Source: a virus (taxonomy: Duplodnaviria; Heunggongvirae; Uroviricota; Caudoviricetes). Taken from it: a stretch of 31,754 bases of DNA. The translations under genes were made by a program, and so were the position numbers. Below the pieces are notes generated by a model, which saw only the letters and a program-made list of their open reading frames with translations, did no database searches and was not told where the DNA came from. Each line of letters opens with the position of its first letter. Positions within the stretch are counted from its first letter, which is position 1. The stretch lies in IMG/VR virus record IMGVR_UViG_3300037313_000650; one strand, 5' to 3'. This document shows positions 1 through 31,754 of the stretch, piece after piece.

Positions 1-40
1 CTTTTGTTACCTTACTCATTGTAATTGTTGATTTTAAATA

Positions 41-364
41 TTAAATAATTTTATTTAAGTGTTTGTAAATTCTATCCAACCTAAAATTTTGGTAATTAAT
101 GCATTTGATAAGTCTAGTGATTTTTCCAATTGCATCACTTGGTTCAGGCTCTGTCTTATCAGCAGTATTTTCAGGTTCACTCTTATCAGTAAGGATCATA
201 TTTAATGCAATAGATATATCATTTACAGTGTTTCCTAATCTAGCGTATTCATTCTCCAGAGAGTCATAAACTTCCTTTAATGCTGAAGATTTAGCTTTAG
301 GTGCATCATCAGAAATATATGTTCCGCAATTACCAAAGTTCTTGCTTAAATCATAGTCATACAT
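41..364 (-). CDS. hypothetical protein
   Basis: 107-aa ORF in a tightly packed minus-strand run; no recognised motif. Confidence 0.75.
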   Translation of the reverse strand: MYDYDLSKNFGNCGTYISDDAPKAKSSALKEVYDSLENEYARLGNTVNDISIALNMILTDKSEPENTADKTEPEPSDAIGKITRLIKCINYQNFRLDRIYKHLNKII

Positions 365-376
365 AATTGTTGGTTT

Positions 377-643
377 TTATTTTATCAAAAGGTTTAAAAA
401 GCTTTTAGCTGCATTATTAGCTATTTCATGAATTCCATTTTCAATAAATAGATATCTTGTAAAGCCTGTTCTTTTTTCTAATTCTCTATGAAATTCATCA
501 TAGAAAGCCATAGCTATGTTAGCTTGCCAAGTATAATAATAACTACCTTCTGAAGTGTCCTTCTTCATTTCTCTTATGACAATCTCCATAGCTTTTGCCA
601 ATTCTGAATCCTGTTTTTCCAAATCTGTATATACTTCTTTCAT
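377..643 (-). CDS. phage hypothetical protein (YYYTWQANIAMAFYDE motif)
   Basis: 88-aa ORF; motif resembles small conserved phage proteins from recall; function unknown. Confidence 0.8.
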   Translation of the reverse strand: MKEVYTDLEKQDSELAKAMEIVIREMKKDTSEGSYYYTWQANIAMAFYDEFHRELEKRTGFTRYLFIENGIHEIANNAAKSFLNLLIK

Positions 644-649
644 ATTTAT

Positions 650-844
650 TTATTTTACATAATAGTCTCCATACATCCATTCTCCAAAATCTACCAACTG
701 ATTTAAAAGATCATTTGGGTTTAACTTCCTACCATCTACTTTCTTACCATCAATTGTTAGTTCAGGAGAAGTTGTCAGGATACATAATGCTGCCATTAAT
801 AATCTGCCTTCTCTGCTGTTGATATCAATATTATTTAATGTCAT
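650..844 (-). CDS. hypothetical protein
   Basis: 64-aa ORF, ATGA overlap with upstream gene. Confidence 0.75.
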   Translation of the reverse strand: MTLNNIDINSREGRLLMAALCILTTSPELTIDGKKVDGRKLNPNDLLNQLVDFGEWMYGDYYVK

Positions 845-1353
845 AGGTTTGTATTTTCCCAGAAGAACACTGGTTTGTTATTAGTTTTTGTAATATAGAA
901 ATCTGGAACTAATATAGATTCTTCAGATAGATATAAGGAAGTAAACCTATATTGATCTGGTTCCAGTTTAGATTTAACTAAGAGTTTTACCTTATTCAGA
1001 TTCTTTCCTCTGAAAATACTACTTGTAACAAATAGGTATTTAAAACTCTTGTCTATATGTTTATTTATCCAACTGGAAAGATATTTATCAAATGGGGGAT
1101 AAGTCTTTTCATTTTCATCCCACACCTGAGACATATTAGCTTTAGGGAGTTCTAAATTAATCACTTCATATAACTCATTGTGATTCAGGTAGGATAGCTT
1201 GTGGTTAACTAGCTGTACTAATCTAGAGGAATATTCTGGAGAACAATTTACTATAATTGTATTATTATCTATAAACCCACTACTCTTGATCTTCTCAATC
1301 AAATAATTACTCTGAGATAGTTCCCTTTCTGGTGATACATATAATATTTCCAT
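841..1353 (-). CDS. type I phosphoribosyltransferase-fold protein, degenerate (Gpt/HPRT-like)
   Basis: C-terminal PDFY...PVFFWEN resembles the Gpt/HPRT-like PDYY...WIVFPWE tail; YLFVTSSIFRGKNL sits where the PRPP loop VDD..TG.T would be but lacks the acidic pair. Confidence 0.5.
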   Translation of the reverse strand: MEILYVSPERELSQSNYLIEKIKSSGFIDNNTIIVNCSPEYSSRLVQLVNHKLSYLNHNELYEVINLELPKANMSQVWDENEKTYPPFDKYLSSWINKHIDKSFKYLFVTSSIFRGKNLNKVKLLVKSKLEPDQYRFTSLYLSEESILVPDFYITKTNNKPVFFWENTNL

Positions 1354-1359
1354 ACTTCA

Positions 1360-1390
1360 CAAAGTTAATATATTTTCTTATAATATCAAT
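1360..1390 (-). promoter_or_regulatory. Bacteroidota sigma70-type promoter candidate
   Basis: Minus strand reads ATTG-N19-TAACTTTG, ending 6 nt before the ATG at 1353. Confidence 0.55.
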
Positions 1391-1530
1391 AATTTATAAT
1401 TAGGATGTTTTTCATCTGTTATATGAATAGCTATATCACCATCAATATCTTCTGTAAGTAGAATAATTAATTCTGACACATTTATATGTCCATCATCCAG
1501 AAGTCTCCTTAAAATATCTATCTTACTCAT
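1378..1530 (-). CDS. small hypothetical protein (MSKIDILRRLLDDG..., 50 aa)
   Basis: Read manually; TAATG coupling with the stop of the 1530-1973 ORF; fills the gap. Confidence 0.65.
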   Translation of the reverse strand: MSKIDILRRLLDDGHINVSELIILLTEDIDGDIAIHITDEKHPNYKLLIL

Positions 1531-1973
1531 TAGCTTCCTACCTTTTCATTTGTACCATCCCAGACAAATTCTTCTACTGGAAGGTGTTTATTACAACCTA
1601 CACAAAATGTAGCTCCATAAAATTGGGGATTCCTAGCATAAGTTTCAGCTATAGCCTGTCCCATTCTGGTCACTGCTCCGCAGCCGCTACTAAGTTGTTT
1701 CTCTGTCCAATATCTACCTACTACTGGAGATTCACTCTCTGGATACTTCTCATACTTTACATAATAATCCTTATATTGTTCCTTTTGTTCTGCTGTAAGG
1801 TCAACCAAAGGATATTTAGGTTGTAATCCTTTATGAACATAGCTATCTCTATAAGGTCTTACAAATCCTTTAGCTCTTTCCTCTTCTGAAAGAACCAAAT
1901 AGCATTCATTCTGACCTTCTGATTTCTGCCCTTCTACTAAGCAAGGGTCTTGTGGGTTTGTTGTTAATGACAT
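1530..1973 (-). CDS. conserved phage protein, probable Zn-binding
   Basis: YLVLSEEERAKGFVRP motif and C/CxxC/H residues (CGAVT, FCVGCNKH); recalled from diverse phages. Confidence 0.85.
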   Translation of the reverse strand: MSLTTNPQDPCLVEGQKSEGQNECYLVLSEEERAKGFVRPYRDSYVHKGLQPKYPLVDLTAEQKEQYKDYYVKYEKYPESESPVVGRYWTEKQLSSGCGAVTRMGQAIAETYARNPQFYGATFCVGCNKHLPVEEFVWDGTNEKVGS

Positions 1974-1974
1974 A

Positions 1975-2250
1975 TTATATAATTATTTTTGCTGGTTTAA
2001 TTATTATAGATTCTTCTGGTTCCCAACACCTACCATTCATTCCCATATTAAGTTTAAATCTGATCTTTTTACATGGGGCAAGTATTGTCATCTCATTAGT
2101 TCTTGAATACACTGCTATATTAGTTATAACACAATCTTCATCTATAAATGAAACATCATAATATGGAGACTCTATTTCAAATCTTGAAGAGTTGGGATTG
2201 GGAAGTTCATTCCAAATCTTACTCCATTGTACTGCTGATATACTAATCAT
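1975..2250 (-). CDS. hypothetical protein
   Basis: 91-aa ORF, 1-nt spacing to neighbours. Confidence 0.75.
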   Translation of the reverse strand: MISISAVQWSKIWNELPNPNSSRFEIESPYYDVSFIDEDCVITNIAVYSRTNEMTILAPCKKIRFKLNMGMNGRCWEPEESIIIKPAKIII

Positions 2251-2251
2251 A

Positions 2252-2473
2252 TCAATTTGTTGGTTTTACCTGAGCTTGTACAAAACTCCCATTTGAAAGT
2301 TTGAAAGCCATTCCGTTATTAATCTTATATTCAAAAGCATCTTTCTCTGTAAGAATGTTTACAACAGGATCATCTGAACTGATGAACATCTTCGTAACTA
2401 CCTGACCGTCATACTTTTTCCCTACTGAAATAATTACAGCATTCTCTACATCTACTAGTTCTAATATATCCAT
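2252..2473 (-). CDS. hypothetical protein
   Basis: 73-aa ORF, TAATG coupled. Confidence 0.75.
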   Translation of the reverse strand: MDILELVDVENAVIISVGKKYDGQVVTKMFISSDDPVVNILTEKDAFEYKINNGMAFKLSNGSFVQAQVKPTN

Positions 2474-2706
2474 TATACTTTATTTAATTTAATAGTTACA
2501 TTATGAGGTGTTGTAACTTTTATAACATCTTTGTTTTCTCCTTCTTCCTTATTAGCTGGAATAGAAGGAAACCCTTTAATAATTTCATTCATTGTCCTCT
2601 GTATCTTTTCCCAATCCTCACTAGGAACATCTATAGTAACTGAGATCGGCTTATAATTATGCCCGAATAAAGCCTGAATAGGTGCTGCTATTTCATTGAA
2701 TATCAT
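2473..2706 (-). CDS. hypothetical protein
   Basis: 77-aa ORF, ATGA coupled. Confidence 0.75.
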   Translation of the reverse strand: MIFNEIAAPIQALFGHNYKPISVTIDVPSEDWEKIQRTMNEIIKGFPSIPANKEEGENKDVIKVTTPHNVTIKLNKV

Positions 2707-2999
2707 AAAAATTTCTTTTTAAAATCCTTAAGTGTTTCAATATCAAGCCTTTCTCCTTCCTTAAGAGCTTCCCATGCATCCTTATCCATAATAATCCTAC
2801 CTACATGGTCATCTCCAATACCAAATAATAGTTCTACTGTCTCTGTATAGAACTCTAATCTCCAACCTTTCTTATTAATAGCCACCTTAGACTTAGGAGA
2901 AAACTTAAGTTCTTTTCCAAGACTAGCATAATTATCTACTTGTGAACAATAGACAGAGTTTAATCTCCCTTCATTTGTATTTCCTGAATTTACATACAT
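2703..2999 (-). CDS. hypothetical protein (first gene of minus-strand operon)
   Basis: 98-aa ORF downstream of a consensus promoter. Confidence 0.75.
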   Translation of the reverse strand: MYVNSGNTNEGRLNSVYCSQVDNYASLGKELKFSPKSKVAINKKGWRLEFYTETVELLFGIGDDHVGRIIMDKDAWEALKEGERLDIETLKDFKKKFL

Positions 3000-3044
3000 A
3001 TTGTTTCTGTTTTTATTTTATTATATTCTTCAATTTTAACATAC

Positions 3045-3076
3045 CAAATATACAAAACATATATTAGAATTCCAAA
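3045..3076 (-). promoter_or_regulatory. Bacteroidota sigma70-type promoter (-33 TTTG / -7 TAnnTTTG)
   Basis: Minus strand reads TTTG-N20-TATATTTG, matching the established Bacteroides/Flavobacterium consensus, pointing into the minus-strand operon. Confidence 0.8.
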
Positions 3077-3109
3077 TTTAATACGCATATTTGTAAATAT
3101 ACACTTGTA

Positions 3110-3272
3110 TGCCCCCCTACATATTGTACCCCTGTCTTATATACCCCCTCTCTAAAATAACCCCCTATGATGTGTATACTTCTTTTTGGGTATAAAATAT
3201 TGCGTATGTCTCTTTTTGAGGAGGAGACCCACAAAATACCCCCGCTCTTTGTTGGGGAAACCGATATACCCC
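3110..3272. repeat. cluster of six C4-C6 runs, four as TACCCC
   Basis: gccccc (~3111), tacccc (3127), ataccccc (3141), aaccccc (3159), ataccccc (3236), atacccc (3266) in a very AT-rich context. Confidence 0.6.
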
Positions 3273-3305
3273 TATCATTTATTATTTAACAATTAAACAA
3301 TTTTT

Positions 3306-3728
3306 ATGGCTAAGATTAATTTCAAAGACTATGCAGCAGGAAGTCAGAATGCTGTTGCTCAATCGTTGCTCCAATTCGTAAAAGAGGGTGAAGAACAAGG
3401 TTTTGAACTGGTAGTTCCTAAGGGTGTGAAGGGTATTGTATTTAAATCCAAAGCAGGCAATCCACAGATTGCATTTCGGAATGATGAAGGTCAGGTGATC
3501 TTTGTGAGAATCAGTGCCGCATTGGATGCAGCCTTGTCTGCCAAAGAAGACGGCATTTCCTTACCCAATCAACCTGTTTATCATGTTGATCTGGATAATG
3601 GCGGTAAAATGCTGGTTGTAGGTATGAAGGGTGACGGTCTGGAATTTGTGGCTGCTGATCCTAAGAAGATGGCCAAATATGCTGTATCTGAAAGACCAGC
3701 AGTAACGGCTGATGAAGACGGTGATTAA
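3306..3728 (+). CDS. hypothetical protein, standalone unit, acidic C-terminus
   Basis: 140-aa ORF, visibly GC-richer than its neighbours, A-rich start region, own terminator, ends ADEDGD. Confidence 0.9.
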   Translation: MAKINFKDYAAGSQNAVAQSLLQFVKEGEEQGFELVVPKGVKGIVFKSKAGNPQIAFRNDEGQVIFVRISAALDAALSAKEDGISLPNQPVYHVDLDNGGKMLVVGMKGDGLEFVAADPKKMAKYAVSERPAVTADEDGD

Positions 3729-3730
3729 TC

Positions 3731-3753
3731 AAAGGGGCTTTGCCCCTTTTTTT
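3731..3753 (+). terminator. intrinsic terminator
   Basis: aaaggggc-ttt-gccccttt followed by T-run directly after the stop. Confidence 0.85.
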
Positions 3754-3781
3754 AACTGTACGACTCACGACCACAAGGCAC

Positions 3782-3832
3782 AAAAGAATAATGTAGGACT
3801 ATACGTTTTTTATAGTTATACATTATTCTTTT
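3782..3832. repeat. long inverted repeat / stem-loop
   Basis: aaaagaataatgta (3782-3795) pairs perfectly with tacattattctttt (3819-3832); inner actata/tatagt. Confidence 0.75.
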
Positions 3833-3961
3833 TTTATATAGATTAAAAACAGGATTTACATCCCGTAAAAAATGGTTTTTTTGTCCGATTTTTACATAGG
3901 TTTAGGTACATGATATATTTTCTTAATATATAACTATATTAAGAGTTTAATCTTTACTACC

Positions 3962-4006
3962 ATGACCGAACAACAAGTAAACGACCTGTACGAAAGGGGG
4001 GAATGA
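3962..4006 (+). CDS. possible micropeptide MTEQQVNDLYERGE
   Basis: 14-codon ORF followed by an acaatcagg/cctgattgt hairpin with T-run (~4032-4072); may be non-coding. Confidence 0.3.
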   Translation: MTEQQVNDLYERGE

Positions 4007-4225
4007 GCCACACTAAGGAGTAAGTGTTTGACAATCAGGGAGTTATTAAATTAATTGCCTGATTGTTTTTTATTTGTATATACAAATATAAGGGGGGAGT
4101 GGGAGAGGAGAACAACAGAATAACAATACAGGGATTATAAAAAAGAGCTAAATAAACATATTAATTTTGTCTGCATTATATACTAATAGTAAACAAATCA
4201 AATAAACACTTAAATTTTAAACTAT

Positions 4226-4516
4226 ATGGATAAGATATTTATTGTAATAGACATCAATCTTGCAATAACACAAGATGTATCTATTCCTTGTGTATTTGGT
4301 AATATTGAAGATGCATTTAAATATGCATTAGATGATGTTATTAAGAAAGATGGAAGAGATATTAAAGTACATGGTTGTGAGATAGAAGGATATATTTCTA
4401 CTACAGATAGGATTAGTAATAATAACTCTCTTGGTTCTAATTATGGAGTGAGTTATAAGTCTTATTATGGTGGTTATCCTTGTGCTAGAATGATAATGGA
4501 AAGAAAGGTTAATTAA
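4226..4516 (+). CDS. hypothetical protein
   Basis: 96-aa ORF with A-rich start region. Confidence 0.8.
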   Translation: MDKIFIVIDINLAITQDVSIPCVFGNIEDAFKYALDDVIKKDGRDIKVHGCEIEGYISTTDRISNNNSLGSNYGVSYKSYYGGYPCARMIMERKVN

Positions 4517-4556
4517 TACTCTTAAATATTTACTAAACAATTAAACTAACAAGTAT

Positions 4557-4796
4557 ATGAAATCTATTCAAATCATTCTATTGTTGTGTATCCATATAGG
4601 AGATGATTTTCCTAAGACTATGGATAAAGATGCTATACAGAAGAATCTCAATATTCTTATTGAGCAGGATTTAATAATGCAAGATTTTAGTAGTAATGTA
4701 ATAGCTGGACATAGTTATAAAGTAACAGAAAGAGGTAAAACGCTGATTTGTTCATTATATAATACCTTTCTTGATAAGGTGTGGGATTTAAAATAA
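4557..4796 (+). CDS. hypothetical protein, possible winged-helix
   Basis: 79 aa; LNILIEQDLI...YKVTERGK resembles the wHTH wing motif. Confidence 0.7.
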   Translation: MKSIQIILLLCIHIGDDFPKTMDKDAIQKNLNILIEQDLIMQDFSSNVIAGHSYKVTERGKTLICSLYNTFLDKVWDLK

Positions 4797-4880
4797 CATT
4801 TAGTAGTTCAGGAGGGATTATTTCTTTCTGAACTACTTTTTTGCTTACAATACACATTAACAATTTAAATACTGCTGCAT

Positions 4881-5363
4881 ATGCAAGTCAAACTCTGTTA
4901 TTTCAATCAACATTGGAATATTTATCTGTATACAGGTACAAATAAGGGATTTTACGATGCTCCTTGGATAAATATTAAACCAACTGAGCAGGTTATTGTA
5001 AGAGGAGATGAAGGAGAATACAGATTGCGCACTTATTCTCATCCTGATATTCCTGTTCTATGCTCATTTGGATTCTGGTATTACGATGAAAAGAGAAGAC
5101 CGGGACATGGTGGTGAATGGTCATCTAATAGTAGGGTTATTAATGAGGTATTTGGTACAGACCTTTATGAGGTGGCATTAGACCAAATATCTATGGCTGT
5201 TTCTCTCAAATGGCTCAAAGAAGTATTAGGAGACAAAGTGGTATGGGAACCAGACGATATTTGGGGTAGTATTATTACTCATGTGAAGGGTGAGAAGAAT
5301 GAACATGATAAATGGGTTACAATACCATTAGTCACTTCAGAAGATTTAATAGTTAATAATTAA
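4881..5363 (+). CDS. hypothetical protein
   Basis: 160-aa ORF followed by a terminator. Confidence 0.85.
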   Translation: MQVKLCYFNQHWNIYLYTGTNKGFYDAPWINIKPTEQVIVRGDEGEYRLRTYSHPDIPVLCSFGFWYYDEKRRPGHGGEWSSNSRVINEVFGTDLYEVALDQISMAVSLKWLKEVLGDKVVWEPDDIWGSIITHVKGEKNEHDKWVTIPLVTSEDLIVNN

Positions 5364-5370
5364 TTAATAT

Positions 5371-5406
5371 AAGTAGCTCAAGGGTTTATACTTTGGGCTA
5401 CTTTTT
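5371..5406 (+). terminator. intrinsic terminator
   Basis: aagtagctcaagg...ctttgggctactt plus T-run. Confidence 0.75.
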
Positions 5407-5419
5407 AAACTAACTAGTT

Positions 5420-5533
5420 ATGAAAAAGTACATCATTATCATATTAGTTCTGTTATCACTTATATTTACATCCTGTTACAGGGATGGATATGGATGTAGA
5501 GGTAATAGTAGAATTATTACCAGAGTAAGATAA
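5420..5533 (+). CDS. tiny lipoprotein (37 aa)
   Basis: Read manually: MKKYIIIILVLLSLIFTS-C-YRDGYGCRGNSRIITRVR; basic N-region, hydrophobic core, lipobox FTSC. Confidence 0.7.
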   Translation: MKKYIIIILVLLSLIFTSCYRDGYGCRGNSRIITRVR

Positions 5534-5566
5534 ACACATTATTTAATTCTTTAATTCACATTAACA

Positions 5567-6061
5567 ATGAAAAAGTTTAGAAATCCTTATTTAGTACAAC
5601 GTTTATTAGCACCTACAAGAGTTGATAATCCTTTCTCCTTTGGTGGTGGAAGGATAGATGGTGGATTTAGTGAAGAAGGAATGACTGTATTAAAACCTAT
5701 ATTTTCTTTTGATTATATGGGCAGTGCTGAATTTGAATGGGGTGCAGTACCTGAAGCATTTCAGAAATTATATGAAGCTGATCTAATAGATGGATTTATT
5801 ACAATTGATAATATTGGTACAGTATGGTATATCTGCGCTAAAGATATAGCTGAAGATGTAATAAAGTGGATAGTGACTGCTATGAATGGAAAGGAAGGCT
5901 ATTTAAAAGAGCGTTTAGGTTTACGTGGTGCTTTAACAGGAGATAGATACGATCAAAAATACAAGGGTTGGATTGAACTGGACAATCCATTCATGTTCTT
6001 TACAGACTTTAATATGTTCCAGAAAACATGGCAGATATTTAGTAAAGAGCCAGCAAAATAA
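5567..6061 (+). CDS. conserved phage protein (FDYMGSAEFEWGA motif)
   Basis: 164 aa; motif recalled from uncharacterised phage proteins. Confidence 0.85.
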   Translation: MKKFRNPYLVQRLLAPTRVDNPFSFGGGRIDGGFSEEGMTVLKPIFSFDYMGSAEFEWGAVPEAFQKLYEADLIDGFITIDNIGTVWYICAKDIAEDVIKWIVTAMNGKEGYLKERLGLRGALTGDRYDQKYKGWIELDNPFMFFTDFNMFQKTWQIFSKEPAK

Positions 6062-6081
6062 CTAAGCCGGACGATTAAGTT

Positions 6082-6109
6082 AAGGGCGGTGTTTCTACAC
6101 TGCCCTTTT
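6082..6109 (+). terminator. intrinsic terminator
   Basis: aagggcggtgt-ttct-acactgccctt then TT. Confidence 0.75.
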
Positions 6110-6208
6110 GATTTCACTCTACTTGGAGAGTATAAATAGGTGTTAAGCCAAGTGCGTTGGTATATATATTATGTATATATATCAGATCACATTAAAAACT
6201 TTATTATC

Positions 6209-6748
6209 ATGGCACAACATCATTTTCACACTAACTATTCTGATTATTCTGCTGAAACGAAGTATGGATTAAACAACATTCCTACAGAAGGTTTTGTTAG
6301 TATTGATAACCAAACAACTACTACAACTGCTGTAGTTAGACAGAATGTTAAGGGTTATTTTAAATTATCCCTATTTGCTATTGCTCAATTTATCAACGGT
6401 GCTAATCTATATGCATTTGTAAGGAATGACAGTAAGGTGAGTGGTAAAGAAATGCATTTACTATCCAGATTAGCACTATTAGCATTAAATGCTGGAAATG
6501 ATGGATTTGAAACTTCTCTTGGTTTAGATAGAGAAGAAGTAACAATCCTTAAAAATCTGCTTACTATTAGAATGCAGCATTGTGAGAAAGAGCGTGATGA
6601 ACGTTCTGAAAACTTCAATCCTGATACATATATTGGACAGAAGCTTCTTTTGTTAGATATACGTGAATGGCTGATGTGTGATGTAATTGAAGACAAACCT
6701 ATTCCTGTAGCACAAGCAGTTGCTAATAATTGGGATAATGAAGTGTAA
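6209..6748 (+). CDS. hypothetical protein
   Basis: Start moved to the ATG at 6209 (A-rich start region); 179 aa. Confidence 0.85.
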   Translation: MAQHHFHTNYSDYSAETKYGLNNIPTEGFVSIDNQTTTTTAVVRQNVKGYFKLSLFAIAQFINGANLYAFVRNDSKVSGKEMHLLSRLALLALNAGNDGFETSLGLDREEVTILKNLLTIRMQHCEKERDERSENFNPDTYIGQKLLLLDIREWLMCDVIEDKPIPVAQAVANNWDNEV

Positions 6749-6761
6749 CCTTTTTGTTAAT

Positions 6762-6797
6762 GTGAGGCCGAGGGAGCAATCCCAAAGCCTCACTTTT
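6762..6797 (+). terminator. terminator-like hairpin with 3x3 internal loop and GNRA tetraloop
   Basis: gtgaggc-cga-ggga-GCAA-tccc-aaa-gcctcac-tttt. Confidence 0.7.
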
Positions 6798-6811
6798 AAA
6801 CTTAACTGTAT

Positions 6812-7321
6812 ATGGAAAATGTATTAGAATTAAAACATGTCACATTCGATGATAAAGTTCGTAAAATGTGGAATATACATATGAATGATTATTATCATCT
6901 AATCAGAAATAGAGAATTAATAAGTAATACTCTTTATAGAGTGGGTGGATTTGGCGTTGATTTAAAAGCTGATTATTTTATACTATTAAAGTACACCGAA
7001 GCTTATTATGATGATACAATCACAAAGGATAAAGACAGAAAACCTCATCTGAAAAATCAATGGTGTATTCTGGACAAGAATGGAGTGGAGAGGGTAATCT
7101 TCAAATCATTTGAAAATCCTTATTTAGTGAAAGATAGTCAGATTTATACTATTAATAACAAATATTACAACATTGAAACTGGAGAATTCTATTGTTATGC
7201 TCTTAAGGAAATGGAATCTACTGAATATTTATTCCTAAATAGCCAGTTTGATGAGAATAAATCCAGAAGAGGTGTAATGAAAATCAATAAGAAAGACGGT
7301 ACTTGGGAACTATTTAAATAA
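6812..7321 (+). CDS. hypothetical protein (beta-rich, aromatic)
   Basis: 169-aa ORF. Confidence 0.85.
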   Translation: MENVLELKHVTFDDKVRKMWNIHMNDYYHLIRNRELISNTLYRVGGFGVDLKADYFILLKYTEAYYDDTITKDKDRKPHLKNQWCILDKNGVERVIFKSFENPYLVKDSQIYTINNKYYNIETGEFYCYALKEMESTEYLFLNSQFDENKSRRGVMKINKKDGTWELFK

Positions 7322-7338
7322 TCTCTAAACTACTGTAT

Positions 7339-7617
7339 ATGAATAAAGATTGGACACTAGAACTATTCATGAACCAATTAGGTTATGAACTTGTATCTGA
7401 TGATGGTATATATGCTAAATATCAGAATAAAGGTGGAACCAAATCTACCTTTTATGGTATAATGGGTAGAGGAAAGAGACTAATCTATTTCAATAGAGAT
7501 TTTGATAAGAATTATGTGTTTGTAGGTATTGAAGAAGATGGTGGTACAAGAAGAGTATTTCATGGTGGTTGTCAAACTGGAGAAGATTTGATAAAGATAT
7601 TAGAGTTGGTATATTAA
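7339..7617 (+). CDS. hypothetical protein
   Basis: 92-aa ORF. Confidence 0.8.
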   Translation: MNKDWTLELFMNQLGYELVSDDGIYAKYQNKGGTKSTFYGIMGRGKRLIYFNRDFDKNYVFVGIEEDGGTRRVFHGGCQTGEDLIKILELVY

Positions 7618-7660
7618 TAATTATGATATCCTTTCTTTTAATAACCAAAAAGCAAATCAA

Positions 7661-7723
7661 ATGGCAATCATTTGCGGAGTCGTCATGAGTAATGAAGATG
7701 CTCTTGAGTTCGACTTTAACTGA
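7661..7723 (+). CDS. candidate micropeptide MAIICGVVMSNEDALEFDFN
   Basis: 20 codons, strong A-rich start region (aaccaaaaagcaaatcaaATG), terminator follows. Confidence 0.5.
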   Translation: MAIICGVVMSNEDALEFDFN

Positions 7724-7746
7724 CTGTAGCTCTTTAAAGAGTTAAT

Positions 7747-7783
7747 AATAATCCAGAGTAATTAATGCTCTGGATTATTTTTT
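7747..7783 (+). terminator. intrinsic terminator
   Basis: aataatccagag...ctctggattatt plus T-run. Confidence 0.8.
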
Positions 7784-7806
7784 AATTACCTTCAAACAAA
7801 AAAACC

Positions 7807-7980
7807 ATGTTCTTAGCAAGTATAACAGCTTTAGTACTAGCTATATTTGTATCATTTGCTGTATTACACGATTTAAAATACCAAAAGTACAATGAAAGTG
7901 AGTGGACTACACCCACAATAAGAATAATGTGTATCATATTCTGGGTATTGTTCTATATTATAAATCATCAAATAAAATAA
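7807..7980 (+). CDS. small membrane protein (2 TM, 57 aa)
   Basis: Read manually: MFLASITALVLAIFVSFAVL...IRIMCIIFWVLFYII. Confidence 0.7.
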   Translation: MFLASITALVLAIFVSFAVLHDLKYQKYNESEWTTPTIRIMCIIFWVLFYIINHQIK

Positions 7981-7989
7981 AAAAAAATC

Positions 7990-8430
7990 ATGAAAACAGT
8001 ATTTCAAACCATTGCTTTATTGCTATTAGCATTATCTTTTTGTTTTGTATCTTGTACATCTAAAAGTGGCCATCTTTTAGACAATAAGAAACAGGTAAGT
8101 CAACAAACTACCGTGATTGACATGGGTGTAGATAGTACAGTACGTGTTAAAGTATTGGAAAACAGCACTATATCATATGCTATAATAAATAAATCTGTTG
8201 TTAATTCATTCAGACCATATGATACTGTATGGCTGAATATGAAAACTCATCGTATTGACGATACAGATACTAATACATTAAAGGTAGTATTGTGTCCTGA
8301 TAGATTTGGTACATTCTATGATGGTGAAGGGAATGAAATTCCTATAGAAGTGGTACAATTATATGTAAAAAGCCACTTTGTTCATCTGAATGTAGATGAA
8401 AGAACAATAGTAGATCAATATTTTTATTAA
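7990..8430 (+). CDS. putative lipoprotein
   Basis: Signal peptide with lipobox FVS-C. Confidence 0.75.
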   Translation: MKTVFQTIALLLLALSFCFVSCTSKSGHLLDNKKQVSQQTTVIDMGVDSTVRVKVLENSTISYAIINKSVVNSFRPYDTVWLNMKTHRIDDTDTNTLKVVLCPDRFGTFYDGEGNEIPIEVVQLYVKSHFVHLNVDERTIVDQYFY

Positions 8431-8434
8431 ATAT

Positions 8435-8460
8435 AAGGAGCTAGAAATAGCTCCTTTTTT
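8435..8460 (+). terminator. intrinsic terminator
   Basis: aaggagcta-GAAA-tagctcctt plus T-run. Confidence 0.85.
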
Positions 8461-8473
8461 AAACAAACTATAT

Positions 8474-8956
8474 ATGGAATCTAAGAAAATAGTAATTGAT
8501 AGTACAGATAAATACCCTATAAAGGTTGAAATACTCATTACTACTAATAGAGAAATTACTGAAAAGGAATATGATGATATACTTTACTCACATGCAGAAG
8601 AAATAGTAAGGAAAATCAGGACTCAATCCATGATATTGGACCCTAAAGTTCAAAAAGATGCAGCAGAAGAGAAAGAAGAACTATTATCATTATTTCCAAA
8701 ACCTATTTATGTTAAAGAAATACCAAATGAATATAATAAAAATCCATTTAGTCCTTGGTTTATTGTTACTACTCATGAAGGTCCAATTAAAATAGGCTGG
8801 AGAAAAAGAGTTATTCATATTGATTGGAGTGAAAGTGATATTTTAGAAACAACGGATATACTTTTCAAGGATGAAGATGTAACTAAAGGAGATAAATACA
8901 TTCATGCTTGGGGATATCACAAAGCAAAAGAATATATTGATAAACTTATGAGTTAA
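8474..8956 (+). CDS. conserved phage protein (IGWRKRVIxIDW motif)
   Basis: 160 aa; motif recalled from uncharacterised phage proteins. Confidence 0.85.
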   Translation: MESKKIVIDSTDKYPIKVEILITTNREITEKEYDDILYSHAEEIVRKIRTQSMILDPKVQKDAAEEKEELLSLFPKPIYVKEIPNEYNKNPFSPWFIVTTHEGPIKIGWRKRVIHIDWSESDILETTDILFKDEDVTKGDKYIHAWGYHKAKEYIDKLMS

Positions 8957-8990
8957 TAAATTCTTTTAATCCATTTAAATTAAATACTAT

Positions 8991-9077
8991 ATGAAAACAA
9001 TTAACCCTAAAACTACAATCTTCGTTATTGGATTTGTATTATTAGATTTACTTTTAATCTATTTAGCAAGCAAATAA
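8991..9077 (+). CDS. small single-TM peptide (28 aa)
   Basis: Read manually: MKTINPKTTIFVIGFVLLDLLLIYLASK. Confidence 0.55.
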   Translation: MKTINPKTTIFVIGFVLLDLLLIYLASK

Positions 9078-9087
9078 ATCAGCAAAT

Positions 9088-9360
9088 ATGGGAAAATATA
9101 TTAATAATATCAATGGTAAACATTTACCTGCAACAGAGAAAACAGAATTTATTCTGGAGAATGTAAAAGGTTCTATGGTAATACCTCGTCCTGCTCAATG
9201 GAAAGAAGATATAGTATGTGTAGTAAGCAATGGTTATTTCGAAGCTGCTGCATATGCATTTGATGCTCAGGAACTTGAGGAATTCAAATACCCTGAAGAT
9301 ACCAGATCTAAAGTTTGGCTTTATGTTCCAAATGCAGCACAATTTATTGATAATTTTTAA
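9088..9360 (+). CDS. hypothetical protein
   Basis: 90-aa ORF. Confidence 0.8.
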   Translation: MGKYINNINGKHLPATEKTEFILENVKGSMVIPRPAQWKEDIVCVVSNGYFEAAAYAFDAQELEEFKYPEDTRSKVWLYVPNAAQFIDNF

Positions 9361-9371
9361 AACATGTTTTT

Positions 9372-9701
9372 ATGGATAAATATGATAAGCAAATTAAATT
9401 CCTTACAGCTAATCCAGAAAGAATAACTAGACAATGGGAATCAGGTATAGGTTTATTTCAATTTATAGATAGAAGTTGTGATGATAATGAGTCAAACATA
9501 AATAGTGGTTGCCTTACTATGATTAGAAGTAATATGAGTTGTGTAGCTATTATAAATAGAAATGTAAATAATGAAATTACAGAGCAGATAAGAAATGATG
9601 AGAGAATACCCATAAATAGTAATGATATAAAAGTAGAGCATCTTCCTATATTTGCAGAATGGCAACGTAAGGTTGACCAATTAGAGGGTATAAAATCCTG
9701 A
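9372..9701 (+). CDS. hypothetical protein
   Basis: 109-aa ORF. Confidence 0.8.
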   Translation: MDKYDKQIKFLTANPERITRQWESGIGLFQFIDRSCDDNESNINSGCLTMIRSNMSCVAIINRNVNNEITEQIRNDERIPINSNDIKVEHLPIFAEWQRKVDQLEGIKS

Positions 9702-9709
9702 TTATCAAT

Positions 9710-9737
9710 GGAGCTACTGTAATAGTAGCTCCCTTTT
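9710..9737 (+). terminator. intrinsic terminator
   Basis: ggagctact-gtaat-agtagctcc-ctttt. Confidence 0.8.
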
Positions 9738-9770
9738 AATCTATTTAGCAAATAAATAAAACAATAAATA

Positions 9771-10157
9771 ATGAAATTAAGAGAGTATATACAATCAAAA
9801 AAGAAAGTTATTCAAGAGATTTTAGATTTCTTCAATAATAGTAATTTCTCTAACGTTGATTGGTATATTGAACGGGGAGAATCTGATACTGGAGAATCTT
9901 ATGAATTTTTAATTTATCCTAAAGAAGAGGATAGTGATGGTTTCTTTGAAGGTAATGAATTAATTATTTTATTATCCATGTTTCATAAACAACGTTTTAC
10001 GATCTTCCTGCATTTAAATGATACTATTAATCATCCAAAGGAACAACCAAAACTAATTGTAACAGTAGGTATTGATTTAGAACGAGATTTTGATGATTGG
10101 AAAACTTCAGGTGGGAGAGGAAGAAAAAGACATAAAGATTTAGATAAATCATGGTAA
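9771..10157 (+). CDS. hypothetical protein
   Basis: 128-aa ORF. Confidence 0.8.
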   Translation: MKLREYIQSKKKVIQEILDFFNNSNFSNVDWYIERGESDTGESYEFLIYPKEEDSDGFFEGNELIILLSMFHKQRFTIFLHLNDTINHPKEQPKLIVTVGIDLERDFDDWKTSGGRGRKRHKDLDKSW

Positions 10158-10182
10158 AATTTATTATTTAAAACTACTGTAT

Positions 10183-10416
10183 ATGAAAAGAACTTTGTAT
10201 CTAAAATTAGTACCTGTAAAGCTAATAGCTAAGAAATGGAATATACATGGTGGTACGATAGTCAATACTTCTACTCTTGTAATGGAGAAACCTACACTCA
10301 TCCTTACAGATGCATGTGTAATGGTGAGATGTAATTCCAAAGGAGATATTAATTGGGAACACACTGCTATATATAAAATGGAAGATTTAATTGGTAAAAA
10401 TGTTAAATTCTTATAA
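10183..10416 (+). CDS. hypothetical protein
   Basis: 77-aa ORF. Confidence 0.75.
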   Translation: MKRTLYLKLVPVKLIAKKWNIHGGTIVNTSTLVMEKPTLILTDACVMVRCNSKGDINWEHTAIYKMEDLIGKNVKFL

Positions 10417-10417
10417 T

Positions 10418-10684
10418 ATGTACTCAAAACATTTCATAGAAAGAGTAAAAGAAGTATACCCTGATTATCCTTACATTCATCTATTAGCAGATGAAGGGAG
10501 TCTTTTACTAGGTAGAATTCTGTATGATTGGTCTAGTAACAATATATCTGTGGATGAAGTATTATCAGCTACCAGCCTGAAAAGGCTTCAAAAGAGAGCC
10601 ATAGAGTTAAAGACAAGGAAAGAACTTTACAGGGATTGGCTGGAGGAAACGCAGTCATCAGAAATAGAGCACATGGAAGATTAA
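10418..10684 (+). CDS. hypothetical protein
   Basis: Start moved to the ATG just after the upstream stop (MYSKHF...). Confidence 0.75.
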   Translation: MYSKHFIERVKEVYPDYPYIHLLADEGSLLLGRILYDWSSNNISVDEVLSATSLKRLQKRAIELKTRKELYRDWLEETQSSEIEHMED

Positions 10685-10709
10685 AATAATCATTCAAAAA
10701 ATATTAAAA

Positions 10710-11441
10710 ATGCAGAAGCTAGTACAAGTGGTTATGCTTCCCACTGAAAAAACAGGTGTGGTAGGTTTAATAAATCTAGGAACTCAACTAATTCTTTTAA
10801 AAAACCCACCTTATCAAAAGAATATTGATAGGAGTATTGCAGCAGGAACCATTAAGCCTCAATACTTGTATTTTACTATTGATGAAGAGATAAAGGGAGA
10901 TGATTGGTGTTTGTATCAAGATGAAGAGGACATATTTATTGGACGAATGGGTATTGCTCCAAAGGAAGCACCGTTGCTTACTAATGATGAAGGAACCTTT
11001 CTTGTATGTGATGAAGACAGTAAGAATCTCAAGAAGATAGTAGCTACTACTAATCCTGATTTGTGGATAACTAAGAAGTTTTCACACTATAGTCAGGATT
11101 TAATGAAGGTAGCAGTATATAAGGATGTGTCTACAGGTATTGCTAAAATCCCCACCGACTTCATAGAAGCCTATGTACGTGAACAAGGGAAGATAACAGA
11201 GGTAATGTTGGAGTATGAGTATTCCAGAGAAGGATTTCCTTATACTCCTGTATTCTGTTCTCCAGAGCGACTCAAACTTCGTAGCAATGGTGAAGTTATC
11301 TGGTCTCCTGTAAAGGAACGCAGTTTTACCTATTCTGAAGTTATAGATATACTTAGAGGGTTTGATTCTTATGTTAGTAGGGAAATAGGTATTGCTATTC
11401 CTGATGGCGGTTCTTGGTTTATTAAAAATTATCCTCAATGA
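10710..11441 (+). CDS. Bacteroidota-phage hypothetical protein (KIVATT...IPTDFIEAYV...VMLEYE family)
   Basis: 243 aa; motif pattern recalled from uncharacterised Bacteroidota phage proteins. Confidence 0.85.
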   Translation: MQKLVQVVMLPTEKTGVVGLINLGTQLILLKNPPYQKNIDRSIAAGTIKPQYLYFTIDEEIKGDDWCLYQDEEDIFIGRMGIAPKEAPLLTNDEGTFLVCDEDSKNLKKIVATTNPDLWITKKFSHYSQDLMKVAVYKDVSTGIAKIPTDFIEAYVREQGKITEVMLEYEYSREGFPYTPVFCSPERLKLRSNGEVIWSPVKERSFTYSEVIDILRGFDSYVSREIGIAIPDGGSWFIKNYPQ

Positions 11442-11746
11442 TTATGAAAGATACATTCACCAGAGAAGAAGTAATACAATTACTCATAAAAGAGAGACAA
11501 AGAGCAGTAGATATAGCCGATAGCTTTTCCGAACAGGCTGAAAATCAATATAATGATTTTAAAGAAGCTGAAAAAATTACCAAAAGTGAATCTATTAGAG
11601 CTATAGTTCTTAAAGATGTAGCTAATGAATGCAGATTAGTAGGTAATGCTATCTCTGGATTAAATGCTCTTTCTGTTACATTAGGAAAAACTATGGAAAA
11701 TGAGATAAGGAAGGAATTTGATAAACTTTATCCACCTCAAAATTAA
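11438..11746 (+). CDS. hypothetical protein (helical)
   Basis: 102 aa, ATGA coupled. Confidence 0.8.
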   Translation: MIMKDTFTREEVIQLLIKERQRAVDIADSFSEQAENQYNDFKEAEKITKSESIRAIVLKDVANECRLVGNAISGLNALSVTLGKTMENEIRKEFDKLYPPQN

Positions 11747-11752
11747 TTAAAA

Positions 11753-12031
11753 ATGGAATTAATATTCTTATCCCACATACTACAAGCTACTCAAGGTGCA
11801 GTAGTTGGTATATTTAAACATCCTATGTCCAAAGGAGATGTAGAGATGGTAATTGAGAATGATGAACACACATTCACTACTATTACAGTAGGTACATTCT
11901 TAGGACTACAAACATGCTCATACCCTAAATCAAAATTCCAACCTATACTATTTCCAGATGGAAAGAGATTGTCCGAAATGATGGAGAATCCTCAAACTTT
12001 CAAAGAATGGTATGATTATATAAATAATTAA
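11753..12031 (+). CDS. hypothetical protein
   Basis: 92-aa ORF. Confidence 0.8.
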   Translation: MELIFLSHILQATQGAVVGIFKHPMSKGDVEMVIENDEHTFTTITVGTFLGLQTCSYPKSKFQPILFPDGKRLSEMMENPQTFKEWYDYINN

Positions 12032-12033
12032 TT

Positions 12034-12276
12034 ATGAATACATTTTTAAGTATAATAGGTGTAGGTGCTTTAATTTGGTTAGTATTTGCATTTACTAAAT
12101 ACAAAGGTGAAAAGATTCAAGAACATTTAGAACGTGCATACTTTGAAGGTCAAAAAGATGCTTTACAGGGAGATATTAGAATCAAAAGGAACAATGATTC
12201 TTGTTGGATATGGATTAAATCTCCTTGGAATAGCGGAGAAGAACCTATCTTTGTCCCTAATAAAGTATGTCAATAA
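12034..12276 (+). CDS. membrane-anchored hypothetical protein
   Basis: N-terminal TM segment; AYFEGQKDAL...WIKSPW. Confidence 0.8.
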   Translation: MNTFLSIIGVGALIWLVFAFTKYKGEKIQEHLERAYFEGQKDALQGDIRIKRNNDSCWIWIKSPWNSGEEPIFVPNKVCQ

Positions 12277-12290
12277 TATATTTAAATTAT

Positions 12291-12481
12291 TACAGCAGCT
12301 ATCTGTAGGACAACGTATGCAGGTGAAAACCCTGCTTACTTATGTGACAACCTGTTAGGGAATACGACCCACCGCTACTGTGGGTGTCTAAACAGATGTA
12401 GTCAATCGTCTGTCGTCAGGATGATGGGGTAGCCATTCCCTCAAGGACGTAAAAAGTGACTACCGTAGCGGGGCTGCTGTA
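12291..12481 (+). ncRNA. candidate structured ncRNA 1 (pseudoknotted, T-loop-like hairpin)
   Basis: ORF-free and GC-rich; 9-bp terminal helix tacagcagc/gctgctgta; gcagg-TGAAAAC-cctgc; acccac-cgctact-gtgggt whose loop pairs with gtagcg (12465-12470); gtagtca/tgactac helix. Confidence 0.7.
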
Positions 12482-12489
12482 TATCTTAT

Positions 12490-12677
12490 TTAAATCTGCT
12501 CAGAGTAATCAAATAGCAAGGGGTTGTGTCTTGAAAGATAGACTGCCTTTGCAGCTATGACCAATAGCGTTGTTTGATGAAAAGAGATAGAGACTAGGGC
12601 AGATGGTGGAAATACCATGCAGTCATCCTTGTGAGGCTTCCCTAGCTACTATTCCCTTTGGTCAGGGACAGGTTTAA
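12490..12677 (+). ncRNA. candidate structured ncRNA 2 (kissing loop)
   Basis: Terminal helix ttaaatctg/caggtttaa; atcaaata/tgtttgat; ctaggg/ccctag; loop TGACCAA (12558-12564) complementary to loop TTGGTCA (12658-12664). Confidence 0.7.
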
Positions 12678-12704
12678 TTTTTTCATATTCAGTTAGTTTT
12701 GGTC

Positions 12705-12733
12705 CCTCTGATATTTCTATATCGGAGGTTTTT
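12705..12733 (+). terminator. intrinsic terminator after the ncRNA pair
   Basis: cctctgatat-ttct-atatcggagg-ttttt. Confidence 0.8.
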
Positions 12734-12758
12734 ATTTACTTTTAAACTAAAATAAATC

Positions 12759-12929
12759 ATGAAAACCTTTGTTAAAATAATTCTGTTTATAATAATGTAT
12801 ATTATAAATATACCAAACTTTATAATATTAATATGGATTGGTATATGGAGAATGAATTTTAAAGATGTAAATCAATTTTCTGAAAACTTGGCTGATTCTA
12901 TTTGTAACTCTTTAAATCTATTAATATGA
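12759..12929 (+). CDS. small membrane protein (56 aa)
   Basis: Read manually: MKTFVKIILFIIMYIINIPNFIILIWIGIW...; ATGA overlap with next gene. Confidence 0.6.
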   Translation: MKTFVKIILFIIMYIINIPNFIILIWIGIWRMNFKDVNQFSENLADSICNSLNLLI

Positions 12930-13117
12930 AAAAGAATATAGTACAACTAATTTCAGGAATAGTAGTTATAGTTGGATGGATAATTTTACATACATTAGCA
13001 ACTGATAAAGATATTATCTGGACTCTACCTGTATTTACTACAGTATTTTTACCTGTAGCGTTATGTACATTAGTTTCATTCATAATATTATATAAATCTA
13101 ATAATTGGTTCAAATAA
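12926..13117 (+). CDS. small membrane protein (2 TM)
   Basis: Two hydrophobic segments. Confidence 0.75.
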   Translation: MKKNIVQLISGIVVIVGWIILHTLATDKDIIWTLPVFTTVFLPVALCTLVSFIILYKSNNWFK

Positions 13118-13434
13118 TGAAAGAAGCCATGTATTATACAGGAAGAAAACTAAAAACCAAAAGTTTAAAAGGTTTTCCTGCACATATAGAATTTTGGGTT
13201 TCTAGTGATAAAACTACAACGATTCTTAGAAGAAAAGTATTACTACCTTATGATAAGGATATTAAGAAAGATAAGAATTTCAATCTAATTAGAGTGTTTA
13301 ACTTCTCCAAAGGTAAAGTGATACTTATTCAACAGGAGATTACAATGAATCCCAATAACATGATAGATACTGTAAATTTAATATTAACAGTATTAGAAGA
13401 AAATAAACTGATTGAACTTATTAAAGGTACATAA
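13117..13434 (+). CDS. hypothetical protein
   Basis: Start moved to the TAATG-coupled ATG (MKEAM...). Confidence 0.75.
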   Translation: MKEAMYYTGRKLKTKSLKGFPAHIEFWVSSDKTTTILRRKVLLPYDKDIKKDKNFNLIRVFNFSKGKVILIQQEITMNPNNMIDTVNLILTVLEENKLIELIKGT

Positions 13435-13835
13435 TGAAAAAGATATTATTAATGCTGGTATTGTTTGTCACCAGCTTTATAGTAAAAGCACAAACAACGT
13501 ATTATGCAGAATATATAGGTAAAACACTTTGGAATAAATATTCTAAAAAATGGGATTATCAAATGCCCAAAGAAACATTCCAGAAGATTACTATATATGG
13601 AGATGTTATTTTAGTGGAAGATAAAGCTAAATCTAGATATACTGTTCATAATGTAATTGATAAAAGTGAAGGGTATTATTACTATACTATATGGAACGCA
13701 GTAGATGAAAGTGGTAGAGAATGTGTAGTAAAACTATCCAAAAGAAGTGATGAGAAATACAGTGAACTATGTGTATTTTATATTAGTTATAGTTCTGGTT
13801 TGTATTATTGGTTTGATGATAAAAAATCTTACTAA
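13434..13835 (+). CDS. putative secreted/periplasmic protein
   Basis: Sec signal MKKILLMLVLFVTSFIVKA-Q, with Gln at +1 as typical of Bacteroidota SPI substrates. Confidence 0.8.
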   Translation: MKKILLMLVLFVTSFIVKAQTTYYAEYIGKTLWNKYSKKWDYQMPKETFQKITIYGDVILVEDKAKSRYTVHNVIDKSEGYYYYTIWNAVDESGRECVVKLSKRSDEKYSELCVFYISYSSGLYYWFDDKKSY

Positions 13836-14002
13836 TGAAAATTGGAAATAAAGTAATTTGCACTCTGCACCCTGATTGGGGTGCTGGAGTGCTTTCTTGT
13901 ATCTCTGAAGGTAAAGGATTCATCTATTGGGGTGAATTTGGAGATATGAGAGACAGAAAGTATGAATTTTGTGATTTATCATTAATAAAAATTGTTATAT
14001 GA
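13835..14002 (+). CDS. small hypothetical protein, SH3-like pattern (55 aa)
   Basis: Read manually: MKIGNKVICTLHPDWGAGVL...; TAATG and ATGA coupled. Confidence 0.7.
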   Translation: MKIGNKVICTLHPDWGAGVLSCISEGKGFIYWGEFGDMRDRKYEFCDLSLIKIVI

Positions 14003-14313
14003 CAATACATGATTGTAAAGAAGGTGTAGTGTACTATTACATACTACAAAGTAGTAGATGGTTAGGAAGGTTTGTTAAAATTGATAGAAGTCAATTATGG
14101 AATGAAGCTAATCTTGATATTAAGGGTGAGCATCTTTATATATATAATACGGGTTCTACAAATCTTTGTGGTACAAATAAAGTATTAGAAGTAAGAGAAG
14201 CTACACCTGAAGAGGTAGAACATTATGAACAATGTGTTGCAGCAAAGAAATATGTAGAATACAAACCTTCTATTAAATCACCTCAAATAATTAATAGTTA
14301 TGACATTTTCTGA
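13999..14313 (+). CDS. YEIF-tail protein 1 (RxAT/CIxAxK family)
   Basis: VREATPEEVEHYEQCVAAKK; ends PQIINSYDIF. Confidence 0.85.
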   Translation: MTIHDCKEGVVYYYILQSSRWLGRFVKIDRSQLWNEANLDIKGEHLYIYNTGSTNLCGTNKVLEVREATPEEVEHYEQCVAAKKYVEYKPSIKSPQIINSYDIF

Positions 14314-14596
14314 TTTAGTAATAGGAGGTGTATATTATGTTCATTGTCCTAAGTATGGGTTTAAATGGATAGTTGAACGTGGTGAAAATCTATTTAACCG
14401 ATATGGTATAGACTTAACAATAAGTAATGACCCTCGTCTTGAAAAAAGTATGGGTTCATTCGTTGAGGATTACGAATGGGAGATTCGTGAGGCTACAAAA
14501 GAAGAAAGAGAATGGTTATGGAAATCTATAAATGCAGATAATATAGTACCAAGAGAAAGTATTAATCCTATAAATAATAATTATGAAATATACTAA
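14300..14596 (+). CDS. YEIF-tail protein 2 (RxAT family)
   Basis: IREATKEEREWLWKSINA; ends PINNNYEIY. Confidence 0.85.
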   Translation: MTFSDLVIGGVYYVHCPKYGFKWIVERGENLFNRYGIDLTISNDPRLEKSMGSFVEDYEWEIREATKEEREWLWKSINADNIVPRESINPINNNYEIY

Positions 14597-14873
14597 TTAT
14601 TCTGATCTAATAGCAGGGCAATACTATGTATTCTATTTTAATAAGAGTGATAATACAGAGTTAAGAGTTATATTTAAATATGGTGGGCGTGAAAATGAGA
14701 AAAGGCACTATATTGATGCTGGTGATAAATACAAATTTGATACATGTTGTAGATGCAGTGGTTATTTTGTTCCTGCTTCTCCTGAAGATATTGAATGGTT
14801 AGATGATTGTATTGCAGCAGGTAAAACTGTTCCCAGACCTACAAAAGTTAATAATAATTATGAAATATTTTAA
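14583..14873 (+). CDS. YEIF-tail protein 3 (RxAT family)
   Basis: VPASPEDIEWLDDCIAAGK; ends PTKVNNNYEIF. Confidence 0.85.
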   Translation: MKYTNYSDLIAGQYYVFYFNKSDNTELRVIFKYGGRENEKRHYIDAGDKYKFDTCCRCSGYFVPASPEDIEWLDDCIAAGKTVPRPTKVNNNYEIF

Positions 14874-14882
14874 TTTTAATAT

Positions 14883-15179
14883 ATGAAATTATCAGAATGT
14901 ATTGAAGGGGTCAGTTATGTATTTGAAAGTGGTAATTGGCCTTATTTAGGTATATATAAAGGTATTAGAGATGATGAAATTATTACAAATTGCTGTTTAA
15001 ATCTTGAAACAGCAGAATTTTTCAAAGAAGAAACACGCTTAATGGATTTGGAATCTCTTGAAAATGTTAGAATACCAACTGACGAAGAGGTTCAATGGTT
15101 TAATGCATGTATTGCAGCTAATAAGGCGGTAAATAAAGCAGATATACCAAAAATCAATAACAACTACGAAATATTTTAA
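14883..15179 (+). CDS. YEIF-tail protein 4 (RxAT family)
   Basis: VRIPTDEEVQWFNACIAANK; ends PKINNNYEIF. Confidence 0.85.
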   Translation: MKLSECIEGVSYVFESGNWPYLGIYKGIRDDEIITNCCLNLETAEFFKEETRLMDLESLENVRIPTDEEVQWFNACIAANKAVNKADIPKINNNYEIF

Positions 15180-15237
15180 ATTTTACAAACTATTATAAAC
15201 TTTTTCTTTATTTTTAAACTTTAAAATTCAAACTAAA

Positions 15238-15702
15238 ATGAGTACAAAGAAAGCAACTGGAAAAGAGACATTAGCATTGACAACAACTACAGAAGTTCCT
15301 GAAGTGATTAAAGCATTGCAAGCACAAATTGATGAATTGAAAGATATTGAAACTTCACAGTGGAAAACAAGTGGTAATCTGGATGGTTTTGGTAGTATTA
15401 AGGAAGAAAAGAAGATTGAGAACTTGATTCGTGCTTATTCTTCTGTTAAAGGTAGAGCTAACGCTTATGAAGATGCAGCAGATGATTTAGGTATTACTAC
15501 CTATCCTCAGTTTAATATCAATGGTGGTACAGTAGAAGATTGGAAGCATGATATTCAATTGAGAATTGCTATTGTCAATCATAAAGAAAAGCTGGATAAA
15601 CTGAAAGATTTTAAAGCTAAAGCAGAACGTTTCCTTTCTGAGGAAGATCAGAAGAAGATGTTATTCAATGAAATGTCTGCATTTCTTGGATTAGGTAAAT
15701 AA
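15238..15702 (+). CDS. coiled-coil hypothetical protein
   Basis: 154 aa, heptad-rich, own terminator. Confidence 0.85.
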   Translation: MSTKKATGKETLALTTTTEVPEVIKALQAQIDELKDIETSQWKTSGNLDGFGSIKEEKKIENLIRAYSSVKGRANAYEDAADDLGITTYPQFNINGGTVEDWKHDIQLRIAIVNHKEKLDKLKDFKAKAERFLSEEDQKKMLFNEMSAFLGLGK

Positions 15703-15720
15703 GTCTCTCTTTTATTGCTT

Positions 15721-15752
15721 AAAGTCCCTGCCTTTTAGGTGGGGACTTTTTT
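15721..15752 (+). terminator. intrinsic terminator
   Basis: aaagtccctgcct...aggtggggacttt plus T-run. Confidence 0.8.
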
Positions 15753-15772
15753 AATTATTTAAATCTGTATAT

Positions 15773-16381
15773 ATGAAACAGATAACTCTTATACTAACTG
15801 TATTAACATTATTAGCCTGTAAAAAGGAAGATGTATCTCCAGAAACAAGTATCATTGAAGTGGAATCTAATTATAAAACAGTTATATATCTAAACTTTGA
15901 AGGAAAGAATATTGTAAATACTGATTGGAATAGTATATACAATATCCAGCAAGTAAATTGTGCTCCTTCCAGTTTTACTAATAATCAGAAACAACAGATA
16001 TATGACAGTTTGATTAAATATCTACAGACTTTCCACATTAGACTTACTGTAAGAAGAGATATTTACGAAAATGCTAATCAAAAAGCAGAAATAGTAGTTA
16101 CCCCTACAAGCTATTGGGCAAAAATAGATGGTATGGGTATCGCAGCAGTAAATTCTCTCACTTATAATATCCCTGCTTTTGTATTTAGCGATGTATCAAA
16201 CAACAATATCCGTAATACAGCCCTTGCAATTGCACATGAAGTAGGACATATTGTAGGACTTAATCATACGAAAACAAATAATTCATTCTATAATAGTTCT
16301 TTCATGGGATATCCCTATCTTAGCTCAAATCCCATATGGACAGAAGAAGACAAACAAATCATTAACCAAAATCTACAATAA
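15773..16381 (+). CDS. lipoprotein zinc metallopeptidase (metzincin/matrixin-like)
   Basis: Lipobox LLA-C then KKED; HEVGHIVGLNH (HExxHxxGxxH); downstream SFMGYP Met-turn. Confidence 0.85.
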   Translation: MKQITLILTVLTLLACKKEDVSPETSIIEVESNYKTVIYLNFEGKNIVNTDWNSIYNIQQVNCAPSSFTNNQKQQIYDSLIKYLQTFHIRLTVRRDIYENANQKAEIVVTPTSYWAKIDGMGIAAVNSLTYNIPAFVFSDVSNNNIRNTALAIAHEVGHIVGLNHTKTNNSFYNSSFMGYPYLSSNPIWTEEDKQIINQNLQ

Positions 16382-16629
16382 TGAATAAGAAATACAACAG
16401 TATTGAAGAAATTATAGGTATAGTCATTAAGTCTGGAAGAGATGATTATAAGGTTATTAAAAATGAAGACAATGAAGACGAATTTGGTCTTATTAATCTT
16501 AAAGTTGGTAATAAATATTTTAATGCATCATATAAATTACTCTATTTTAATAAGAAGTTAGAGCAAGGAATATGGAAAGTAGTAACTGAACCCAAACCCG
16601 AAATCAATAATACCTACGAAATATTCTAA
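16381..16629 (+). CDS. YEIF-tail protein 5 (G/D-x-WK[IV][VI] family)
   Basis: EQGIWKVV; ends PEINNTYEIF. Confidence 0.8.
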   Translation: MNKKYNSIEEIIGIVIKSGRDDYKVIKNEDNEDEFGLINLKVGNKYFNASYKLLYFNKKLEQGIWKVVTEPKPEINNTYEIF

Positions 16630-16811
16630 TGAAAAAAGTAATCAAGATAATGTCCCTACATGGAGAATACTATAGTGTTGAACCAATCATCTTCAGTAGT
16701 GCAAGTGTACACTTTGAAGATATAACTGGTATAAAACGTATAGTTGGTATAGCTGACATAATTGCTATTACATTAACAGAAAAAGATATTAACAATGAAA
16801 AAATTCATTAA
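16629..16811 (+). CDS. hypothetical protein
   Basis: 60 aa, TAATG coupled. Confidence 0.65.
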   Translation: MKKVIKIMSLHGEYYSVEPIIFSSASVHFEDITGIKRIVGIADIIAITLTEKDINNEKIH

Positions 16812-17007
16812 CAAGTTCTTCAAAGACTTTTGTTGGCATTCATGGGATTATTATAATCCATACAACAGAACCTGTACTTTATGTAATGAACATCAAGTAC
16901 AATTTCATAATACTTATGTTTCTAATGGTATGGTAATTCATGTAGACGAATGGGAAACAATGAATAAAACTACTAAAAATGAAAGATTTAAACCTGAATT
17001 GGATTAA
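16795..17007 (+). CDS. small Zn-finger-like protein
   Basis: CWHSW...RTCTLC pattern. Confidence 0.7.
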   Translation: MKKFINKFFKDFCWHSWDYYNPYNRTCTLCNEHQVQFHNTYVSNGMVIHVDEWETMNKTTKNERFKPELD

Positions 17008-17524
17008 ACTCGGTCATACTGGCTGTAATTTTGCATCCATATTTGCTAAAAATCCAGAATGCGTAGGTTGGAAAAGAATAATCAACCCTCTAGGTTTCTC
17101 AATACCAGAGGGTTGTTTCATTTTATCCCTTATTTTTCCAGATAGAGACATTAATTTTGTTCGTAATTGGGCATTAAACAATGGGTTCTTTGAAGAACAG
17201 GTAGCCGAAGGTCTTACTGGACTTAGATTAAAAGTTCCAGAAGGTATCTCTTGGGTACAGTATTTTGGTCCTGATAGTCATGTAAAAACCAGACAAGCAC
17301 CTATGCCTGAATTGTTAATGTGTGTAAAACTACCAGCTAAATACTACTGGAAGGTAGGATTTAAAGGTATATTACACCTTGCTCATGGAGCTATAGATTG
17401 TATTCGTAGTAAGGTGGTAGATAATGTTTGGGATACATCATTTAAACGTACAGCTAAAATATTAGGACATAAACCAACCATTACTGAGGCTGCAAAGACA
17501 ACTTTTAAAAATAAACAATTATGA
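16979..17524 (+). CDS. hypothetical protein
   Basis: 181 aa; GCNFA motif; no firm family. Confidence 0.8.
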   Translation: MKDLNLNWIKLGHTGCNFASIFAKNPECVGWKRIINPLGFSIPEGCFILSLIFPDRDINFVRNWALNNGFFEEQVAEGLTGLRLKVPEGISWVQYFGPDSHVKTRQAPMPELLMCVKLPAKYYWKVGFKGILHLAHGAIDCIRSKVVDNVWDTSFKRTAKILGHKPTITEAAKTTFKNKQL

Positions 17525-17769
17525 AATATTCTAAAGATAGACCTACTGAATTAGTAGGTAAGAAATTTATATATAGTGAAAATGAATATAGGATTATAGA
17601 TTATGATGATAAGAGTAACAAATTTCTTACAAAATATCTAAATGGTATACAAAAAGGTGAAATATTTGAAATGAGTGCTGATCATTATACATTTGGATAT
17701 TTCAATGATGATACTTGGAAAATAATTGAAGAAGAACCTCAAATAAATAATAACTATGATATATTTTGA
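17521..17769 (+). CDS. YEIF-tail protein 6 (WK[IV] family)
   Basis: DDTWKII; ends PQINNNYDIF. Confidence 0.8.
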   Translation: MKYSKDRPTELVGKKFIYSENEYRIIDYDDKSNKFLTKYLNGIQKGEIFEMSADHYTFGYFNDDTWKIIEEEPQINNNYDIF

Positions 17770-18130
17770 TATGATACACGGTAATTATTACTATTACCGC
17801 AATAATAAAAATGAAAATAGTTTAGGCTGGATAATAAAATTTAATGAAATTAAGACTTGTTCTGCTTATTCTGAGGGTCAATCTATTTTTAATTTAGCCT
17901 CTGTTAATCTGGATAATTATGGTAGCTTTTATACAAATGATGAAGGGGGAGATAGTAGATTTCATGATATAAAATCTGATGAATATTATGATCTAAGACC
18001 TGCTACTCCTGATGAAATTAGATATTTGGATGAATGCATAGAGAACGGAAAGAAGGTATTACCTATTCCAATCTTCACTTCTCCAGTTGAAGGTACAATT
18101 AAAATAATTAATGATTATGACATTTTTTGA
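17756..18130 (+). CDS. YEIF-tail protein 7 (RxAT family)
   Basis: LRPATPDEIRYLDECIENGK; ends KIINDYDIF. Confidence 0.85.
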   Translation: MIYFDMIHGNYYYYRNNKNENSLGWIIKFNEIKTCSAYSEGQSIFNLASVNLDNYGSFYTNDEGGDSRFHDIKSDEYYDLRPATPDEIRYLDECIENGKKVLPIPIFTSPVEGTIKIINDYDIF

Positions 18131-18464
18131 CATGGTTTATGGTAATTATTATTACTATAAGAATGATGAAAGTACAATAGCTTACATATTGAAATTCAAT
18201 GAGATACAACCATATAAAAACTACAATTCTTTATATGTTTTAGCTGCTGCTAGTATCAAAGGTTATGATACTTTTATGGATAAGGAAGAAGGTGGTAGTG
18301 ATAGATTTTTGGATATTGGACCGAAGAAAAACTATACATTAAGACCAGCCACTATAAAAGAAATAATGTGGCTTGATGAGTGTATAAAAGAACAAAAATG
18401 GATAAATTATAATCCATCCAAATTACCTGAAAATCAGATAAATAATAATTATGAAATCTACTAA
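18117..18464 (+). CDS. YEIF-tail protein 8 (RxAT family; close paralog of protein 7)
   Basis: MTFFDMVYGNYYYY vs MIYFDMIHGNYYYY; both have EGGxxRFxDI; ends QINNNYEIY. Confidence 0.85.
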   Translation: MTFFDMVYGNYYYYKNDESTIAYILKFNEIQPYKNYNSLYVLAAASIKGYDTFMDKEEGGSDRFLDIGPKKNYTLRPATIKEIMWLDECIKEQKWINYNPSKLPENQINNNYEIY

Positions 18465-18678
18465 ATACAAAGTTGGAGATTATGTAAGAGCTTTAACTAC
18501 TGGTTTTTATGATGATATTGTAGTACCAAATAAGATGTATAAGGTTGCAAGACTAGAGAATGATGGTAGCGGAGTGCATATAGAAATAGATAACTTTTTA
18601 ACTTTATATATGTATAATAGTGAAGTAGAATTAGCTAACAGTCCACAAGAAATAATTGATTCGTATGAAATATACTAA
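18451..18678 (+). CDS. YEIF-tail protein 9 (SH3/KOW-like)
   Basis: KYKVGDYVR...EVEL pattern; ends PQEIIDSYEIY. Confidence 0.8.
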   Translation: MKSTKYKVGDYVRALTTGFYDDIVVPNKMYKVARLENDGSGVHIEIDNFLTLYMYNSEVELANSPQEIIDSYEIY

Positions 18679-18895
18679 AGAAAATATAATCAGTTTAGTA
18701 GTTCAAGCTGGAGAAGGTAAAAATACTTCAAAGTATACAATAGTTGCTCCAATAGATAACACAGACTTTGCACTATGTGATTGTGATGGTGATACATACG
18801 GGAATTATCATTTTTCAGAATTTAAAAAATATATTGAAGAAGGTACGTGGAAAATTGTTGAGCCTGTAATCATTAATTCATACGAAATTTATTAA
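18665..18895 (+). CDS. YEIF-tail protein 10 (WK[IV] family)
   Basis: EEGTWKIV; ends PVIINSYEIY; start at overlapping ATG 18665. Confidence 0.8.
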   Translation: MKYTKENIISLVVQAGEGKNTSKYTIVAPIDNTDFALCDCDGDTYGNYHFSEFKKYIEEGTWKIVEPVIINSYEIY

Positions 18896-18897
18896 TC

Positions 18898-19134
18898 ATG
18901 AGTGAAGAACGCTACATTGGTTACGGACTTCTCCTTGATTTACCTTCAGGAAGAGTAGGATTAGAATTAACACTTAACCAGCTATCAGAACTGTATAAAG
19001 AAGCTGTAGAAAATAATGGTAAGGTGAAGGTTCTAGTCCTACCTGTTAAACCTGAAAATGTAACAGAGTGGAGAACTCATTCAGTTAAGATAGGAGAAAG
19101 CAAATATAAACAGAAACTTATAAAAGAGCATTAA
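18898..19134 (+). CDS. hypothetical protein
   Basis: 78-aa ORF. Confidence 0.75.
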   Translation: MSEERYIGYGLLLDLPSGRVGLELTLNQLSELYKEAVENNGKVKVLVLPVKPENVTEWRTHSVKIGESKYKQKLIKEH

Positions 19135-19135
19135 C

Positions 19136-19540
19136 ATGAAATCAAAGATTGAAATTATTGATGAGACTGTAGCTTATTATAGTGAAGACCCTAATAGAAG
19201 GGCAGTAGTAATGACTACATGTAAGTACCGCACTCCAGATGGTAGAATGTGTGCATTTGGTAGGTGTATGACTGAAGAAAGTTTAGAACTATATGGTGAT
19301 TTTCAAGGTGGTGTTATGAGACTTTTACTTAAATGTTATGACCGTCCACTTTCAGATGTGATTCTCCTAACAACAGTTATTAATACACCATTAAAAGAAG
19401 AATATCAAGGTCATGAGCTTACTTTTTGGACAAATATACAACGCTTACATGATGATTTTGATTACTGGAATTCAGATGGATTAACTGAAGAAGGAAAGGA
19501 ATACGTAGAAGTTATGAAAAATAAATATAAAGGGTTATAA
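19136..19540 (+). CDS. conserved phage protein (CKYRTPDGRMCAFG motif)
   Basis: CxYRxxdGxxCAxG motif recalled from many phage hypotheticals. Confidence 0.85.
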   Translation: MKSKIEIIDETVAYYSEDPNRRAVVMTTCKYRTPDGRMCAFGRCMTEESLELYGDFQGGVMRLLLKCYDRPLSDVILLTTVINTPLKEEYQGHELTFWTNIQRLHDDFDYWNSDGLTEEGKEYVEVMKNKYKGL

Positions 19541-19567
19541 AGAAACATTAACAAAAATAAATTCAAA

Positions 19568-21703
19568 ATGAAACAATTACAGCAAAAGATTCAAGACCAA
19601 CTAAATAAAATGACTTCAACTGGTAAGCTCTTTAGAAGTAGTATATCAGGTTCTGAAGTATGGAACATCTATATACAATCTTTTGAAAATGATCCGATCT
19701 TTCGTGACCCCAACAGTTCTACACATAATTGTAACCTGTGTAATAATTTCATCAGACGATATGGTAATATTGTAGCTGTATCTCCTGAAAATGAAATTAT
19801 GACTATTTGGGATGTAGAAATTGAAGGTGAGTTTGCACCAGTAGTTAAAGCTATCTCAACTAAATTGAAATCAGCTAAGATTCAGGATGTATTTTTTGAG
19901 ACTTATGCTGAACTTAATAGTTTGAACTATGAGAAGTGTAAAAAAACAAATACTGTATTCAGATTGGGTATAGATAAAAATCATAAACAGTATACCAAAG
20001 AAGAAGCTGATAAATTTGGTGTAGTAGAAGAGGGAGAAATCAGAACATTTCATCATCTTCATGTGGATATACCTGCTGCTTTTGTAGATATGAGTGGTGC
20101 TTCAGTAGAAGCTCTTATGGGTAGCTACAGAGATGCTAAGAATGTATTTCAAAGAGCAATGGAAGAGATAAGCATAGATACGTTACAGCTTGTTAGAGAT
20201 TTAATAAATCAAGGTAGTTTACTGGATGGTACAACACATCTATACAAAGTAGAGCAATTCATTCCATTTAAACAACAATATAGTGAGATTGGTAAAAAAG
20301 ATAGAGATAATTGGTGTTGGGCAACTTCTTATAAATTACCTATTGCTAAGTTTAAGAATGAATTGATTGGCGTATTATGTTCTGAACTTTCTGAAGGTAA
20401 GGAACTTAACGAAGCTTGTCAGGCATGGAATAAGCGTGTTGATCCTGCTAATTACATGAAAGCTACTGCACCCATCACCAAAAAGCAAATAGCAGAAGCT
20501 GAAAAATTCGTAGAAGAGAATGGATATGTAGAATCATTTGATAGAAGATTTGCTACAATTGATGATATTAAGGTGAGTGAAATACTTCATGCTAATGTTG
20601 GAGATGGTAAAATTAAGAAAGTCTCTATTTTTGATAACGTAAAGTCTACCTCTACCAGACATAAGAGAAGTGAATTTGATAAAGTGGAAGAAGTGAGTAT
20701 AGAAAAGTTCATGAAAGATATTCTTCCTTCATGTACTTCTATAGAGGCTTTCCTCACTTCTCAACATGAGGGTAATATGGTATCTCTCACTACAGCTAAC
20801 GACAAGAACAGCAAACCTATCTTTAAATGGGATAACAACTATTCTTGGACCTATAATGGTAACTTAGCTGGTAAATCACAGATTAAGCAAGCTGTAAAGG
20901 ATGCTGGTGGTAATGTGGAAGGTGTATTGAATTTTCGTTTAGCTTGGAATGAATCTGGTGAAGATAATTCTGATTTGGACTTGTGGGCTATCGAACCTAA
21001 TGGTGTTAGAATTGGTTTCAGCACACAATACAGAAAAGGTAGACCGGGATATGATCGTAGTTCTATGTCTGGTCAATTAGATGTAGATATTATCAGCCCT
21101 TCTGGTAAATTAGCTGTTGAGAATATTACATGGACTGACTTTAACAAGATGAAAGATGGAGTATATATAGTATATGTAAATCCATATCATGCATCAAATT
21201 CAAAAGGTTTTAAGTTAGAGATTGAATTTGATGGTGAAACATATGTTTATAGTTATGATCGCCCTGTACCTGTAGTATCAAATGTACATATAGCTGAAGT
21301 CACTCTAAAAGATAGGAAGTTTAGTATCAGACACTTACTTCCTGTAGTTGAAGGTACTGGTGCTCAGAAAGAAATCTATGGCTTGGAATCTAACCAATTC
21401 CATAAGGTGAATCTAGTATGTTTGTCTCCTAATCATTGGGAAGGTAACAATGTAGGAAATAAGCATTATTTCTTCATGCTGGAAGGTGCTAAATGTCCTA
21501 TTTCAATTCGTTCTTTCCACAATGAGAACCTGATTCCTGAACTTGCAGCACATAGAAAAGTGTTAGAAGTTCTAGGAGCTACTCATACTATTAAACCTAA
21601 TGGTAAGCAATTATCAGGTTTAGGTTTTAACAGTACTGTAAAGGATGAATTAGTAGTTAGATTAAAAGGTAGTCATTCAAGAGTAATAAAAATCAAATTC
21701 TAA
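19568..21703 (+). CDS. large conserved phage protein with C-terminal YfaP/DUF2135-like domain
   Basis: 711 aa; N-terminal HNCNLCNNFIRRYG (CxxC); C-terminal DLDLWAIEPNG and GQLDVD...AVENITW match the DUF2135-type pattern. Confidence 0.8.
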   Translation: MKQLQQKIQDQLNKMTSTGKLFRSSISGSEVWNIYIQSFENDPIFRDPNSSTHNCNLCNNFIRRYGNIVAVSPENEIMTIWDVEIEGEFAPVVKAISTKLKSAKIQDVFFETYAELNSLNYEKCKKTNTVFRLGIDKNHKQYTKEEADKFGVVEEGEIRTFHHLHVDIPAAFVDMSGASVEALMGSYRDAKNVFQRAMEEISIDTLQLVRDLINQGSLLDGTTHLYKVEQFIPFKQQYSEIGKKDRDNWCWATSYKLPIAKFKNELIGVLCSELSEGKELNEACQAWNKRVDPANYMKATAPITKKQIAEAEKFVEENGYVESFDRRFATIDDIKVSEILHANVGDGKIKKVSIFDNVKSTSTRHKRSEFDKVEEVSIEKFMKDILPSCTSIEAFLTSQHEGNMVSLTTANDKNSKPIFKWDNNYSWTYNGNLAGKSQIKQAVKDAGGNVEGVLNFRLAWNESGEDNSDLDLWAIEPNGVRIGFSTQYRKGRPGYDRSSMSGQLDVDIISPSGKLAVENITWTDFNKMKDGVYIVYVNPYHASNSKGFKLEIEFDGETYVYSYDRPVPVVSNVHIAEVTLKDRKFSIRHLLPVVEGTGAQKEIYGLESNQFHKVNLVCLSPNHWEGNNVGNKHYFFMLEGAKCPISIRSFHNENLIPELAAHRKVLEVLGATHTIKPNGKQLSGLGFNSTVKDELVVRLKGSHSRVIKIKF

Positions 21704-21918
21704 TGGGAAAAATTGTTTCAATTACAGAAAAAACACCAGTATCAGCAACATTACCTGATGGTAACTATGTAGGTATATGGGGTGGTAACATCATTGAACT
21801 AAAATATAATAATAAAACTTACGAATTAGAAACAGAAGTAGGTGTTAGGGGTATAGGTTATCATGTTGTAGTGATTGTTAAAGATGGTGAAGCCACATTT
21901 CAAGAACTAAAAAATTAA
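21703..21918 (+). CDS. hypothetical protein
   Basis: 71 aa, TAATG coupled. Confidence 0.75.
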   Translation: MGKIVSITEKTPVSATLPDGNYVGIWGGNIIELKYNNKTYELETEVGVRGIGYHVVVIVKDGEATFQELKN

Positions 21919-21943
21919 ATTCTAATTTTAAAATCAAAACAAA

Positions 21944-22330
21944 ATGGACAATTTCAAAAAAGCCAGCCAATTAAAGCTAAGATTTGTAACAAACAAAGGT
22001 GTATTATCAGTTGAACAATTGTGGGACTTAACCCCAACTCAATTAGCTACATTAGTTCGTTCTATTAAGGAAGAATTAAAAAGTGCTAATGTGGATGATG
22101 AACTATCCTTCCTGAGCGATAGTATCCCAACAAAAGGAGATATTGAAAATCAACTCCGTTTTGAGATTGCAAAAGAAGTATACCTAGCTAAGAAAGCTGA
22201 AGCTGAAGAATTGAGAGATGCTAAAGCTAAGAAAGAACACAATCAGAAGATTCTTGCTCTGATTCAAGAGAAGAAGGAAGGTGAACTGAAGAATAAAAGT
22301 ATTGAAGAATTAGAAGCACTTCTTAAATAA
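21944..22330 (+). CDS. conserved phage coiled-coil protein (KLRF..KG.LSVEQLWDL)
   Basis: 128 aa; family recalled as a neighbour of the 711-aa protein type. Confidence 0.85.
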   Translation: MDNFKKASQLKLRFVTNKGVLSVEQLWDLTPTQLATLVRSIKEELKSANVDDELSFLSDSIPTKGDIENQLRFEIAKEVYLAKKAEAEELRDAKAKKEHNQKILALIQEKKEGELKNKSIEELEALLK

Positions 22331-22339
22331 TTGATTATC

Positions 22340-22370
22340 AGGGTGGTGTAGAAATACATCACCCTTTTTT
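22340..22370 (+). terminator. intrinsic terminator
   Basis: agggtggtgta-GAAA-tacatcaccct-ttttt. Confidence 0.9.
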
Positions 22371-22382
22371 AAACTTTTTACA

Positions 22383-22661
22383 ATGGAAACAGCAATAGAA
22401 ATAGCAATTAAATATGCTGAAGATAATATAAAAGCTTGTAAAGATGGTACTATGATGAGTTTTGGTGAAGCTATTTGGGGTGAAAATGCTTGGATAGAAA
22501 TAAGAAGATACCTAACAGGTTTATTACCTACAGAAAGATTTAAACTTGAAAAAGCCTTCGAAGCTGGAAGTCACTGGAATGAAAAGTATAATAAATATAC
22601 TGATGATTCTATAAAAGTTCCTGATTTTAAAAAATATTACGAAGAAACTTATGCAAAATAA
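22383..22661 (+). CDS. hypothetical protein
   Basis: 92-aa ORF. Confidence 0.8.
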   Translation: METAIEIAIKYAEDNIKACKDGTMMSFGEAIWGENAWIEIRRYLTGLLPTERFKLEKAFEAGSHWNEKYNKYTDDSIKVPDFKKYYEETYAK

Positions 22662-23106
22662 ATCTATACTCCTTATAGGTCAGGCTTTACCTAGAGTGAA
22701 ACAACACGTACCATATGATAGTACTATGTTATATGAATGGTTGGAAGAATGCGGTGTATCTATGGAACAGGCACAAGATATATTTGATTTTGATGCTGTT
22801 TATGATAAATTCCCCGGCTATAATGTAAAAGGTGGTCACGCTACACCAACCTATGAACAGATGTTAGAATATTATAATAGATCATTGAGGGAGAAGATCA
22901 CTAAATATAACAAAATAATCATATTAGGAAATGTTGCAAAAATGTTTTTACTTTCTACCAATTCTCTATTGGGAAAGCACATACTGTATTTAATTCACCC
23001 TTCCAGACTAAATTTCAATCTGTATCAGAGGAACAAAGAAACAATTATTTCTAATCTGAAACAGTTTATTCATGAAGACATTTACCATCCACATCACCTT
23101 CAGTAA
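22651..23106 (+). CDS. uracil-DNA glycosylase-like superfamily protein
   Basis: ILLIGQAL (motif A-like), IIILGNVA, LIHPS (motif B) as in family 4/5-type UDG folds. Confidence 0.7.
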   Translation: MQNKSILLIGQALPRVKQHVPYDSTMLYEWLEECGVSMEQAQDIFDFDAVYDKFPGYNVKGGHATPTYEQMLEYYNRSLREKITKYNKIIILGNVAKMFLLSTNSLLGKHILYLIHPSRLNFNLYQRNKETIISNLKQFIHEDIYHPHHLQ

Positions 23107-23242
23107 GGGGAATCAGTTAATCTTCTACAATGTACAAGCTTCTACAGAAGAAGAAGCTATTCAATTAGTAGTGAAACTAATTAAAGGAAAACAAATCTAC
23201 AAAATTTCTGCTGAAGAGGATAAAAAAGTATTGGAAGTATAA
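23072..23242 (+). CDS. small hypothetical protein (56 aa)
   Basis: Read manually: MKTFTIHITF...VQASTEEEAIQLV. Confidence 0.65.
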   Translation: MKTFTIHITFSKGNQLIFYNVQASTEEEAIQLVVKLIKGKQIYKISAEEDKKVLEV

Positions 23243-23288
23243 AAACTATTTATTAACATTGCAAAACTAAAACCGCTATTTAGAAACT

Positions 23289-23465
23289 ATGAGTAAGTAT
23301 TCCGAACCACAAGTTGTAAGAGAACTAGTACAAAAACAAGACATTGAGATTAAAGGTAAGATGATTATTATTGATAACAACAAAGGAGATATTGGTATCA
23401 ACTCTAAAGGAAAGATTGACTTCCTGACAAGATACTGCGGTTACTTTATTACTATAGCTAAGTAA
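23289..23465 (+). CDS. small hypothetical protein (58 aa)
   Basis: Read manually: MSKYSEPQVVREL...GKIDFLTRYCGYFITIAK. Confidence 0.7.
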   Translation: MSKYSEPQVVRELVQKQDIEIKGKMIIIDNNKGDIGINSKGKIDFLTRYCGYFITIAK

Positions 23466-23511
23466 CCTCCATTGGTGCTTACGGGGATTTGTATTTACTT
23501 ATCCCCTTTTA

Positions 23512-23543
23512 TTTGGCAATTTCAAGAAAATATCCTATATTTA
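23512..23543 (+). promoter_or_regulatory. Bacteroidota-type promoter for tmRNA
   Basis: TTTG-N20-TATATTTA, ending 11 nt before the tmRNA 5' end. Confidence 0.7.
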
Positions 23544-23554
23544 AATCTTAATAT

Positions 23555-24052
23555 GGGGGTGTAAGGAATTGATTCACAGTAATAGGTAAATACACAGGTA
23601 AGAGTATCTAGTCCTCGCAATGCTAGGTAATAATAAATGCAGAAACTGAGCTTTCTGATATGACTTTCGATAGCTTAATGGCTTTCGTAGGTGCTGAAAA
23701 AGTAGCTGCTTAGTAGCCCTACTATTCAGTGGAGATGTAGCTAAGGCTTTTCCTCCCTTGGGGTTTGATTTAACCTTGCAACAGAATAAATCAGTAGAGG
23801 GACTCCCTTAACAGTTAAGGCTGACCTTAAGCACTCTACTTAAAATACTATTGTATATAGGGGGTGAAGCAATAGAAACCAGAGGGGAAACTGTAAAGTC
23901 ACCGGGATTGTTGTAAGTATATGTCCAAATGATAACAGAACTTTCAAAACTACGGTGCAGGTATTAAATATTAGTTTAATATCAGTACTAAACCTGTAAG
24001 TGCGTATTTATTGTATTCTGGAGAAGACAGGGCTTCGATGCCCTCACCTCCA
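23555..24052 (+). ncRNA. ssrA: tmRNA
   Basis: Acceptor stem GGGGGTG/CACCTCC-A with G3:U Ala determinant; GGAATTGA after the 5' stem; helix 2 (taaatac/gtattta, acaggt/acctgt); ACTAAACCTGTA; T-arm agggc-ttcgat-gccct; resume context AATAAAT-GCA; tag ORF 23639-23713 AETELSDMTFDSLMAFVGAEKVAA*. Confidence 0.95.
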
Positions 24053-24080
24053 CAATTTTTTCCTACACATCCACAAATAT

Positions 24081-24111
24081 TTTACTATATTTAGTATAGT
24101 TTGTATATTTG
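24081..24111 (+). promoter_or_regulatory. Bacteroidota-type promoter, probably leaderless endonuclease transcript
   Basis: TTTA-N19-TATATTTG ending 4 nt before the ATG at 24116. Confidence 0.55.
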
Positions 24112-24115
24112 TGGT

Positions 24116-24667
24116 ATGAAGAAATATAAATATAAGAGAAAGTTGGTAGAAATAGAATGTGATTATTGTGGGAACATTCATACCAAACCTGAGAGTGAAT
24201 ATAATAGGAATAAAATAAAAGGGAGAAAAAATTACTGTAGCAGAAGTTGCTGCGGTAAGGTAACAATTAAACAAAATATTCCTAAAGAGAGTATAGTATG
24301 GGAACATCTTAAAGGTATTAATAGAAGAGATAAATATACAGGATTTAGAGAGCATATAAGAAGAATTCATAATAGACATAAGAAAATTGAATTGACCTTA
24401 GATGATTTACTGGAGCAATGGAATAAGCAAAATGGTAAATGTATTTATAGTGGTGTAACTTTAACAAATCCTATTAGTACAAGAAATTATTATAATAATC
24501 CTATATGTACAGCTTCTTTAGACAGAGTTGATAGTTCAAAAGGTTATACTAAAGATAATATTCAATTCATAAGTTATTCTATGAATTATATGAAAAATAA
24601 CATGACTCATGAACAAACTATTGACTTGTGTAAAATAATTTGTAACTTTTGGGATAAAAAAGATTAA
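24116..24667 (+). CDS. freestanding HNH-superfamily (beta-beta-alpha-metal) homing endonuclease
   Basis: N-terminal CDYC...YCSRSC Zn finger; C-terminal QNGKCIYSG...SLDRVDSSKGYTKDNIQFISYSMNYMKN, the DRxD HNH variant. Confidence 0.8.
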   Translation: MKKYKYKRKLVEIECDYCGNIHTKPESEYNRNKIKGRKNYCSRSCCGKVTIKQNIPKESIVWEHLKGINRRDKYTGFREHIRRIHNRHKKIELTLDDLLEQWNKQNGKCIYSGVTLTNPISTRNYYNNPICTASLDRVDSSKGYTKDNIQFISYSMNYMKNNMTHEQTIDLCKIICNFWDKKD

Positions 24668-24675
24668 ATGATATA

Positions 24676-24830
24676 AAAATAGGAAGTGTGCCGTAGGTAT
24701 TATTAACGTTTATCGGGAAGCCTACAAGTGCTTAATATCCTTCCTATTTTAAATTATTAGGTATAGATGGTGTATGGAGTTTGATTAACCCACTATGGAA
24801 TGATTAGTAAACAGCCTCACACTATACCTA
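24676..24830. other. two adjacent long imperfect hairpins in an ORF-free gap
   Basis: aaaataggaag/cttcctatttt with inner gtaggt/gcctac; taggtatag/ctataccta with inner gtgt/acac and gttt/aaac. Confidence 0.55.
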
Positions 24831-24902
24831 AAGCTTATCAGATTTTGCCATTTGATAGCTAACCAGCCGCTTTAGTGCTGAAAATTCACATGAGAGAAAG
24901 TT

Positions 24903-24934
24903 AACCCCTTGATAGGAATATCAGGGGGTTTTTT
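24903..24934 (+). terminator. intrinsic terminator
   Basis: aaccccttgata-GGAA-tatcagggggtt plus T-run. Confidence 0.85.
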
Positions 24935-24972
24935 AATTTTGTTAAACATTTTCTAATTATAAATCAAACAAA

Positions 24973-25326
24973 ATGGCAAGAAAGAACAAAACTATCAAAT
25001 TCTACTCAGATGAAGAAAAAGATATCATCAAAAAAGCAGTAGAAAAGAACAACTATCCAAGTGCTCTTGCTGGAGCTAGGGATTTAGCCCCTAAACTAAA
25101 CAGGCCCGAAGGGGGATTAGCTTTAGTAGTAGCAAGAATGATGAAGAAAATAGGTCATCCTACAGCAAAAAATAAATCCAGAGCAATGAGTAAAAAAGCT
25201 ATTGAACCGGATAGTAGAAAATTGAATTCTAAAAAGGCTAACTTACCTAAAAAGAATCAATTATCTTTCCCACTGAATAGTGTAGATTTCGAAATTAAAA
25301 ACGGTAGAATTTGGATTAGTTTTTAG
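24973..25326 (+). CDS. basic hypothetical protein, possible HTH DNA-binding
   Basis: Lys/Arg-rich; YSDEEKDIIKK...ARDLAPKLNR Myb/HTH-like pattern; own terminator. Confidence 0.8.
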   Translation: MARKNKTIKFYSDEEKDIIKKAVEKNNYPSALAGARDLAPKLNRPEGGLALVVARMMKKIGHPTAKNKSRAMSKKAIEPDSRKLNSKKANLPKKNQLSFPLNSVDFEIKNGRIWISF

Positions 25327-25336
25327 TCCATTTTAG

Positions 25337-25365
25337 AGAAGTCCCTCAATTGGGACTTCTTTTTT
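25337..25365 (+). terminator. intrinsic terminator
   Basis: agaagtccc-tcaatt-gggacttct-ttttt. Confidence 0.85.
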
Positions 25366-25390
25366 AATTCCATAACTAAATAAAAAAAAC

Positions 25391-25804
25391 ATGAAAACAA
25401 TTGAAACTATCCTTAAGGATTACAAGAGTGAAACAATAGATGGTAGGGATTTAAGTAGACTTGTACAATTTTTAACTGAAGAACAAGCTTCTAGTATTGG
25501 TATTAACTTTAAGGATGAATATAAAGGTAAGCATGAACCTATACCATTTACAAAGGAAAATGTATTGAAACAATTAGAAAGTGATGTAGAATTTGGATTT
25601 GAAAAAGCTCTGAATCAAAGAGGTATATCTGCTGGATTGATGTATGATGTAGTAAAAATGTGGAATTGGATATTAGAAGAAGGGTTAGAAGACTTTGATG
25701 ATTATGCTTATTATGGATTACCCTTATTTAAAGCCACTGCTGTAAAATACAACTTTAACAATCCTATAGGAGAAGATTCAGGAAGTGAATCTGAATATAG
25801 CTGA
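25391..25804 (+). CDS. conserved phage protein (FGFEKALNQRGISA motif)
   Basis: 137 aa; motif recalled from uncharacterised phage proteins. Confidence 0.85.
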   Translation: MKTIETILKDYKSETIDGRDLSRLVQFLTEEQASSIGINFKDEYKGKHEPIPFTKENVLKQLESDVEFGFEKALNQRGISAGLMYDVVKMWNWILEEGLEDFDDYAYYGLPLFKATAVKYNFNNPIGEDSGSESEYS

Positions 25805-25854
25805 ATATAACAAGAATTATTTTCTTATATTTGTCATACTTAAAAACAATTCTT

Positions 25855-26058
25855 ATGCTTAGATGGACTATTATTTTTCTTGTACTTGCAATCATTTCTG
25901 CAATTTTTGCTTGGGGCAATATAGCTTCTACCTCTGTAGAAGATATTGCTAAAATAACATTCTACGCCTCTTTTATTTTATTTGTTCTATCTCTTTTTGC
26001 TGGATGTAGGAGATTTTCTGATGAAACCGATAAACTTGATGAAGATTGGGGGTTTTAA
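25855..26058 (+). CDS. DUF1328 / UPF0391 family small membrane protein
   Basis: MLRWTIIFLVLAIISAIF.WG.IA.....IAKITF...FILFVLSL matches the family; TATATTTG promoter element at 25826-25833. Confidence 0.85.
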   Translation: MLRWTIIFLVLAIISAIFAWGNIASTSVEDIAKITFYASFILFVLSLFAGCRRFSDETDKLDEDWGF

Positions 26059-26076
26059 CCACTTAATATTTAAACT

Positions 26077-26133
26077 ATGAGAAAATATTGGATTCCCGGC
26101 GATCCTTCAGAGGACGAAGGAAGTGAAGACTAA
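26077..26133 (+). CDS. candidate micropeptide MRKYWIPGDPSEDEGSED
   Basis: 18 codons after a tttaaactATG start region typical of this window. Confidence 0.4.
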   Translation: MRKYWIPGDPSEDEGSED

Positions 26134-26160
26134 CTATTTACCAAACAAAAACTAACAATT

Positions 26161-26340
26161 ATGTACATTATCTTTCAAGACAAACGAACACTTGAGTGTT
26201 TTTCTGTATCTCAAAATGCATTAGACTTTCCTGAGTTCTTAGAATTTGAACAAAGGGGATTAGTAAAGAGAGTATTTGTAGGTAAAAAACGAGATTGTGA
26301 TAAGTATCTTGAAAATGAAGTTGAGGTAGAAATGATTTAA
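26161..26340 (+). CDS. small hypothetical protein (59 aa)
   Basis: Read manually: MYIIFQDKRTLECF...; terminator follows at ~26350-26374. Confidence 0.7.
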   Translation: MYIIFQDKRTLECFSVSQNALDFPEFLEFEQRGLVKRVFVGKKRDCDKYLENEVEVEMI

Positions 26341-26385
26341 TTAATATACAAAGGGGGCTAACAACCCCCTTTTAAATTTATTATT

Positions 26386-26775
26386 ATGGTATCAAAAATA
26401 ACAGCAGGTATTAAAGTTTCAGTTGAAACTTTCTACCAACTAGATTATTCAAATCCAATGCAGTCTGAATTTATGTTTGCTTACCGTATTACTATTGAAA
26501 ATCTAACTGGACATGATATGAAATTATTAAGCAGACATTGGTTTATCTTTGATTCTGAAATTGGTAATAAAAGAGAAGTAAAAGGTGAAGGTGTAGTTGG
26601 TATGACTCCTGTTATTGAATCTGGAAAGGATTTTCAGTATGTATCAGGAGTAAATTTACATTCTGAAATGGGTACAATGAATGGGTGTTACACTTTTCAA
26701 AATCAATCTACGAAGGATTTAGTAGAGGTTAAAGTACCAAAGTTCGAACTTATTGTTCCATTTAAACATAATTAA
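26386..26775 (+). CDS. apaG: ApaG (DUF525) protein
   Basis: ITAGIKVSV...FAYRITIEN...LLSRHWFI...VKGEGVVG..PVI..G..FQYVSG..L.SE.GTM.G.Y: full ApaG signature. Confidence 0.93.
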   Translation: MVSKITAGIKVSVETFYQLDYSNPMQSEFMFAYRITIENLTGHDMKLLSRHWFIFDSEIGNKREVKGEGVVGMTPVIESGKDFQYVSGVNLHSEMGTMNGCYTFQNQSTKDLVEVKVPKFELIVPFKHN

Positions 26776-26777
26776 TT

Positions 26778-27068
26778 ATGAAAGAATTAATATTACAAAA
26801 TATAAAAACTTCAGGTAAGAATACTGCTGTATGGTGTGAGAACCTTGAAGAGTGGGAGCAAGTACTAAAAATAATAGGAAATCCACAGGAACTTACTAAA
26901 GCTAATTATAATAGTTATAGAAATGAATATCCATCCATAAATGTTAATGATGGACGTTATGGTCATAGAGGATGGTATATAAATAATTCTTATGATGTAT
27001 ATCTAGCAAGTGAATTTATCAAGGCAAATACAGGACCACAAATTATTAATTCATATGAAATTTATTGA
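26778..27068 (+). CDS. YEIF-tail protein 11
   Basis: TAVWCENLEEWEQVL body, unrelated to the RxAT family; ends PQIINSYEIY. Confidence 0.8.
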   Translation: MKELILQNIKTSGKNTAVWCENLEEWEQVLKIIGNPQELTKANYNSYRNEYPSINVNDGRYGHRGWYINNSYDVYLASEFIKANTGPQIINSYEIY

Positions 27069-27070
27069 TT

Positions 27071-27310
27071 ATGCTTCCAAAATACGGATATATTAAAGAT
27101 ATGACACCAGAGCAAACTAAACAACTAATAGAGCTACTGGAAAAAGAAGGATATAAAAAGAATTCAGATAATTATGATTGGGGAGAAGGTAAGTTAGCTT
27201 GGTATAATGATAAATTTTATAGTCATATTCTAGACGATTCTAAACAACCATTATACAAATTTGAAGATGTAATCCAAAGTGAAATTATTAATAATTACGA
27301 AATATATTAA
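27071..27310 (+). CDS. YEIF-tail protein 12
   Basis: LIELLEKEGY body; ends EIINNYEIY. Confidence 0.8.
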   Translation: MLPKYGYIKDMTPEQTKQLIELLEKEGYKKNSDNYDWGEGKLAWYNDKFYSHILDDSKQPLYKFEDVIQSEIINNYEIY

Positions 27311-27314
27311 CTTT

Positions 27315-28223
27315 ATGATTATCGGAAATAGAAAACATGCAAAACCTTTTTTGAAATGGGCAGGGGGTAAGACACAGTTGATTCCAGCGATTAAGTCTAC
27401 AATACCAAATGAGCTACACAATATCCCATTTACTTATGTAGAACCGTTTATAGGAAGTGGTGCAGTATTTTTTTGGTTTCTAAGACACTTTCCAAACATA
27501 CAGAAGGCAGTTATTAATGATGTAAACAAAGATTTAATTGATACTTACCTGACTATAAAACTTTATCCCAATGATTTAGTGAAAGAATTAAAAGAATTGG
27601 AAAAGGAATACCAAAGCCTTGATTCACAAGAAAAGCAAAAGGAGTTATTTTTAAATAAAAGAGCACTTTTTAACTCGAGAAAAAACAGCATAGTTATACA
27701 AAGCTCTTTAATGATTTTTCTAAATAGAACTTGCTTCAATGGGCTTTATAGGGTAAATAGTAAAAACCAATTTAATGTTCCATTTGGCAGGTATACGAAT
27801 CCTACTATTTGTGATACGGAAAATATTTATAATGTTAGTGTAGCTTTGGAGAACGTGACAATTCTCAACCAAGACTATTCTTCTACATTACCAGAAATTG
27901 AAGGTGATACTTTCTTTTATTTCGACCCTCCTTATAAACCTCTTAGTCAAACAGCATCATTTAACTCATATGCAAAGGATATTTTTGGTGATAGTGAGCA
28001 GCAACGCCTAAAAGTTTTCTGTGATGAGCTTGATAGAAGAGGAATCAACTGGCTTCTTAGTAACTCAGACCCTAAGAATACAGACCCTAGCAATCACTTC
28101 TTTGATGACTTATATAACCATTATTACATTAATAGGGTACGGGCTAAAAGAACAATAAACTCGGATGCATCTAAAAGAGGAGATATATTTGAATTATTAA
28201 TCCACAATTATAAAATATATTAA
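27315..28223 (+). CDS. dam: Dam-family (D12 class) DNA N6-adenine methyltransferase
   Basis: KPFLKWAGGK, YVEPFIGSGAV, NDVN, NRTCFNGLYRVN..FNVPFG.Y, catalytic YFDPPY; start moved to 27315. Confidence 0.92.
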   Translation: MIIGNRKHAKPFLKWAGGKTQLIPAIKSTIPNELHNIPFTYVEPFIGSGAVFFWFLRHFPNIQKAVINDVNKDLIDTYLTIKLYPNDLVKELKELEKEYQSLDSQEKQKELFLNKRALFNSRKNSIVIQSSLMIFLNRTCFNGLYRVNSKNQFNVPFGRYTNPTICDTENIYNVSVALENVTILNQDYSSTLPEIEGDTFFYFDPPYKPLSQTASFNSYAKDIFGDSEQQRLKVFCDELDRRGINWLLSNSDPKNTDPSNHFFDDLYNHYYINRVRAKRTINSDASKRGDIFELLIHNYKIY

Positions 28224-28225
28224 TT

Positions 28226-28474
28226 ATGGAAAAGATAAACGCCCCATTTACAGAAGAACAGGTAAAGAATTTAAACGATTATCAAGATTTTGGCTCGTTT
28301 CATCTATTTACCTGTTGTTCTCCTTCAGACGTTCCTAAATGTGAAAGGGTAAGTGGAAAATCTGAAGGGTCTTTAATAGCTACTAAAAATGGTTGGGTAT
28401 GTCCTTGTGGTAAATACACCCAAACATGGACATGGAAATTTATGACTGAATCTCAAAATAATACTAATGAGTAA
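28226..28474 (+). CDS. conserved small Zn-binding phage protein
   Basis: APFTEEQV..LN..Q...FH.FTC...LIAT..GWVCPC..Y.Q.W. Confidence 0.8.
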   Translation: MEKINAPFTEEQVKNLNDYQDFGSFHLFTCCSPSDVPKCERVSGKSEGSLIATKNGWVCPCGKYTQTWTWKFMTESQNNTNE

Positions 28475-28736
28475 GATACCTACCGCAGAAGAATTTTTAA
28501 AGGAGAAAGGTTTACCAATGACTGCCAAACATTCATCAGAAACAGGGACATACTATATCATGGATGCTCTGAAGGATTTTGCCCAACTCCATGTAGAAGC
28601 GGCCCTTGAAGCAGCAGCCGTTAATGTAAAAAGACTTCCACCTGATGAGGAATATTGTCACAACTGTTACGGTACATCAGGAGTAATAGATGTAAATTCA
28701 ATTCTCAATGCTTATCCTTTAACTAACATTAAATAA
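28467..28736 (+). CDS. Bacteroidota-phage hypothetical protein (FAQLHVEAAL family)
   Basis: IPTAEEFL...FAQLHVEAALEAA...SILNAYPLTNIK. Confidence 0.8.
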   Translation: MSKIPTAEEFLKEKGLPMTAKHSSETGTYYIMDALKDFAQLHVEAALEAAAVNVKRLPPDEEYCHNCYGTSGVIDVNSILNAYPLTNIK

Positions 28737-28742
28737 ATTTTT

Positions 28743-28946
28743 ATGAATGATAGAATATTAATACAATTCCAAAGTGAAGATCAAGCCAATTACTTTTTTA
28801 ATTGGTTTAAAGAAGAAGGGTTTGGTATGTTACAAGGTAGTGCTGTAGGAGATATCCAATTGACACCAGATTTTACTTGTATCTCTTCAGATGAATTACC
28901 GGGAGCTACTTCAGACCCTAACGCTTATTATCTTGAAATTGAATAA
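28743..28946 (+). CDS. hypothetical protein
   Basis: 67-aa ORF. Confidence 0.75.
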   Translation: MNDRILIQFQSEDQANYFFNWFKEEGFGMLQGSAVGDIQLTPDFTCISSDELPGATSDPNAYYLEIE

Positions 28947-28948
28947 AT

Positions 28949-29620
28949 ATGAATAAAAAGAAATTTCCCCTCATACCTATAGAAGAGGGATATGTAATGG
29001 TAGATAGAGAACTGGATATATATGATCATAAATACTTGGTAGCTATAGATAGCTCAGGAATATTCATAAAAAAGAGCTACAATAGGACAAGTATTGAAGG
29101 AATATTATTACCACATAATTTAGGAGGTTCTATTGCATATCCTGAAGATGCAGAAGGTTGGACTCCTATCATAGCCCATACAAATATCCCTTCTTTAAAG
29201 GATAGTGGACTTCCACTGATTCACATTCCTAACAAACTTCACCAGTTAGCAAGAGAATGTGAGGTTGATGAAAATTACCAACCTAAAAATGCCACATTTT
29301 ATTATGGATTTATAAAGGGTTACAAAGCAGCAGGAGGTTTCTCAGAAGATGATATGGTGGAAGCATTCGAGAAGGGTTATCTACAATCAGGACTTGACTC
29401 ATTAGAAAATCAAGATGAGAAACCTTCGAAGTTAAAAACTATTAGTGATGCTTCCGAGGAATTCAGGCAATCCCTAAAGAAACACCCTGTAGCAGTTGTC
29501 GTATTAATGGAAAGTGATGATAGTGATCCGTATGAAGAGTTTAAAGCGTTTGATTTTAAACCCAAAGTAGTTGACGGTTACATAAAAATAGTGGAGGTGA
29601 TTTATGAGGAAGTTTTATGA
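28949..29620 (+). CDS. hypothetical protein
   Basis: 223 aa; IIAH...LPLI and GFIKGYKAA..FSEDDM..AF segments. Confidence 0.85.
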   Translation: MNKKKFPLIPIEEGYVMVDRELDIYDHKYLVAIDSSGIFIKKSYNRTSIEGILLPHNLGGSIAYPEDAEGWTPIIAHTNIPSLKDSGLPLIHIPNKLHQLARECEVDENYQPKNATFYYGFIKGYKAAGGFSEDDMVEAFEKGYLQSGLDSLENQDEKPSKLKTISDASEEFRQSLKKHPVAVVVLMESDDSDPYEEFKAFDFKPKVVDGYIKIVEVIYEEVL

Positions 29621-29656
29621 TATAAAAATGAATTCAATCAATTAAAATTATTAAAG

Positions 29657-29971
29657 ATGGACTTCAAACAATTTATGGAACTGGCTAAAGAAAAGAAAGC
29701 ACCTATCAGTATTTCAAAAGCTATTGAAAATAGTGACATAGTCAAATTATATCTTTTAATATTATGTCAGAAATGGTTAAGAGAGGAACATAGAATATTT
29801 GTCTCTGTAGATTTTGAAAGTTACCAACCTGATGTACCTAAATATTCTGCTGATGTACATAACCTATCCTCTAAGAATATGGGAGAACGGCTATTGGATG
29901 GCTTTACTTTATGTGATACCTACGAACAAGCTCTTATGGAAGGGGTCTATGAGAGTCTAAAACTACTCTAA
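29657..29971 (+). CDS. hypothetical protein (QKWLRE family), paralog A
   Basis: CQKWLREEHRIFV...TYEQALMEGVYESLKLL. Confidence 0.85.
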   Translation: MDFKQFMELAKEKKAPISISKAIENSDIVKLYLLILCQKWLREEHRIFVSVDFESYQPDVPKYSADVHNLSSKNMGERLLDGFTLCDTYEQALMEGVYESLKLL

Positions 29972-30279
29972 TGGATTATAAAGGAATATTCAATGTAGCA
30001 CAACAAAAAGGATATAAGCCTTTTCATAGTATTAACAGACTATTATCCAAACCTCTTATATATGAAAAGTTGTTATATATGGAATTGTGTCTTATTCAAA
30101 AATGGTTTAGAGATGATTTAAAGATTGAAATAATCATTTCTAAACATTTTGAGACTTCTTATCCTGAATGTTGGGGCTATCAGATAAATCCGATACATGG
30201 TTATAGGATTTTTAACGAATGTTGGACATATGAAGAAGCATTGATAGAAGGAATTTATCAAGGATTAAAATTAATTTAA
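29971..30279 (+). CDS. hypothetical protein (QKWLRE family), paralog B
   Basis: IQKWFRDDLKIEI...TYEEALIEGIYQGLKLI. Confidence 0.85.
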   Translation: MDYKGIFNVAQQKGYKPFHSINRLLSKPLIYEKLLYMELCLIQKWFRDDLKIEIIISKHFETSYPECWGYQINPIHGYRIFNECWTYEEALIEGIYQGLKLI

Positions 30280-30289
30280 ATAATAAAAA

Positions 30290-30562
30290 ATGAGTATAAC
30301 TTATAAACCATTGACTAAAGAACAGCTTCATCAAATTAAAAAAGGTGACGTAATAGAAAGAATGCTTGCATTTTCTATCCCTGTATATTTGATTGTACAA
30401 GATGTTACAGATAAGATTATTGATTGTGGATGGACATTTGACAGAGATACAGGATTAGAAATTGATGAGGATATTTCCACTACTGCTTCATACATTCGTA
30501 GGGTGTTAACTGAAGAACAAAAGAAACAAGTTAAAGAAACAGGTAAATTAGAAGATATATGA
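30290..30562 (+). CDS. hypothetical protein
   Basis: 90 aa; IKKGDVIERMLA...W.FDR.TG.EID. Confidence 0.8.
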   Translation: MSITYKPLTKEQLHQIKKGDVIERMLAFSIPVYLIVQDVTDKIIDCGWTFDRDTGLEIDEDISTTASYIRRVLTEEQKKQVKETGKLEDI

Positions 30563-31146
30563 GTAAAAAATATTTCTGTAAGTATTTGCCAGTTTCAGGA
30601 GAGATAAAAGAAGGTGATACATTTTGGAATCCTTCTACATCTGAACATTTATCTGCATCTAAAGAGATGTTATCGTGGAATTATCCTACACCTAATATAT
30701 GGAAGAAAGTGAAACTCTTTCTGTGTTCTAAGGACATACAGGTAGGTGATAATATTGATTGTGAATATAGTGTAGACAGAGTCCATTTTCATAAAGTAGG
30801 AGAAATTGCTAGAGATGCAGGTGATTGGGGATGGGAATTAAGAATTGAAGAGCCTAACCCTTCTCAGCCATTAAAATCAAGACTCTTTACAGAATTTATA
30901 CCTAAAGATTATGCTTTCAAAGTAATAGGAGAGATTTCTTCTGATGCTCTTGGATATATAACTGAAGGTGCTGAGTTTGATGAGGAACAAATAAAACGAG
31001 ACATACTTATAAAAGATACTTTTGATAATGATTATACGCATTATCACCCAAAAGGTGATGAAGCATTTATTATAAAAGGTAGTACTGAAGAGTTTATCAA
31101 AGAATATCCTATCAAAATCAAAGGTCCGTGTGGACATTTTCACTAA
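30559..31146 (+). CDS. hypothetical protein
   Basis: 195 aa; KYLPVSGEIKEGD...KLFLCS.DIQVGD...FKVIGEIS..GPCGHFH. Confidence 0.85.
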   Translation: MSKKYFCKYLPVSGEIKEGDTFWNPSTSEHLSASKEMLSWNYPTPNIWKKVKLFLCSKDIQVGDNIDCEYSVDRVHFHKVGEIARDAGDWGWELRIEEPNPSQPLKSRLFTEFIPKDYAFKVIGEISSDALGYITEGAEFDEEQIKRDILIKDTFDNDYTHYHPKGDEAFIIKGSTEEFIKEYPIKIKGPCGHFH

Positions 31147-31155
31147 AATAAAACT

Positions 31156-31380
31156 ATGACAAAGAAACACGAAGAGATAGAATTATTAAGCATACAGGAA
31201 TTCTTTAACAGATTTCCTGTATTTAAACTATCAGAAATAGCTAAACTTGCAAAACTTTCAGCCACTTCTGTAACGTATTATAAAACTGGAGACAGGAGTC
31301 CTTCTGAATATACACTCAAACAATTAAATAAGGCAATACAGAAGATAGCTAAAGATTTAGAAAATGTAGAAATATTTTAA
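31156..31380 (+). CDS. XRE-family HTH protein
   Basis: LSEIAKLAKLSATSVTYYKTGDRSPSEYTLKQL is a classic Cro/XRE HTH. Confidence 0.8.
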   Translation: MTKKHEEIELLSIQEFFNRFPVFKLSEIAKLAKLSATSVTYYKTGDRSPSEYTLKQLNKAIQKIAKDLENVEIF

Positions 31381-31383
31381 ATT

Positions 31384-31629
31384 ATGAAGACATTTATCAA
31401 CAAATTTCAAAGAGATGTAATTATTAGAGAGAAGGGTTCCCAAGTACGGGAATCTGATCCAAGAAAGTTCTTTACAATATGGCATGTGAAATTTTGCTCT
31501 GTCTTTGGTTTTGGTTACTGGAAGGATATCTATAAAGAACCATTTACTTACGGGTCTCATACTCATAATATTATCTTACCATTTCTAAGAATTCAATTTG
31601 GTAGGATGTATTATATACCTAAAAATTAA
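31384..31629 (+). CDS. hypothetical protein
   Basis: 81-aa ORF. Confidence 0.7.
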   Translation: MKTFINKFQRDVIIREKGSQVRESDPRKFFTIWHVKFCSVFGFGYWKDIYKEPFTYGSHTHNIILPFLRIQFGRMYYIPKN

Positions 31630-31635
31630 TAAGTT

Positions 31636-31754
31636 ATGACCAAAGAACAAATCAGAGAGCGGCTATTGCAACTACATCGAAGTGAAAATGCTTTGAATAA
31701 GGAAATGTCCAAAATAGATTTTGAAGTGCGGCAATTAGGTAAAAAGAAGGCCAA
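31636..31754 (+). CDS. partial hypothetical protein (runs off the window)
   Basis: MTKEQIRERLLQLHRSENALNKEM... open to the window end. Confidence 0.6.
   Translation, partial: MTKEQIRERLLQLHRSENALNKEMSKIDFEVRQLGKKKA

What the first reader, a model, noticed from the sequence alone, without database searches (positions are those of the whole stretch)
12291..12481. Candidate novel pseudoknotted ncRNA 1
Seen: a 191-nt GC-rich ORF-free segment starting 15 nt after a stop codon. It is closed by tacagcagc/gctgctgta. It has domain A (atctgt/acagat, enclosing a gcagg-UGAAAAC-cctgc T-loop-like hairpin and acccac-cgctact-gtgggt) and domain B (gtagtca/tgactac, enclosing two hairpins), followed by gtagcg, which is complementary to the cgctac loop (pseudoknot). 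This density of nested helices is far beyond what a terminator needs. It is not a tRNA, tmRNA, RNase P or SRP by the signatures I know.
Basis: partly seen in the sequence, partly recalled or inferred. Interest (0 to 1): 0.75.

Follow-up and report, generated by a model that had tools for sequence, protein, structure and literature searches.

The report
New pseudoknotted phage RNA, swappable arms
A large uncultured bacteriophage encodes a roughly 190-base folded RNA that matches no Rfam family; its knotted core is almost unchanged in a related phage while its outer arms are replaced, which points to a real molecular job that is still unknown.

Summary
12291-12481 is a GC-rich, non-coding, end-paired RNA element in a 164-kb crAss-like phage (probable Bacteroidota host). 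It matches no Rfam family; manA and raiA were tested directly. One distinct homolog was found (L164:1108-1309, E 3.5e-23). It is 81/92 identical over a core of two three-way junctions locked by a 6-bp pseudoknot: all 41 core pairs are kept, with 4 compensatory and 2 G-U-preserving changes. Both peripheral arms are replaced. A second RNA with an unrelated core (12490-12677) follows; in L164 it lies 4.7 kb away, so the two are separate modules. A Bacteroidota-type promoter motif, also found before the phage tmRNA, precedes RNA1. Best reading: a stable, trans-acting orphan phage ncRNA, working like raiA or T4 species I/II RNAs, probably binding a host factor; function is not shown. Limits: two sequences only, no expression data, and the Fremin 2023 phage RNA catalogue could not be checked. 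The scan had not noted it on other DNA.

The parts
12250..12284 (+). Putative Bacteroidota sigma-type promoter: -33-like TTTG at 12250-12253 and -7-like box at 12277-12284, ending 6 nt before RNA1
   Evidence: The two-box pattern occurs 3 times on the + strand of window 3301-31754 (shuffle mean 1.7); two of the three lie directly before RNA1 and the tmRNA. Consensus recalled from own knowledge. The L164 homolog has no box at this spacing, so this is suggestive only.
12291..12481 (+). RNA1, the finding: 191-nt end-paired ncRNA candidate
   Evidence: homolog L164:1108-1309. + strand favoured because both single-side changes are C-to-U opposite G, giving G-U pairs.
12291..12299 (+). P1 5' strand; pairs with 12473-12481 and closes the RNA
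   Evidence: Pair probability 0.67-1.0; invariant in the homolog
12301..12311 (+). P2a/P2b 5' strand; pairs with 12392-12397 and 12386-12389 across a small internal loop
   Evidence: 10 pairs kept in the homolog, one G-C to G-U
12314..12366 (+). P3 (12314-12318/12362-12366) and peripheral arm A, including the T-loop-like hairpin 12319-12335
   Evidence: The first 3 pairs of P3 are kept with 2 compensatory changes; everything beyond is replaced in the homolog
12367..12385 (+). P4 hairpin; its loop (12373-12378) is one strand of the pseudoknot
   Evidence: Stem invariant; one loop C-to-U change keeps a G-U pair in the pseudoknot
12398..12463 (+). P5 (12398-12404/12457-12463) and peripheral arm B
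   Evidence: 7 pairs kept, 2 compensatory; the arm is replaced in the homolog, where it carries the T-loop hairpin
12465..12470 (+). Pseudoknot strand in the P5-P1 junction; pairs with the P4 loop
   Evidence: 6 pairs in both sequences; not predictable by ViennaRNA; intramolecular versus intermolecular pairing not shown
12490..12677 (+). RNA2, a second end-paired RNA with an unrelated core (loop-E-like internal loop, loop-loop kiss 12559-12563/12659-12663); probably co-transcribed
   Evidence: homolog at about L164:5990-6201 with the same core-fixed, arms-replaced pattern; no sequence similarity to RNA1 (p = 0.80)
12705..12738 (+). Intrinsic terminator-like hairpin with U tract closing the RNA1-RNA2 unit

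Best explanation
RNA1 is a free-standing, stable phage ncRNA that acts in trans. Shown: an end-paired fold with two three-way junctions (P1/P2/P5 and P2b/P3/P4), a pseudoknot tying the P4 loop to the P5-P1 junction, a nearly invariant core and exchangeable arms. Inferred: it is transcribed with RNA2 from a host-type promoter or by read-through up to the terminator at 12705; it is trimmed in the AU-rich linkers to a molecule whose paired ends resist exonucleases; and its compact core presents a fixed surface that binds a host factor, most likely an RNA-binding, translation or anti-phage protein that it sequesters as a decoy. The arms would only aid folding and stability. The partner is not identified.
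For: Core 81/92 identical versus 40/81 aligned positions plus 47 gap columns in the arms. Breakpoints fall at helix ends in both RNA1 and RNA2. 41/41 core pairs kept, 4 compensatory. No fixed downstream gene: RNA2 plus a terminator here, a 66-aa ORF in L164. RNA1 and RNA2 are separable by 4.7 kb. Promoter motif shared with the tmRNA. The phage carries 24 tRNAs, a tmRNA and further orphan hairpin RNAs. The same core-fixed, periphery-variable design is described for the trans-acting raiA RNA (PMC12968392).
Against: Only two distinct sequences, from related phages whose neighbouring gene also shares a 95%-identical 185-nt block, so part of the core identity may be recent ancestry or recombination. 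The covariation is not formally significant (24/500 shuffles) and the structure was derived from these sequences. Not found in about 55 other related phage records or 151 Bacteroidota genomes, so it is not essential to the wider group. No expression or binding data; nothing points to a particular partner.
Confidence: 0.45

Rival explanations
1. RNA-only assembly: the 'pseudoknot' forms between molecules, building rings or cages as manA, ROOL and GOLLD do, to scaffold or enclose something during infection.
For: Size (~190 nt), phage origin and loop-strand complementarity resemble manA, which forms 8- to 60-mers through intermolecular kissing loops (10.64898/2026.07.01.735769); ROOL and GOLLD are phage RNAs that form cages (PMC12286853).
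Against: Only one conserved loop-strand pair, and its partner strand sits inside a junction; the exposed peripheral loops that would make the interfaces are not conserved.
Confidence: 0.15
2. A ribozyme or mRNA-processing/stabilising element that cuts or protects the polycistronic message right after a stop codon.
For: It lies 14 nt (window) and 6 nt (L164) after a stop codon on the coding strand; a near-invariant pseudoknotted core with free arms is typical of small ribozymes (own knowledge).
Against: No Rfam ribozyme hit at E up to 10; no hammerhead core motif; the 5' and 3' ends are paired to each other, unlike HDV-like/theta ribozymes (own knowledge).
Confidence: 0.15
3. A small-molecule aptamer: an orphan riboswitch in cis, or a free RNA sponge for a nucleotide-derived immune signal.
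For: Invariant junction nucleotides and a pseudoknot are aptamer-like; in L164 an ORF starts 22 nt downstream, and NAD-salvage-like genes lie between the two RNAs.
Against: No expression platform or shared downstream gene; in the window it is followed by another RNA; no cobalamin, FMN or SAM family hit.
Confidence: 0.15
4. Not functional as RNA: a DNA-level element, or a remnant whose conserved blocks reflect recent recombination.
For: The neighbouring gene is a mosaic with near-identical blocks among these phages; only one homolog.
Against: The conserved blocks coincide with paired core strands in two independent RNAs; compensatory and G-U-preserving changes favour one RNA strand; no ORF.
Confidence: 0.1

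Closest known systems
raiA motif RNA (RF03072; PMC12968392)
   Same: About 200 nt, conserved closing P1, compact pseudoknotted core, variable peripheral stems; raiA acts in trans and its function is unknown
   Different: No model match at E up to 10; raiA has two pseudoknots and lives mainly in Bacillota and Actinomycetota; RNA1 has one supported pseudoknot and is in a crAss-like phage
manA RNA (RF01745)
   Same: About 190 nt, phage-borne, multi-junction with loop pairings; a local sequence likeness to the P-SSM2 copy (shuffle p = 0.003)
   Different: No model match (the positive control scored 181.6 bits); the consensus topology differs; the look-alike stretch lies partly in RNA1's non-conserved arm, and its manA pairing partner is absent
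T4 species I and II RNAs (PMC2330249)
   Same: A pair of phage RNAs cut from one polycistronic precursor that ends at a terminator
   Different: Those lie in the tRNA cluster; RNA1 and RNA2 lie among small ORFs about 32 kb from the tRNAs; sequence relation was not tested directly
ROOL and GOLLD RNAs (PMC12286853)
   Same: Ornate phage ncRNAs of unknown function with pseudoknots
   Different: Several-fold larger, often near tRNA islands; no Rfam hit here
Cobalamin riboswitch (own knowledge)
   Same: T-loop hairpin and a C-rich loop pairing with a downstream G-rich strand
   Different: No Rfam hit; the T-loop is not fixed in position; no expression platform or cobalamin-related gene

Membership tests
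manA RNA (RF01745) | Match to the covariance model above 55.2 bits | tested here: not met
   No match at E <= 10 in the whole genome; control P-SSM2 181.6 bits
manA RNA (RF01745) | Consensus topology: closing stem around a long hairpin, a three-hairpin domain, a hairpin domain and a last hairpin | tested here: not met
   Consensus seen; the RNA1 core is two three-way junctions with a junction-strand pseudoknot
raiA motif RNA (RF03072) | Match to the covariance model above 101.3 bits | tested here: not met
   No match at E <= 10
raiA motif RNA (RF03072) | Conserved closing P1 and core with variable peripheral stems | tested here: met
   Design principle shared; a likeness, not membership
raiA motif RNA (RF03072) | Two pseudoknots, PK1 and PK2 | tested here: not met
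   One pseudoknot is conserved; a second candidate (12357-12363/12435-12441) lies in sequence replaced in the homolog
tRNA, tmRNA, RNase P, SRP, 6S, Y RNA | ARAGORN or Rfam model match | tested here: not met
   the window's only Rfam hit is the tmRNA at 23555-24055
Known riboswitches (cobalamin, FMN, SAM and others) | Aptamer model match, plus position in a 5' UTR with an expression platform | tested here: not met
   No match at E <= 10 or E <= 1 in L164; the downstream neighbour differs between the two phages
Known self-cleaving ribozymes | Rfam model match or hammerhead core motif | tested here: not met
Known self-cleaving ribozymes | Self-cleavage in vitro | not testable with these tools
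   Needs an experiment
Fremin et al. 2023 candidate phage structured RNAs (PMC10690425) | Presence in the published alignments | not testable with these tools
   No supplementary files held; core motifs not found in any main text
Orphan trans-acting phage ncRNA (broad kind) | Discrete, abundant transcript during infection | not testable with these tools
   Uncultured phage; only promoter-like and terminator-like motifs

The most novel reading that the evidence does not exclude
RNA1 (with RNA2) is the first member of a class of phage RNA-only counter-defence molecules: a pseudoknotted core that binds and neutralises a host immune protein or nucleotide signal, carried as a mobile cassette whose arms, including a T-loop module that moves between domains, are freely exchanged.
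Probability: 0.12. Interest if true: 0.88.

Novelty: new variant of a known kind. Interest (0 to 1): 0.56.

Why it matters
Large phages carry structured RNAs whose functions are a long-standing blank (ROOL, GOLLD, manA, T4 species I/II). This is a fold outside Rfam, small enough for cryo-EM and probing, and nature has already done the deletion analysis: the comparison marks about 90 core nucleotides and shows that both arms are exchangeable. A T-loop hairpin sitting in different domains of two otherwise near-identical cores is an unusual natural case of RNA module shuffling. If the core binds a host immune factor or a metabolite, it would add an RNA-based route of host takeover in crAss-like phages.

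Tried and rejected
Rfam scans at gathering and E-value thresholds: nothing; manA, EGFOA and raiA models on the genome: nothing. blastn of the window and L164 copies against 50,697 cultured phage records: nothing. Pattern scans of IMG/VR, JGI metagenomes and GTDB genomes gave only chance hits by context and model score. The first metagenome pattern could not have found the homolog because it included the non-conserved T-loop. DNA and model searches of about 55 related phage records (five held whole) and 151 Bacteroidota genomes found nothing (apart from L164, 115, 120, 137). Weak model hits L040, L198 and L236 were rejected: L040 lies inside an ORF, L236 is antisense to one, and L198 scores 12 bits (E 0.48) and lacks the pseudoknot strand. 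L209 is a separate GC-rich intergenic element sharing a 15-mer but lacking the loop partner. Other contigs with relatives of the neighbouring genes (L047, L162, L165, L233-L235) had no copy. Coding role rejected. RNA1 and RNA2 as paralogs: no sequence support. Viral sgRNA (10.64898/2026.06.01.729453) was considered; that class is built on a repeat:anti-repeat stem-loop not evident here, but no tracrRNA model was run. Exact-match scans and models built from one or two sequences miss distant relatives, so these blanks do not show absence.

Full report
Context. The window is part of a 164,315-bp virus record with terminal repeats. Its terminase has its best cultured matches (about 26% identity) in crAss-like and Flavobacterium phages, and a 711-aa protein matches Cellulophaga phages. 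I infer a crAss-like phage of a Bacteroidota host. It encodes 24 tRNAs by ARAGORN and a tmRNA at 23555-24055, the window's only Rfam hit. The finding lies in a long run of small co-directional ORFs.

The observation. The element is 49% GC against 33% for the genome and folds better than all 200 shuffles (z = -2.5). A 9-bp terminal helix and a hairpin loop with a 6-nt complement occurred together in none of 5000 shuffles. All six frames contain stops. The energy model alone does not pick the proposed fold: inner helices have probabilities of 0.3-0.5 and the MFE structure differs.

Known families. Rfam gives nothing at E up to 10 over 12200-12800 except low-scoring chance hits. Direct searches with manA, EGFOA and raiA are empty, while the manA model finds its cyanophage control at 181.6 bits. 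A local likeness between RNA1 and that manA copy (p = 0.003) is not membership: the manA topology cannot be threaded, the pairing partner is missing, and part of the stretch lies in sequence that RNA1's own homolog has replaced. Core motifs were not found in the literature text; the supplement of a large phage RNA catalogue (PMC10690425) was not available.

The homolog. Following relatives of the 243-aa ORF at 10710-11441 gave a JGI contig, L164, with a full-length match at 1108-1309 (82 bits, E 3.5e-23). A Logan contig holds the identical copy, so there are two distinct sequences in all. The alignment splits into three conserved blocks and two replaced stretches: 81 of 92 core columns are identical, against 40 of 81 aligned positions and 47 gap columns in the arms. 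On a 41-pair core, every pair is standard in both sequences, four show changes on both sides (two in P3, two in P5) and two change C to U opposite G. Sliding the partners by 1-3 columns drops pairing to 20-48% with no double changes. With two sequences this is not a significance test (24 of 500 shuffles reach it), and the structure was derived from these sequences. The neighbouring gene also shares a 95%-identical block with L164, so the phages exchange DNA and some identity may be recent ancestry. What ancestry alone does not explain is that the breakpoints coincide with helix ends and that compensatory changes sit exactly there.

Anatomy. P1 pairs the two ends. P1, P2 and P5 meet in a three-way junction whose one long strand (12464-12472) pairs with the loop of P4. 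P2b, P3 and P4 form a second three-way junction. P3 and P5 carry the variable arms. The T-loop-like hairpin is in arm A in the window and a similar one is in arm B of L164, so it is an accessory module rather than the functional centre.

RNA2 and the transcription unit. A second end-paired element starts 8 nt later (12490-12677), followed by a terminator-like hairpin. L164 holds an RNA2 homolog too, with the same core-fixed, arms-replaced pattern, but 4.7 kb from its RNA1. A two-box motif of the Bacteroidota promoter type (consensus from my own knowledge) occurs three times on the + strand of the region, twice directly before RNA1 and the tmRNA. In L164, RNA1 starts 6 nt after a stop codon without such spacing, so read-through and processing must also be allowed for.

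Distribution. No further copy was found in IMG/VR, JGI or GTDB pattern scans, in about 55 related phage records or in 151 Bacteroidota genomes. The closest whole relative held (G001) carries other orphan stem-closed RNAs near its tmRNA instead. RNA1 thus looks like a lineage-restricted accessory module, though these searches are insensitive to distant relatives.

How it most likely works. Shown: the fold, the fixed core, the exchangeable arms and independence from RNA2 and from any one downstream gene. Inferred: a stable processed RNA acting in trans, as reported for raiA (PMC12968392) and as suggested by T4's co-transcribed species I and II RNAs (PMC2330249), with a core that binds a host factor as a decoy (0.45). 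Rivals: an RNA-only oligomer like manA, ROOL or GOLLD (0.15), a ribozyme or mRNA-processing element (0.15), a small-molecule aptamer (0.15), or no RNA function (0.10). None of these can be separated by sequence alone.

Verdict. A real structured RNA motif outside Rfam, of a known broad kind (orphan phage ncRNA) but with its own architecture. Support rests on two sequences and there are no expression data. Interest 0.56.

Noticed in passing
window 12490-12677 and about L164:5990-6201: RNA2 also has a homolog with a fixed core (loop-E-like internal loop, invariant 5-bp loop-loop kiss) and replaced arms; a second RNA motif with no Rfam hit.
   Followed up: partly
window 24837-24900 and L050:6320-6400: A short motif shared in sequence by this phage and its relative G001, upstream of a strong hairpin and an ORF; no Rfam hit; a possible cis-regulatory RNA.
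   Followed up: no
window 24676-24752 and 24756-24834: Two further tandem stem-closed elements of about 77 nt downstream of the tmRNA and endonuclease gene (z -2.9 and -2.6).
   Followed up: partly
L050:4765-4940, 5828-6020, 6022-6143 (G001): Three orphan stem-closed RNAs around the relative's tmRNA (z -3.2 to -4.3, no Rfam hit).
   Followed up: partly
L164:2757-5982: PRPP-synthetase-like and nicotinamide-phosphoribosyltransferase-like genes lie between RNA1 and RNA2; from memory this pair resembles the phage NAD reconstitution pathway NARP1. Not tested.
   Followed up: no
window 10710-11441; P0070, P0071, P0073: The 243-aa gene is a mosaic: different pairs of alleles share different identical blocks, a sign of intragenic recombination among related phages.
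   Followed up: partly
L209:1236-1405 (minus strand): A GC-rich, end-paired intergenic element of about 165 nt in an unrelated viral contig, sharing a 15-mer with RNA1's 3' core but with no Rfam or model match.
   Followed up: partly
window 23555-24055 and 24101-24667: The phage tmRNA is enlarged (about 500 nt), missed by ARAGORN but found by Rfam, and followed by an endonuclease VII/HNH-like gene.
   Followed up: no
G000:C1:1-923: The first 0.9 kb of the record is 46-55% GC against 33% overall; possibly foreign or mis-assembled sequence.
   Followed up: no

Follow-up and report, generated by a model that had tools for sequence, protein, structure and literature searches.

A predicted small structured RNA family with a covariation-supported kissing loop in crAss-like phages

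The locus and the fold of RNA 2

The window analysed here, a stretch of 31,754 nt, represents the minus strand of a complete circular phage genome of 164,315 bp and 33% G+C. The phage is crAss-like, with a terminase and portal of the crAss type; the genome also carries 24 tRNAs and an ORF of 4,737 aa, and a tmRNA lies at window positions 23555-24055. DNA near-identical to the window is present in soil and rhizosphere sequencing runs. An ORF-free gap of raised GC content, which opens after the stop codon at 12276 and runs up to a terminator-like hairpin, holds two structured RNA candidates in tandem, RNA 1 and RNA 2, separated by 8 nt (Table 1). RNA 2 is the subject of this study.

Other parts of this genome and its relatives also look structured. 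An ORF-free segment on the 3' side of the tmRNA region (window 24668-24960) contains several hairpins and a terminator, and similar structured segments follow the tmRNA of a close relative, G005 (113951-114581). Two further GC-rich, ORF-free and apparently structured segments lie inside the tRNA cluster of the RNA 2 phage (L124:11180-11300 and 13640-13810, corresponding to genome positions 55179-55300 and about 57640-57810), and in a related phage a spacer of 115 nt between two tRNA-Gly genes (L156:1612-1730) looks structured and has a loop-E-like internal loop.

An earlier note on this DNA had described RNA 2 as a kissing-loop RNA closed by a terminal helix, and all of the helices and motifs that it named are found where it placed them: P1, the UGAAA motif, the kissing hairpin and the last hairpin (Table 1), as well as the domain A stem (12508-15/12571-78), the domain B stem (12594-99/12640-45) and the two hairpins within domain B (12603-18 and 12627-36). 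The complement between the two kissing loops is perfect. The list was correct as far as it went, but it overlooked P2a, P3 and P5. With these helices included, the junction of P1, P2, P5 and P8 is a perfect four-way one, free of unpaired linkers, and at the far end of P2 a three-way junction carries P3 and the hairpin P4. P2 is interrupted by an internal loop (12501-12509) that we take to be loop-E-like.

As a single sequence, RNA 2 folds with modest stability (z -2.0, with 6 of 200 shuffles equally stable); by comparison, only 1 of 1000 dinucleotide shuffles produced a loop-loop match of at least 7 bp. The second hairpin of domain B (12627-36) has a pair probability of about 0.1 and is not conserved. 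In a joint fold, RNA 1, RNA 2 and the terminator stay independent of one another. With an antisense role in mind, we note that 14 nt at window 26169-26182 are complementary to the P3 tip (E 0.8), a match longer than in 20 of 20 shuffles, but the tip itself is not conserved. In one sequencing run (X6, depth only 2) a strain variant has a loop substitution, T12613C, and an additional C in P8 at 12653, and its core is intact.

Table 1. Features of RNA 2 and its surroundings, in window coordinates
Feature	Position	Strand	Remarks
RNA 1, separate structured RNA candidate in tandem with RNA 2	12291-12481	+	No homologue found; same class not shown
RNA 2, founding member of a predicted new family of 188-200 nt	12490-12677	+	Homologues and covariation
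P1, 5' strand (pairs with 12669-12677)	12490-12498	+	Three junction-proximal pairs invariant; outer pairs covary
P2a, 5' strand (pairs with 12585-12586), four-way junction arm	12499-12500	+	Invariant
P2 internal loop, purine-rich (opposite 12577-12584)	12501-12509	+	Sequence and size differ among homologues
P2b core, 5' strand (pairs with 12571-12576)	12510-12515	+	Covarying
P3 arm (stem 12516-22/12546-52)	12516-12552	+	Pairs covary strongly; arm of 37, 45 and 54 nt across copies
UGAAA T-loop-like hairpin, distal in P3	12528-12543	+	Not conserved; UGAAA at 12532
Three-way-junction residues A12553, G12569, U12570 and P4 kissing hairpin (12554-12568)	12553-12570	+	Junction residues invariant
Kissing loop, 5' partner (pairs with 12658-12664)	12558-12564	+	Perfect 7-nt complement
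P5 and domain B (P5, 12587-90/12649-52)	12587-12652	+	Closing helix covaries; interior varies in sequence and fold, length constant at 66-68 nt
P8 hairpin, loop = 3' kissing partner	12653-12668	+	Invariant UCC/GGA base; invariant UUGG (12658-12661)
U-rich tract after P1, candidate processing site	12678-12683	+	U- or AU-rich in all homologues; function inferred
Intrinsic terminator-like hairpin and U-run, closing the transcription unit	12705-12733	+	Hairpin 12705-12728

Homologues and the conserved core

Two full homologues came from DNA around relatives of the window's DUF8224 gene. The first (L290:6634-6825) lies on a 163-kb crAss-like contig with a putative major capsid protein at 66% identity; it is 57% identical to RNA 2 and scores 53 bits with the RNA 2 covariance model (E 5e-14). 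The second (L294:5963-6162), on a 14-kb IMG/VR fragment, is 47% identical and scores 35 bits (E 2e-8). A partial homologue was found on a 99.8-kb contig (X4 record 5) that differs from the window genome. It matches only 12548-12579 and 12659-12682, with two differences in each; these are the two kissing halves of RNA 2, spaced by 84 nt as against 79 in RNA 2, and the start of a tRNA-like gene follows. The family is known, then, from three full sequences and one partial. DUF8224 (PF26675) is itself very widespread and conserved, with more than 2,100 homologues at E<=1e-50 of the 711-aa protein encoded at window 19568-21703, and its genes often have tRNA, tmRNA or other RNA genes on their flanks.

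Neither the window RNA nor the L290 or L294 copy matched Rfam 15 at the gathering threshold or at relaxed E (<=5-10). Among viral structured-RNA candidates published previously, the motifs are at most 151 nt long (Fremin et al., PMC10690425), so that at most a fragment of RNA 2 might be among them. DNA-pattern scans of IMG/VR, metagenomes and species genomes, and blastn of GenBank phages with the three members as queries, returned chance matches only. These searches relied on variable positions, and the patterns predate the true consensus; rarity is therefore not shown by the blanks. In 401 Bacteroidota genomes there were 4 pattern matches, none with the core, against about 9 in the control, and strict patterns did not detect the family in about 95 phage records, many of them fragments, that were related or carried DUF8224. 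The RNA 2 model had no match in positions 1-8000 of the crAss-like Cellulophaga phage phi14:2, and RNA 2 is absent from G005. Three apparent matches were set aside as chance: L148 (14 bits, within a coding gene), L379 and L380. The family is thus patchy across phage records and, therefore, apparently dispensable to its carriers; possibly, it also occurs in phages other than crAss-like ones.

The three full copies differ enough for their pairing to be compared. In an anchor-based hand count of the nested helices, with the kiss excluded, 23 of 66 cells had changed, 16 of them by double-sided changes and 7 by wobbles, and none was broken. In a model-fitted alignment of the same copies, 99% of 110 cells are paired and 17 of 39 pairs show double changes, as against 37-42% and 1-3 pairs in slid-partner controls; these figures describe three sequences, aligned to fit the structure and without phylogenetic correction.

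The kiss was assessed separately, in the register set by the invariant UUGG. It comprises seven Watson-Crick pairs in the window and seven pairs in L290, where one G-C has become U-A and one pair is G.U. In L294, five contiguous pairs remain (one of them U.G and one a gained G-C), and the same U-A pair lies beyond a G.A mismatch. Overall, this amounts to one compensatory pair (G-C to U-A) and two wobbles (A-U to G.U and C-G to U.G). The covariation in homologues, the rarity of such a match among shuffles and the blank Rfam search bear out the earlier proposal of a novel structured RNA with a genuine kissing loop, and on this comparative evidence we regard the RNA 2 family as real and as new among the structured RNAs of crAss-like phages.

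Invariant residues fall into three groups: the four-way junction, the three-way junction (one A and one GU) and UUGG. The P3 tip with its UGAAA hairpin, and the interior of domain B with its two hairpins, are not conserved. Neither a fixed loop-E motif nor a fixed UGAAA T-loop can be retained as a family feature, given that the P2 internal loop varies in sequence and size and that the P3 tip is variable. Comparison of the copies thus shows a conserved core consisting of a perfect four-way junction and a three-way junction locked together by the kiss, with the P3 tip and domain B free to vary.

In all three copies, P4, the kiss and P8 together (about 14-16 bp) are close in length to the P2 arm (about 13-17 steps), and the kiss is therefore probably intramolecular, a loop-loop clamp on the core. 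In this model, P4, the kiss and P8 would fold back alongside the P2 arm. Alternatively, the kiss might join separate molecules, so that RNA 2 would assemble into RNA-only rings or cages, as phi29 pRNA, ROOL and GOLLD do, and serve in packaging or as a scaffold. Covariation is blind to the difference between intra- and intermolecular pairing, and a kiss of ROOL that had been predicted to be tertiary turned out to be quaternary (PMC12286853). However, the arm lengths suit an intramolecular kiss, RNA 2 lies far from the packaging genes, and it is missing from close relatives such as G005; we consider oligomer formation rather unlikely.

Genomic contexts and the relation to RNA 1

The three full copies begin 18 to about 215 nt past a stop codon, with RNA 1 in between in the window, and a U- or AU-rich tract is found at the 3' end of all four copies. 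In the window, where RNA 1 lies upstream, the terminator follows 27 nt after RNA 2. The L290 copy is followed by a second small RNA and then by tmRNA, and the L294 copy by a tRNA-like gene and then by DUF8224. The neighbours thus differ in every copy, which argues against cis-regulation of any one gene. A phage-type promoter pattern is absent before RNA 1 and RNA 2, and present before the tmRNA and in the tRNA cluster. Because the downstream neighbours differ, RNA 2 apparently lacks its own promoter and its fold is independent of the other two elements, the evidence favours a stand-alone RNA derived from polycistronic transcripts rather than a cis switch.

The opposing view, that RNA 2 is a riboswitch-like aptamer acting in cis and in tandem with RNA 1 on the terminator at 12705, draws on its fitting size, its kissing loop and conserved junction, and the closeness of that terminator. 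It sits poorly with the independence of the three elements in the joint fold and with the differing downstream elements of the four copies, two of which (L294 and X4 record 5) run into tRNA-like genes. Moreover, the RNA lies just past stop codons, not past promoters, and has no expression platform, so that control in cis appears quite unlikely. We also rejected P1 plus the U-run as a terminator, as L290 lacks a U-run.

The stand-alone RNA would be made at the 3' end of a phage operon, or inside it, without its own promoter. As the earlier note had suggested, co-transcription with RNA 1 up to the terminator followed by processing is the most likely course in the window, where no phage-type promoter lies between the upstream ORF and RNA 2. 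Host nucleases may cut at the A/U-rich flanks and trim to P1, as they do for tRNA and tmRNA; such cuts would part RNA 2 from RNA 1 in the window and from the following tRNA-like gene in two homologues.

The same note had gone further and taken RNA 1 and RNA 2 for two diverged members of one RNA class with a common topology. The two are adjacent and similar in length, each has a terminal helix and a 7-bp pseudoknot that connects domain A with the 3' end, and domain B of the L290 copy repeats a 9-nt word from domain B of RNA 1. Nonetheless, the RNA 2 covariance model, run with filters off, found no match in RNA 1 at E<=1, and the RNA 1 model, run over 98 loci (1.7 Mb, both homologues included), matched only RNA 1 itself; these were single-sequence models, which remote homology could escape. 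When sequence and pairing profile were aligned together and compared with interior-shuffled controls, true homologues reached z 2.2-5.4 and RNA 1 only z 0.8-1.4, no better than shuffles by what is admittedly a crude aligner. This is an outcome that the earlier note had named as one that would refute its proposal. RNA 1 has 44-46% global identity to the family and lacks its core residues, including the invariant junction residues. Nor does its topology mirror that of RNA 2, as had been claimed: RNA 1 has a three-way junction with a long linker, and a single strand next to P1 serves as its pseudoknot partner, whereas in RNA 2 a hairpin loop does so. The link had been drawn from the UGAAA hairpin and from the two hairpins of domain B, which are variable parts among RNA 2 homologues, and the L290 and L294 copies have no RNA 1 adjoining them. 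Membership in one class is therefore very improbable; the tandem most likely consists of two different RNAs at one operon end, with RNA 2 no paralogue of RNA 1.

Different RNAs also occur at a second type of site, the slot after a small ORF and before tmRNA. This slot holds no RNA in the window, an RNA 2 homologue in L290 (where the similarity of the ORF is weak, E 0.003) and a different structured RNA of 170 nt in G005, which aligns with the RNA 2 family no better than shuffles do. Different RNA classes can therefore fill one pre-tmRNA slot in related crAss-like phages, which suggests that they are interchangeable modules.

The G005 RNA (L213:17970-18141, minus strand) is closed by a terminal helix of 15 bp, contains a pseudoknot of 6 bp and stands directly before the tmRNA; one of its hairpins, 14 nt long, recurs in an intergenic region of phi14:2 (L207 about 2910-3070). 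The segment L372:2530-2690 resembles this phi14:2 copy and, as in phi14:2, is followed by a second RNA-like segment. In L290, the small RNA between the RNA 2 homologue and tmRNA (L290:6832-6920) is a structured candidate of roughly 90 nt with a closing stem and no Rfam match. The tRNA-like gene in L294 (L294:6169-6253) begins 6 nt downstream of the RNA 2 homologue; with its long variable arm and degenerate T-loop, it was missed by ARAGORN and Rfam. Odd tRNAs with 8-nt anticodon loops are found in L290 (7694), L376 and L377.

Possible functions and comparison with known systems

What might such an RNA do? We lean, at somewhat less than an even chance, towards a stable decoy or scaffold that would act in trans by binding a host or phage protein, as part of a translation-support and counter-defence kit. 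This reading rests on context and analogy. In its weakest step, the processed RNA would resist nucleases and work alongside the 24 tRNAs and the tmRNA, for example by sequestering a host RNase or a defence protein that senses RNA. No protein partner is common to all copies.

Since UUGG is invariant, and the two changes facing it are both accommodated by wobble pairs, it is tempting to consider a sensor or sponge of tRNA ends. Here, the P8-loop UUGG would be masked by a CCA-like loop and opened by the NCCA 3' end of an uncharged or damaged tRNA competing with the kiss, much as the UGGN bulge of a T-box antiterminator pairs, but in a free RNA. The loop opposite UUGG reads ACCA in two of the three copies, and every copy is either surrounded by tRNA or tmRNA genes or carried by a phage with 24 tRNAs. 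On the other hand, just two changes are informative, the partner loop of L294 is not CCA-like, there is neither a T-box stem I nor a specifier nor an Rfam T-box match, and a 7-bp intramolecular kiss would outcompete 4-bp intermolecular pairing. We therefore rate a free tRNA-charging sensor as improbable. If it were true, the conformation of the RNA would be coupled to host translation stress or to tRNA-cleaving defence, and the RNA classes swapped into the pre-tmRNA slot would be alternative counter-defence modules. A genuine T-box was rejected, with UGG in a hairpin loop, no Rfam match and an independent terminator.

A self-cleaving or processing ribozyme is likewise unlikely. Such an RNA would free the adjacent RNAs, with a function like that of theta ribozymes at phage tRNAs, and the kiss would dock the cleavage site as in the VS ribozyme. 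The two junctions and the kiss, with their invariant junction residues, and the tRNA-like genes that directly adjoin two homologues would fit this reading, but the sole internal loop has neither a constant sequence nor a constant size, few unpaired residues are conserved (one A and one GU), and known Rfam ribozyme families are unmatched. A group I intron was considered and rejected, as was a retron or reverse transcriptase-associated RNA, for which the complete genome has no RVT_1 domain.

In architecture, RNA 2 resembles several well-known RNAs. In the lysine, cobalamin, SAM-I and manA riboswitches and in the VS ribozyme, a loop-loop helix holds other helices side by side like a clamp, and there is a purine-rich internal loop. 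The predicted clamp and the purine-rich internal loop of RNA 2 are alike in this respect, but RNA 2 has no expression platform, and conserved ligand-pocket or catalytic residues are not evident. Phage T4 makes RNA C and RNA D (species I and II), small stable RNAs of unknown function from tRNA-type transcripts, which are tRNA-like and have CCA ends. RNA 2 differs from them in its fold and encodes neither a CCA end nor a T-loop, and a tRNA mimic was rejected on the same ground.

Like Y RNAs (YrlA), RNA 2 has a long terminal stem, a multi-arm junction and a loop-loop contact, and in L294 a Ro60/TROVE gene lies 3.2 kb upstream of the RNA 2 homologue. Y RNAs are marked by GNCGAAN0-1G near the 5' end and by a tRNA-like T arm (PMC4201824). 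RNA 2 has neither this 5' motif nor a T-loop (the one match lies in the variable P3 of L294), TROVE is absent from the complete genome of the RNA 2 phage and only L294 carries Ro60, and that Ro60 has its own Y-like repeat array directly upstream; identity with Y RNA was rejected. The array (L294:880-1290) consists of four tandem Y-RNA-like repeats, the first with a tRNA-like insert, directly upstream of Ro60/TROVE (1314-2738), and has no Rfam match at the gathering score.

Similar in setting are the highly transcribed intergenic RNAs of phi14:2 (bioRxiv 10.1101/2020.03.07.982082), which come from the same phage order and are also non-coding transcripts of a small-gene region. They form a different family from RNA 2, although an RNA apparently related to them fills in G005 the slot that an RNA 2 homologue fills in L290; the gene numbers of that paper differ from those of GenBank.

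Comparable in kind are ROOL and GOLLD, orphan structured RNAs found in phages and prophages, of which ROOL can be very abundant (PMC12286853). They, too, have kissing loops and often lie near phage tRNA islands; unlike RNA 2, they measure 659 to more than 800 nt, as against 188-200 nt, and have a different architecture, and RNA 2, which matches no Rfam family, belongs to neither. Among the orphan RNAs found in phage tRNA/tmRNA islands, RNA 2 would represent a new, small, covariation-backed fold with two tolerant insertion sites. At about 190 nt, it should be much easier to probe, mutate and solve structurally than ROOL or GOLLD, and may thus provide a practical handle on why large phages keep such RNAs.

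Follow-up and report, generated by a model that had tools for sequence, protein, structure and literature searches.

The window analysed here, 31,754 nucleotides in full, comes from the genome of an uncultured soil phage (IMG/VR record IMGVR_UViG_3300037313_000650), a single contig of 164,315 bp that carries direct terminal repeats and is 100% complete. Twelve small ORFs in this window, 75–124 aa in length, end in one octapeptide, [IV][IN][ND]xY[ED]I[FY], directly before the stop codon (Table 1); the ORFs and endings are as listed in an earlier note on the same DNA, and a Pro lies 1–4 residues upstream of the tail in 10 of the 12, as that note also described. Across the whole genome in six frames, the motif is matched 12 times, each time abutting a stop codon and never internally. 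From amino-acid composition, 6e-6 ORF ends with the motif would be expected, and 50 shuffles produced none; in AT-rich DNA of other viruses, a much looser expression matches just 0.55% of ORF ends, which bears out the rarity of the pattern. The sharing of this octapeptide among 12 otherwise unrelated small proteins is confirmed as real and non-random, and no published description of such a shared C-terminal tag was found in the literature. Two of the genes have an alternative TTG start upstream of the ATG given in the table, at 18656 for t10 and at 27065 for t12.

Table 1. Tailed genes and other features of the window, with body assignments and C-terminal residues
Feature	Coordinates	Strand	Length (aa)	Body or match	C-terminal residues
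t01	13999..14313	+	104	family A	IINSYDIF
t02	14300..14596	+	98	family A, weakly	INNNYEIY
t03	14583..14873	+	96	family A	VNNNYEIF
t04	14883..15179	+	98	family A	INNNYEIF
A1	15238..15702	+	154	conserved neighbour, candidate hub or receptor for the tag	
t05	16381..16629	+	82	family B	INNTYEIF
t06	17521..17769	+	82	family B, weakly	INNNYDIF
t07	17756..18130	+	124	family A	IINDYDIF
t08	18111..18464	+	117	family A	INNNYEIY
t09	18451..18678	+	75	singleton	IIDSYEIY
t10	18665..18895	+	76 (from ATG 18665)	family B	IINSYEIY
ApaG/DUF525	26386..26775			PF04379	
t11	26778..27068	+	96	singleton	IINSYEIY
t12	27071..27310	+	79 (from ATG 27071)	singleton	IINNYEIY
Dam methyltransferase, D12-class	27315..28223	+		Pfam PF02086, 2e-64	...ELLIHNYKIY

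Codon usage within the tails varies synonymously—Tyr is TAT in eight and TAC in four, Ser is AGT, TCA or TCG, Ile is ATA, ATT or ATC, and the stop is TAA or TGA. The ratio pN/pS is 0.18 over the tail and 0.09 over its last four codons, with pS at 0.83–0.98 (synonymous sites near saturation), compared with a pN/pS of ~1.1 for the eight codons that precede it, and the DNA 3' of the stop codons is not conserved. The earlier suggestion that selection acts on the peptide rather than on a DNA site is upheld by the low tail ratio, the saturated synonymous sites, and the lack of conservation past the stop.

The proteins that carry this tail are diverse. When grouped by BLASTP after removal of the last 10 aa, the bodies fall into the two families and three singletons of Table 1, in line at the sequence level with a previous estimate of at least four families; the bodies are ORFans that make up five or more sequence families. 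A search of 5.8 billion proteins gave family A no homologue beyond this genome, and every search for relatives of the bodies that lack the tail came back empty. The two refuting conditions of the earlier note that bear on this, commonness of the motif at ORF ends elsewhere and homologous bodies that have lost it, did not refute the proposal. Over 17 phage loci, 88 tailed ORFs form 59 BLAST body clusters. With ~22 phage lineages represented and purifying selection on the tail, these counts support the proposal of a portable module that works at the peptide level. The logo of the 88 tails has N at −5, Y or F at −4, a variable −3, I at −2, and F, Y or L at −1. Pro is enriched 2.5-fold in the linker before the tail, and the AF2 model of family A shows a beta body plus helix with residues 92–104 as coil at pLDDT<50; the tail is therefore predicted to be unstructured, ending a Pro/Glu/Gln-rich linker.

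The tie of the tag to a conserved neighbouring gene, A1, is key context that was absent from the earlier note. A1 has a confident alpha/beta core (residues 40–115) and a conserved hairpin, YKTSG...GFG-[DN]-I-K-x-E (residues ~44–57), whose loop is hypervariable across the family. Residues 69–151 match PHROG phrog_2574, which is without annotation (E=1.5e-8), and a match to Pfam AKAP7/2H-like reaches 21.4 bits, below the 24.4 threshold; fold and family searches with A1 returned none recognisable that would suggest peptide binding.

Among the loci examined, tag and A1 strictly co-occur and are strictly co-absent. Scans of viral contigs for the tail pattern return loci that all contain A1. Conversely, all 24 A1 loci with flanking ORFs (22 lineages; drawn from viral, metagenome, genome, and assembly collections) contain tailed ORFs, from 1 to 13 each. 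Tails are found on 25% of small ORFs at A1 loci; in a set of 137 unrelated viral loci the figure is 0.55%, and no locus of that set has two or more tailed ORFs. A1 is the sole protein of this phage (G000) with BLAST homologues in 4/4 other fetched records, at 47–57% identity; the structural genes that G000 has in common with the distant G003 and G004 are 21–34% identical. It is also the only family found in 15/15 independent loci, the runner-up reaching 4/15. In a search with a positive control, A1 was absent from ten related records. The three of these that are complete or near-complete have no tail-like end among 277, 112, and 235 small ORFs, compared with 15 such ends in G000 and 9 in G002, which bear A1. 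One of these three, G014, encodes a head protein 80% identical to that of this phage. The adjacency of tag and A1 is not strict, since 11 kb separate t11 and t12 from A1, and for three tailed genes in G001 the distance is 40 kb.

The tail also varies by genome, in what may be described as dialects (YEIF, FPIY, NFDxL, and others). Tail identity is 0.69 within a phage and 0.41 between phages for unrelated bodies, a difference that 0/500 permutations reach. Homologous bodies adopt the local dialect: members of one family end in ...INEYSIF, ...INNLFPIY, and ...TFNFDIL in three phages, and those of a second in ...DNYEIY or ...NNFPI[YH], depending on which of two phages encodes them. Covariation of the A1 hairpin loop with dialect is suggestive. 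The Pro(−3) dialect has at least three origins on the A1 tree, each with Asn at A1 position 53; this residue accompanies 5/5 Pro(−3) dialects and 3/17 others (p=0.002, a post hoc value that ignores multiple columns and phylogeny). Likewise, canonical and non-canonical tails stand at 7:1 with loop GFG[DSN] and at 0:7 with GFxxN (p=0.0014, post hoc and likewise uncorrected for columns and phylogeny).

We consider it somewhat probable that the octapeptide serves as a short linear docking motif at the C-terminus and forms a two-part module with A1, which would most likely be its receptor. The core across phages would be N-[YF]-x-[IL]-[FY]-COOH, with hydrophobic residues at −8/−7 and the flexible Pro/Glu/Gln-rich linker before it, and its clients would be many different small accessory proteins, mostly acidic and very fast-evolving. 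A1 may dock with the free strand of the C-terminus, plausibly next to the conserved beta-hairpin, and in doing so could bring a changing set of clients together at a single site or send them to a common fate. Selection on the peptide, its portability, the co-occurrence and co-absence with A1, and the dialects are observed; binding of the tail to A1, the binding site, and any later role of A1 toward its clients are inferred. The interpretation in the earlier note is supported in part: the portable peptide module stands, and an addressing role, whether by capsid loading, hub docking, strand addition or a degron, would be one candidate function. It is also possible that A1 acts in the pathway of the tail without touching it, or that A1 and the tails could be mere parts of one mobile accessory cassette. 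Two other candidate partners are distributed differently. The E1-like (ThiF) family (PF00899), as would serve C-terminal adenylation of the tails, is present in G004 only and absent from G000 (a complete genome), G001, G002, G003, and G005; ApaG/DUF525, a conceivable reader, is encoded in G000 and absent from G001–G005, including the 90%-complete G002.

A broader and more tentative proposal, which we regard as possible, is that A1 is the founder of a widespread family of phage hubs (more than 1000 sequence clusters) that read a genome-specific C-terminal "address" on rapidly replaced small effectors, with the loop setting the dialect and newcomers joining by acquiring a tail of 5–8 residues. 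If true, this would represent a general plug-in mechanism for the accessory and counter-defence proteins of phages. Most of the small proteins that phages make early or as accessories are ORFans without a handle for study, and a shared tag with a partner gene would supply one; the prediction is that in each clade a single hub delivers, or mediates the action of, dozens of unrelated proteins. Peptides and a protein of 150 residues would suffice for a test, with no need to culture a host, and the presence/absence pattern and the dialects provide natural specificity controls. Were A1 the reader, tag and A1 would additionally constitute a compact, orthogonal peptide–receptor set.

It is less likely, though a reading that deserves weighing, that a protein of the host reads the tail, with A1 as an adaptor or co-travelling gene and with dialects that follow the host; candidates are the beta sliding clamp, where a clamp-binding-like tail would bring clients to DNA under replication, and a protease or unfoldase, with the tail as a putative timed degron. 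The clamp-binding pentapeptide has the consensus QL[SD]LF, which the tails resemble in pattern (polar amide, hydrophobic/aromatic, x, aliphatic, aromatic-COOH) but not in residues, having Asn for Gln at −5 and an aromatic for Leu at −4. The module adjoins replication genes, namely a PolB-like exonuclease/polymerase and an SF2 helicase, and PF02768 is absent from the genome, so that a clamp reading would need the clamp of the host. As for a degron, the tails end in [IL]-[FYL] and differ from the ssrA type (...ALAA). The C-terminal clamp epitopes of phage T4, interchangeable on three unrelated proteins (PMC2988020), lend the clamp reading some precedent. The Dam methylase encoded beside t12 has a tail-like end that could be a 13th case, but this is ambiguous: native DpnM (2dpm) ends in ...IIVTNYE, and because ...NY[EK] is the native terminus of the DpnM-type fold, only "IY" is additional. 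The dialects do not form single clades on the A1 tree but are polyphyletic, a pattern just as compatible with a reader encoded by the host and exchanged whenever the phage switches host. Such a reader leaves unexplained, however, why tails are never seen without A1 and why a close relative lacking A1 is tail-free.

Readings that dispense with a dedicated reader fare worse. Pairing of the tails as beta-strands, mutually or with their own bodies, into hetero-oligomers would suit the alternating, strand-like I-x-N-x-Y-x-I-F, the many copies per genome, and the uniformity of dialect within each genome; it is nevertheless very unlikely, as an eight-residue strand on unrelated bodies would hardly specify assembly, the one family modelled shows an unstructured tail, and the link to A1 is left unexplained. 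We give still less credence to the tail as a nascent peptide at the ribosome that, for example, slows termination and couples translation to the next gene. The genes are densely packed, and in 5/12 cases the next gene begins at an ATG within the tail's TAT-GAx codons and overlaps its predecessor by 14 nt (the ATG of t02 within the tail codons of t01 being one), while a sixth overlap, at t08 (20 nt), begins upstream of these codons. Yet four tails have TAC and thus no ATG there, several precede gaps or non-overlapping starts, and tails are also present on genes that close a cluster; this reading moreover leaves the link to A1 unexplained, as it does the dialects (FPIY, NFDxL), although the ribosome is nearly invariant.

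Equally improbable is the shared ending as a relic of common descent, the slowest-evolving C-terminus of proteins with no common partner. The tailed proteins are similar in size (70–125 aa), some bodies are paralogous, and remote homology among the body families could still exist; but the 59 body clusters, and the strong purifying selection on the tail beside neutral adjacent codons, argue against this, and homologous bodies that switch dialect with the genome require a constraint at the genome level. A conserved DNA element—recombination junction, promoter or terminator, or translation-initiation region—might be expected from AT-rich sequence that recurs at gene boundaries with the next ATG sometimes inside, but it is already contradicted by the selection analysis (codon periodicity, near-saturated pS, nothing past the stop), by the absence of the motif from the other frames and strand, and by retention of the peptide across phages that share no alignable DNA, leaving it hardly any probability.

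Docking of A1 to the tail would have partial parallels among known systems. A free C-terminal aromatic and carboxylate serve as a docking handle in the SSB C-terminal tip (...DDDIPF) and the acidic tails of T7 gp2.5 and gp4; there, one tail meets many partners, whereas here one tail is found on many proteins. The tails are also unlike the SSB type in having no acidic run, with E/D at −3 alone in this phage and mostly I/N/N at −7 to −5. The ssrA tag is added co-translationally, ends in LAA, and contains N-x-x-Y bound by SspB, an adaptor of ~160 aa that hands clients to a machine, and by analogy it may provide a model for A1 as a small adaptor; A1 had no similarity to SspB in the searches run. 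Dot/Icm type IV effectors, unrelated proteins numbering in the hundreds, have a short, loose compositional C-terminal signal read by a coupling/adaptor complex, but that is a bacterial secretion system, and nothing here indicates secretion.

Two further parallels come from phage T4, in which three unrelated proteins, gp43, gp55, and gp33, have interchangeable hydrophobic–acidic C-terminal epitopes for the gp45 clamp on variable unstructured linkers (PMC2988020). Both cases combine unrelated phage proteins, a short C-terminal peptide on a linker, and one phage-encoded hub, for which A1 is here the candidate. The T4 system differs in its three clients of known function, its ring-shaped clamp, and its motif, in contrast to 3–13 ORFan clients per genome, a candidate hub of 150 aa, and no encoded clamp. 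The T4 capsid targeting sequence (CTS) on IPI–III and Alt is likewise a short portable peptide on diverse, fast-evolving accessory proteins in variable clusters with one destination, but it is N-terminal, cleaved by the prohead protease, directed to the scaffold core, and borne by late-expressed proteins (PMC3012670, PMC7697877). The present tag lies at the extreme C-terminus in 12/12 proteins, and their genes belong to the non-structural, replication-side portion of the genome.

A similar ending, ...NINNQYDIY, is found in marine proteins of a Laminin_G_3/ConA-like type, a domain that the small tailed ORFs do not have, the likeness being confined to the last eight residues. That family comprises 68 proteins of 206–1083 aa (GC 46%) with a weak match to PF13385, and is conserved over ~35 residues (...IxEIIIYNSDQSANRPAIEANINNQYDIY).

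The parent record of the window (G000) is a virus sequence of 164,315 bp with direct terminal repeats, rated 100% complete; the window is its positions 1113-32866, read on the minus strand. The phage is found in soil and rhizosphere metagenomes, with no RNA data set among the public runs listed for it, and its ORF table includes a 4737-aa ORF. The earlier note had described twelve small ORFs in this region with a common C-terminal octapeptide, here termed the tail, often preceded by a proline. All twelve (t01-t12) exist with the endings described, and a proline does lie 1-4 residues upstream in 10 of the 12. Across all six frames of G000, the pattern [IV][IN][ND][NSTD]Y[ED]I[FY] is found 12 times, never internally and always directly before a stop, in ORFs of 75-124 aa on one strand. 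The amino-acid composition of G000 predicts 6e-6 tailed ends, and the comparison with a shuffled background that the note had called for gave 12 ORF ends in the full genome and 0 in 50 shuffles. The tail is real, and very far from a chance occurrence.

Relatives were sought by scanning IMG/VR with degenerate DNA patterns of the tail, which returned two kinds of hit. About 85 viral loci (within contig loci L001-L118; mean GC 46%) encode proteins, 200-1083 aa long, that vary in the N-terminal part and share an end of about 35 residues, ...IxEIIIYNSDQSANRPAIEANINNQYDIY (also ...DQSANRxAIExNINNQYDIY); one has a weak Laminin_G_3 match. Judging from sequence, this end probably represents the final strand and helix of a LamG/ConA-like domain, and these large proteins were rejected as unrelated. 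The other hits are clusters of small ORFs at L042/L097, L119, and L132, ending in ...NNYEIF, ...NDYSIF, ...NNFEIY, and ...NSYSLF, and in each an adjoining gene encodes a homolog of A1, a conserved phage protein of about 150 aa (see table). When the A1 alignment was searched in viral contigs, metagenome contigs, species genomes, and ten distant representatives, all 24 A1 loci with at least one flanking ORF (22 lineages) were found to carry between 1 and 13 small ORFs with a tail, most of which lie immediately upstream of A1 and some downstream. A loose tail pattern matches 25% of small ORFs in A1 loci versus 0.55% in 137 unrelated viral loci; the concern that such endings might be commonplace elsewhere is not borne out, as 0 of the 137 contain two tailed ORFs.

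A1 itself is widespread, with 1108 clusters at 50% identity at E<=1e-3 and 495 at E<=1e-10. It is the sole G000 protein for which BLAST finds homologs in every one of the four further records fetched in full (47-57% identity); structural genes that G000 has in common with G003 and G004, two distant records, show 21-34% identity. A1 is also the sole family to occur in every one of the 15 independent loci; the runner-up occurs in 4. Two side observations concern A1 loci. The representative library contains a 240-aa A1 homolog (P0013) that continues in frame from an upstream tailed ORF, the tail reading ...VIVNNYQI-K-TIT-M; we set aside a designed fusion and take this as a probable read-through by stop loss, frameshift, or assembly error. 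A contig of 26% GC (L186, RXKI01000143.1), with A1 and six ...LFPIY ORFs, sits in a MAG labeled Neisseriaceae; it is most likely a mis-binned phage contig, and the label therefore gives no clue to the host.

The converse pattern was found in relatives recovered with alignment A4, which represents a conserved protein of 750 aa. None of ten related records yielded A1 in a search that, as a positive control, recovered it in G001, G002, and G004 at 1e-67 to 1e-72. Three of the A1-negative genomes are complete or nearly so: G014 (155 kb, terminal repeats, head protein 80% identical to that of G000), G009 (111 kb, terminal repeats), and G007 (113 kb, 97% complete). Tail-like ends number 0 among their 277, 112, and 235 small ORFs; G000 has 15 (the 12 strict cases, a Dam methyltransferase, and 2 chance matches) and G002 has 9. 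G014 and G000 have 54 ORFs in common at a median identity of 43%, and neither A1 nor any tailed body (the protein without its tail) is among them. Tails are thus missing where A1 is missing, and in G014 the bodies as well, so the module comes and goes as a whole. A check for homologous bodies lacking the tail, also raised in the earlier note, found no tail-less copies. G014 shares almost nothing of the roughly 30-kb accessory region of the window, so the whole region is replaceable.

The tail core common to these phages is N-[YF]-x-[IL]-[FY]-COOH, and each phage has its own version, or dialect: Y-[ED]-I-[FY] in the window, [YF]-S-I-F at L145, F-P-I-Y at L172/L174, L176, and L186, [YF]-P-I-F at L290 and L291, Y-E-[LV]-[IF] at L293, and N-F-D-[IVT]-L at L183/L184, with 11-13 genes. 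Variation in A1 follows these dialects to some extent. The A1 loop reads GFG[DSN] with canonical and non-canonical tails in a ratio of 7:1, versus 0:7 for GFxxN (p=0.0014, post hoc and uncorrected for phylogeny). The Pro(-3) dialect has at least three origins on the A1 tree, and asparagine occupies A1 position 53 in 5/5 Pro(-3) cases versus 3/17 of other dialects (Fisher p=0.002, uncorrected). Position 53 is also the one A1 column specific to FPIY tails, although not exclusively so and in only two or three lineages. Two conserved A1 motifs, YKTSG and [DN]-I-K-x-E, flank a stretch that is hypervariable across the family, both in its length and in its sequence. As evidence for A1 as the reader, this covariation is no more than suggestive.

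The AF2 model of A1 (pLDDT 73; residues 40-115 above 85) comprises two small hairpins and long helices. The only Pfam match, AKAP7/2H, is sub-threshold; a sequence profile found no match in the PDB, and Foldseek returned none there at E<=0.001. Structure searches of the PDB, AFDB clusters (two unnamed or auto-named proteins of about 150 aa), VIA-align wide (Z<=7, generic helical hairpins), and the ESM Atlas (two viral hypothetical clusters) gave no informative neighbor. Complex prediction from the A1 alignment (A2) and that of tailed family A (A3), run without controls, scored 0.00, below the mark, and counts neither in favor of binding nor against it. We lean toward a tail that serves as a docking peptide and is linked in function to A1, most likely its direct receptor. 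That a host protein reads the tail instead seems rather unlikely, and self-assembly, ribosomal, relic, and DNA-level readings divide among them the still smaller likelihood that is left. In this sense, the results lend indirect support to the earlier proposal that the tail is a portable, selected peptide with a common partner as its probable reader.

A shared reader would also account for how the tails are distributed. Pairs with unrelated bodies have a last-five-residue identity of 0.69 within a phage versus 0.41 between phages, and 0 of 500 label permutations came near the within-phage value. Homologous bodies, conversely, take on the local dialect: a family with a GNFNWDET-EG-FWH core ends in ...INEYSIF, ...INNLFPIY, and ...TFNFDIL in three phages, and a second ends in ...DNYEIY at L149 and ...NNFPI[YH] at L172. 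The tail therefore follows the genome rather than the body, which argues against a relic of common descent and requires a genome-level constraint, for example a shared reader.

Five tails contain, within the codons TAT-GAx, the ATG that starts the next gene (see table), each giving a 14-nt overlap; the start of t08 also overlaps the end of t07, upstream of these codons. Such an arrangement could reflect ribosomal coupling. However, four tails use TAC, where no ATG is possible, and gaps follow several tails, so translational coupling cannot explain the conservation. A DNA-level signal is countered by codon periodicity (1.49/1.22/0.81 bits at codon positions 1/2/3) and by information content that falls to background immediately past the stop. 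Over the whole tail, pairwise pS is 0.83 and pN 0.15 (pN/pS 0.18); over its last four codons, the values are 0.98 and 0.09 (pN/pS 0.09). The eight codons preceding the tail have a pN/pS of about 1.1. The earlier claim of selection on the peptide and not the DNA accordingly holds.

Once the last 10 residues are trimmed, the bodies of t01, t03, t04, t07, and t08 (t02 weakly) are connected by BLASTP, as are those of t05 and t10 (t06 weakly), and t09, t11, and t12 remain unlinked to any other. No Pfam or PHROG family matches the bodies above noise, and a profile of family A, one of the body groups, searched against 5.8 billion proteins, found nothing beyond the six paralogs of G000. Its AF2 model (mean pLDDT 63, modest confidence) places a beta-rich body and one helix in residues 1-81, with the linker and tail (residues 92-104) as coil at pLDDT<50. 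Taking all phages together, proteins with a tail are acidic, at a median pI of 5.3 versus 6.3 in untailed neighbors, and Pro (2.5-fold), Glu, and Gln are overrepresented in the linker.

The nearest published principle is found in T4, where the clamp-binding epitopes of gp43, gp55, and gp33 are C-terminal, hydrophobic-acidic, and interchangeable, and sit on linkers that vary and are probably unstructured (PMC2988020). For a tag that marks variable accessory proteins, the nearest parallel is the capsid targeting sequence of T4, which is N-terminal (PMC3012670). The tail fits none of the sequence definitions of the clamp motif, ssrA, the SSB tip, or the LamG end, and literature searches on the tail motif, A1, crAss-like small-protein tags, and phage SLiMs found no relevant description. 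Deposited phages gave no match to the region, three A1 queries, or the head protein; there is, therefore, no cultured model. What is new here is a two-part module that pairs a conserved A1 with changing tail-tagged ORFans in genome-specific dialects.

Other candidate readers were rejected. G000 encodes no sliding clamp. An ApaG/DUF525 protein (PF04379, 1.7e-29) occurs in G000 only, being absent from the five related tail-bearing records (G001-G005); to our knowledge, this domain is unusual in a phage. A ThiF/E1-like enzyme (PF00899, 1.4e-15), in a replication module, is found in G004 only among tail-bearing records.

Locations of A1, tail-internal starts, and neighboring or rejected genes
Feature	Location	Strand	Position or size
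A1	window 15238-15702	+	
Metallopeptidase-like protein	window 15773-16381		202 aa; between A1 and t05
ATG within TAT-GAx tail codons	window 14300, 14583, 17756, 18451, 18665		
phrog_1735 protein	window 19568-21703		711 aa
ApaG/DUF525 protein	window 26386-26775		directly upstream of t11/t12
D12-class Dam methyltransferase	window 27315-28223		directly after t12
ThiF/E1-like protein	L146:9575-10294		G004

Among the neighboring genes, the metallopeptidase-like protein has a lipoprotein-like N-terminus, reprolysin/M12-type zinc-metallopeptidase matches, and an HExxGH motif, and the phrog_1735 match is full-length (2e-217), with no Pfam match. The Dam methyltransferase ends in ...ELLIHNYKIY, with the core N-Y-x-I-Y; the native end of DpnM is ...IIVTNYE, such that the phage enzyme adds only 'IY', and the match may mark a 13th client or be coincidental.

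Follow-up and report, generated by a model that had tools for sequence, protein, structure and literature searches.

Twelve small proteins encoded in one window of phage DNA (31,754 nt, IMG/VR record IMGVR_UViG_3300037313_000650, the whole stretch analyzed here) end in closely similar octapeptides, which raises the question of what this shared tail does and what might read it. The window belongs to a complete crAss-like genome of 164,315 nt (G000), the terminase of which matches crAss-like phages; the phages carrying such tails are uncultured and probably infect Bacteroidota. Among the tagged genes, all on the plus strand, lies the gene of a conserved helical protein of 154 aa (15238..15702, plus strand), here called the hub, which we propose as the reader of the tail.

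Tagged proteins and their bodies

All twelve peptides and stop positions reported in the initial annotation were correct. The unrelatedness that it ascribed to the bodies holds in part: there are several families and two singletons, but six proteins form one family, RxAT, by HMM. These are encoded at 13999..14313 (104 aa, Sm-like, ending in IINSYDIF), 14300..14596 (98 aa, INNNYEIY), 14583..14873 (96 aa, VNNNYEIF), 14883..15179 (98 aa, INNNYEIF), 17756..18130 (119-124 aa, IINDYDIF) and 18111..18464 (115-117 aa, INNNYEIY); the second and the third start within the preceding tail, and no outside homolog of the second was found. Two proteins make up the WK[IV] family (16381..16629, 82 aa, INNTYEIF; 18665..18895, 76 aa, IINSYEIY), and a third one, WK[IV]-like (17521..17769, 82 aa, INNNYDIF), has no BLAST link to them. 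The protein at 18451..18678 (75 aa, IIDSYEIY), which weakly matches phrog_23745, is SH3/KOW-like by sequence pattern alone, and the singletons are encoded at 26778..27068 (96 aa, IINSYEIY) and 27071..27310 (79 aa, IINNYEIY). For the genes ending at 18895 and 27310, translation probably begins at ATG 18665 and ATG 27071, not at TTG 18656 and TTG 27065. A proline precedes the tail by one to four residues in ten of the twelve proteins, as had been noted, the exceptions being the ORFs that end at 18130 and 27310.

The strict octapeptide pattern occurs at exactly these twelve ORF ends in the entire genome and never inside an ORF. With a looser core, [YF]x[ILV][FYW] followed by the stop, 13 of about 205 genes are tagged, compared to 0.3-0.4 expected (P ~2e-15); this pattern was set after the data had been seen, but the same pattern recurs in independent genomes. 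The additional gene encodes a Dam-like methylase (27315..28223, plus strand), which ends in LIHNYKIY and fits the four-residue core; it may or may not be a thirteenth member, since one such match could well arise by chance in any genome. Altogether, 245 distinct tagged proteins were found, falling into 98 BLAST clusters and about 50 loci, most of the latter sampled around hub genes. The observation of a shared tail is confirmed and extends beyond its first account. No earlier description of such a motif was found in the literature searched, most subscription journals lying outside its coverage.

The tagged proteins, or clients, of hub loci are 70-105 aa long. In the structure model of the client at 14883..15179, an RxAT protein, the body (pLDDT 90-97) is predicted to fold as an Sm-like barrel followed by a helix, and the last residues (pLDDT 59) have no secondary structure, leaving the tail free and outside the fold. 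The model resembles the Sm/LSm fold with Z 8.5, rmsd 2.4 and 67 aligned residues, and Sm-like proteins fill nearly all top ranks of the fold search, but the E-value in Foldseek is a modest 7e-3. Residues 1-70 are thus predicted to share the fold of the small beta-barrels Sm, LSm and Hfq, from which the client differs by an identity of only about 10%, an extra C-terminal helix and an acidic composition; RxAT clients had no match to Pfam LSM (Sm1/Sm2 motifs) at E<=1.

Such a fold could make the tail an assembly strand that joins clients by beta-strand addition into mixed Sm-like rings or chains, and the largest family being Sm/LSm-like is consistent with this, as is an SH3/Sm-like first-strand pattern found in 53% of clients vs 14% of other small ORFs. 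However, the fold match is middling, the tail also occurs on a pure coiled coil (locus L034, 9708-9980, variant YSIV) and on apparently alpha/beta bodies, and the hub would remain unexplained; we regard this explanation as quite improbable.

The conserved core and selection on the peptide

The octapeptide proposed initially is not the conserved unit. What is conserved are the last four residues, aromatic-x-aliphatic-aromatic at the C-terminus (Y-x-I-Y/F), while the preceding four constitute a genome-specific dialect. Across four genomes (146,000 residues), all 58 occurrences of the motif are at a C-terminus and none is internal, and homologous bodies in hub loci keep the tail in 165 of 169 cases, in agreement with the earlier view of a portable terminal module acting at the peptide level. 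The free carboxylate on an aromatic residue that had been suggested is not universal, because the distant dialects YLIFN and F[DE]VF[LN] carry one extra residue. Over the last six residues, unrelated bodies of the same locus have an identity of 0.70, homologous bodies from different lineages 0.61 and the background 0.51, showing that dialects track the genome more than the body. Differences between dialects could reflect different hosts.

The composition of the 245 tails bears on a possible likeness to the beta-clamp-binding motif, that is, on the tail ([NQ]-Y-x-I-[YF]) being a variant of Q-L-[SD]-L-F that loads clients onto the host sliding clamp. The spacing of five residues is identical, positions 2, 4 and 5 are hydrophobic in both, the clamp motif is often C-terminal, and replacement of its Gln with Asn affects binding modestly (PMC11139829); one dialect reads QYEIY, and five genomes yielded no phage clamp gene of the PF02768 type (a search for gp45-type clamps gave no signal, its controls being likewise silent). 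In the clamp motif, position 4 is Leu or Met, position 5 is Phe, Leu or Ile, and position 1 is Gln with Asn tolerated (PMC11139829). The tails depart from this at positions 4 and 5: they have Tyr at position 2, Ile (93%; Val 5%, Leu 2%) at position 4, which weakens clamp binding, and Tyr (73%), Phe (22%) or Trp (4%) at position 5, where Trp weakens it as well; at position 1 Gln is optional (Asn 49%, Gln 13%, other residues 38%). Furthermore, replication proteins of the same phages bear the canonical motif, QLSLF or QLELF, and clamp binding does not account for the hub. The probability of this explanation is accordingly low, similar to that of the assembly strand.

Synonymous codon variation had been taken as a sign of selection on the peptide, and this is borne out: synonymous divergence of the last four codons equals that of unrelated sequence (pS 0.6-1.0, with pN 0.00-0.22). 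As the tails were chosen by their peptide, pN is low partly by construction, which leaves the saturated pS as the only independent evidence. The motif might instead be a DNA or RNA feature, either a by-product of an overlapping AT-rich initiation region or a recombination site, given that TAT GAA contains ATG, that six of the twelve tails of the window hold the ATG of the next gene and that one ordinary junction (17508-17534) encodes KINNYEIF and a stop out of frame. However, among 217 tails with Tyr only 28 open the next ORF and 73 use TAC, which provides no ATG (in the window genome TAC makes up about 20% of Tyr codons), and in two T4-like arrays none of 11 and none of 12 tails hold the start of the next ORF. 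Together with the free synonymous variation, this identifies the peptide as the target of selection and largely refutes the nucleic-acid explanation, to which we assign a negligible probability. Overlap at AT-rich junctions may explain the easy birth of the tail, not its retention.

The hub gene and its linkage to tagged arrays

The hub is a distant member of phrog_2574 (profile E 1.5e-8, residues 69-151). Among representatives at 50% identity it has 609 relatives at E<=1e-10. Its structure model (pLDDT 81) matches two phrog_2574 members (Foldseek TM ~0.63; HMM E 1e-8 to 1e-10), whereas a search of PDB yielded generic helical bundles and uL29-like hairpins with Z <=6.5, which does not prove a new fold. 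Scans of the hub and clients with Pfam, PHROG and PADLOC returned no informative family, and tblastn with three hub queries found no match in 50,697 GenBank phages. Directly 3' of the gene is an intrinsic-terminator-like hairpin (15721..15749, plus strand), the top-scoring one in the scan, and similar hairpins were seen by inspection 3' of the hub in loci L033, L034, L037, L038, L039 and L109; a sigma-70 promoter scan gave no excess over the shuffled background.

A tagged ORF lies within 3 kb of the hub in all 24 lineages of close hubs with an upstream flank of at least 900 nt, and three or more do in 21 of them, the chance expectation being 0.15-0.2% per gene; the largest set comprises about 31 tagged proteins in one genome. 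Hub-blind scans with DNA patterns found arrays only in hub-bearing genomes, and the single array that appeared to lack a hub is on a contig that joins a hub contig through an exact 141-nt end overlap. The motif is missing from ORF ends in two Bacteroidota phage regions without a hub. The hub is also the only gene of the window genome with a BLASTP match in each of the genomes G002, G003 and G004 (51-57% identical). Of these, G002 and G004 are T4-like contigs with a T4-type portal, which is found neither in G003 nor in the window genome. These data show tight linkage of hub and arrays across crAss-like and T4-like phages. In one database protein, P0069, a tagged ORF is fused to the hub, a fusion that may stem from a frameshift in sequencing or assembly.

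Divergent hubs are often paired with divergent tails: for hubs with 29-40% identity, the dialect is shifted to xE[IVL]W (five times), F[DE]VF[LN] (three times) or YLIFN (twice). The hub tree, whose resolution is too low for a test of co-evolution with the dialects, groups the latter in part only.

The common partner postulated by the initial annotation is supported by the portable, terminal, peptide-level nature of the motif, but that annotation overlooked the hub gene. The adjacent hub is, on this genomic evidence, the likeliest partner, and we infer from the genetic linkage that the tail may dock clients on it; linkage would also arise if the hub and its clients shared a pathway via a host protein. 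A complex prediction for two hubs and a 30-residue tail scored under the mark, with unfolded controls and a job unlike the calibration, and has no bearing on binding in either direction. Members of the hub family are also found without arrays, in Bacillus Herelleviridae (Hakuna gp239 and CAM003 gp230 of phrog_2574, homologous to the hub, have no tagged neighbors and follow a gene of about 400 aa in both genomes), in a prophage-like replication module (locus L110) and, doubtfully, in L107 and L108, which means that the hub fold has a role independent of these tails.

C-degrons are typically terminal hydrophobic or aromatic residues on a disordered linker. The tail could be such a degron for a host protease (Lon, Clp or tail-specific), with the hub as an adaptor, inhibitor or timer and the clients as short-lived early proteins or as baits pulling bound host proteins into degradation. 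Its residues and linker, its strictly terminal position, its presence in two unrelated virion types, which fits a host reader, and a ClpS gene within one hub locus agree with this. Nevertheless, the near-invariance of Y-x-I-Y within a genome is stricter than in most degrons, and phage-specific dialects, near-obligate linkage to a phage gene and the small share of tagged genes are hard to reconcile with it, making a degron unlikely, if the least unlikely of the alternatives.

Slightly less probable is a capsid-loading signal, with the hub as a packaging adaptor and the clients as injected internal proteins. The precedent is T4 IPI, IPII and IPIII, diverse small proteins of variable loci that share a terminal signal of 10 residues with one reader (PMC9026906), and one group of T4-like phages has its array close to the portal and neck genes. 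The T4 capsid targeting sequence is, however, an N-terminal, cleaved propeptide described on basic proteins and confined to T4-like heads, whereas the tail is C-terminal, on soluble and mostly acidic proteins (median pI 5.6, 4% above 9), in crAss-like and T4-like phages, whose heads differ, and is linked to a non-structural-looking gene; client N-termini share no 10-residue consensus of that type, and the arrays are far from head genes in G000, G001 and G002.

A putative scaffold-and-adaptor module

We rate as slightly better than even the chance that these genes form a mobile two-part module, in which a helical hub of about 150 aa would serve up to about 31 small clients docking by their tails. 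The tail would dock in a conserved site of the hub, which would be made in larger amounts, as its A-rich initiation region and own terminator suggest, and would probably oligomerize by way of its long helices. Early in infection, the variable heads would each engage a different host target, and the hub may sequester, localize, degrade or package the clients. By acquiring the tail, any small domain could give the phage a new specificity, like F-box adaptors on one scaffold. The more specific proposal of a horizontally moving adaptor system, whose hub reads a co-diverging four-residue code while some 30 swappable domains bring host targets such as defense proteins to the scaffold, is tentative, with a little less than an even chance.

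Variable heads, a terminal docking element and one scaffold are known from poxvirus ankyrin proteins with C-terminal PRANC/F-box and from eukaryotic F-box adaptors. Only the logic is the same; sequence and fold are unrelated, and the tail is a four-residue motif, not a domain. An adaptor of a Ubl ligase (phage E1-E2-JAB) was considered and dropped because E1/ThiF was found in none of five tag-bearing genomes, including the complete window genome; by inspection, a ThiF-like gene lies near the hub in the L030/L037 lineage only.

Most accessory genes of phages are small ORFs of unknown role without a functional handle. In the present case, a short peptide together with a conserved gene defines a class of such ORFs in phage groups that are unrelated to one another. 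Should the tail be read by the hub, the arrangement would be modular, with a scaffold and adaptors as is familiar from eukaryotes and their viruses; no description of such a design in phages was found in the literature searched. It would also provide a compact pair of tag and receptor whose dialects occur naturally. The family of the hub is large, with 609 clusters at 50% identity, and extends to Bacillus phages in culture, which offer access to its basic activity. If the adaptor system is real, the tail would provide a label by which to search for a large set of host-takeover or anti-defense proteins.

Shared tails in the window genome and beyond

The window belongs to a genome (G000) of 164,315 nt with direct terminal repeats, whose terminase matches those of crAss-like phages at about 26% and which carries the giant genes typical of this group; from the crAss-like relatives and the A-rich starts we infer a Bacteroidota host. 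All twelve ORF ends said in the initial annotation to share a C-terminal peptide (the tail) were found exactly at their positions, and a whole-genome search with the same strict pattern matched these twelve gene ends only, with no match inside ORFs of the 164,315-nt genome. The loose core (aromatic-x-aliphatic-aromatic in the last four residues) was seen at 13 gene ends versus 0.3–0.4 expected. Several families indeed share the tail, but the twelve proteins are not all unrelated: six of them form one family, and hence about five families are represented. Interspersed with the tagged genes are one for a reprolysin-like metallopeptidase whose start resembles that of a lipoprotein (15773-16381) and an ApaG-domain gene (26386-26775). 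A 711-aa protein (19568-21703) has matches in 541 GenBank phage records, with Cellulophaga phi4:1 and an uncultured phage of 462 kb as the best.

The final four residues of 245 distinct tagged proteins, which fall into 98 BLAST clusters, are Y (89%) or F (9%), x, I (93%), and Y (73%), F (22%) or W (4%), while the upstream residues vary by genome (NNYEIF, PQYEIY, TNYEIY, NQFPIY, ELFPIY, NEFSIF). Tail identity is 0.70 with unrelated neighbours versus 0.61 with homologous bodies (proteins minus tail) elsewhere. Tail loss by homologous bodies had been named as an observation that would speak against the tag; using tail-less bodies as queries, we obtained 169 homologues from the fetched loci, 165 of them with the tail and three of the other four ending in FPIH or YEIC, and 14 from a large database, all with the tail and mostly of one subfamily.

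Selection on the tail peptide

Over the last four codons, synonymous sites differ at 0.6–1.0, the level of unrelated sequence, and non-synonymous ones at 0.0–0.2, in agreement with the earlier proposal of selection on the peptide; in four genomes the local motif was terminal 58 times and internal 0 times. A DNA-level cause is the chief way in which the pattern could be an artefact, as TAT GAA includes ATG, AT-rich initiation regions translate as Asn and Ile, and the next gene starts inside six window tails. It is extremely improbable, however, given that across related loci the next start lies inside just 28 of 217 tails and TAC is used in 73, and that in two T4-like arrays no tail holds the next start. 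The codon differences, the terminal-only placement and the few start overlaps demonstrate that selection acts on the tail peptide and its position. AT-rich start regions could nevertheless seed new tails, as illustrated by an ordinary gene junction (17508-17534) whose unused frame reads KINNYEIF-stop.

The hub gene and its linkage to tagged arrays

A pattern scan blind to neighbours identified arrays in two other phage lineages, each adjoining a homologue of the 154-aa gene at 15238-15702 (the hub). One search gave 141 close relatives of it; in another there were 609 after clustering at 50%. Our sample of 50 close-hub loci represents 28 lineages, the window counted (L043, L067 and L068 being one lineage). 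Of these lineages, 24 have 900 nt or more of upstream sequence; each of them has a tagged ORF within 3 kb of the hub, and in 21 there are at least three. One T4-like contig carries some 31 tagged genes. Two further scans found arrays on hub-bearing genomes only, with one apparent exception, a contig that joins a hub contig through an exact 141-nt overlap. No ORF ended in the core (0/77 and 0/71) in regions, taken from two cultured Bacteroidota phages, that lack a hub match. By BLASTP, the hub is the sole gene of the window genome matching all three other hub-bearing contigs compared (28–90% complete), two of which have T4-type portals.

Seven distant hubs (29–40% identity) have DNA available: four adjoin arrays, with tails xE[IVL]W, F[DE]VF[LN], YLIFN and YxIY, and three have no clear array. 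Further hub matches are gp239 of Hakuna and gp230 of CAM003 (both Bacillus phages; phrog_2574), neither with tagged neighbours; there, a protein of about 400 aa with a TYSGKL motif (L115 10942-12159, L116 11263-12417) immediately precedes the hub homologue and is a candidate hub partner in tail-less lineages. Another homologue (L110 4314-4772), in a prophage-like replication module adjoining host dnaA, has an SSB-tail-like end, DLPF, and the adjacent DnaB-like protein ends in ELPF. In the 240-aa database protein P0069 a tagged ORF continues into the hub, either as a natural fusion or as a frameshift artefact. Two contigs that carry hub arrays, L081 and L082, are listed under Micavibrio and Neisseriaceae MAGs; they probably come from phages and were mis-binned, and therefore do not bear on host range.

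The modelled hub has four helices and a small conserved head, with no clear PDB match. Its initiation region is A-richer than those of the tagged proteins (clients) in four genomes and a terminator-like hairpin usually lies behind it, which may point to higher expression.

Other genes were observed nearby: ThiF/E1-like, JAB-like, E2-like and ubiquitin-like genes, recognized by eye, at two hub loci of one lineage (L030 2559-6254, L037 5226-8743), ThiF being absent from five other tag-bearing genomes; Band 7/SPFH genes within two genes of the hub at two distant loci (L040 10688-11602, L143 751-1596), the former also with ClpS; and a 431-aa protein directly after the hub (L063 10571-11866), with a client-family domain and no tail.

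Possible roles of the tail

Clients are 73–102 aa long (5th to 75th percentile), with a median pI of 5.6, and soluble (hydrophobic segment in 6 of 245); half have an SH3/Sm-like first strand. The model of the client next to the hub is a barrel plus helix (pLDDT 92), the barrel resembling Sm/LSm proteins with middling scores, and its last residues are unstructured (pLDDT 59). Client-client assembly via the tail seems very unlikely.

The hub accompanies the tail in unrelated phages and differs where the tail differs. The simplest account, which we draw from this linkage and moderately favour, is that the hub reads the tail: it would act as a scaffold recognizing client tails, and clients would be exchangeable heads, each for host targets. 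It is unlikely that a host protease reads the tail and is modulated by the hub. A capsid-loading signal working through the hub is also rather improbable. In its logic no known system comes closer than the T4 capsid targeting sequence (PMC9026906), yet that signal sits at the other end of the protein and differs in charge and in range. Proteins with a capsid-targeting-like N-terminus (MKTYVKSFEAINE) are encoded near tagged arrays of T4-like phages (L033 14677-15582, L038 13368-14255). There is little probability that the tail is a clamp-binding motif: it fails positions 4 and 5 of the definition in PMC11139829, and the same phages write canonical QLSLF or QLELF elsewhere. These motifs end replication proteins (G000 160441-162507, minus strand; L030 7304-9190; L034 13775-15394), and such crAss-like phages therefore probably use the host clamp.

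In summary, the tag-and-hub pattern itself is well supported; the module is real, widespread and apparently undescribed before, and its function lends itself to direct tests that need just one small protein and a peptide.

Follow-up and report, generated by a model that had tools for sequence, protein, structure and literature searches.

The β-clamp binding motif lodges in the DnaN cleft formed between domains II and III, where its conserved Gln at position 1 contacts clamp subsite 2, and the C-terminal tails of T4 gp33, gp55 and gp43 bind the gp45 clamp. The C-terminal tip of SSB, D-D-D-[IL]-P-F, has an interactome, and the acidic tails of T7 gp2.5 and gp4 end in Phe. PDZ domains read C-terminal ligands with specificity in positions 0 and −2, and SspB-type adaptors and ssrA tags use comparable C-terminal tails. 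The clamp motif is 357-QLNLF-361 in E. coli UmuC and QLGLF in Pol II (PMC3716654). In phage Mu, the transcription factors MuC and Mor carry the clamp motifs QHDLF and QPDLF, with both an N- and a C-terminal motif in the small factor MuC (PMC12867686), and PMC2988020 covers T4 late transcription.

Here we analyze a window of 31,754 nt (the whole stretch of DNA under study) from the 164,315-bp (164-kb) genome of a soil phage, present in soil and rhizosphere metagenomes, in which twelve small proteins end in one octapeptide. The public runs listed for this phage include no RNA dataset. We tentatively propose that this tail is a portable docking peptide, which would tether unrelated small, acidic, early proteins to one common partner, most likely the host β sliding clamp (DnaN).

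A common C-terminal tail on unrelated proteins

The tail proteins and the features associated with them are, in order:

13999..14313, + strand: tail protein, 104 aa, IINSYDIF; body family 1 (small β-barrel plus helix)
14300..14596, + strand: tail protein, 98 aa, INNNYEIY; family 1 by alignment
14583..14873, + strand: tail protein, 96 aa, VNNNYEIF; family 1
14883..15179, + strand: tail protein, 98 aa, INNNYEIF; family 1, AF2 model
15238..15702, + strand: 154-aa conserved protein, phrog_2574, without tail; inside the array, candidate partner or co-functioning gene
16381..16629, + strand: tail protein, 82 aa, INNTYEIF; family 2, 'WK[IV]'
17508..17534, + strand: out-of-frame relic, KINNYEIF-stop, spanning the end of a 181-aa gene; TATGAA supplies the start of ORF 17521
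17521..17769, + strand: tail protein, 82 aa, INNNYDIF; family 2 by alignment
17756..18130, + strand: tail protein, 124 aa, IINDYDIF; family 1
18111..18464, + strand: tail protein, 117 aa (115 aa from the ATG at 18117), INNNYEIY; family 1
18451..18678, + strand: tail protein, 75 aa, IIDSYEIY; singleton body
18665..18895, + strand: tail protein, 76 aa from ATG (79 aa from the TTG at 18656), IINSYEIY; family 2
26778..27068, + strand: tail protein, 96 aa, IINSYEIY; singleton
27071..27310, + strand: tail protein, 79 aa from ATG, IINNYEIY; singleton
27315..28223, + strand: Dam-type DNA adenine methylase, 302 aa, ending ELLIHNY-KIY; possible extra client

The ATG of gene 14300..14596 falls within the tail codons of gene 13999..14313. 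The C-terminus of the Dam methylase contains the core NYKIY, which may mark an extra client or may be due to chance, because NY is part of the normal end of the Dam family.

Translated in all six frames, the complete genome of 164,315 bp has 12 matches to the strict motif, [IV][IN][ND][NSTD]Y[ED]I[FY], all abutting a stop codon and none internal. The 12 plus-strand ORFs lie exactly where the preliminary description had placed them, and a Pro is found 1–4 residues upstream of the tail in 10/12, as it had also reported. From amino-acid composition, 7.6e-6 matches are expected among 301 ORF ends and 0.0014 anywhere, and a set of 40 second-order Markov genomes contains none, so that a chance product of an AT-rich genome is rejected. 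Neither of two control genomes, that of Cellulophaga phage phi4:1, which is AT-rich, and that of Bacillus phage CAM003, has a tail-bearing ORF, so that this check too comes out in favor of the observation. The shared tail is real and far above chance.

Among the tail codons, mean pairwise differences at codon positions 1, 2 and 3 are 0.86, 1.68 and 3.61. The pS value of 0.83 is close to the 0.88 ± 0.09 expected with free codon choice while pN is 0.15, which bears out the earlier view that the synonymous variation reflects selection on the peptide and not on the DNA. Synonymous variation of the tail codons is present in every related phage as well. Conservation at the nucleic-acid level would call for a recombination linker at gene boundaries, a cassette site, or an element that couples translation and takes in the start of the next gene or, as a variant, a nascent-peptide effect at termination, and could draw on the ATG within TAT-GAx that starts the next gene in about six window cases, on the out-of-frame thirteenth copy at 17508-17534, and on the resemblance of the arrays to cassette arrays. 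However, the synonymous tail sites are as free as codon usage permits, Ser being written as AGT, TCA or TCG; in other phages the next gene begins after the stop, and the last genes of the arrays are tailed too; and untailed neighbours are packed equally tightly. As variation falls mostly on third codon positions, here and in the other phages, a DNA-level element was rejected, and we consider any explanation of this class scarcely credible.

The bodies that carry the tail fall into at least five groups by blastp, and hhalign probabilities between them are below 1% once the tail is removed, which goes beyond the at least four families behind the original idea of a portable tail. A single diverged family as the source of the tail proteins is rejected, since the bodies have no profile similarity after tail removal. 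The bodies are mutually unrelated at the level of sequence and profile only, because several of them may have a common small β-barrel fold. Searched against Pfam and PHROGs, 22 tail proteins had no match that passed the threshold, and family 1 is rare, since a profile search returned only six proteins. In the AF2 model of the 14883..15179 protein, the body has pLDDT values of 80–92, and the last 10 residues have values of about 52 and no secondary structure. The model thus predicts a flexible tail, disordered behind a folded body, and an integral strand of the fold is rejected on the same grounds.

The tail proteins are small, acidic and early, and their genes sit in the strand block of early/replication and DNA-modification genes, opposite the structural block. 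This position bears on the suggestion, made in the preliminary description, that the tail is a capsid-loading or ejection signal comparable to the cargo-loading peptides of encapsulins or the capsid-targeting sequence of T4. A portable terminal tag across many small proteins would suit such a role, but the tails are unlike known loading peptides, no linked structural gene was found, and the location of the genes leaves the suggestion unsupported and very improbable.

The tail in related phages

The tail system is common to about 15 related uncultured phages. The set analyzed comprises 82 tails from 15 uncultured phage contigs, which belong to 35 or more body families, and each phage has 3–12 unrelated tail proteins in arrays. 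All 82 tails stand directly before the stop codon. Their core is [YF]-x-[IL]-[FY]-COOH: position −4 is Y or F in 80/82 tails (Y70 F10), position −2 is I or L in 81/82 and never Pro (I72 L9 V1), and position −1 is F or Y in 77/82 (F39 Y38). Of the 82 tails, 74 have E, S, Q, D, N or T at −3 and six have Pro there, position −5 is N38 S12 D10 T7 L6 E3 Q2, and N stands at −6 in 41/82; in many lineages −6 (N) and −8 (I/V) are additionally conserved. The flavour of the tail varies with lineage, position −3 being E/D in this phage, S/T in contigs L036, L038 and L060, and Q in L067. One tail each reads QYEIY and QFSIF, and several read QVNYQIY. Body homologues elsewhere retain a tail, in the local flavour, so that homologues keeping the body and losing the tail were not what we found. 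In the numbering used for PDZ ligands, the ligand −2 position (tail −3) is the most variable of the 82 tails, and conservation falls on ligand −1 and −3; a Pfam scan covering 36 proteins from this phage showed no PDZ gene.

An exposed, hydrophobic/aromatic and strictly C-terminal peptide on early proteins could also be a degron or a tether to a host protease (ClpXP, Lon or FtsH), serving the timed removal of early proteins or the delivery of targets bound by the bodies. The earlier suggestion of a timed degron is unsupported, however, in that ends of the type [IL]-[FY] are unlike LAA-type or other described C-terminal degrons. Moreover, a degron leaves the lineage flavours and the link to a gene for a ~150-aa protein (see below) unexplained, and no protease gene was seen in association with the tail genes; we regard it as improbable. 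A somewhat poorer prospect still is that the tails bind one another, with Asn-rich aromatic strands forming homotypic β-zippers and hence a common assembly without a separate receptor. The composition resembles that of steric-zipper peptides, positions −8, −6, −4 and −2 are conserved in alternation, and mutual compatibility would give uniform tails within one genome; against this, a zipper need not be exactly C-terminal, as 82/82 tails are, and eight residues are short for one. The disorder of the tail in a monomer model is uninformative in either direction.

Proposed docking on the sliding clamp

Among the options listed in the preliminary description, docking on a hub is the one favored by a tail that is portable, selected as a peptide, strictly C-terminal and borne on a linker by unrelated bodies. 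The original reading, a motif recognized by a common partner, stands in part: the properties of the tail fit recognition by such a partner, which is putative. We suggest that the tail acts as a flexible, strictly C-terminal short linear motif, aromatic(−4) – polar(−3) – Ile/Leu(−2) – Phe/Tyr(−1) – COOH, most often following Asn-rich residues, and that its placement on many unrelated bodies would tether all of them to one hub. The hub would most likely be the hydrophobic cleft of host DnaN, which the phage polymerase would also engage via its C-terminal QLSLF. The tethered bodies would possibly be accessory or host-takeover factors at replicating DNA, or competitors of host clamp clients. We infer binding, partner and role alike, and consider the clamp a good, if less than even, prospect.

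Several observations point to the clamp. The phage DNA polymerase (phrog_1252) ends in a canonical QLSLF, and the C-termini of its homologues from four relatives with tails are QLSLF, QLELF, QLELF and QTSLW; phi4:1, a relative without tails, has a polymerase of the Pol I type that lacks a QLSLF-like end. A search of the complete phage genome found no recognizable clamp family. Comparison was made with UmuC-type polymerases of a Chitinophagia-like genome, whose Dam is 75% identical to that of the phage, and with their 119 closest Bacteroidota homologues. At the site that corresponds to the E. coli UmuC clamp motif, Bacteroidota UmuC has Q119 / Y66 F9 / G55 N49 S13 / I66 M25 L23 / F109 Y10, preceded by V or I. 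At the level of amino-acid sequence, the tail core Y-x-I-F is thus the same as the core of the Bacteroidota clamp motif Q-Y-[GN]-I-F, minus the Gln. The earlier statement that no described motif matches the tail therefore needs amending, although the resemblance is Gln-less. Literature searches with tail strings, Bacteroidota clamp-motif strings and shared C-terminal motifs of phages returned no relevant paper, and the motif is undescribed there.

Other observations count against the clamp: (i) the defining Gln is absent, with Q at −5 in only 2/82 tails versus 119/119 Bacteroidota UmuC sequences; (ii) strict terminality and conservation at −6 and −8 are not required in known clamp motifs; (iii) the canonical QLxLF of the polymerase is found on no small tail protein; and (iv) the arrays always flank the gene for the ~150-aa protein, which a clamp model does not explain. 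The lineage-specific flavours at −3 suggest that the partner changes more quickly in evolution than the clamp cleft does.

The 154-aa neighbour as a possible partner

The main rival to the clamp is the phage's own 154-aa protein (15238-15702), an adaptor or scaffold on which variable small proteins would dock and which would co-evolve with the flavour of the tail. It is a member of phrog_2574, as judged by profile match (E 1.5e-8; 3e-54 for CAM003 gp230) and common fold, its model giving TM 0.64–0.70 against the CAM003 protein (BFVD) and 0.59–0.64 against the Hakuna protein. A search of DNA with the tail pattern gave four contigs with true tail genes, all four with an adjoining phrog_2574 gene, and a fifth contig, reached via a tail-protein homologue, has one too. 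Conversely, among the loci fetched via the 154-aa protein, those with sufficient flanking sequence and a close homologue all contain 1–11 adjoining tail genes. The phrog_2574 gene is the only gene common to all tail neighbourhoods, phi4:1 lacks both this gene and tail ORFs, and lineage-specific flavours would fit a co-evolving phage partner.

On the other hand, the family is large (1108 representative clusters) and is present without the tail in Bacillus phage CAM003, prophage L062 and contig L064. In the window, Dam and two of the tail genes are 11 kb distant from the 154-aa gene, and the phrog_2574 gene may just be the conserved one where accessory genes accumulate. The predicted fold (pLDDT 88) consists of four helices and small hairpins and does not suggest a groove for peptide binding. 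It has no fold match in the PDB (Foldseek best E 0.76), VIA-align gave Z values of at most 6.5 with generic helical hairpins only, the ESM Atlas had nothing usable for a fold search, and among 50,697 records of cultured phages tblastn found no match to either the 154-aa protein or a distant homologue. The predicted complex of the protein with the C-terminal 39 residues of a tail protein gave no answer (score 0.00) and is neutral. A few columns of the protein partition with tail flavour, among 11 sequences and inseparably from phylogeny. As the partner, this protein seems to us unlikely, though a serious contender.

Implications

More broadly, a clade of soil and aquatic phages of low-GC Bacteroidota-like hosts may run a modular effector-addressing system: arrays of 3–12 unrelated, small, acidic early proteins, with a lineage-specific C-terminal address peptide and one hub, either the host clamp, through a Gln-less motif, or a phrog_2574 adaptor. 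We put this forward as a possibility, with slightly less assurance than the docking proposal itself. If it holds, new effectors would gain function simply by acquiring a tail. A hub-docking address would offer a simple means of recognizing, from sequence, an entire class of phage early proteins acting on a single machine of the host or the phage, and dozens of 'hypothetical proteins' would become a set open to experiment (82 found, 35 or more body families). Were the partner the clamp, the phage would load the host replication tool-belt with a dozen small factors of its own, and the tail would be a Bacteroidota-specific, Gln-less clamp ligand usable as a probe or inhibitor scaffold; were it the ~150-aa protein, a first function would be assigned to a very widespread phage family (over 1,100 representative clusters).

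Comparison with known systems

Integron attC sites, T4 PeSL and lambdoid boundary sequences are conserved in nucleotide sequence or structure independently of frame, and the tails are not. Degrons of the ssrA or ClpX type have a small non-polar end (...LAA-COOH) or a basic C-motif 2, whereas the tails end in [IL]-[FY]. The SSB tip, which phi4:1 SSB has as DDDLPF, is strictly C-terminal, as are the tails, and organizes replisome traffic through a terminal aromatic residue and free carboxylate read by partner pockets; however, the tails lack an acidic run and never have Pro at −2, and SSB places one tail on one protein with many partners, whereas here one tail is placed on many proteins. The phrog_2574 protein of Bacillus phages (CAM003 gp230) matches in family and has a similar model, but its neighbourhood in CAM003 has no common tail.

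MuC/Mor and the T4 tails are closer, being small phage proteins with a terminal hydrophobic peptide that ride on a sliding clamp, as is putative here, although theirs are one or a few proteins of known function, of one family per phage, and ours 3–12 unrelated, arrayed ones. From the β-clamp motif QL[SD]LF itself, the tails differ in the lack of Gln (Q in 2/82), in being always terminal with extra conservation at −6/−8 in many lineages, and in their bearers, a dozen tiny proteins and not DNA enzymes. That motif is nevertheless a five-residue extended peptide within a flexible stretch, mostly at the very C-terminus, by which many unrelated clients reach one hub; the tails resemble it in their flexible C-terminal location (last 10 residues at pLDDT ~52, stop directly after), in their hydrophobic or aromatic residues at 2, 4 and 5, and in their polar or acidic residue at 3.

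The twelve tails in the complete genome

The window belongs to a virus record of 164,315 bp that is complete, carries direct terminal repeats, has a GC content of 32.8% and occurs in soil and rhizosphere metagenomes. Twelve plus-strand ORFs of 75–124 aa, each ending in [IV][IN][ND][NSTD]Y[ED]I[FY] directly before the stop, are present at exactly the coordinates given in the preliminary description, and the Pro 1–4 residues upstream of the tail that it had reported is found in 10 of them. When the whole genome is translated in six frames, the strict motif appears 12 times, always directly before a stop codon and never internally; amino-acid composition predicts 7.6e-6 ORF ends with the strict motif, and 40 second-order Markov genomes contained none. 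Tail-like sequence was also noted at two further sites:

17508–17534, out-of-frame tail-like copy KINNYEIF-stop overlapping the end of a 181-aa gene that carries no tail (16979–17524); its ATG starts ORF 17521
27315–28223, Dam methylase with the C-terminus ELLIHNY-KIY

The out-of-frame copy is probably left over from a tail gene upstream that has been lost. Since the Dam family normally ends in ELLI[HST]NY plus a variable extension, the likeness of NY-KIY to the tail may be due to chance.

Within the tail-gene array, a metzincin-type zinc protease (15773–16381; HEVGHIVGLNH, Reprolysin-like Pfam matches) carries a lipoprotein-like signal peptide and is not conserved in other tail arrays. The gene for an ApaG-domain (DUF525) protein, unusual for a phage, directly precedes two tail genes and Dam (26386–26775, E = 1.7e-29), and a 711-aa protein (19568–21703) gives a full-length match to phrog_1735 (E = 2e-217), a family conserved among phages.

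A peptide on different bodies

Over the 24 tail bases, mean pairwise differences are 0.86, 1.68 and 3.61 at codon positions 1, 2 and 3, respectively. The proportion of synonymous differences is 0.83, compared with 0.88 ± 0.09 when codons are drawn freely from the genome's own usage, and the non-synonymous proportion is 0.15, which bears out the earlier proposal that selection acts on the peptide. Tail codons show the same synonymous scatter in every related phage. In these relatives the downstream gene usually starts just past the stop and not within the tail, so the overlap between tail and downstream start in the window is incidental. With synonymous sites scrambled and the next gene usually lying past the stop in relatives, a recombination linker, cassette site or coupling element is unlikely.

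The claim that the tail sits on different body families was also sustained: after removal of the last ten residues, 53 tail proteins from 8 contigs fell into 35 blastp clusters. In hhalign comparisons among the window's two families with several members and a singleton, probabilities stayed below 1%, and Pfam and PHROGs scans of 22 tail proteins gave no match above threshold. The tail proteins are acidic (median pI 5.1). An AlphaFold2 model of ORF 14883–15179 has a body of pLDDT 80–92, forming a small Sm/SH3-like barrel plus a helix (best Foldseek E-value only 5e-3), and a final ten residues of pLDDT ~52 without secondary structure. Given this confident body and low-confidence, unstructured end, the tail is predicted to be a flexible appendage outside the fold.

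Spread and lineage-specific flavours

When IMG/VR was searched with a degenerate DNA pattern of the tail, genuine tail genes were recovered on four contigs. Many other pattern matches trace to a 10-codon mini-ORF, [DFV]CINN[ST]YEIF-stop, a short conserved element that has no relation to the tail genes and is common to eleven viral contigs of roughly 36–42% GC (L003, L004, L006, L008, L009, L010, L012, L017, L020, L023 and L029). Further contigs were obtained in several searches anchored on the 154-aa protein and with a tail-protein homologue as second anchor, giving a total of 82 tails on 15 contigs.

Residues at tail positions counted back from the C-terminus (n = 82)
-1: F39, Y38
-2: I72, L9
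-3: polar, lineage-dependent
-4: Y70, F10
-5: N38, S12, D10, T7; Q only 2
-6: N41

The flavour at position -3 is E/D in the window, S/T in the lineages of phage contigs L036, L038 and L060, Q/E in L067 and P in L058 (tail ELFPIY). Homologues of the bodies in other phages retain a tail in the local flavour.

The conserved 154-aa neighbour

On all four pattern-found contigs, the tail genes adjoin a gene homologous to the 154-aa ORF of the window (15238–15702), a member of phrog_2574, and this is the sole gene common to all tail-gene neighbourhoods. Cellulophaga phage phi4:1, which has backbone genes in common with the window, lacks both the 154-aa gene and tail ORFs. The 154-aa protein is a candidate tail receptor, for which strict linkage is the main argument; however, it may be just the single conserved gene of an accessory-gene region, and its family (1108 representative clusters) exists elsewhere without this tail, as in Bacillus phage CAM003, prophage L062 (40% GC, next to dnaA) and contig L064, where a paralogue array bears an internal YKNIY.

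In the prophage (L062:2258–6118), a distant relative, the ends of a DnaB-like helicase (EEDEELPF) and of the 150-aa family protein (GQDLPF) resemble the SSB C-terminal tip, and those of Dam (KQGSLFY) and a 68-aa protein (TQGKLF) resemble the clamp motif; judged by sequence, this would be a replication module rich in terminal docking-type peptides. Downstream of the 150-aa family gene in L064 (3745–6288) lies an array of ~12 paralogous genes of 64–80 aa (KIPRKLKK...), which share [HY][IV]YKN[IL]Y close to, though not at, the C-terminus. In CAM003 (L057:5021–6194), the annotated sigma factor gp218 and the next small protein, gp219, both end in KGIEI, a coincidence, perhaps, or else a small tail common to the two. 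In library protein P0007 (240 aa), a tail gene runs on into the gene of the 150-aa family (...PVIVNNYQIKTITMSEK...), either as a natural fusion or through an assembly or gene-calling error.

What the tail may bind

A degron, a capsid-loading signal, a tail–tail zipper and a nucleic-acid-level element each have little or no support, including the degron and capsid-loading options of the preliminary description. The tail genes are located within the strand block of replication and early genes, and the tail has no likeness to known degrons and is unlike known loading peptides. A role of the tail in docking to a common partner is, instead, well supported and probable.

One candidate partner, favoured over the 154-aa protein, is the host sliding clamp (DnaN), which the C-terminal tail would bind. 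The polymerases of the phage and its tail-bearing relatives end as follows:

L043:16129–18192, minus strand, outside the window, phage DNA polymerase (phrog_1252, 688 aa); canonical beta-clamp motif QLSLF-COOH
L036:13775–15394, homologue; QLSLF
L039:3666–5552, homologue; QLELF
L041:2365–4236, homologue; QLELF
L060:9280–11238, homologue; QTSLW

The L036 homologue is in two pieces (12225–12650 and 13754–15391, within 12225–15394), separated by a 266-aa ORF (12924–13724) that may be a homing-endonuclease insertion. Because no DnaN, T4 gp45-type or PCNA family was detectable in the complete phage genome, the phage polymerase presumably borrows the host clamp.

The phage Dam is 75% identical to the chromosomal Dam of a Chitinophagia-like genome. 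For the UmuC-type polymerase of that genome and the 119 Bacteroidota homologues closest to it, we compared the residues that correspond to 357-QLNLF-361, the clamp motif of E. coli UmuC (PMC3716654).

Bacteroidota UmuC clamp motif (n = 119)
Position 1: Q119
Position 2: Y66, F9
Position 3: G55, N49, S13
Position 4: I66, M25, L23
Position 5: F109, Y10

A V or I precedes the motif, whose Y-x-I-F core with a polar third position is that of the phage tail; a few tails read QYEIY, QFSIF or QVNYQIY.

Four points favour docking on the host clamp: (i) the match of the tail to the clamp motif as written by the probable host phylum, Bacteroidota; (ii) its flexible, C-terminal placement; (iii) the polymerase motif, by which the phage itself is presumably a clamp user; and (iv) the occurrence of a clamp-motif polymerase with tails in 5/5 polymerases with the C-terminus in view (the window's included), the polymerase of tail-less phi4:1 being of Pol I type without the motif. 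Against the clamp, the hallmark Gln is missing from the tails, positions -6 and -8 are additionally conserved, flavours differ from lineage to lineage, and the strict association of the tails with the 154-aa gene would be left unaccounted for.

Relation to known systems

The earlier statement that no described motif matches the tail holds in part. Full-text literature searches with tail strings, Bacteroidota clamp-motif strings and shared C-terminal motifs in phages returned nothing relevant, but the tail core is the Y-x-I-F core of Bacteroidota UmuC. Docking on replisome hubs through a C-terminal peptide is already known, and Mu MuC provides a precedent for a small phage factor using terminal clamp motifs (PMC12867686). 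What appears to be new is the presence of a docking-type peptide on a dozen small, mutually unrelated proteins arranged in arrays, its lineage-specific flavours, and its constant linkage to one conserved gene.

Follow-up and report, generated by a model that had tools for sequence, protein, structure and literature searches.

A short C-terminal motif on diverse small early-region phage proteins is a candidate docking tag

We report that the residues Y-E-I-[YF], placed directly before the stop codon, form the constant core of a tail on 183 small proteins, which fall into 84 body clusters and originate from at least 12 divergent phage lineages. The tail is very probably a recognition tag at the protein level, and we favour, with a probability of roughly 0.45, the reading that it is a docking tag recognised by a hub that is encoded by the phage or is otherwise common. 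The tagged proteins, otherwise unannotatable ORFans, account for 5-10% of genes across a widespread group of AT-rich phages that are large and probably infect Bacteroidota. No description of a YEI[YF] tag was found in the literature searched.

Results

The window, i.e. the whole stretch of 31,754 nucleotides that was analysed, was studied together with the complete 164,315-bp genome of the same phage. The original prediction named 12 ORFs of the window as ending in related octapeptides, and all of them were present, on the + strand, with the motif [IV][IN][ND][NSTD]Y[ED]I[FY] as their very last residues (Table 1, where the last coordinate of each ORF is that of its stop). Searching the six-frame translation of the window with this strict expression gave 12 matches, each immediately before a stop, and the six frames of the complete genome contained no further copy. 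From the amino-acid composition of the genome approximately 6e-6 such tails are expected by chance, and none was obtained in 300 shuffles. A Pro lies 1-4 residues upstream of the tail in 10 of the 12 ORFs and the codons vary synonymously, both as predicted: Tyr is encoded by TAT (8) or TAC (4), Ile at position -2 by ATA (7), ATT (4) or ATC (1) and Ser by AGT, TCG or TCA, and the stops are TAA (8) or TGA (4).

All 12 proteins are small and acidic (pI 4.4-6.3), with 27% identity in their bodies versus 69% in their tails. They had been described as unrelated; blastp of the tail-trimmed sequences indeed separated several bodies, in six clusters (6+2+1+1+1+1), but six of the proteins are paralogues of one family. 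Overlaps between genes had not been noticed before: six of the tails overlap the ATG of the next gene, placed inside TAT-GAx, by 14 nt, and such overlap needed to be ruled out as the origin of tail conservation. In addition, the ATG of the gene starting at 17521 falls inside a 13th tail, which is an out-of-frame remnant. The Dam-type methyltransferase at 27315..28223 is only a possible member of the tagged set.

Table 1. Tailed ORFs and neighbouring features in the window
Feature	Coordinates	Strand	Remarks
Tail protein, family A, 104 aa, IINSYDIF	13999..14313	+	next ATG within TAT-GAC at 14300
Tail protein, family A, 98 aa, INNNYEIY	14300..14596	+	14-nt overlap with next gene; AF2 model
Tail protein, family A, 96 aa, VNNNYEIF	14583..14873	+	
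Tail protein, family A, 98 aa, INNNYEIF	14883..15179	+	Tyr TAC, without overlapping start
A1, untagged helical protein, 154 aa	15238..15702	+	partial PHROG 2574 match; candidate receptor/hub
Tail protein, family B, 82 aa, INNTYEIF	16381..16629	+	Tyr TAC
Out-of-frame remnant tail, KINNYEIF and stop	17508..17534	+	+1 frame relative to 181-aa ORF 16979-17524
Tail protein, 82 aa, WK-type C-terminal region, INNNYDIF	17521..17769	+	14-nt overlap downstream
Tail protein, family A, 124 aa, IINDYDIF	17756..18130	+	
Tail protein, family A, 117 aa, INNNYEIY	18111..18464	+	
Tail protein, 75 aa, KxGDYV-type N-terminus, IIDSYEIY	18451..18678	+	
Tail protein, family B, 76 aa from ATG (79 from TTG 18656), IINSYEIY	18665..18895	+	TAC
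Tail protein, 96 aa, IINSYEIY	26778..27068	+	tailed homologues in L110, L111
Tail protein, 79 aa from ATG (81 from TTG 27065), IINNYEIY	27071..27310	+	TAC
Dam-type methyltransferase, end ..LLIHNYKIY	27315..28223	+	tail-like, Lys replacing Glu

Tail arrays were also found in other phages (L080/L036, L031, L135, L174 and others), and complete genomes carry 2 to about 36 copies. Counts of tails are 21 in G001, 19 in L108, 17 in L111, about 27 in G005, about 36 in G006, about 21 in G008 and 2 in G007. The number of body clusters bears out the proposal that the tail is a portable module, and the octapeptide is real in the present phage, but its eight residues are confined to a few lineages and only Y-E-I-[YF] is general. 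The flanks are genome-specific yet common to unrelated bodies, e.g. I(-8) and N(-6), each in 11 of 12 tails of G0, or P(-6) in 24 of 27 tails of G005, and L338 has the variant ..NNFEIW. A tail-like end, PFEIF, was also seen on a PD-(D/E)XK nuclease. Homologues in other phages retain the tail together with the body, as illustrated by the family-A relatives retrieved from other contigs, 13 of 13 of which end in ..[YE]E[IL]Y. The tail is infrequent in other AT-rich or Bacteroidota genomes, and a search of 81 Bacteroidota genomes revealed no recurring host protein with a YEI[YF] end. The sequence-level outcomes that would have refuted the original prediction were thus not observed. This scale, 183 proteins in at least 12 lineages and linked to one conserved untagged gene, went beyond the original prediction.

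Tail statistics were obtained from 142 non-redundant tails, 85 without and 57 with an overlapping downstream start. Y occupies position -4 in 82%, E position -3 in 87% and I position -2 in 89% of them, and the terminal residue is Y (82%) or F (18%). Replacements are conservative (I/L/V/M, Y/F, E/D). In the 57 overlapping tails the next start codon lies in TAT-GAA and the downstream proteins begin with MKYT, MKST or MKFI; synonymous changes in the tail within the 14-nt overlaps appear as Y/S/F and T/I variation near the start of the downstream protein (MK[Y/S/F][T/I]). The 85 non-overlapping tails retain the peptide, with Ile encoded by ATA (39) or ATT (33) and TAC used for 42% of Tyr(-4). Codon variation and non-overlapping tails thus both indicate, at the level of sequence comparison, that selection acts on the tail as a peptide and not on the DNA, as had been suggested. 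In the AF2 model of the 98-aa family-A protein encoded at 14300..14596, the fold ends with a helix at residues 67-78, and tail residues 90-97 have pLDDT values below 50. The tail is thus predicted to be a disordered extension beyond the fold, strictly at the free C-terminus.

All-against-all phmmer and blastp comparisons showed that a single family, named A1 here, is common to all seven tail-bearing genomes. A1 is a helical protein of approximately 150 aa with a 50-residue C-terminal helix, and in all lineages examined its gene lies inside or adjoins the tail array. Two relatives without tails, phi4:1 and LR756500.1, lack it and, when A1 was sampled first, six of the seven contigs with DNA had tail-like ORF ends close by. 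Only residues 69-151 match PHROG 2574, a family without known function (profile positions 58-139 of 140, E 1.5e-8). No clean co-variation was seen between the A1 tree and the terminal residue (Y, F or W).

Discussion

We propose that Y-E-I-[YF]-COOH would act as a short linear recognition tag, extended in this phage to [IV][IN][ND]xY[ED]I[FY] and placed at the free C-terminal end of a disordered linker, often with a Pro, that follows many different proteins of the early region, all small and acidic. One common receptor would read the terminal aromatic residue with its carboxylate, the Ile, the near-invariant Glu and the Tyr, so that diverse, fast-evolving bodies would be tethered or handed to one machine. 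We infer both the existence of this receptor and its identity with A1, which would then be the phage-encoded hub. Conservation with the arrays makes A1 the leading candidate, although it is less likely than not to be the receptor. Since its family is broader than the tail phenomenon, with 1591 cluster representatives (about 1600 clusters at 50% identity), an A1 without a tail on the short contig L302 and, in L267, a distant A1-like gene unaccompanied by tails, A1 may simply be a conserved core gene of the hypervariable early region. It may also be noted that up to 36 tagged proteins per genome would all compete for a single hub, which fits a processing or sorting machine better than a static hub. 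Capsid loading, hub docking, strand addition and a degron, the functions put forward in the original prediction, are all candidate functions.

A fuller scheme, which we consider possible but doubtful, is a phage tag-and-receptor addressing system in which A1 reads a C-terminal code of four residues, the flanks of which differ between lineages and which has variants, F-E-I-W among them. The code would mark, in each genome, a hypervariable set of small acidic proteins (up to about 36), which A1 would concentrate on one target, build into one complex or load into one compartment. If true, this would be a previously unrecognised protein-sorting code of bacterial viruses, detectable by sequence alone.

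Sorting is the usual reason for a terminal tag on dozens of different proteins, and the tail might instead dock its bearers to the interior or the scaffold of the procapsid, for packaging and ejection into the next host, in the manner of the capsid targeting sequence (CTS) of T4 internal proteins or of an encapsulin cargo-loading peptide. The tail-like ends of the methyltransferase (NYKIY) and of the nuclease would agree with this, enzymes of these types being packaged by some phages (P1 Dar proteins). Such a capsid-loading signal is nevertheless unlikely: the complete genome has the tagged genes on its replication/early arm, with the terminase, portal and capsid genes on the other strand, the acidity of the proteins would be unfavourable beside packed DNA, and the tag is C-terminal, without a recognisable protease site, whereas the T4 sequence is N-terminal.

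Slightly less probable still is a degron or protease tether, by which the early proteins themselves, or the targets that their bodies bind, would be delivered to a host or phage AAA+ protease, either for timed removal or for adaptor-type degradation as with SspB and its C-terminal ClpX-binding peptide. A strictly terminal position, a required free carboxylate, a flexible linker and many substrates are typical of C-degrons and adaptor tails and are features of the tag, and the phage has its own tmRNA (window positions 23555-24055) and thus engages the tagging and proteolysis system. Yet the tails, ending in E-I-[YF], resemble neither the tag encoded by this tmRNA (..KVAA) nor the ssrA tags of the host phylum (GEDNYALAA, GNEEFALAA, GNTQYAMAA), with their ..[YF]-A-[LM]-A-A-COOH end. 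Known C-degrons are also far more variable than the near-invariant Y-E-I-Y with its conserved Glu, and all-against-all phmmer of seven genomes revealed no protease gene common to the tail-bearing ones.

That the tail addresses a host replication hub, as a divergent beta-clamp motif (x-Phi-acidic-Phi-F) or a mimic of the SSB tail, and so brings proteins to replication forks or blocks host replication, seems improbable. No DnaN was found in the phage genome and the polymerase ends in QLSLF (QLELF and QLKLL in G002 and G007), so that the host clamp is used; aligned with L-S/D-L-F, Y-E-I-F offers a hydrophobic, an acidic, a second hydrophobic and an aromatic residue, and the tail-like ends of nuclease and methyltransferase would suit such a role. 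Clamp-motif positions 2, 4 and 5 are compatible, being Y, I and Y/F. The conservation pattern is, however, the opposite of that of clamp motifs: position -5, corresponding to their conserved Gln, varies (N 36, D 17, S 16, T 14, E 13 ... of 142), and the normally free third position is the near-invariant Glu; in addition, position 2 is E or P in 15% of tails. The terminal residue is mostly Tyr, the canonical QLxLF and YEIY are found side by side in the same genomes as two classes without intermediates, and host proteins of the 81 Bacteroidota genomes show no recurrent end of this type. The SSB tip, in which [IL]-P-F-COOH comes after an acidic run, has no counterpart either: the tails lack Pro at -2, and Asn rather than Asp is abundant in their flank. 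The PDZ class III pattern [DE]-x-Phi-COOH is matched by E-I-[YF]-COOH in 87% of the tails, although such a pattern says little by itself; the phage proteins of five complete tail-bearing genomes include no PDZ_2 or PDZ_6 domain, and host PDZ proteins are mostly periplasmic.

Very improbable is a nucleic-acid element ..AATAATTATGAAATATAYTAA with the peptide as by-product, whether a cassette for translational coupling or restart, with the ATG 11 nt ahead of the stop, or a joint at which recombination shuffles gene cassettes: the starts within TAT-GAA and the remnant before gene 17521, as if the joint had moved along with the downstream gene, speak for it, but the peptide persists in the non-overlapping tails (including all four of L080 and the four window TAC tails), synonymous sites vary freely (Ser by both AGT and TCN), amino-acid replacements are conservative, variation in the overlaps falls on the downstream frame, untagged genes of the same arrays are coupled just as tightly, and in the 81 Bacteroidota genomes the DNA pattern is about as frequent as expected by chance. 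The tail DNA may still have a secondary role as coupling site or as microhomology in array growth.

If the tail is an addressing or docking code, one regular expression selects a whole functional class of ORFans. The tag also offers an experimental handle, with the peptide as bait and reporters with or without the tail, and such experiments bear on the long-standing question of the role and coordination of small early phage gene arrays. Were the docking-tag reading true, a phage case would join the few known terminal sorting peptides, such as the T4 CTS and encapsulin cargo peptides, and the tag could serve in phage engineering for portable loading or tethering.

Encapsulin cargo peptides (approximately 10 residues) and PTS1 (-SKL-COOH, a terminal tripeptide with upstream context) are C-terminal, follow a flexible linker and target unrelated cargo. 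The tail resembles them as a C-terminal peptide behind many different bodies, but its sequence differs. The beta-clamp motif QL[SD]LF, the SSB tip ..D-[IL]-P-F and the SspB peptide are short, often C-terminal elements on disordered linkers which tether proteins to a hub, and in bacterial hub-docking tails the terminal aromatic residue and carboxylate are important. The phage tail is likewise short, placed on a disordered linker and present on many proteins, but its sequence and conservation pattern differ. Poxvirus ankyrin/PRANC (F-box-like) proteins form large families of variable binders per viral genome with a constant C-terminal docking element. They have the same architecture of variable body and constant tail, except that PRANC, with about 50 residues, is folded and binds the host SCF complex, whereas the phage tail is a linear motif of 4-8 residues. 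In T4 the CTS, a short conserved terminal peptide, is the sole feature common to hypervariable small proteins of a plastic locus and addresses these internal proteins to a single destination (PMC3012670). The YEI[YF] tail is similarly a short terminal peptide common to hypervariable small phage proteins; the CTS stands at the N-terminus of mostly basic internal proteins, from which the prohead protease cleaves it, while the YEI[YF] tail occupies the free C-terminus, with no evident cleavage site, of acidic proteins encoded on the early/replication arm.

C-terminal tails in the window and its genome

Twelve ORFs of the window, all on the + strand and encoding 75 to 124 residues, end in a peptide (hereafter the tail) of the form [IV][IN][ND][NSTD]Y[ED]I[FY] that abuts the stop codon, and 10 of the 12 proteins have a proline 1 to 4 residues upstream of it. 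The stops, the octapeptides and the upstream prolines agree with the original prediction. Six-frame translation of the window gave 12 matches to this strict pattern, all of them before a stop and none elsewhere. The window is part of a complete virus record of 164,315 bp with direct terminal repeats (G0 or G000), in which no further strict copy was found outside the window. The comparison with a shuffled background proposed at that time came out in favour of the tail, as none of 300 shuffles produced a strict ORF end and the number expected from the amino-acid composition of the genome is 6e-6. An equal frequency of the motif at ORF ends in unrelated AT-rich genomes had been named as a refuting case; in 81 Bacteroidota genomes the frequency of the pattern TAYGARATHTWYTRA was not above that of the reversed control. 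The genome scan, the shuffles and these 81 genomes rule out chance or composition as the source of the tails. Among 30 sampled matches from the same genomes, 3 ended an ORF of at least 50 aa and none was recurrent, so that imitation by the tail of some conserved C-terminus of the host was rejected.

A thirteenth copy, absent from the original prediction, is KINNYEIF followed by a stop; it lies in the +1 frame relative to a 181-aa ORF and is preceded by a run of five A. The protein encoded by this ORF (PHROG 34888) is 56% identical to a protein of Cellulophaga phage phi4:1, which ends in ..TTFKR at the same point without a tail, and the additional copy is therefore a frameshifted or relic tail. 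Its origin may be a frameshift or a homopolymer sequencing error, or it may be what is left of an upstream gene since lost. The tail array also contains the gene of a Zn metalloprotease of reprolysin type (HExxGH), whose N-terminus resembles that of a lipoprotein (..LLAC).

Coordinates of the features described in the text, and tail arrays of other phages
Feature	Record	Position (strand)	Remarks
Window	G0	1113-32866 (-)
A1, untagged	window	15238-15702 (+)	154 aa
Zn metalloprotease	window	15773-16381
181-aa ORF	window	16979-17524
Run of five A	window	17507-17511
Out-of-frame tail copy	window	17508-17534
tmRNA	window	23555-24055 (+)	tag read from GCA at 23639
ApaG	window	26386-26775
Dam-type methyltransferase	window	27315-28223 (+)	ends ..LLIHNYKIY
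247-aa protein	G000	149962-150705
247-aa protein	G001	12976-13707
DNA polymerase	G000	160441-162507	ends ..EQLSLF
DNA polymerase	G002	62198-64084	ends ..KQLELF
DNA polymerase	G007	32049-33914	ends ..QQLKLL
PD-(D/E)XK nuclease	L271 (G005)	14081-15055	ends ..PFEIF
PD-(D/E)XK nuclease	G006	121592-122566	ends ..PFEIF
Variant tag	L338	4234-6331
Small paralogues	L300	9400-16400
Tail array	L080/L036		four consecutive non-overlapping ORFs; IINDYNIF, INNNYEIF, INNDYSIF, VVNDYEIF
Tail array	G001		21 tails
Tail arrays	L108 / L110 / L111		19 / 9 / 17 tails
Tail array	G005		complete, 175 kb; about 27 tails
Tail array	G006		complete, 180.5 kb; about 36 tails
Tail array	G008		complete, 120 kb; about 21 tails
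Tails	G007		complete, 87 kb; 2 tails
Further tail arrays	L174/L134, L101, L210, L031, L135, L033, L164, L006

Tails in other phages

The nearest named relatives are the Cellulophaga phages phi4:1 and phi17:2 and a 462-kb record (LR756500.1), and the tail pattern was absent from phi4:1 and LR756500.1, both scanned in full. Scanning IMG/VR for the DNA pattern, searching with a profile of family A (six paralogous tail proteins of the window) and looking up contigs revealed, in many uncultured phages, arrays in which small ORFs share this ending (see the table). At control loci bearing the DNA pattern by chance, a tail-ending ORF was absent in 190 of 215. All 13 family-A homologues retrieved from other contigs end in ..[YE]E[IL]Y, which argues against the refuting case in which homologues would keep the body and drop the tail.

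In 142 non-redundant tails, position -4 is occupied by Y (82%), E (8%), P (7%) or F (3%), position -3 by E in 87%, position -2 by I in 89%, and the last residue is Y (82%) or F (18%); the flank is rich in Asn, with Pro frequent near -10. The eight-residue form depends on the lineage. Common to G0 and G002, another tail-bearing genome, are I(-8) and N(-6); in G005 the flank carries E(-7) together with P(-6), which is present in 24 of 27 tails; and a fixed flank is absent from the remaining genomes. Flanks are common to unrelated bodies inside one genome and different from genome to genome. In contig L338, at least four ORFs flanking the gene of A1, an untagged helical protein described below, bear a variant of the tag, ..I-N-[ND]-F-[ES]-[IV]-W, in some cases one residue longer. 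The 197-kb contig L300, which has an A1 homologue, contains about 14 consecutive small paralogues ending in [FIV]-x-[KI]-[IL]-[LMI]; this ending is probably the final strand of a single family and not a second tag. One ORF adjoining its A1 homologue ends in LYEIW.

Diversity of the tail proteins

Without their last 12 residues, 183 tail proteins formed 84 clusters in blastp, of which 57 were singletons. Some clusters may be very distantly related. The tail is thus a portable module, as had been proposed. The further proposal that the twelve bodies of the window are unrelated goes too far, as six of the bodies are paralogues. Even if the bodies are distantly related, conservation is far higher in the tail than in any other part, with identities within the window proteins of 69% for the tail versus 27% for the body. 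A helix of the form [ST]-x-E-E-[FI], noted by eye, recurs ahead of many tails.

All 12 window tail proteins are hydrophilic, with acidic isoelectric points (pI 4.4-6.3), and no signal peptide or membrane-like segment was seen in them by eye. Pfam and PHROGs returned no family for 10 of the 12, the only two PHROG matches having an E-value of about 0.01, and Pfam gave nothing for nine larger tail proteins of other genomes except one KOW match below cut-off. The AlphaFold2 model of family A, from a 26-sequence alignment, consists of a four-strand sheet and a helix (residues 67-78), for which no fold match was found in the PDB. The linker and tail that follow the helix have a pLDDT below 50, so that the tail would be an appended linear motif outside the fold.

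Candidate receptors

The tail is a genuine C-terminal peptide tag that occurs widely and is subject to strong purifying selection. Since it is strictly terminal, disordered and portable, with concerted flanks, we infer a single receptor that reads it.

The main array has the gene of A1 at its centre, and homologues of A1 (23-50% identity) are found inside or beside tail arrays in every lineage examined. By all-against-all phmmer, and by blastp too, no family but A1 occurs in all seven tail-bearing genomes. A1 has one copy in each, and every other family, including terminase and portal, is found in at most five. It is absent from the tail-less relatives; tblastn against cultured phages gave no match, and a related-locus search with A1 in IMG/VR gave nothing useful. 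The family has 1591 representatives at 50% identity, 127 of them at E <= 1e-30, and when strong matches were sampled regardless of tails, tail-like ends were found nearby in six of the seven contigs with DNA, the seventh being a 2.8-kb contig. Because it is co-inherited with the tails, and by co-inheritance only, A1 would be the best receptor candidate, with a probability of about 0.3; it may just as well be one of the conserved core genes in a hypervariable region. The A1 tree shows no clean co-variation with the terminal tail residue, and a complex predicted between A1 (alignment A6) and the C-terminal 44 residues of family A scored 0.00, which was counted neither way on binding. In the model of A1 the N-terminus is Lys-rich and disordered, helices lie at 20-33 and 60-83, and the C-terminal helix is 52 residues long (pLDDT 76). 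Fold searches gave generic helical matches only (Foldseek E >= 0.26; VIA Z <= 7.5), the ESM Atlas nothing usable and a profile search of PDB sequences nothing significant, and the one family match of A1, a partial one, was to PHROG 2574, of unknown function.

ApaG, absent from G001 and G002, and the phage MoxR/VWA and Hsp90-like proteins, not common to the tail-bearing genomes, were rejected as receptors. Two tail genes directly follow the phage apaG gene (DUF525, E 1.7e-29), whose product is 53-67% identical to proteins of Chitinophagaceae and other Bacteroidota among the genome-collection matches found.

That the tail is read by the capsid or a scaffold is unlikely. In its logic the tail is like the T4 capsid targeting sequence (PMC3012670) and encapsulin cargo peptides, a diverse set of proteins carrying a single short peptide at one terminus, but position, sequence, protein charge and genomic arm differ. 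The tagged genes of G0 lie on an arm with UDG, Dam methylase, RecA, ribonucleotide reductase, helicases and DNA polymerase, the terminase, portal and capsid genes being on the opposite strand.

A protease or adaptor as receptor seems slightly less probable still. The ssrA tags of four Bacteroidota genomes end in A[LM]AA, whereas the tails do not. The window has its own tmRNA (Rfam RF00023, 54.7 bits versus a gathering score of 47, E 1.5e-20; no call by ARAGORN), in which a 24-codon tag ending in ..EKVAA is followed by TAG TAG. This tag is longer than the 9-residue tags of the four genomes (GEDNYALAA, GNEEFALAA, GNTQYAMAA), and as it ends in ..KVAA, the tail is not the tag encoded by the phage tmRNA.

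Docking on a host replication hub we regard as improbable. The Dam-type methyltransferase encoded directly 3' of two tail genes has a near-tail with Lys for Glu. Among enzymes of known family, the only tail-like end found was that of a 325-aa PD-(D/E)XK (Cas4/RecB-like) nuclease, present in two complete genomes, which also has a Cys cluster at its C-terminus. These ends, few in number, hint at a DNA-associated destination. The DNA polymerases of G000, G002 and G007 end in canonical beta-clamp motifs. Such motifs and the tails are therefore present side by side as two distinct classes, the clamp Gln position being variable in the tails and the free position of the clamp motif a near-invariant Glu. 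No DnaN homologue was found in the phage genome, and these phages probably borrow the host sliding clamp.

Peptide or nucleic acid

A DNA or RNA element was a serious rival, since in 57 of 142 tails the ATG within TAT-GAA starts the next gene, the same bases encoding Y-E-I-Y-stop and M-K-Y-T; in six window tails the start codon inside TAT-GAx creates a 14-nt overlap, a feature absent from the original prediction. The tail would then be a coupling cassette or a recombination joint alone. However, the peptide is kept in the 85 tails without such a start, including all four of L080 and the four TAC tails of the window, and in these 85 ATA and ATT are equal for Ile and TAC makes up 42% for Tyr(-4), a codon use that looks like avoidance of stray ATG. 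Replacements are conservative as protein (I/L/V/M, Y/F/W, E/D), with Ser encoded by both AGT and TCN. Within the overlaps, tail-synonymous changes (ATA/ATC/ATT; TAC/TAT) cause Y/S/F and T/I exchanges in the downstream protein, which takes up the variation, so that the tail frame is the constrained one, and untagged genes of the same arrays are coupled equally tightly. A nucleic-acid element alone is thus very improbable, and selection on the peptide, as put forward in the original prediction, is borne out by the non-overlapping tails, the codon variation and the conservative replacements. The out-of-frame copy suggests that the tail DNA may have a secondary role, either in coupling or by providing microhomology through which arrays grow.

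Comparison with known tags

No description of a YEIY/YEIF-type tag was found in the literature searched. SSB tips differ by their Pro-Phe and acidic run, both absent from the tails. A 247-aa protein with weak UDG similarity, common to five of seven genomes, ends in ..YENPPF or ..LDSEVPF, reminiscent of such tips. The last three tail residues fit the PDZ class III ligand pattern, but no phage-encoded PDZ domain was found in five complete tail-bearing phage genomes. In kind, the tail is a terminal addressing or docking peptide, with a sequence, scale and linkage that set it apart from each of the known ones.
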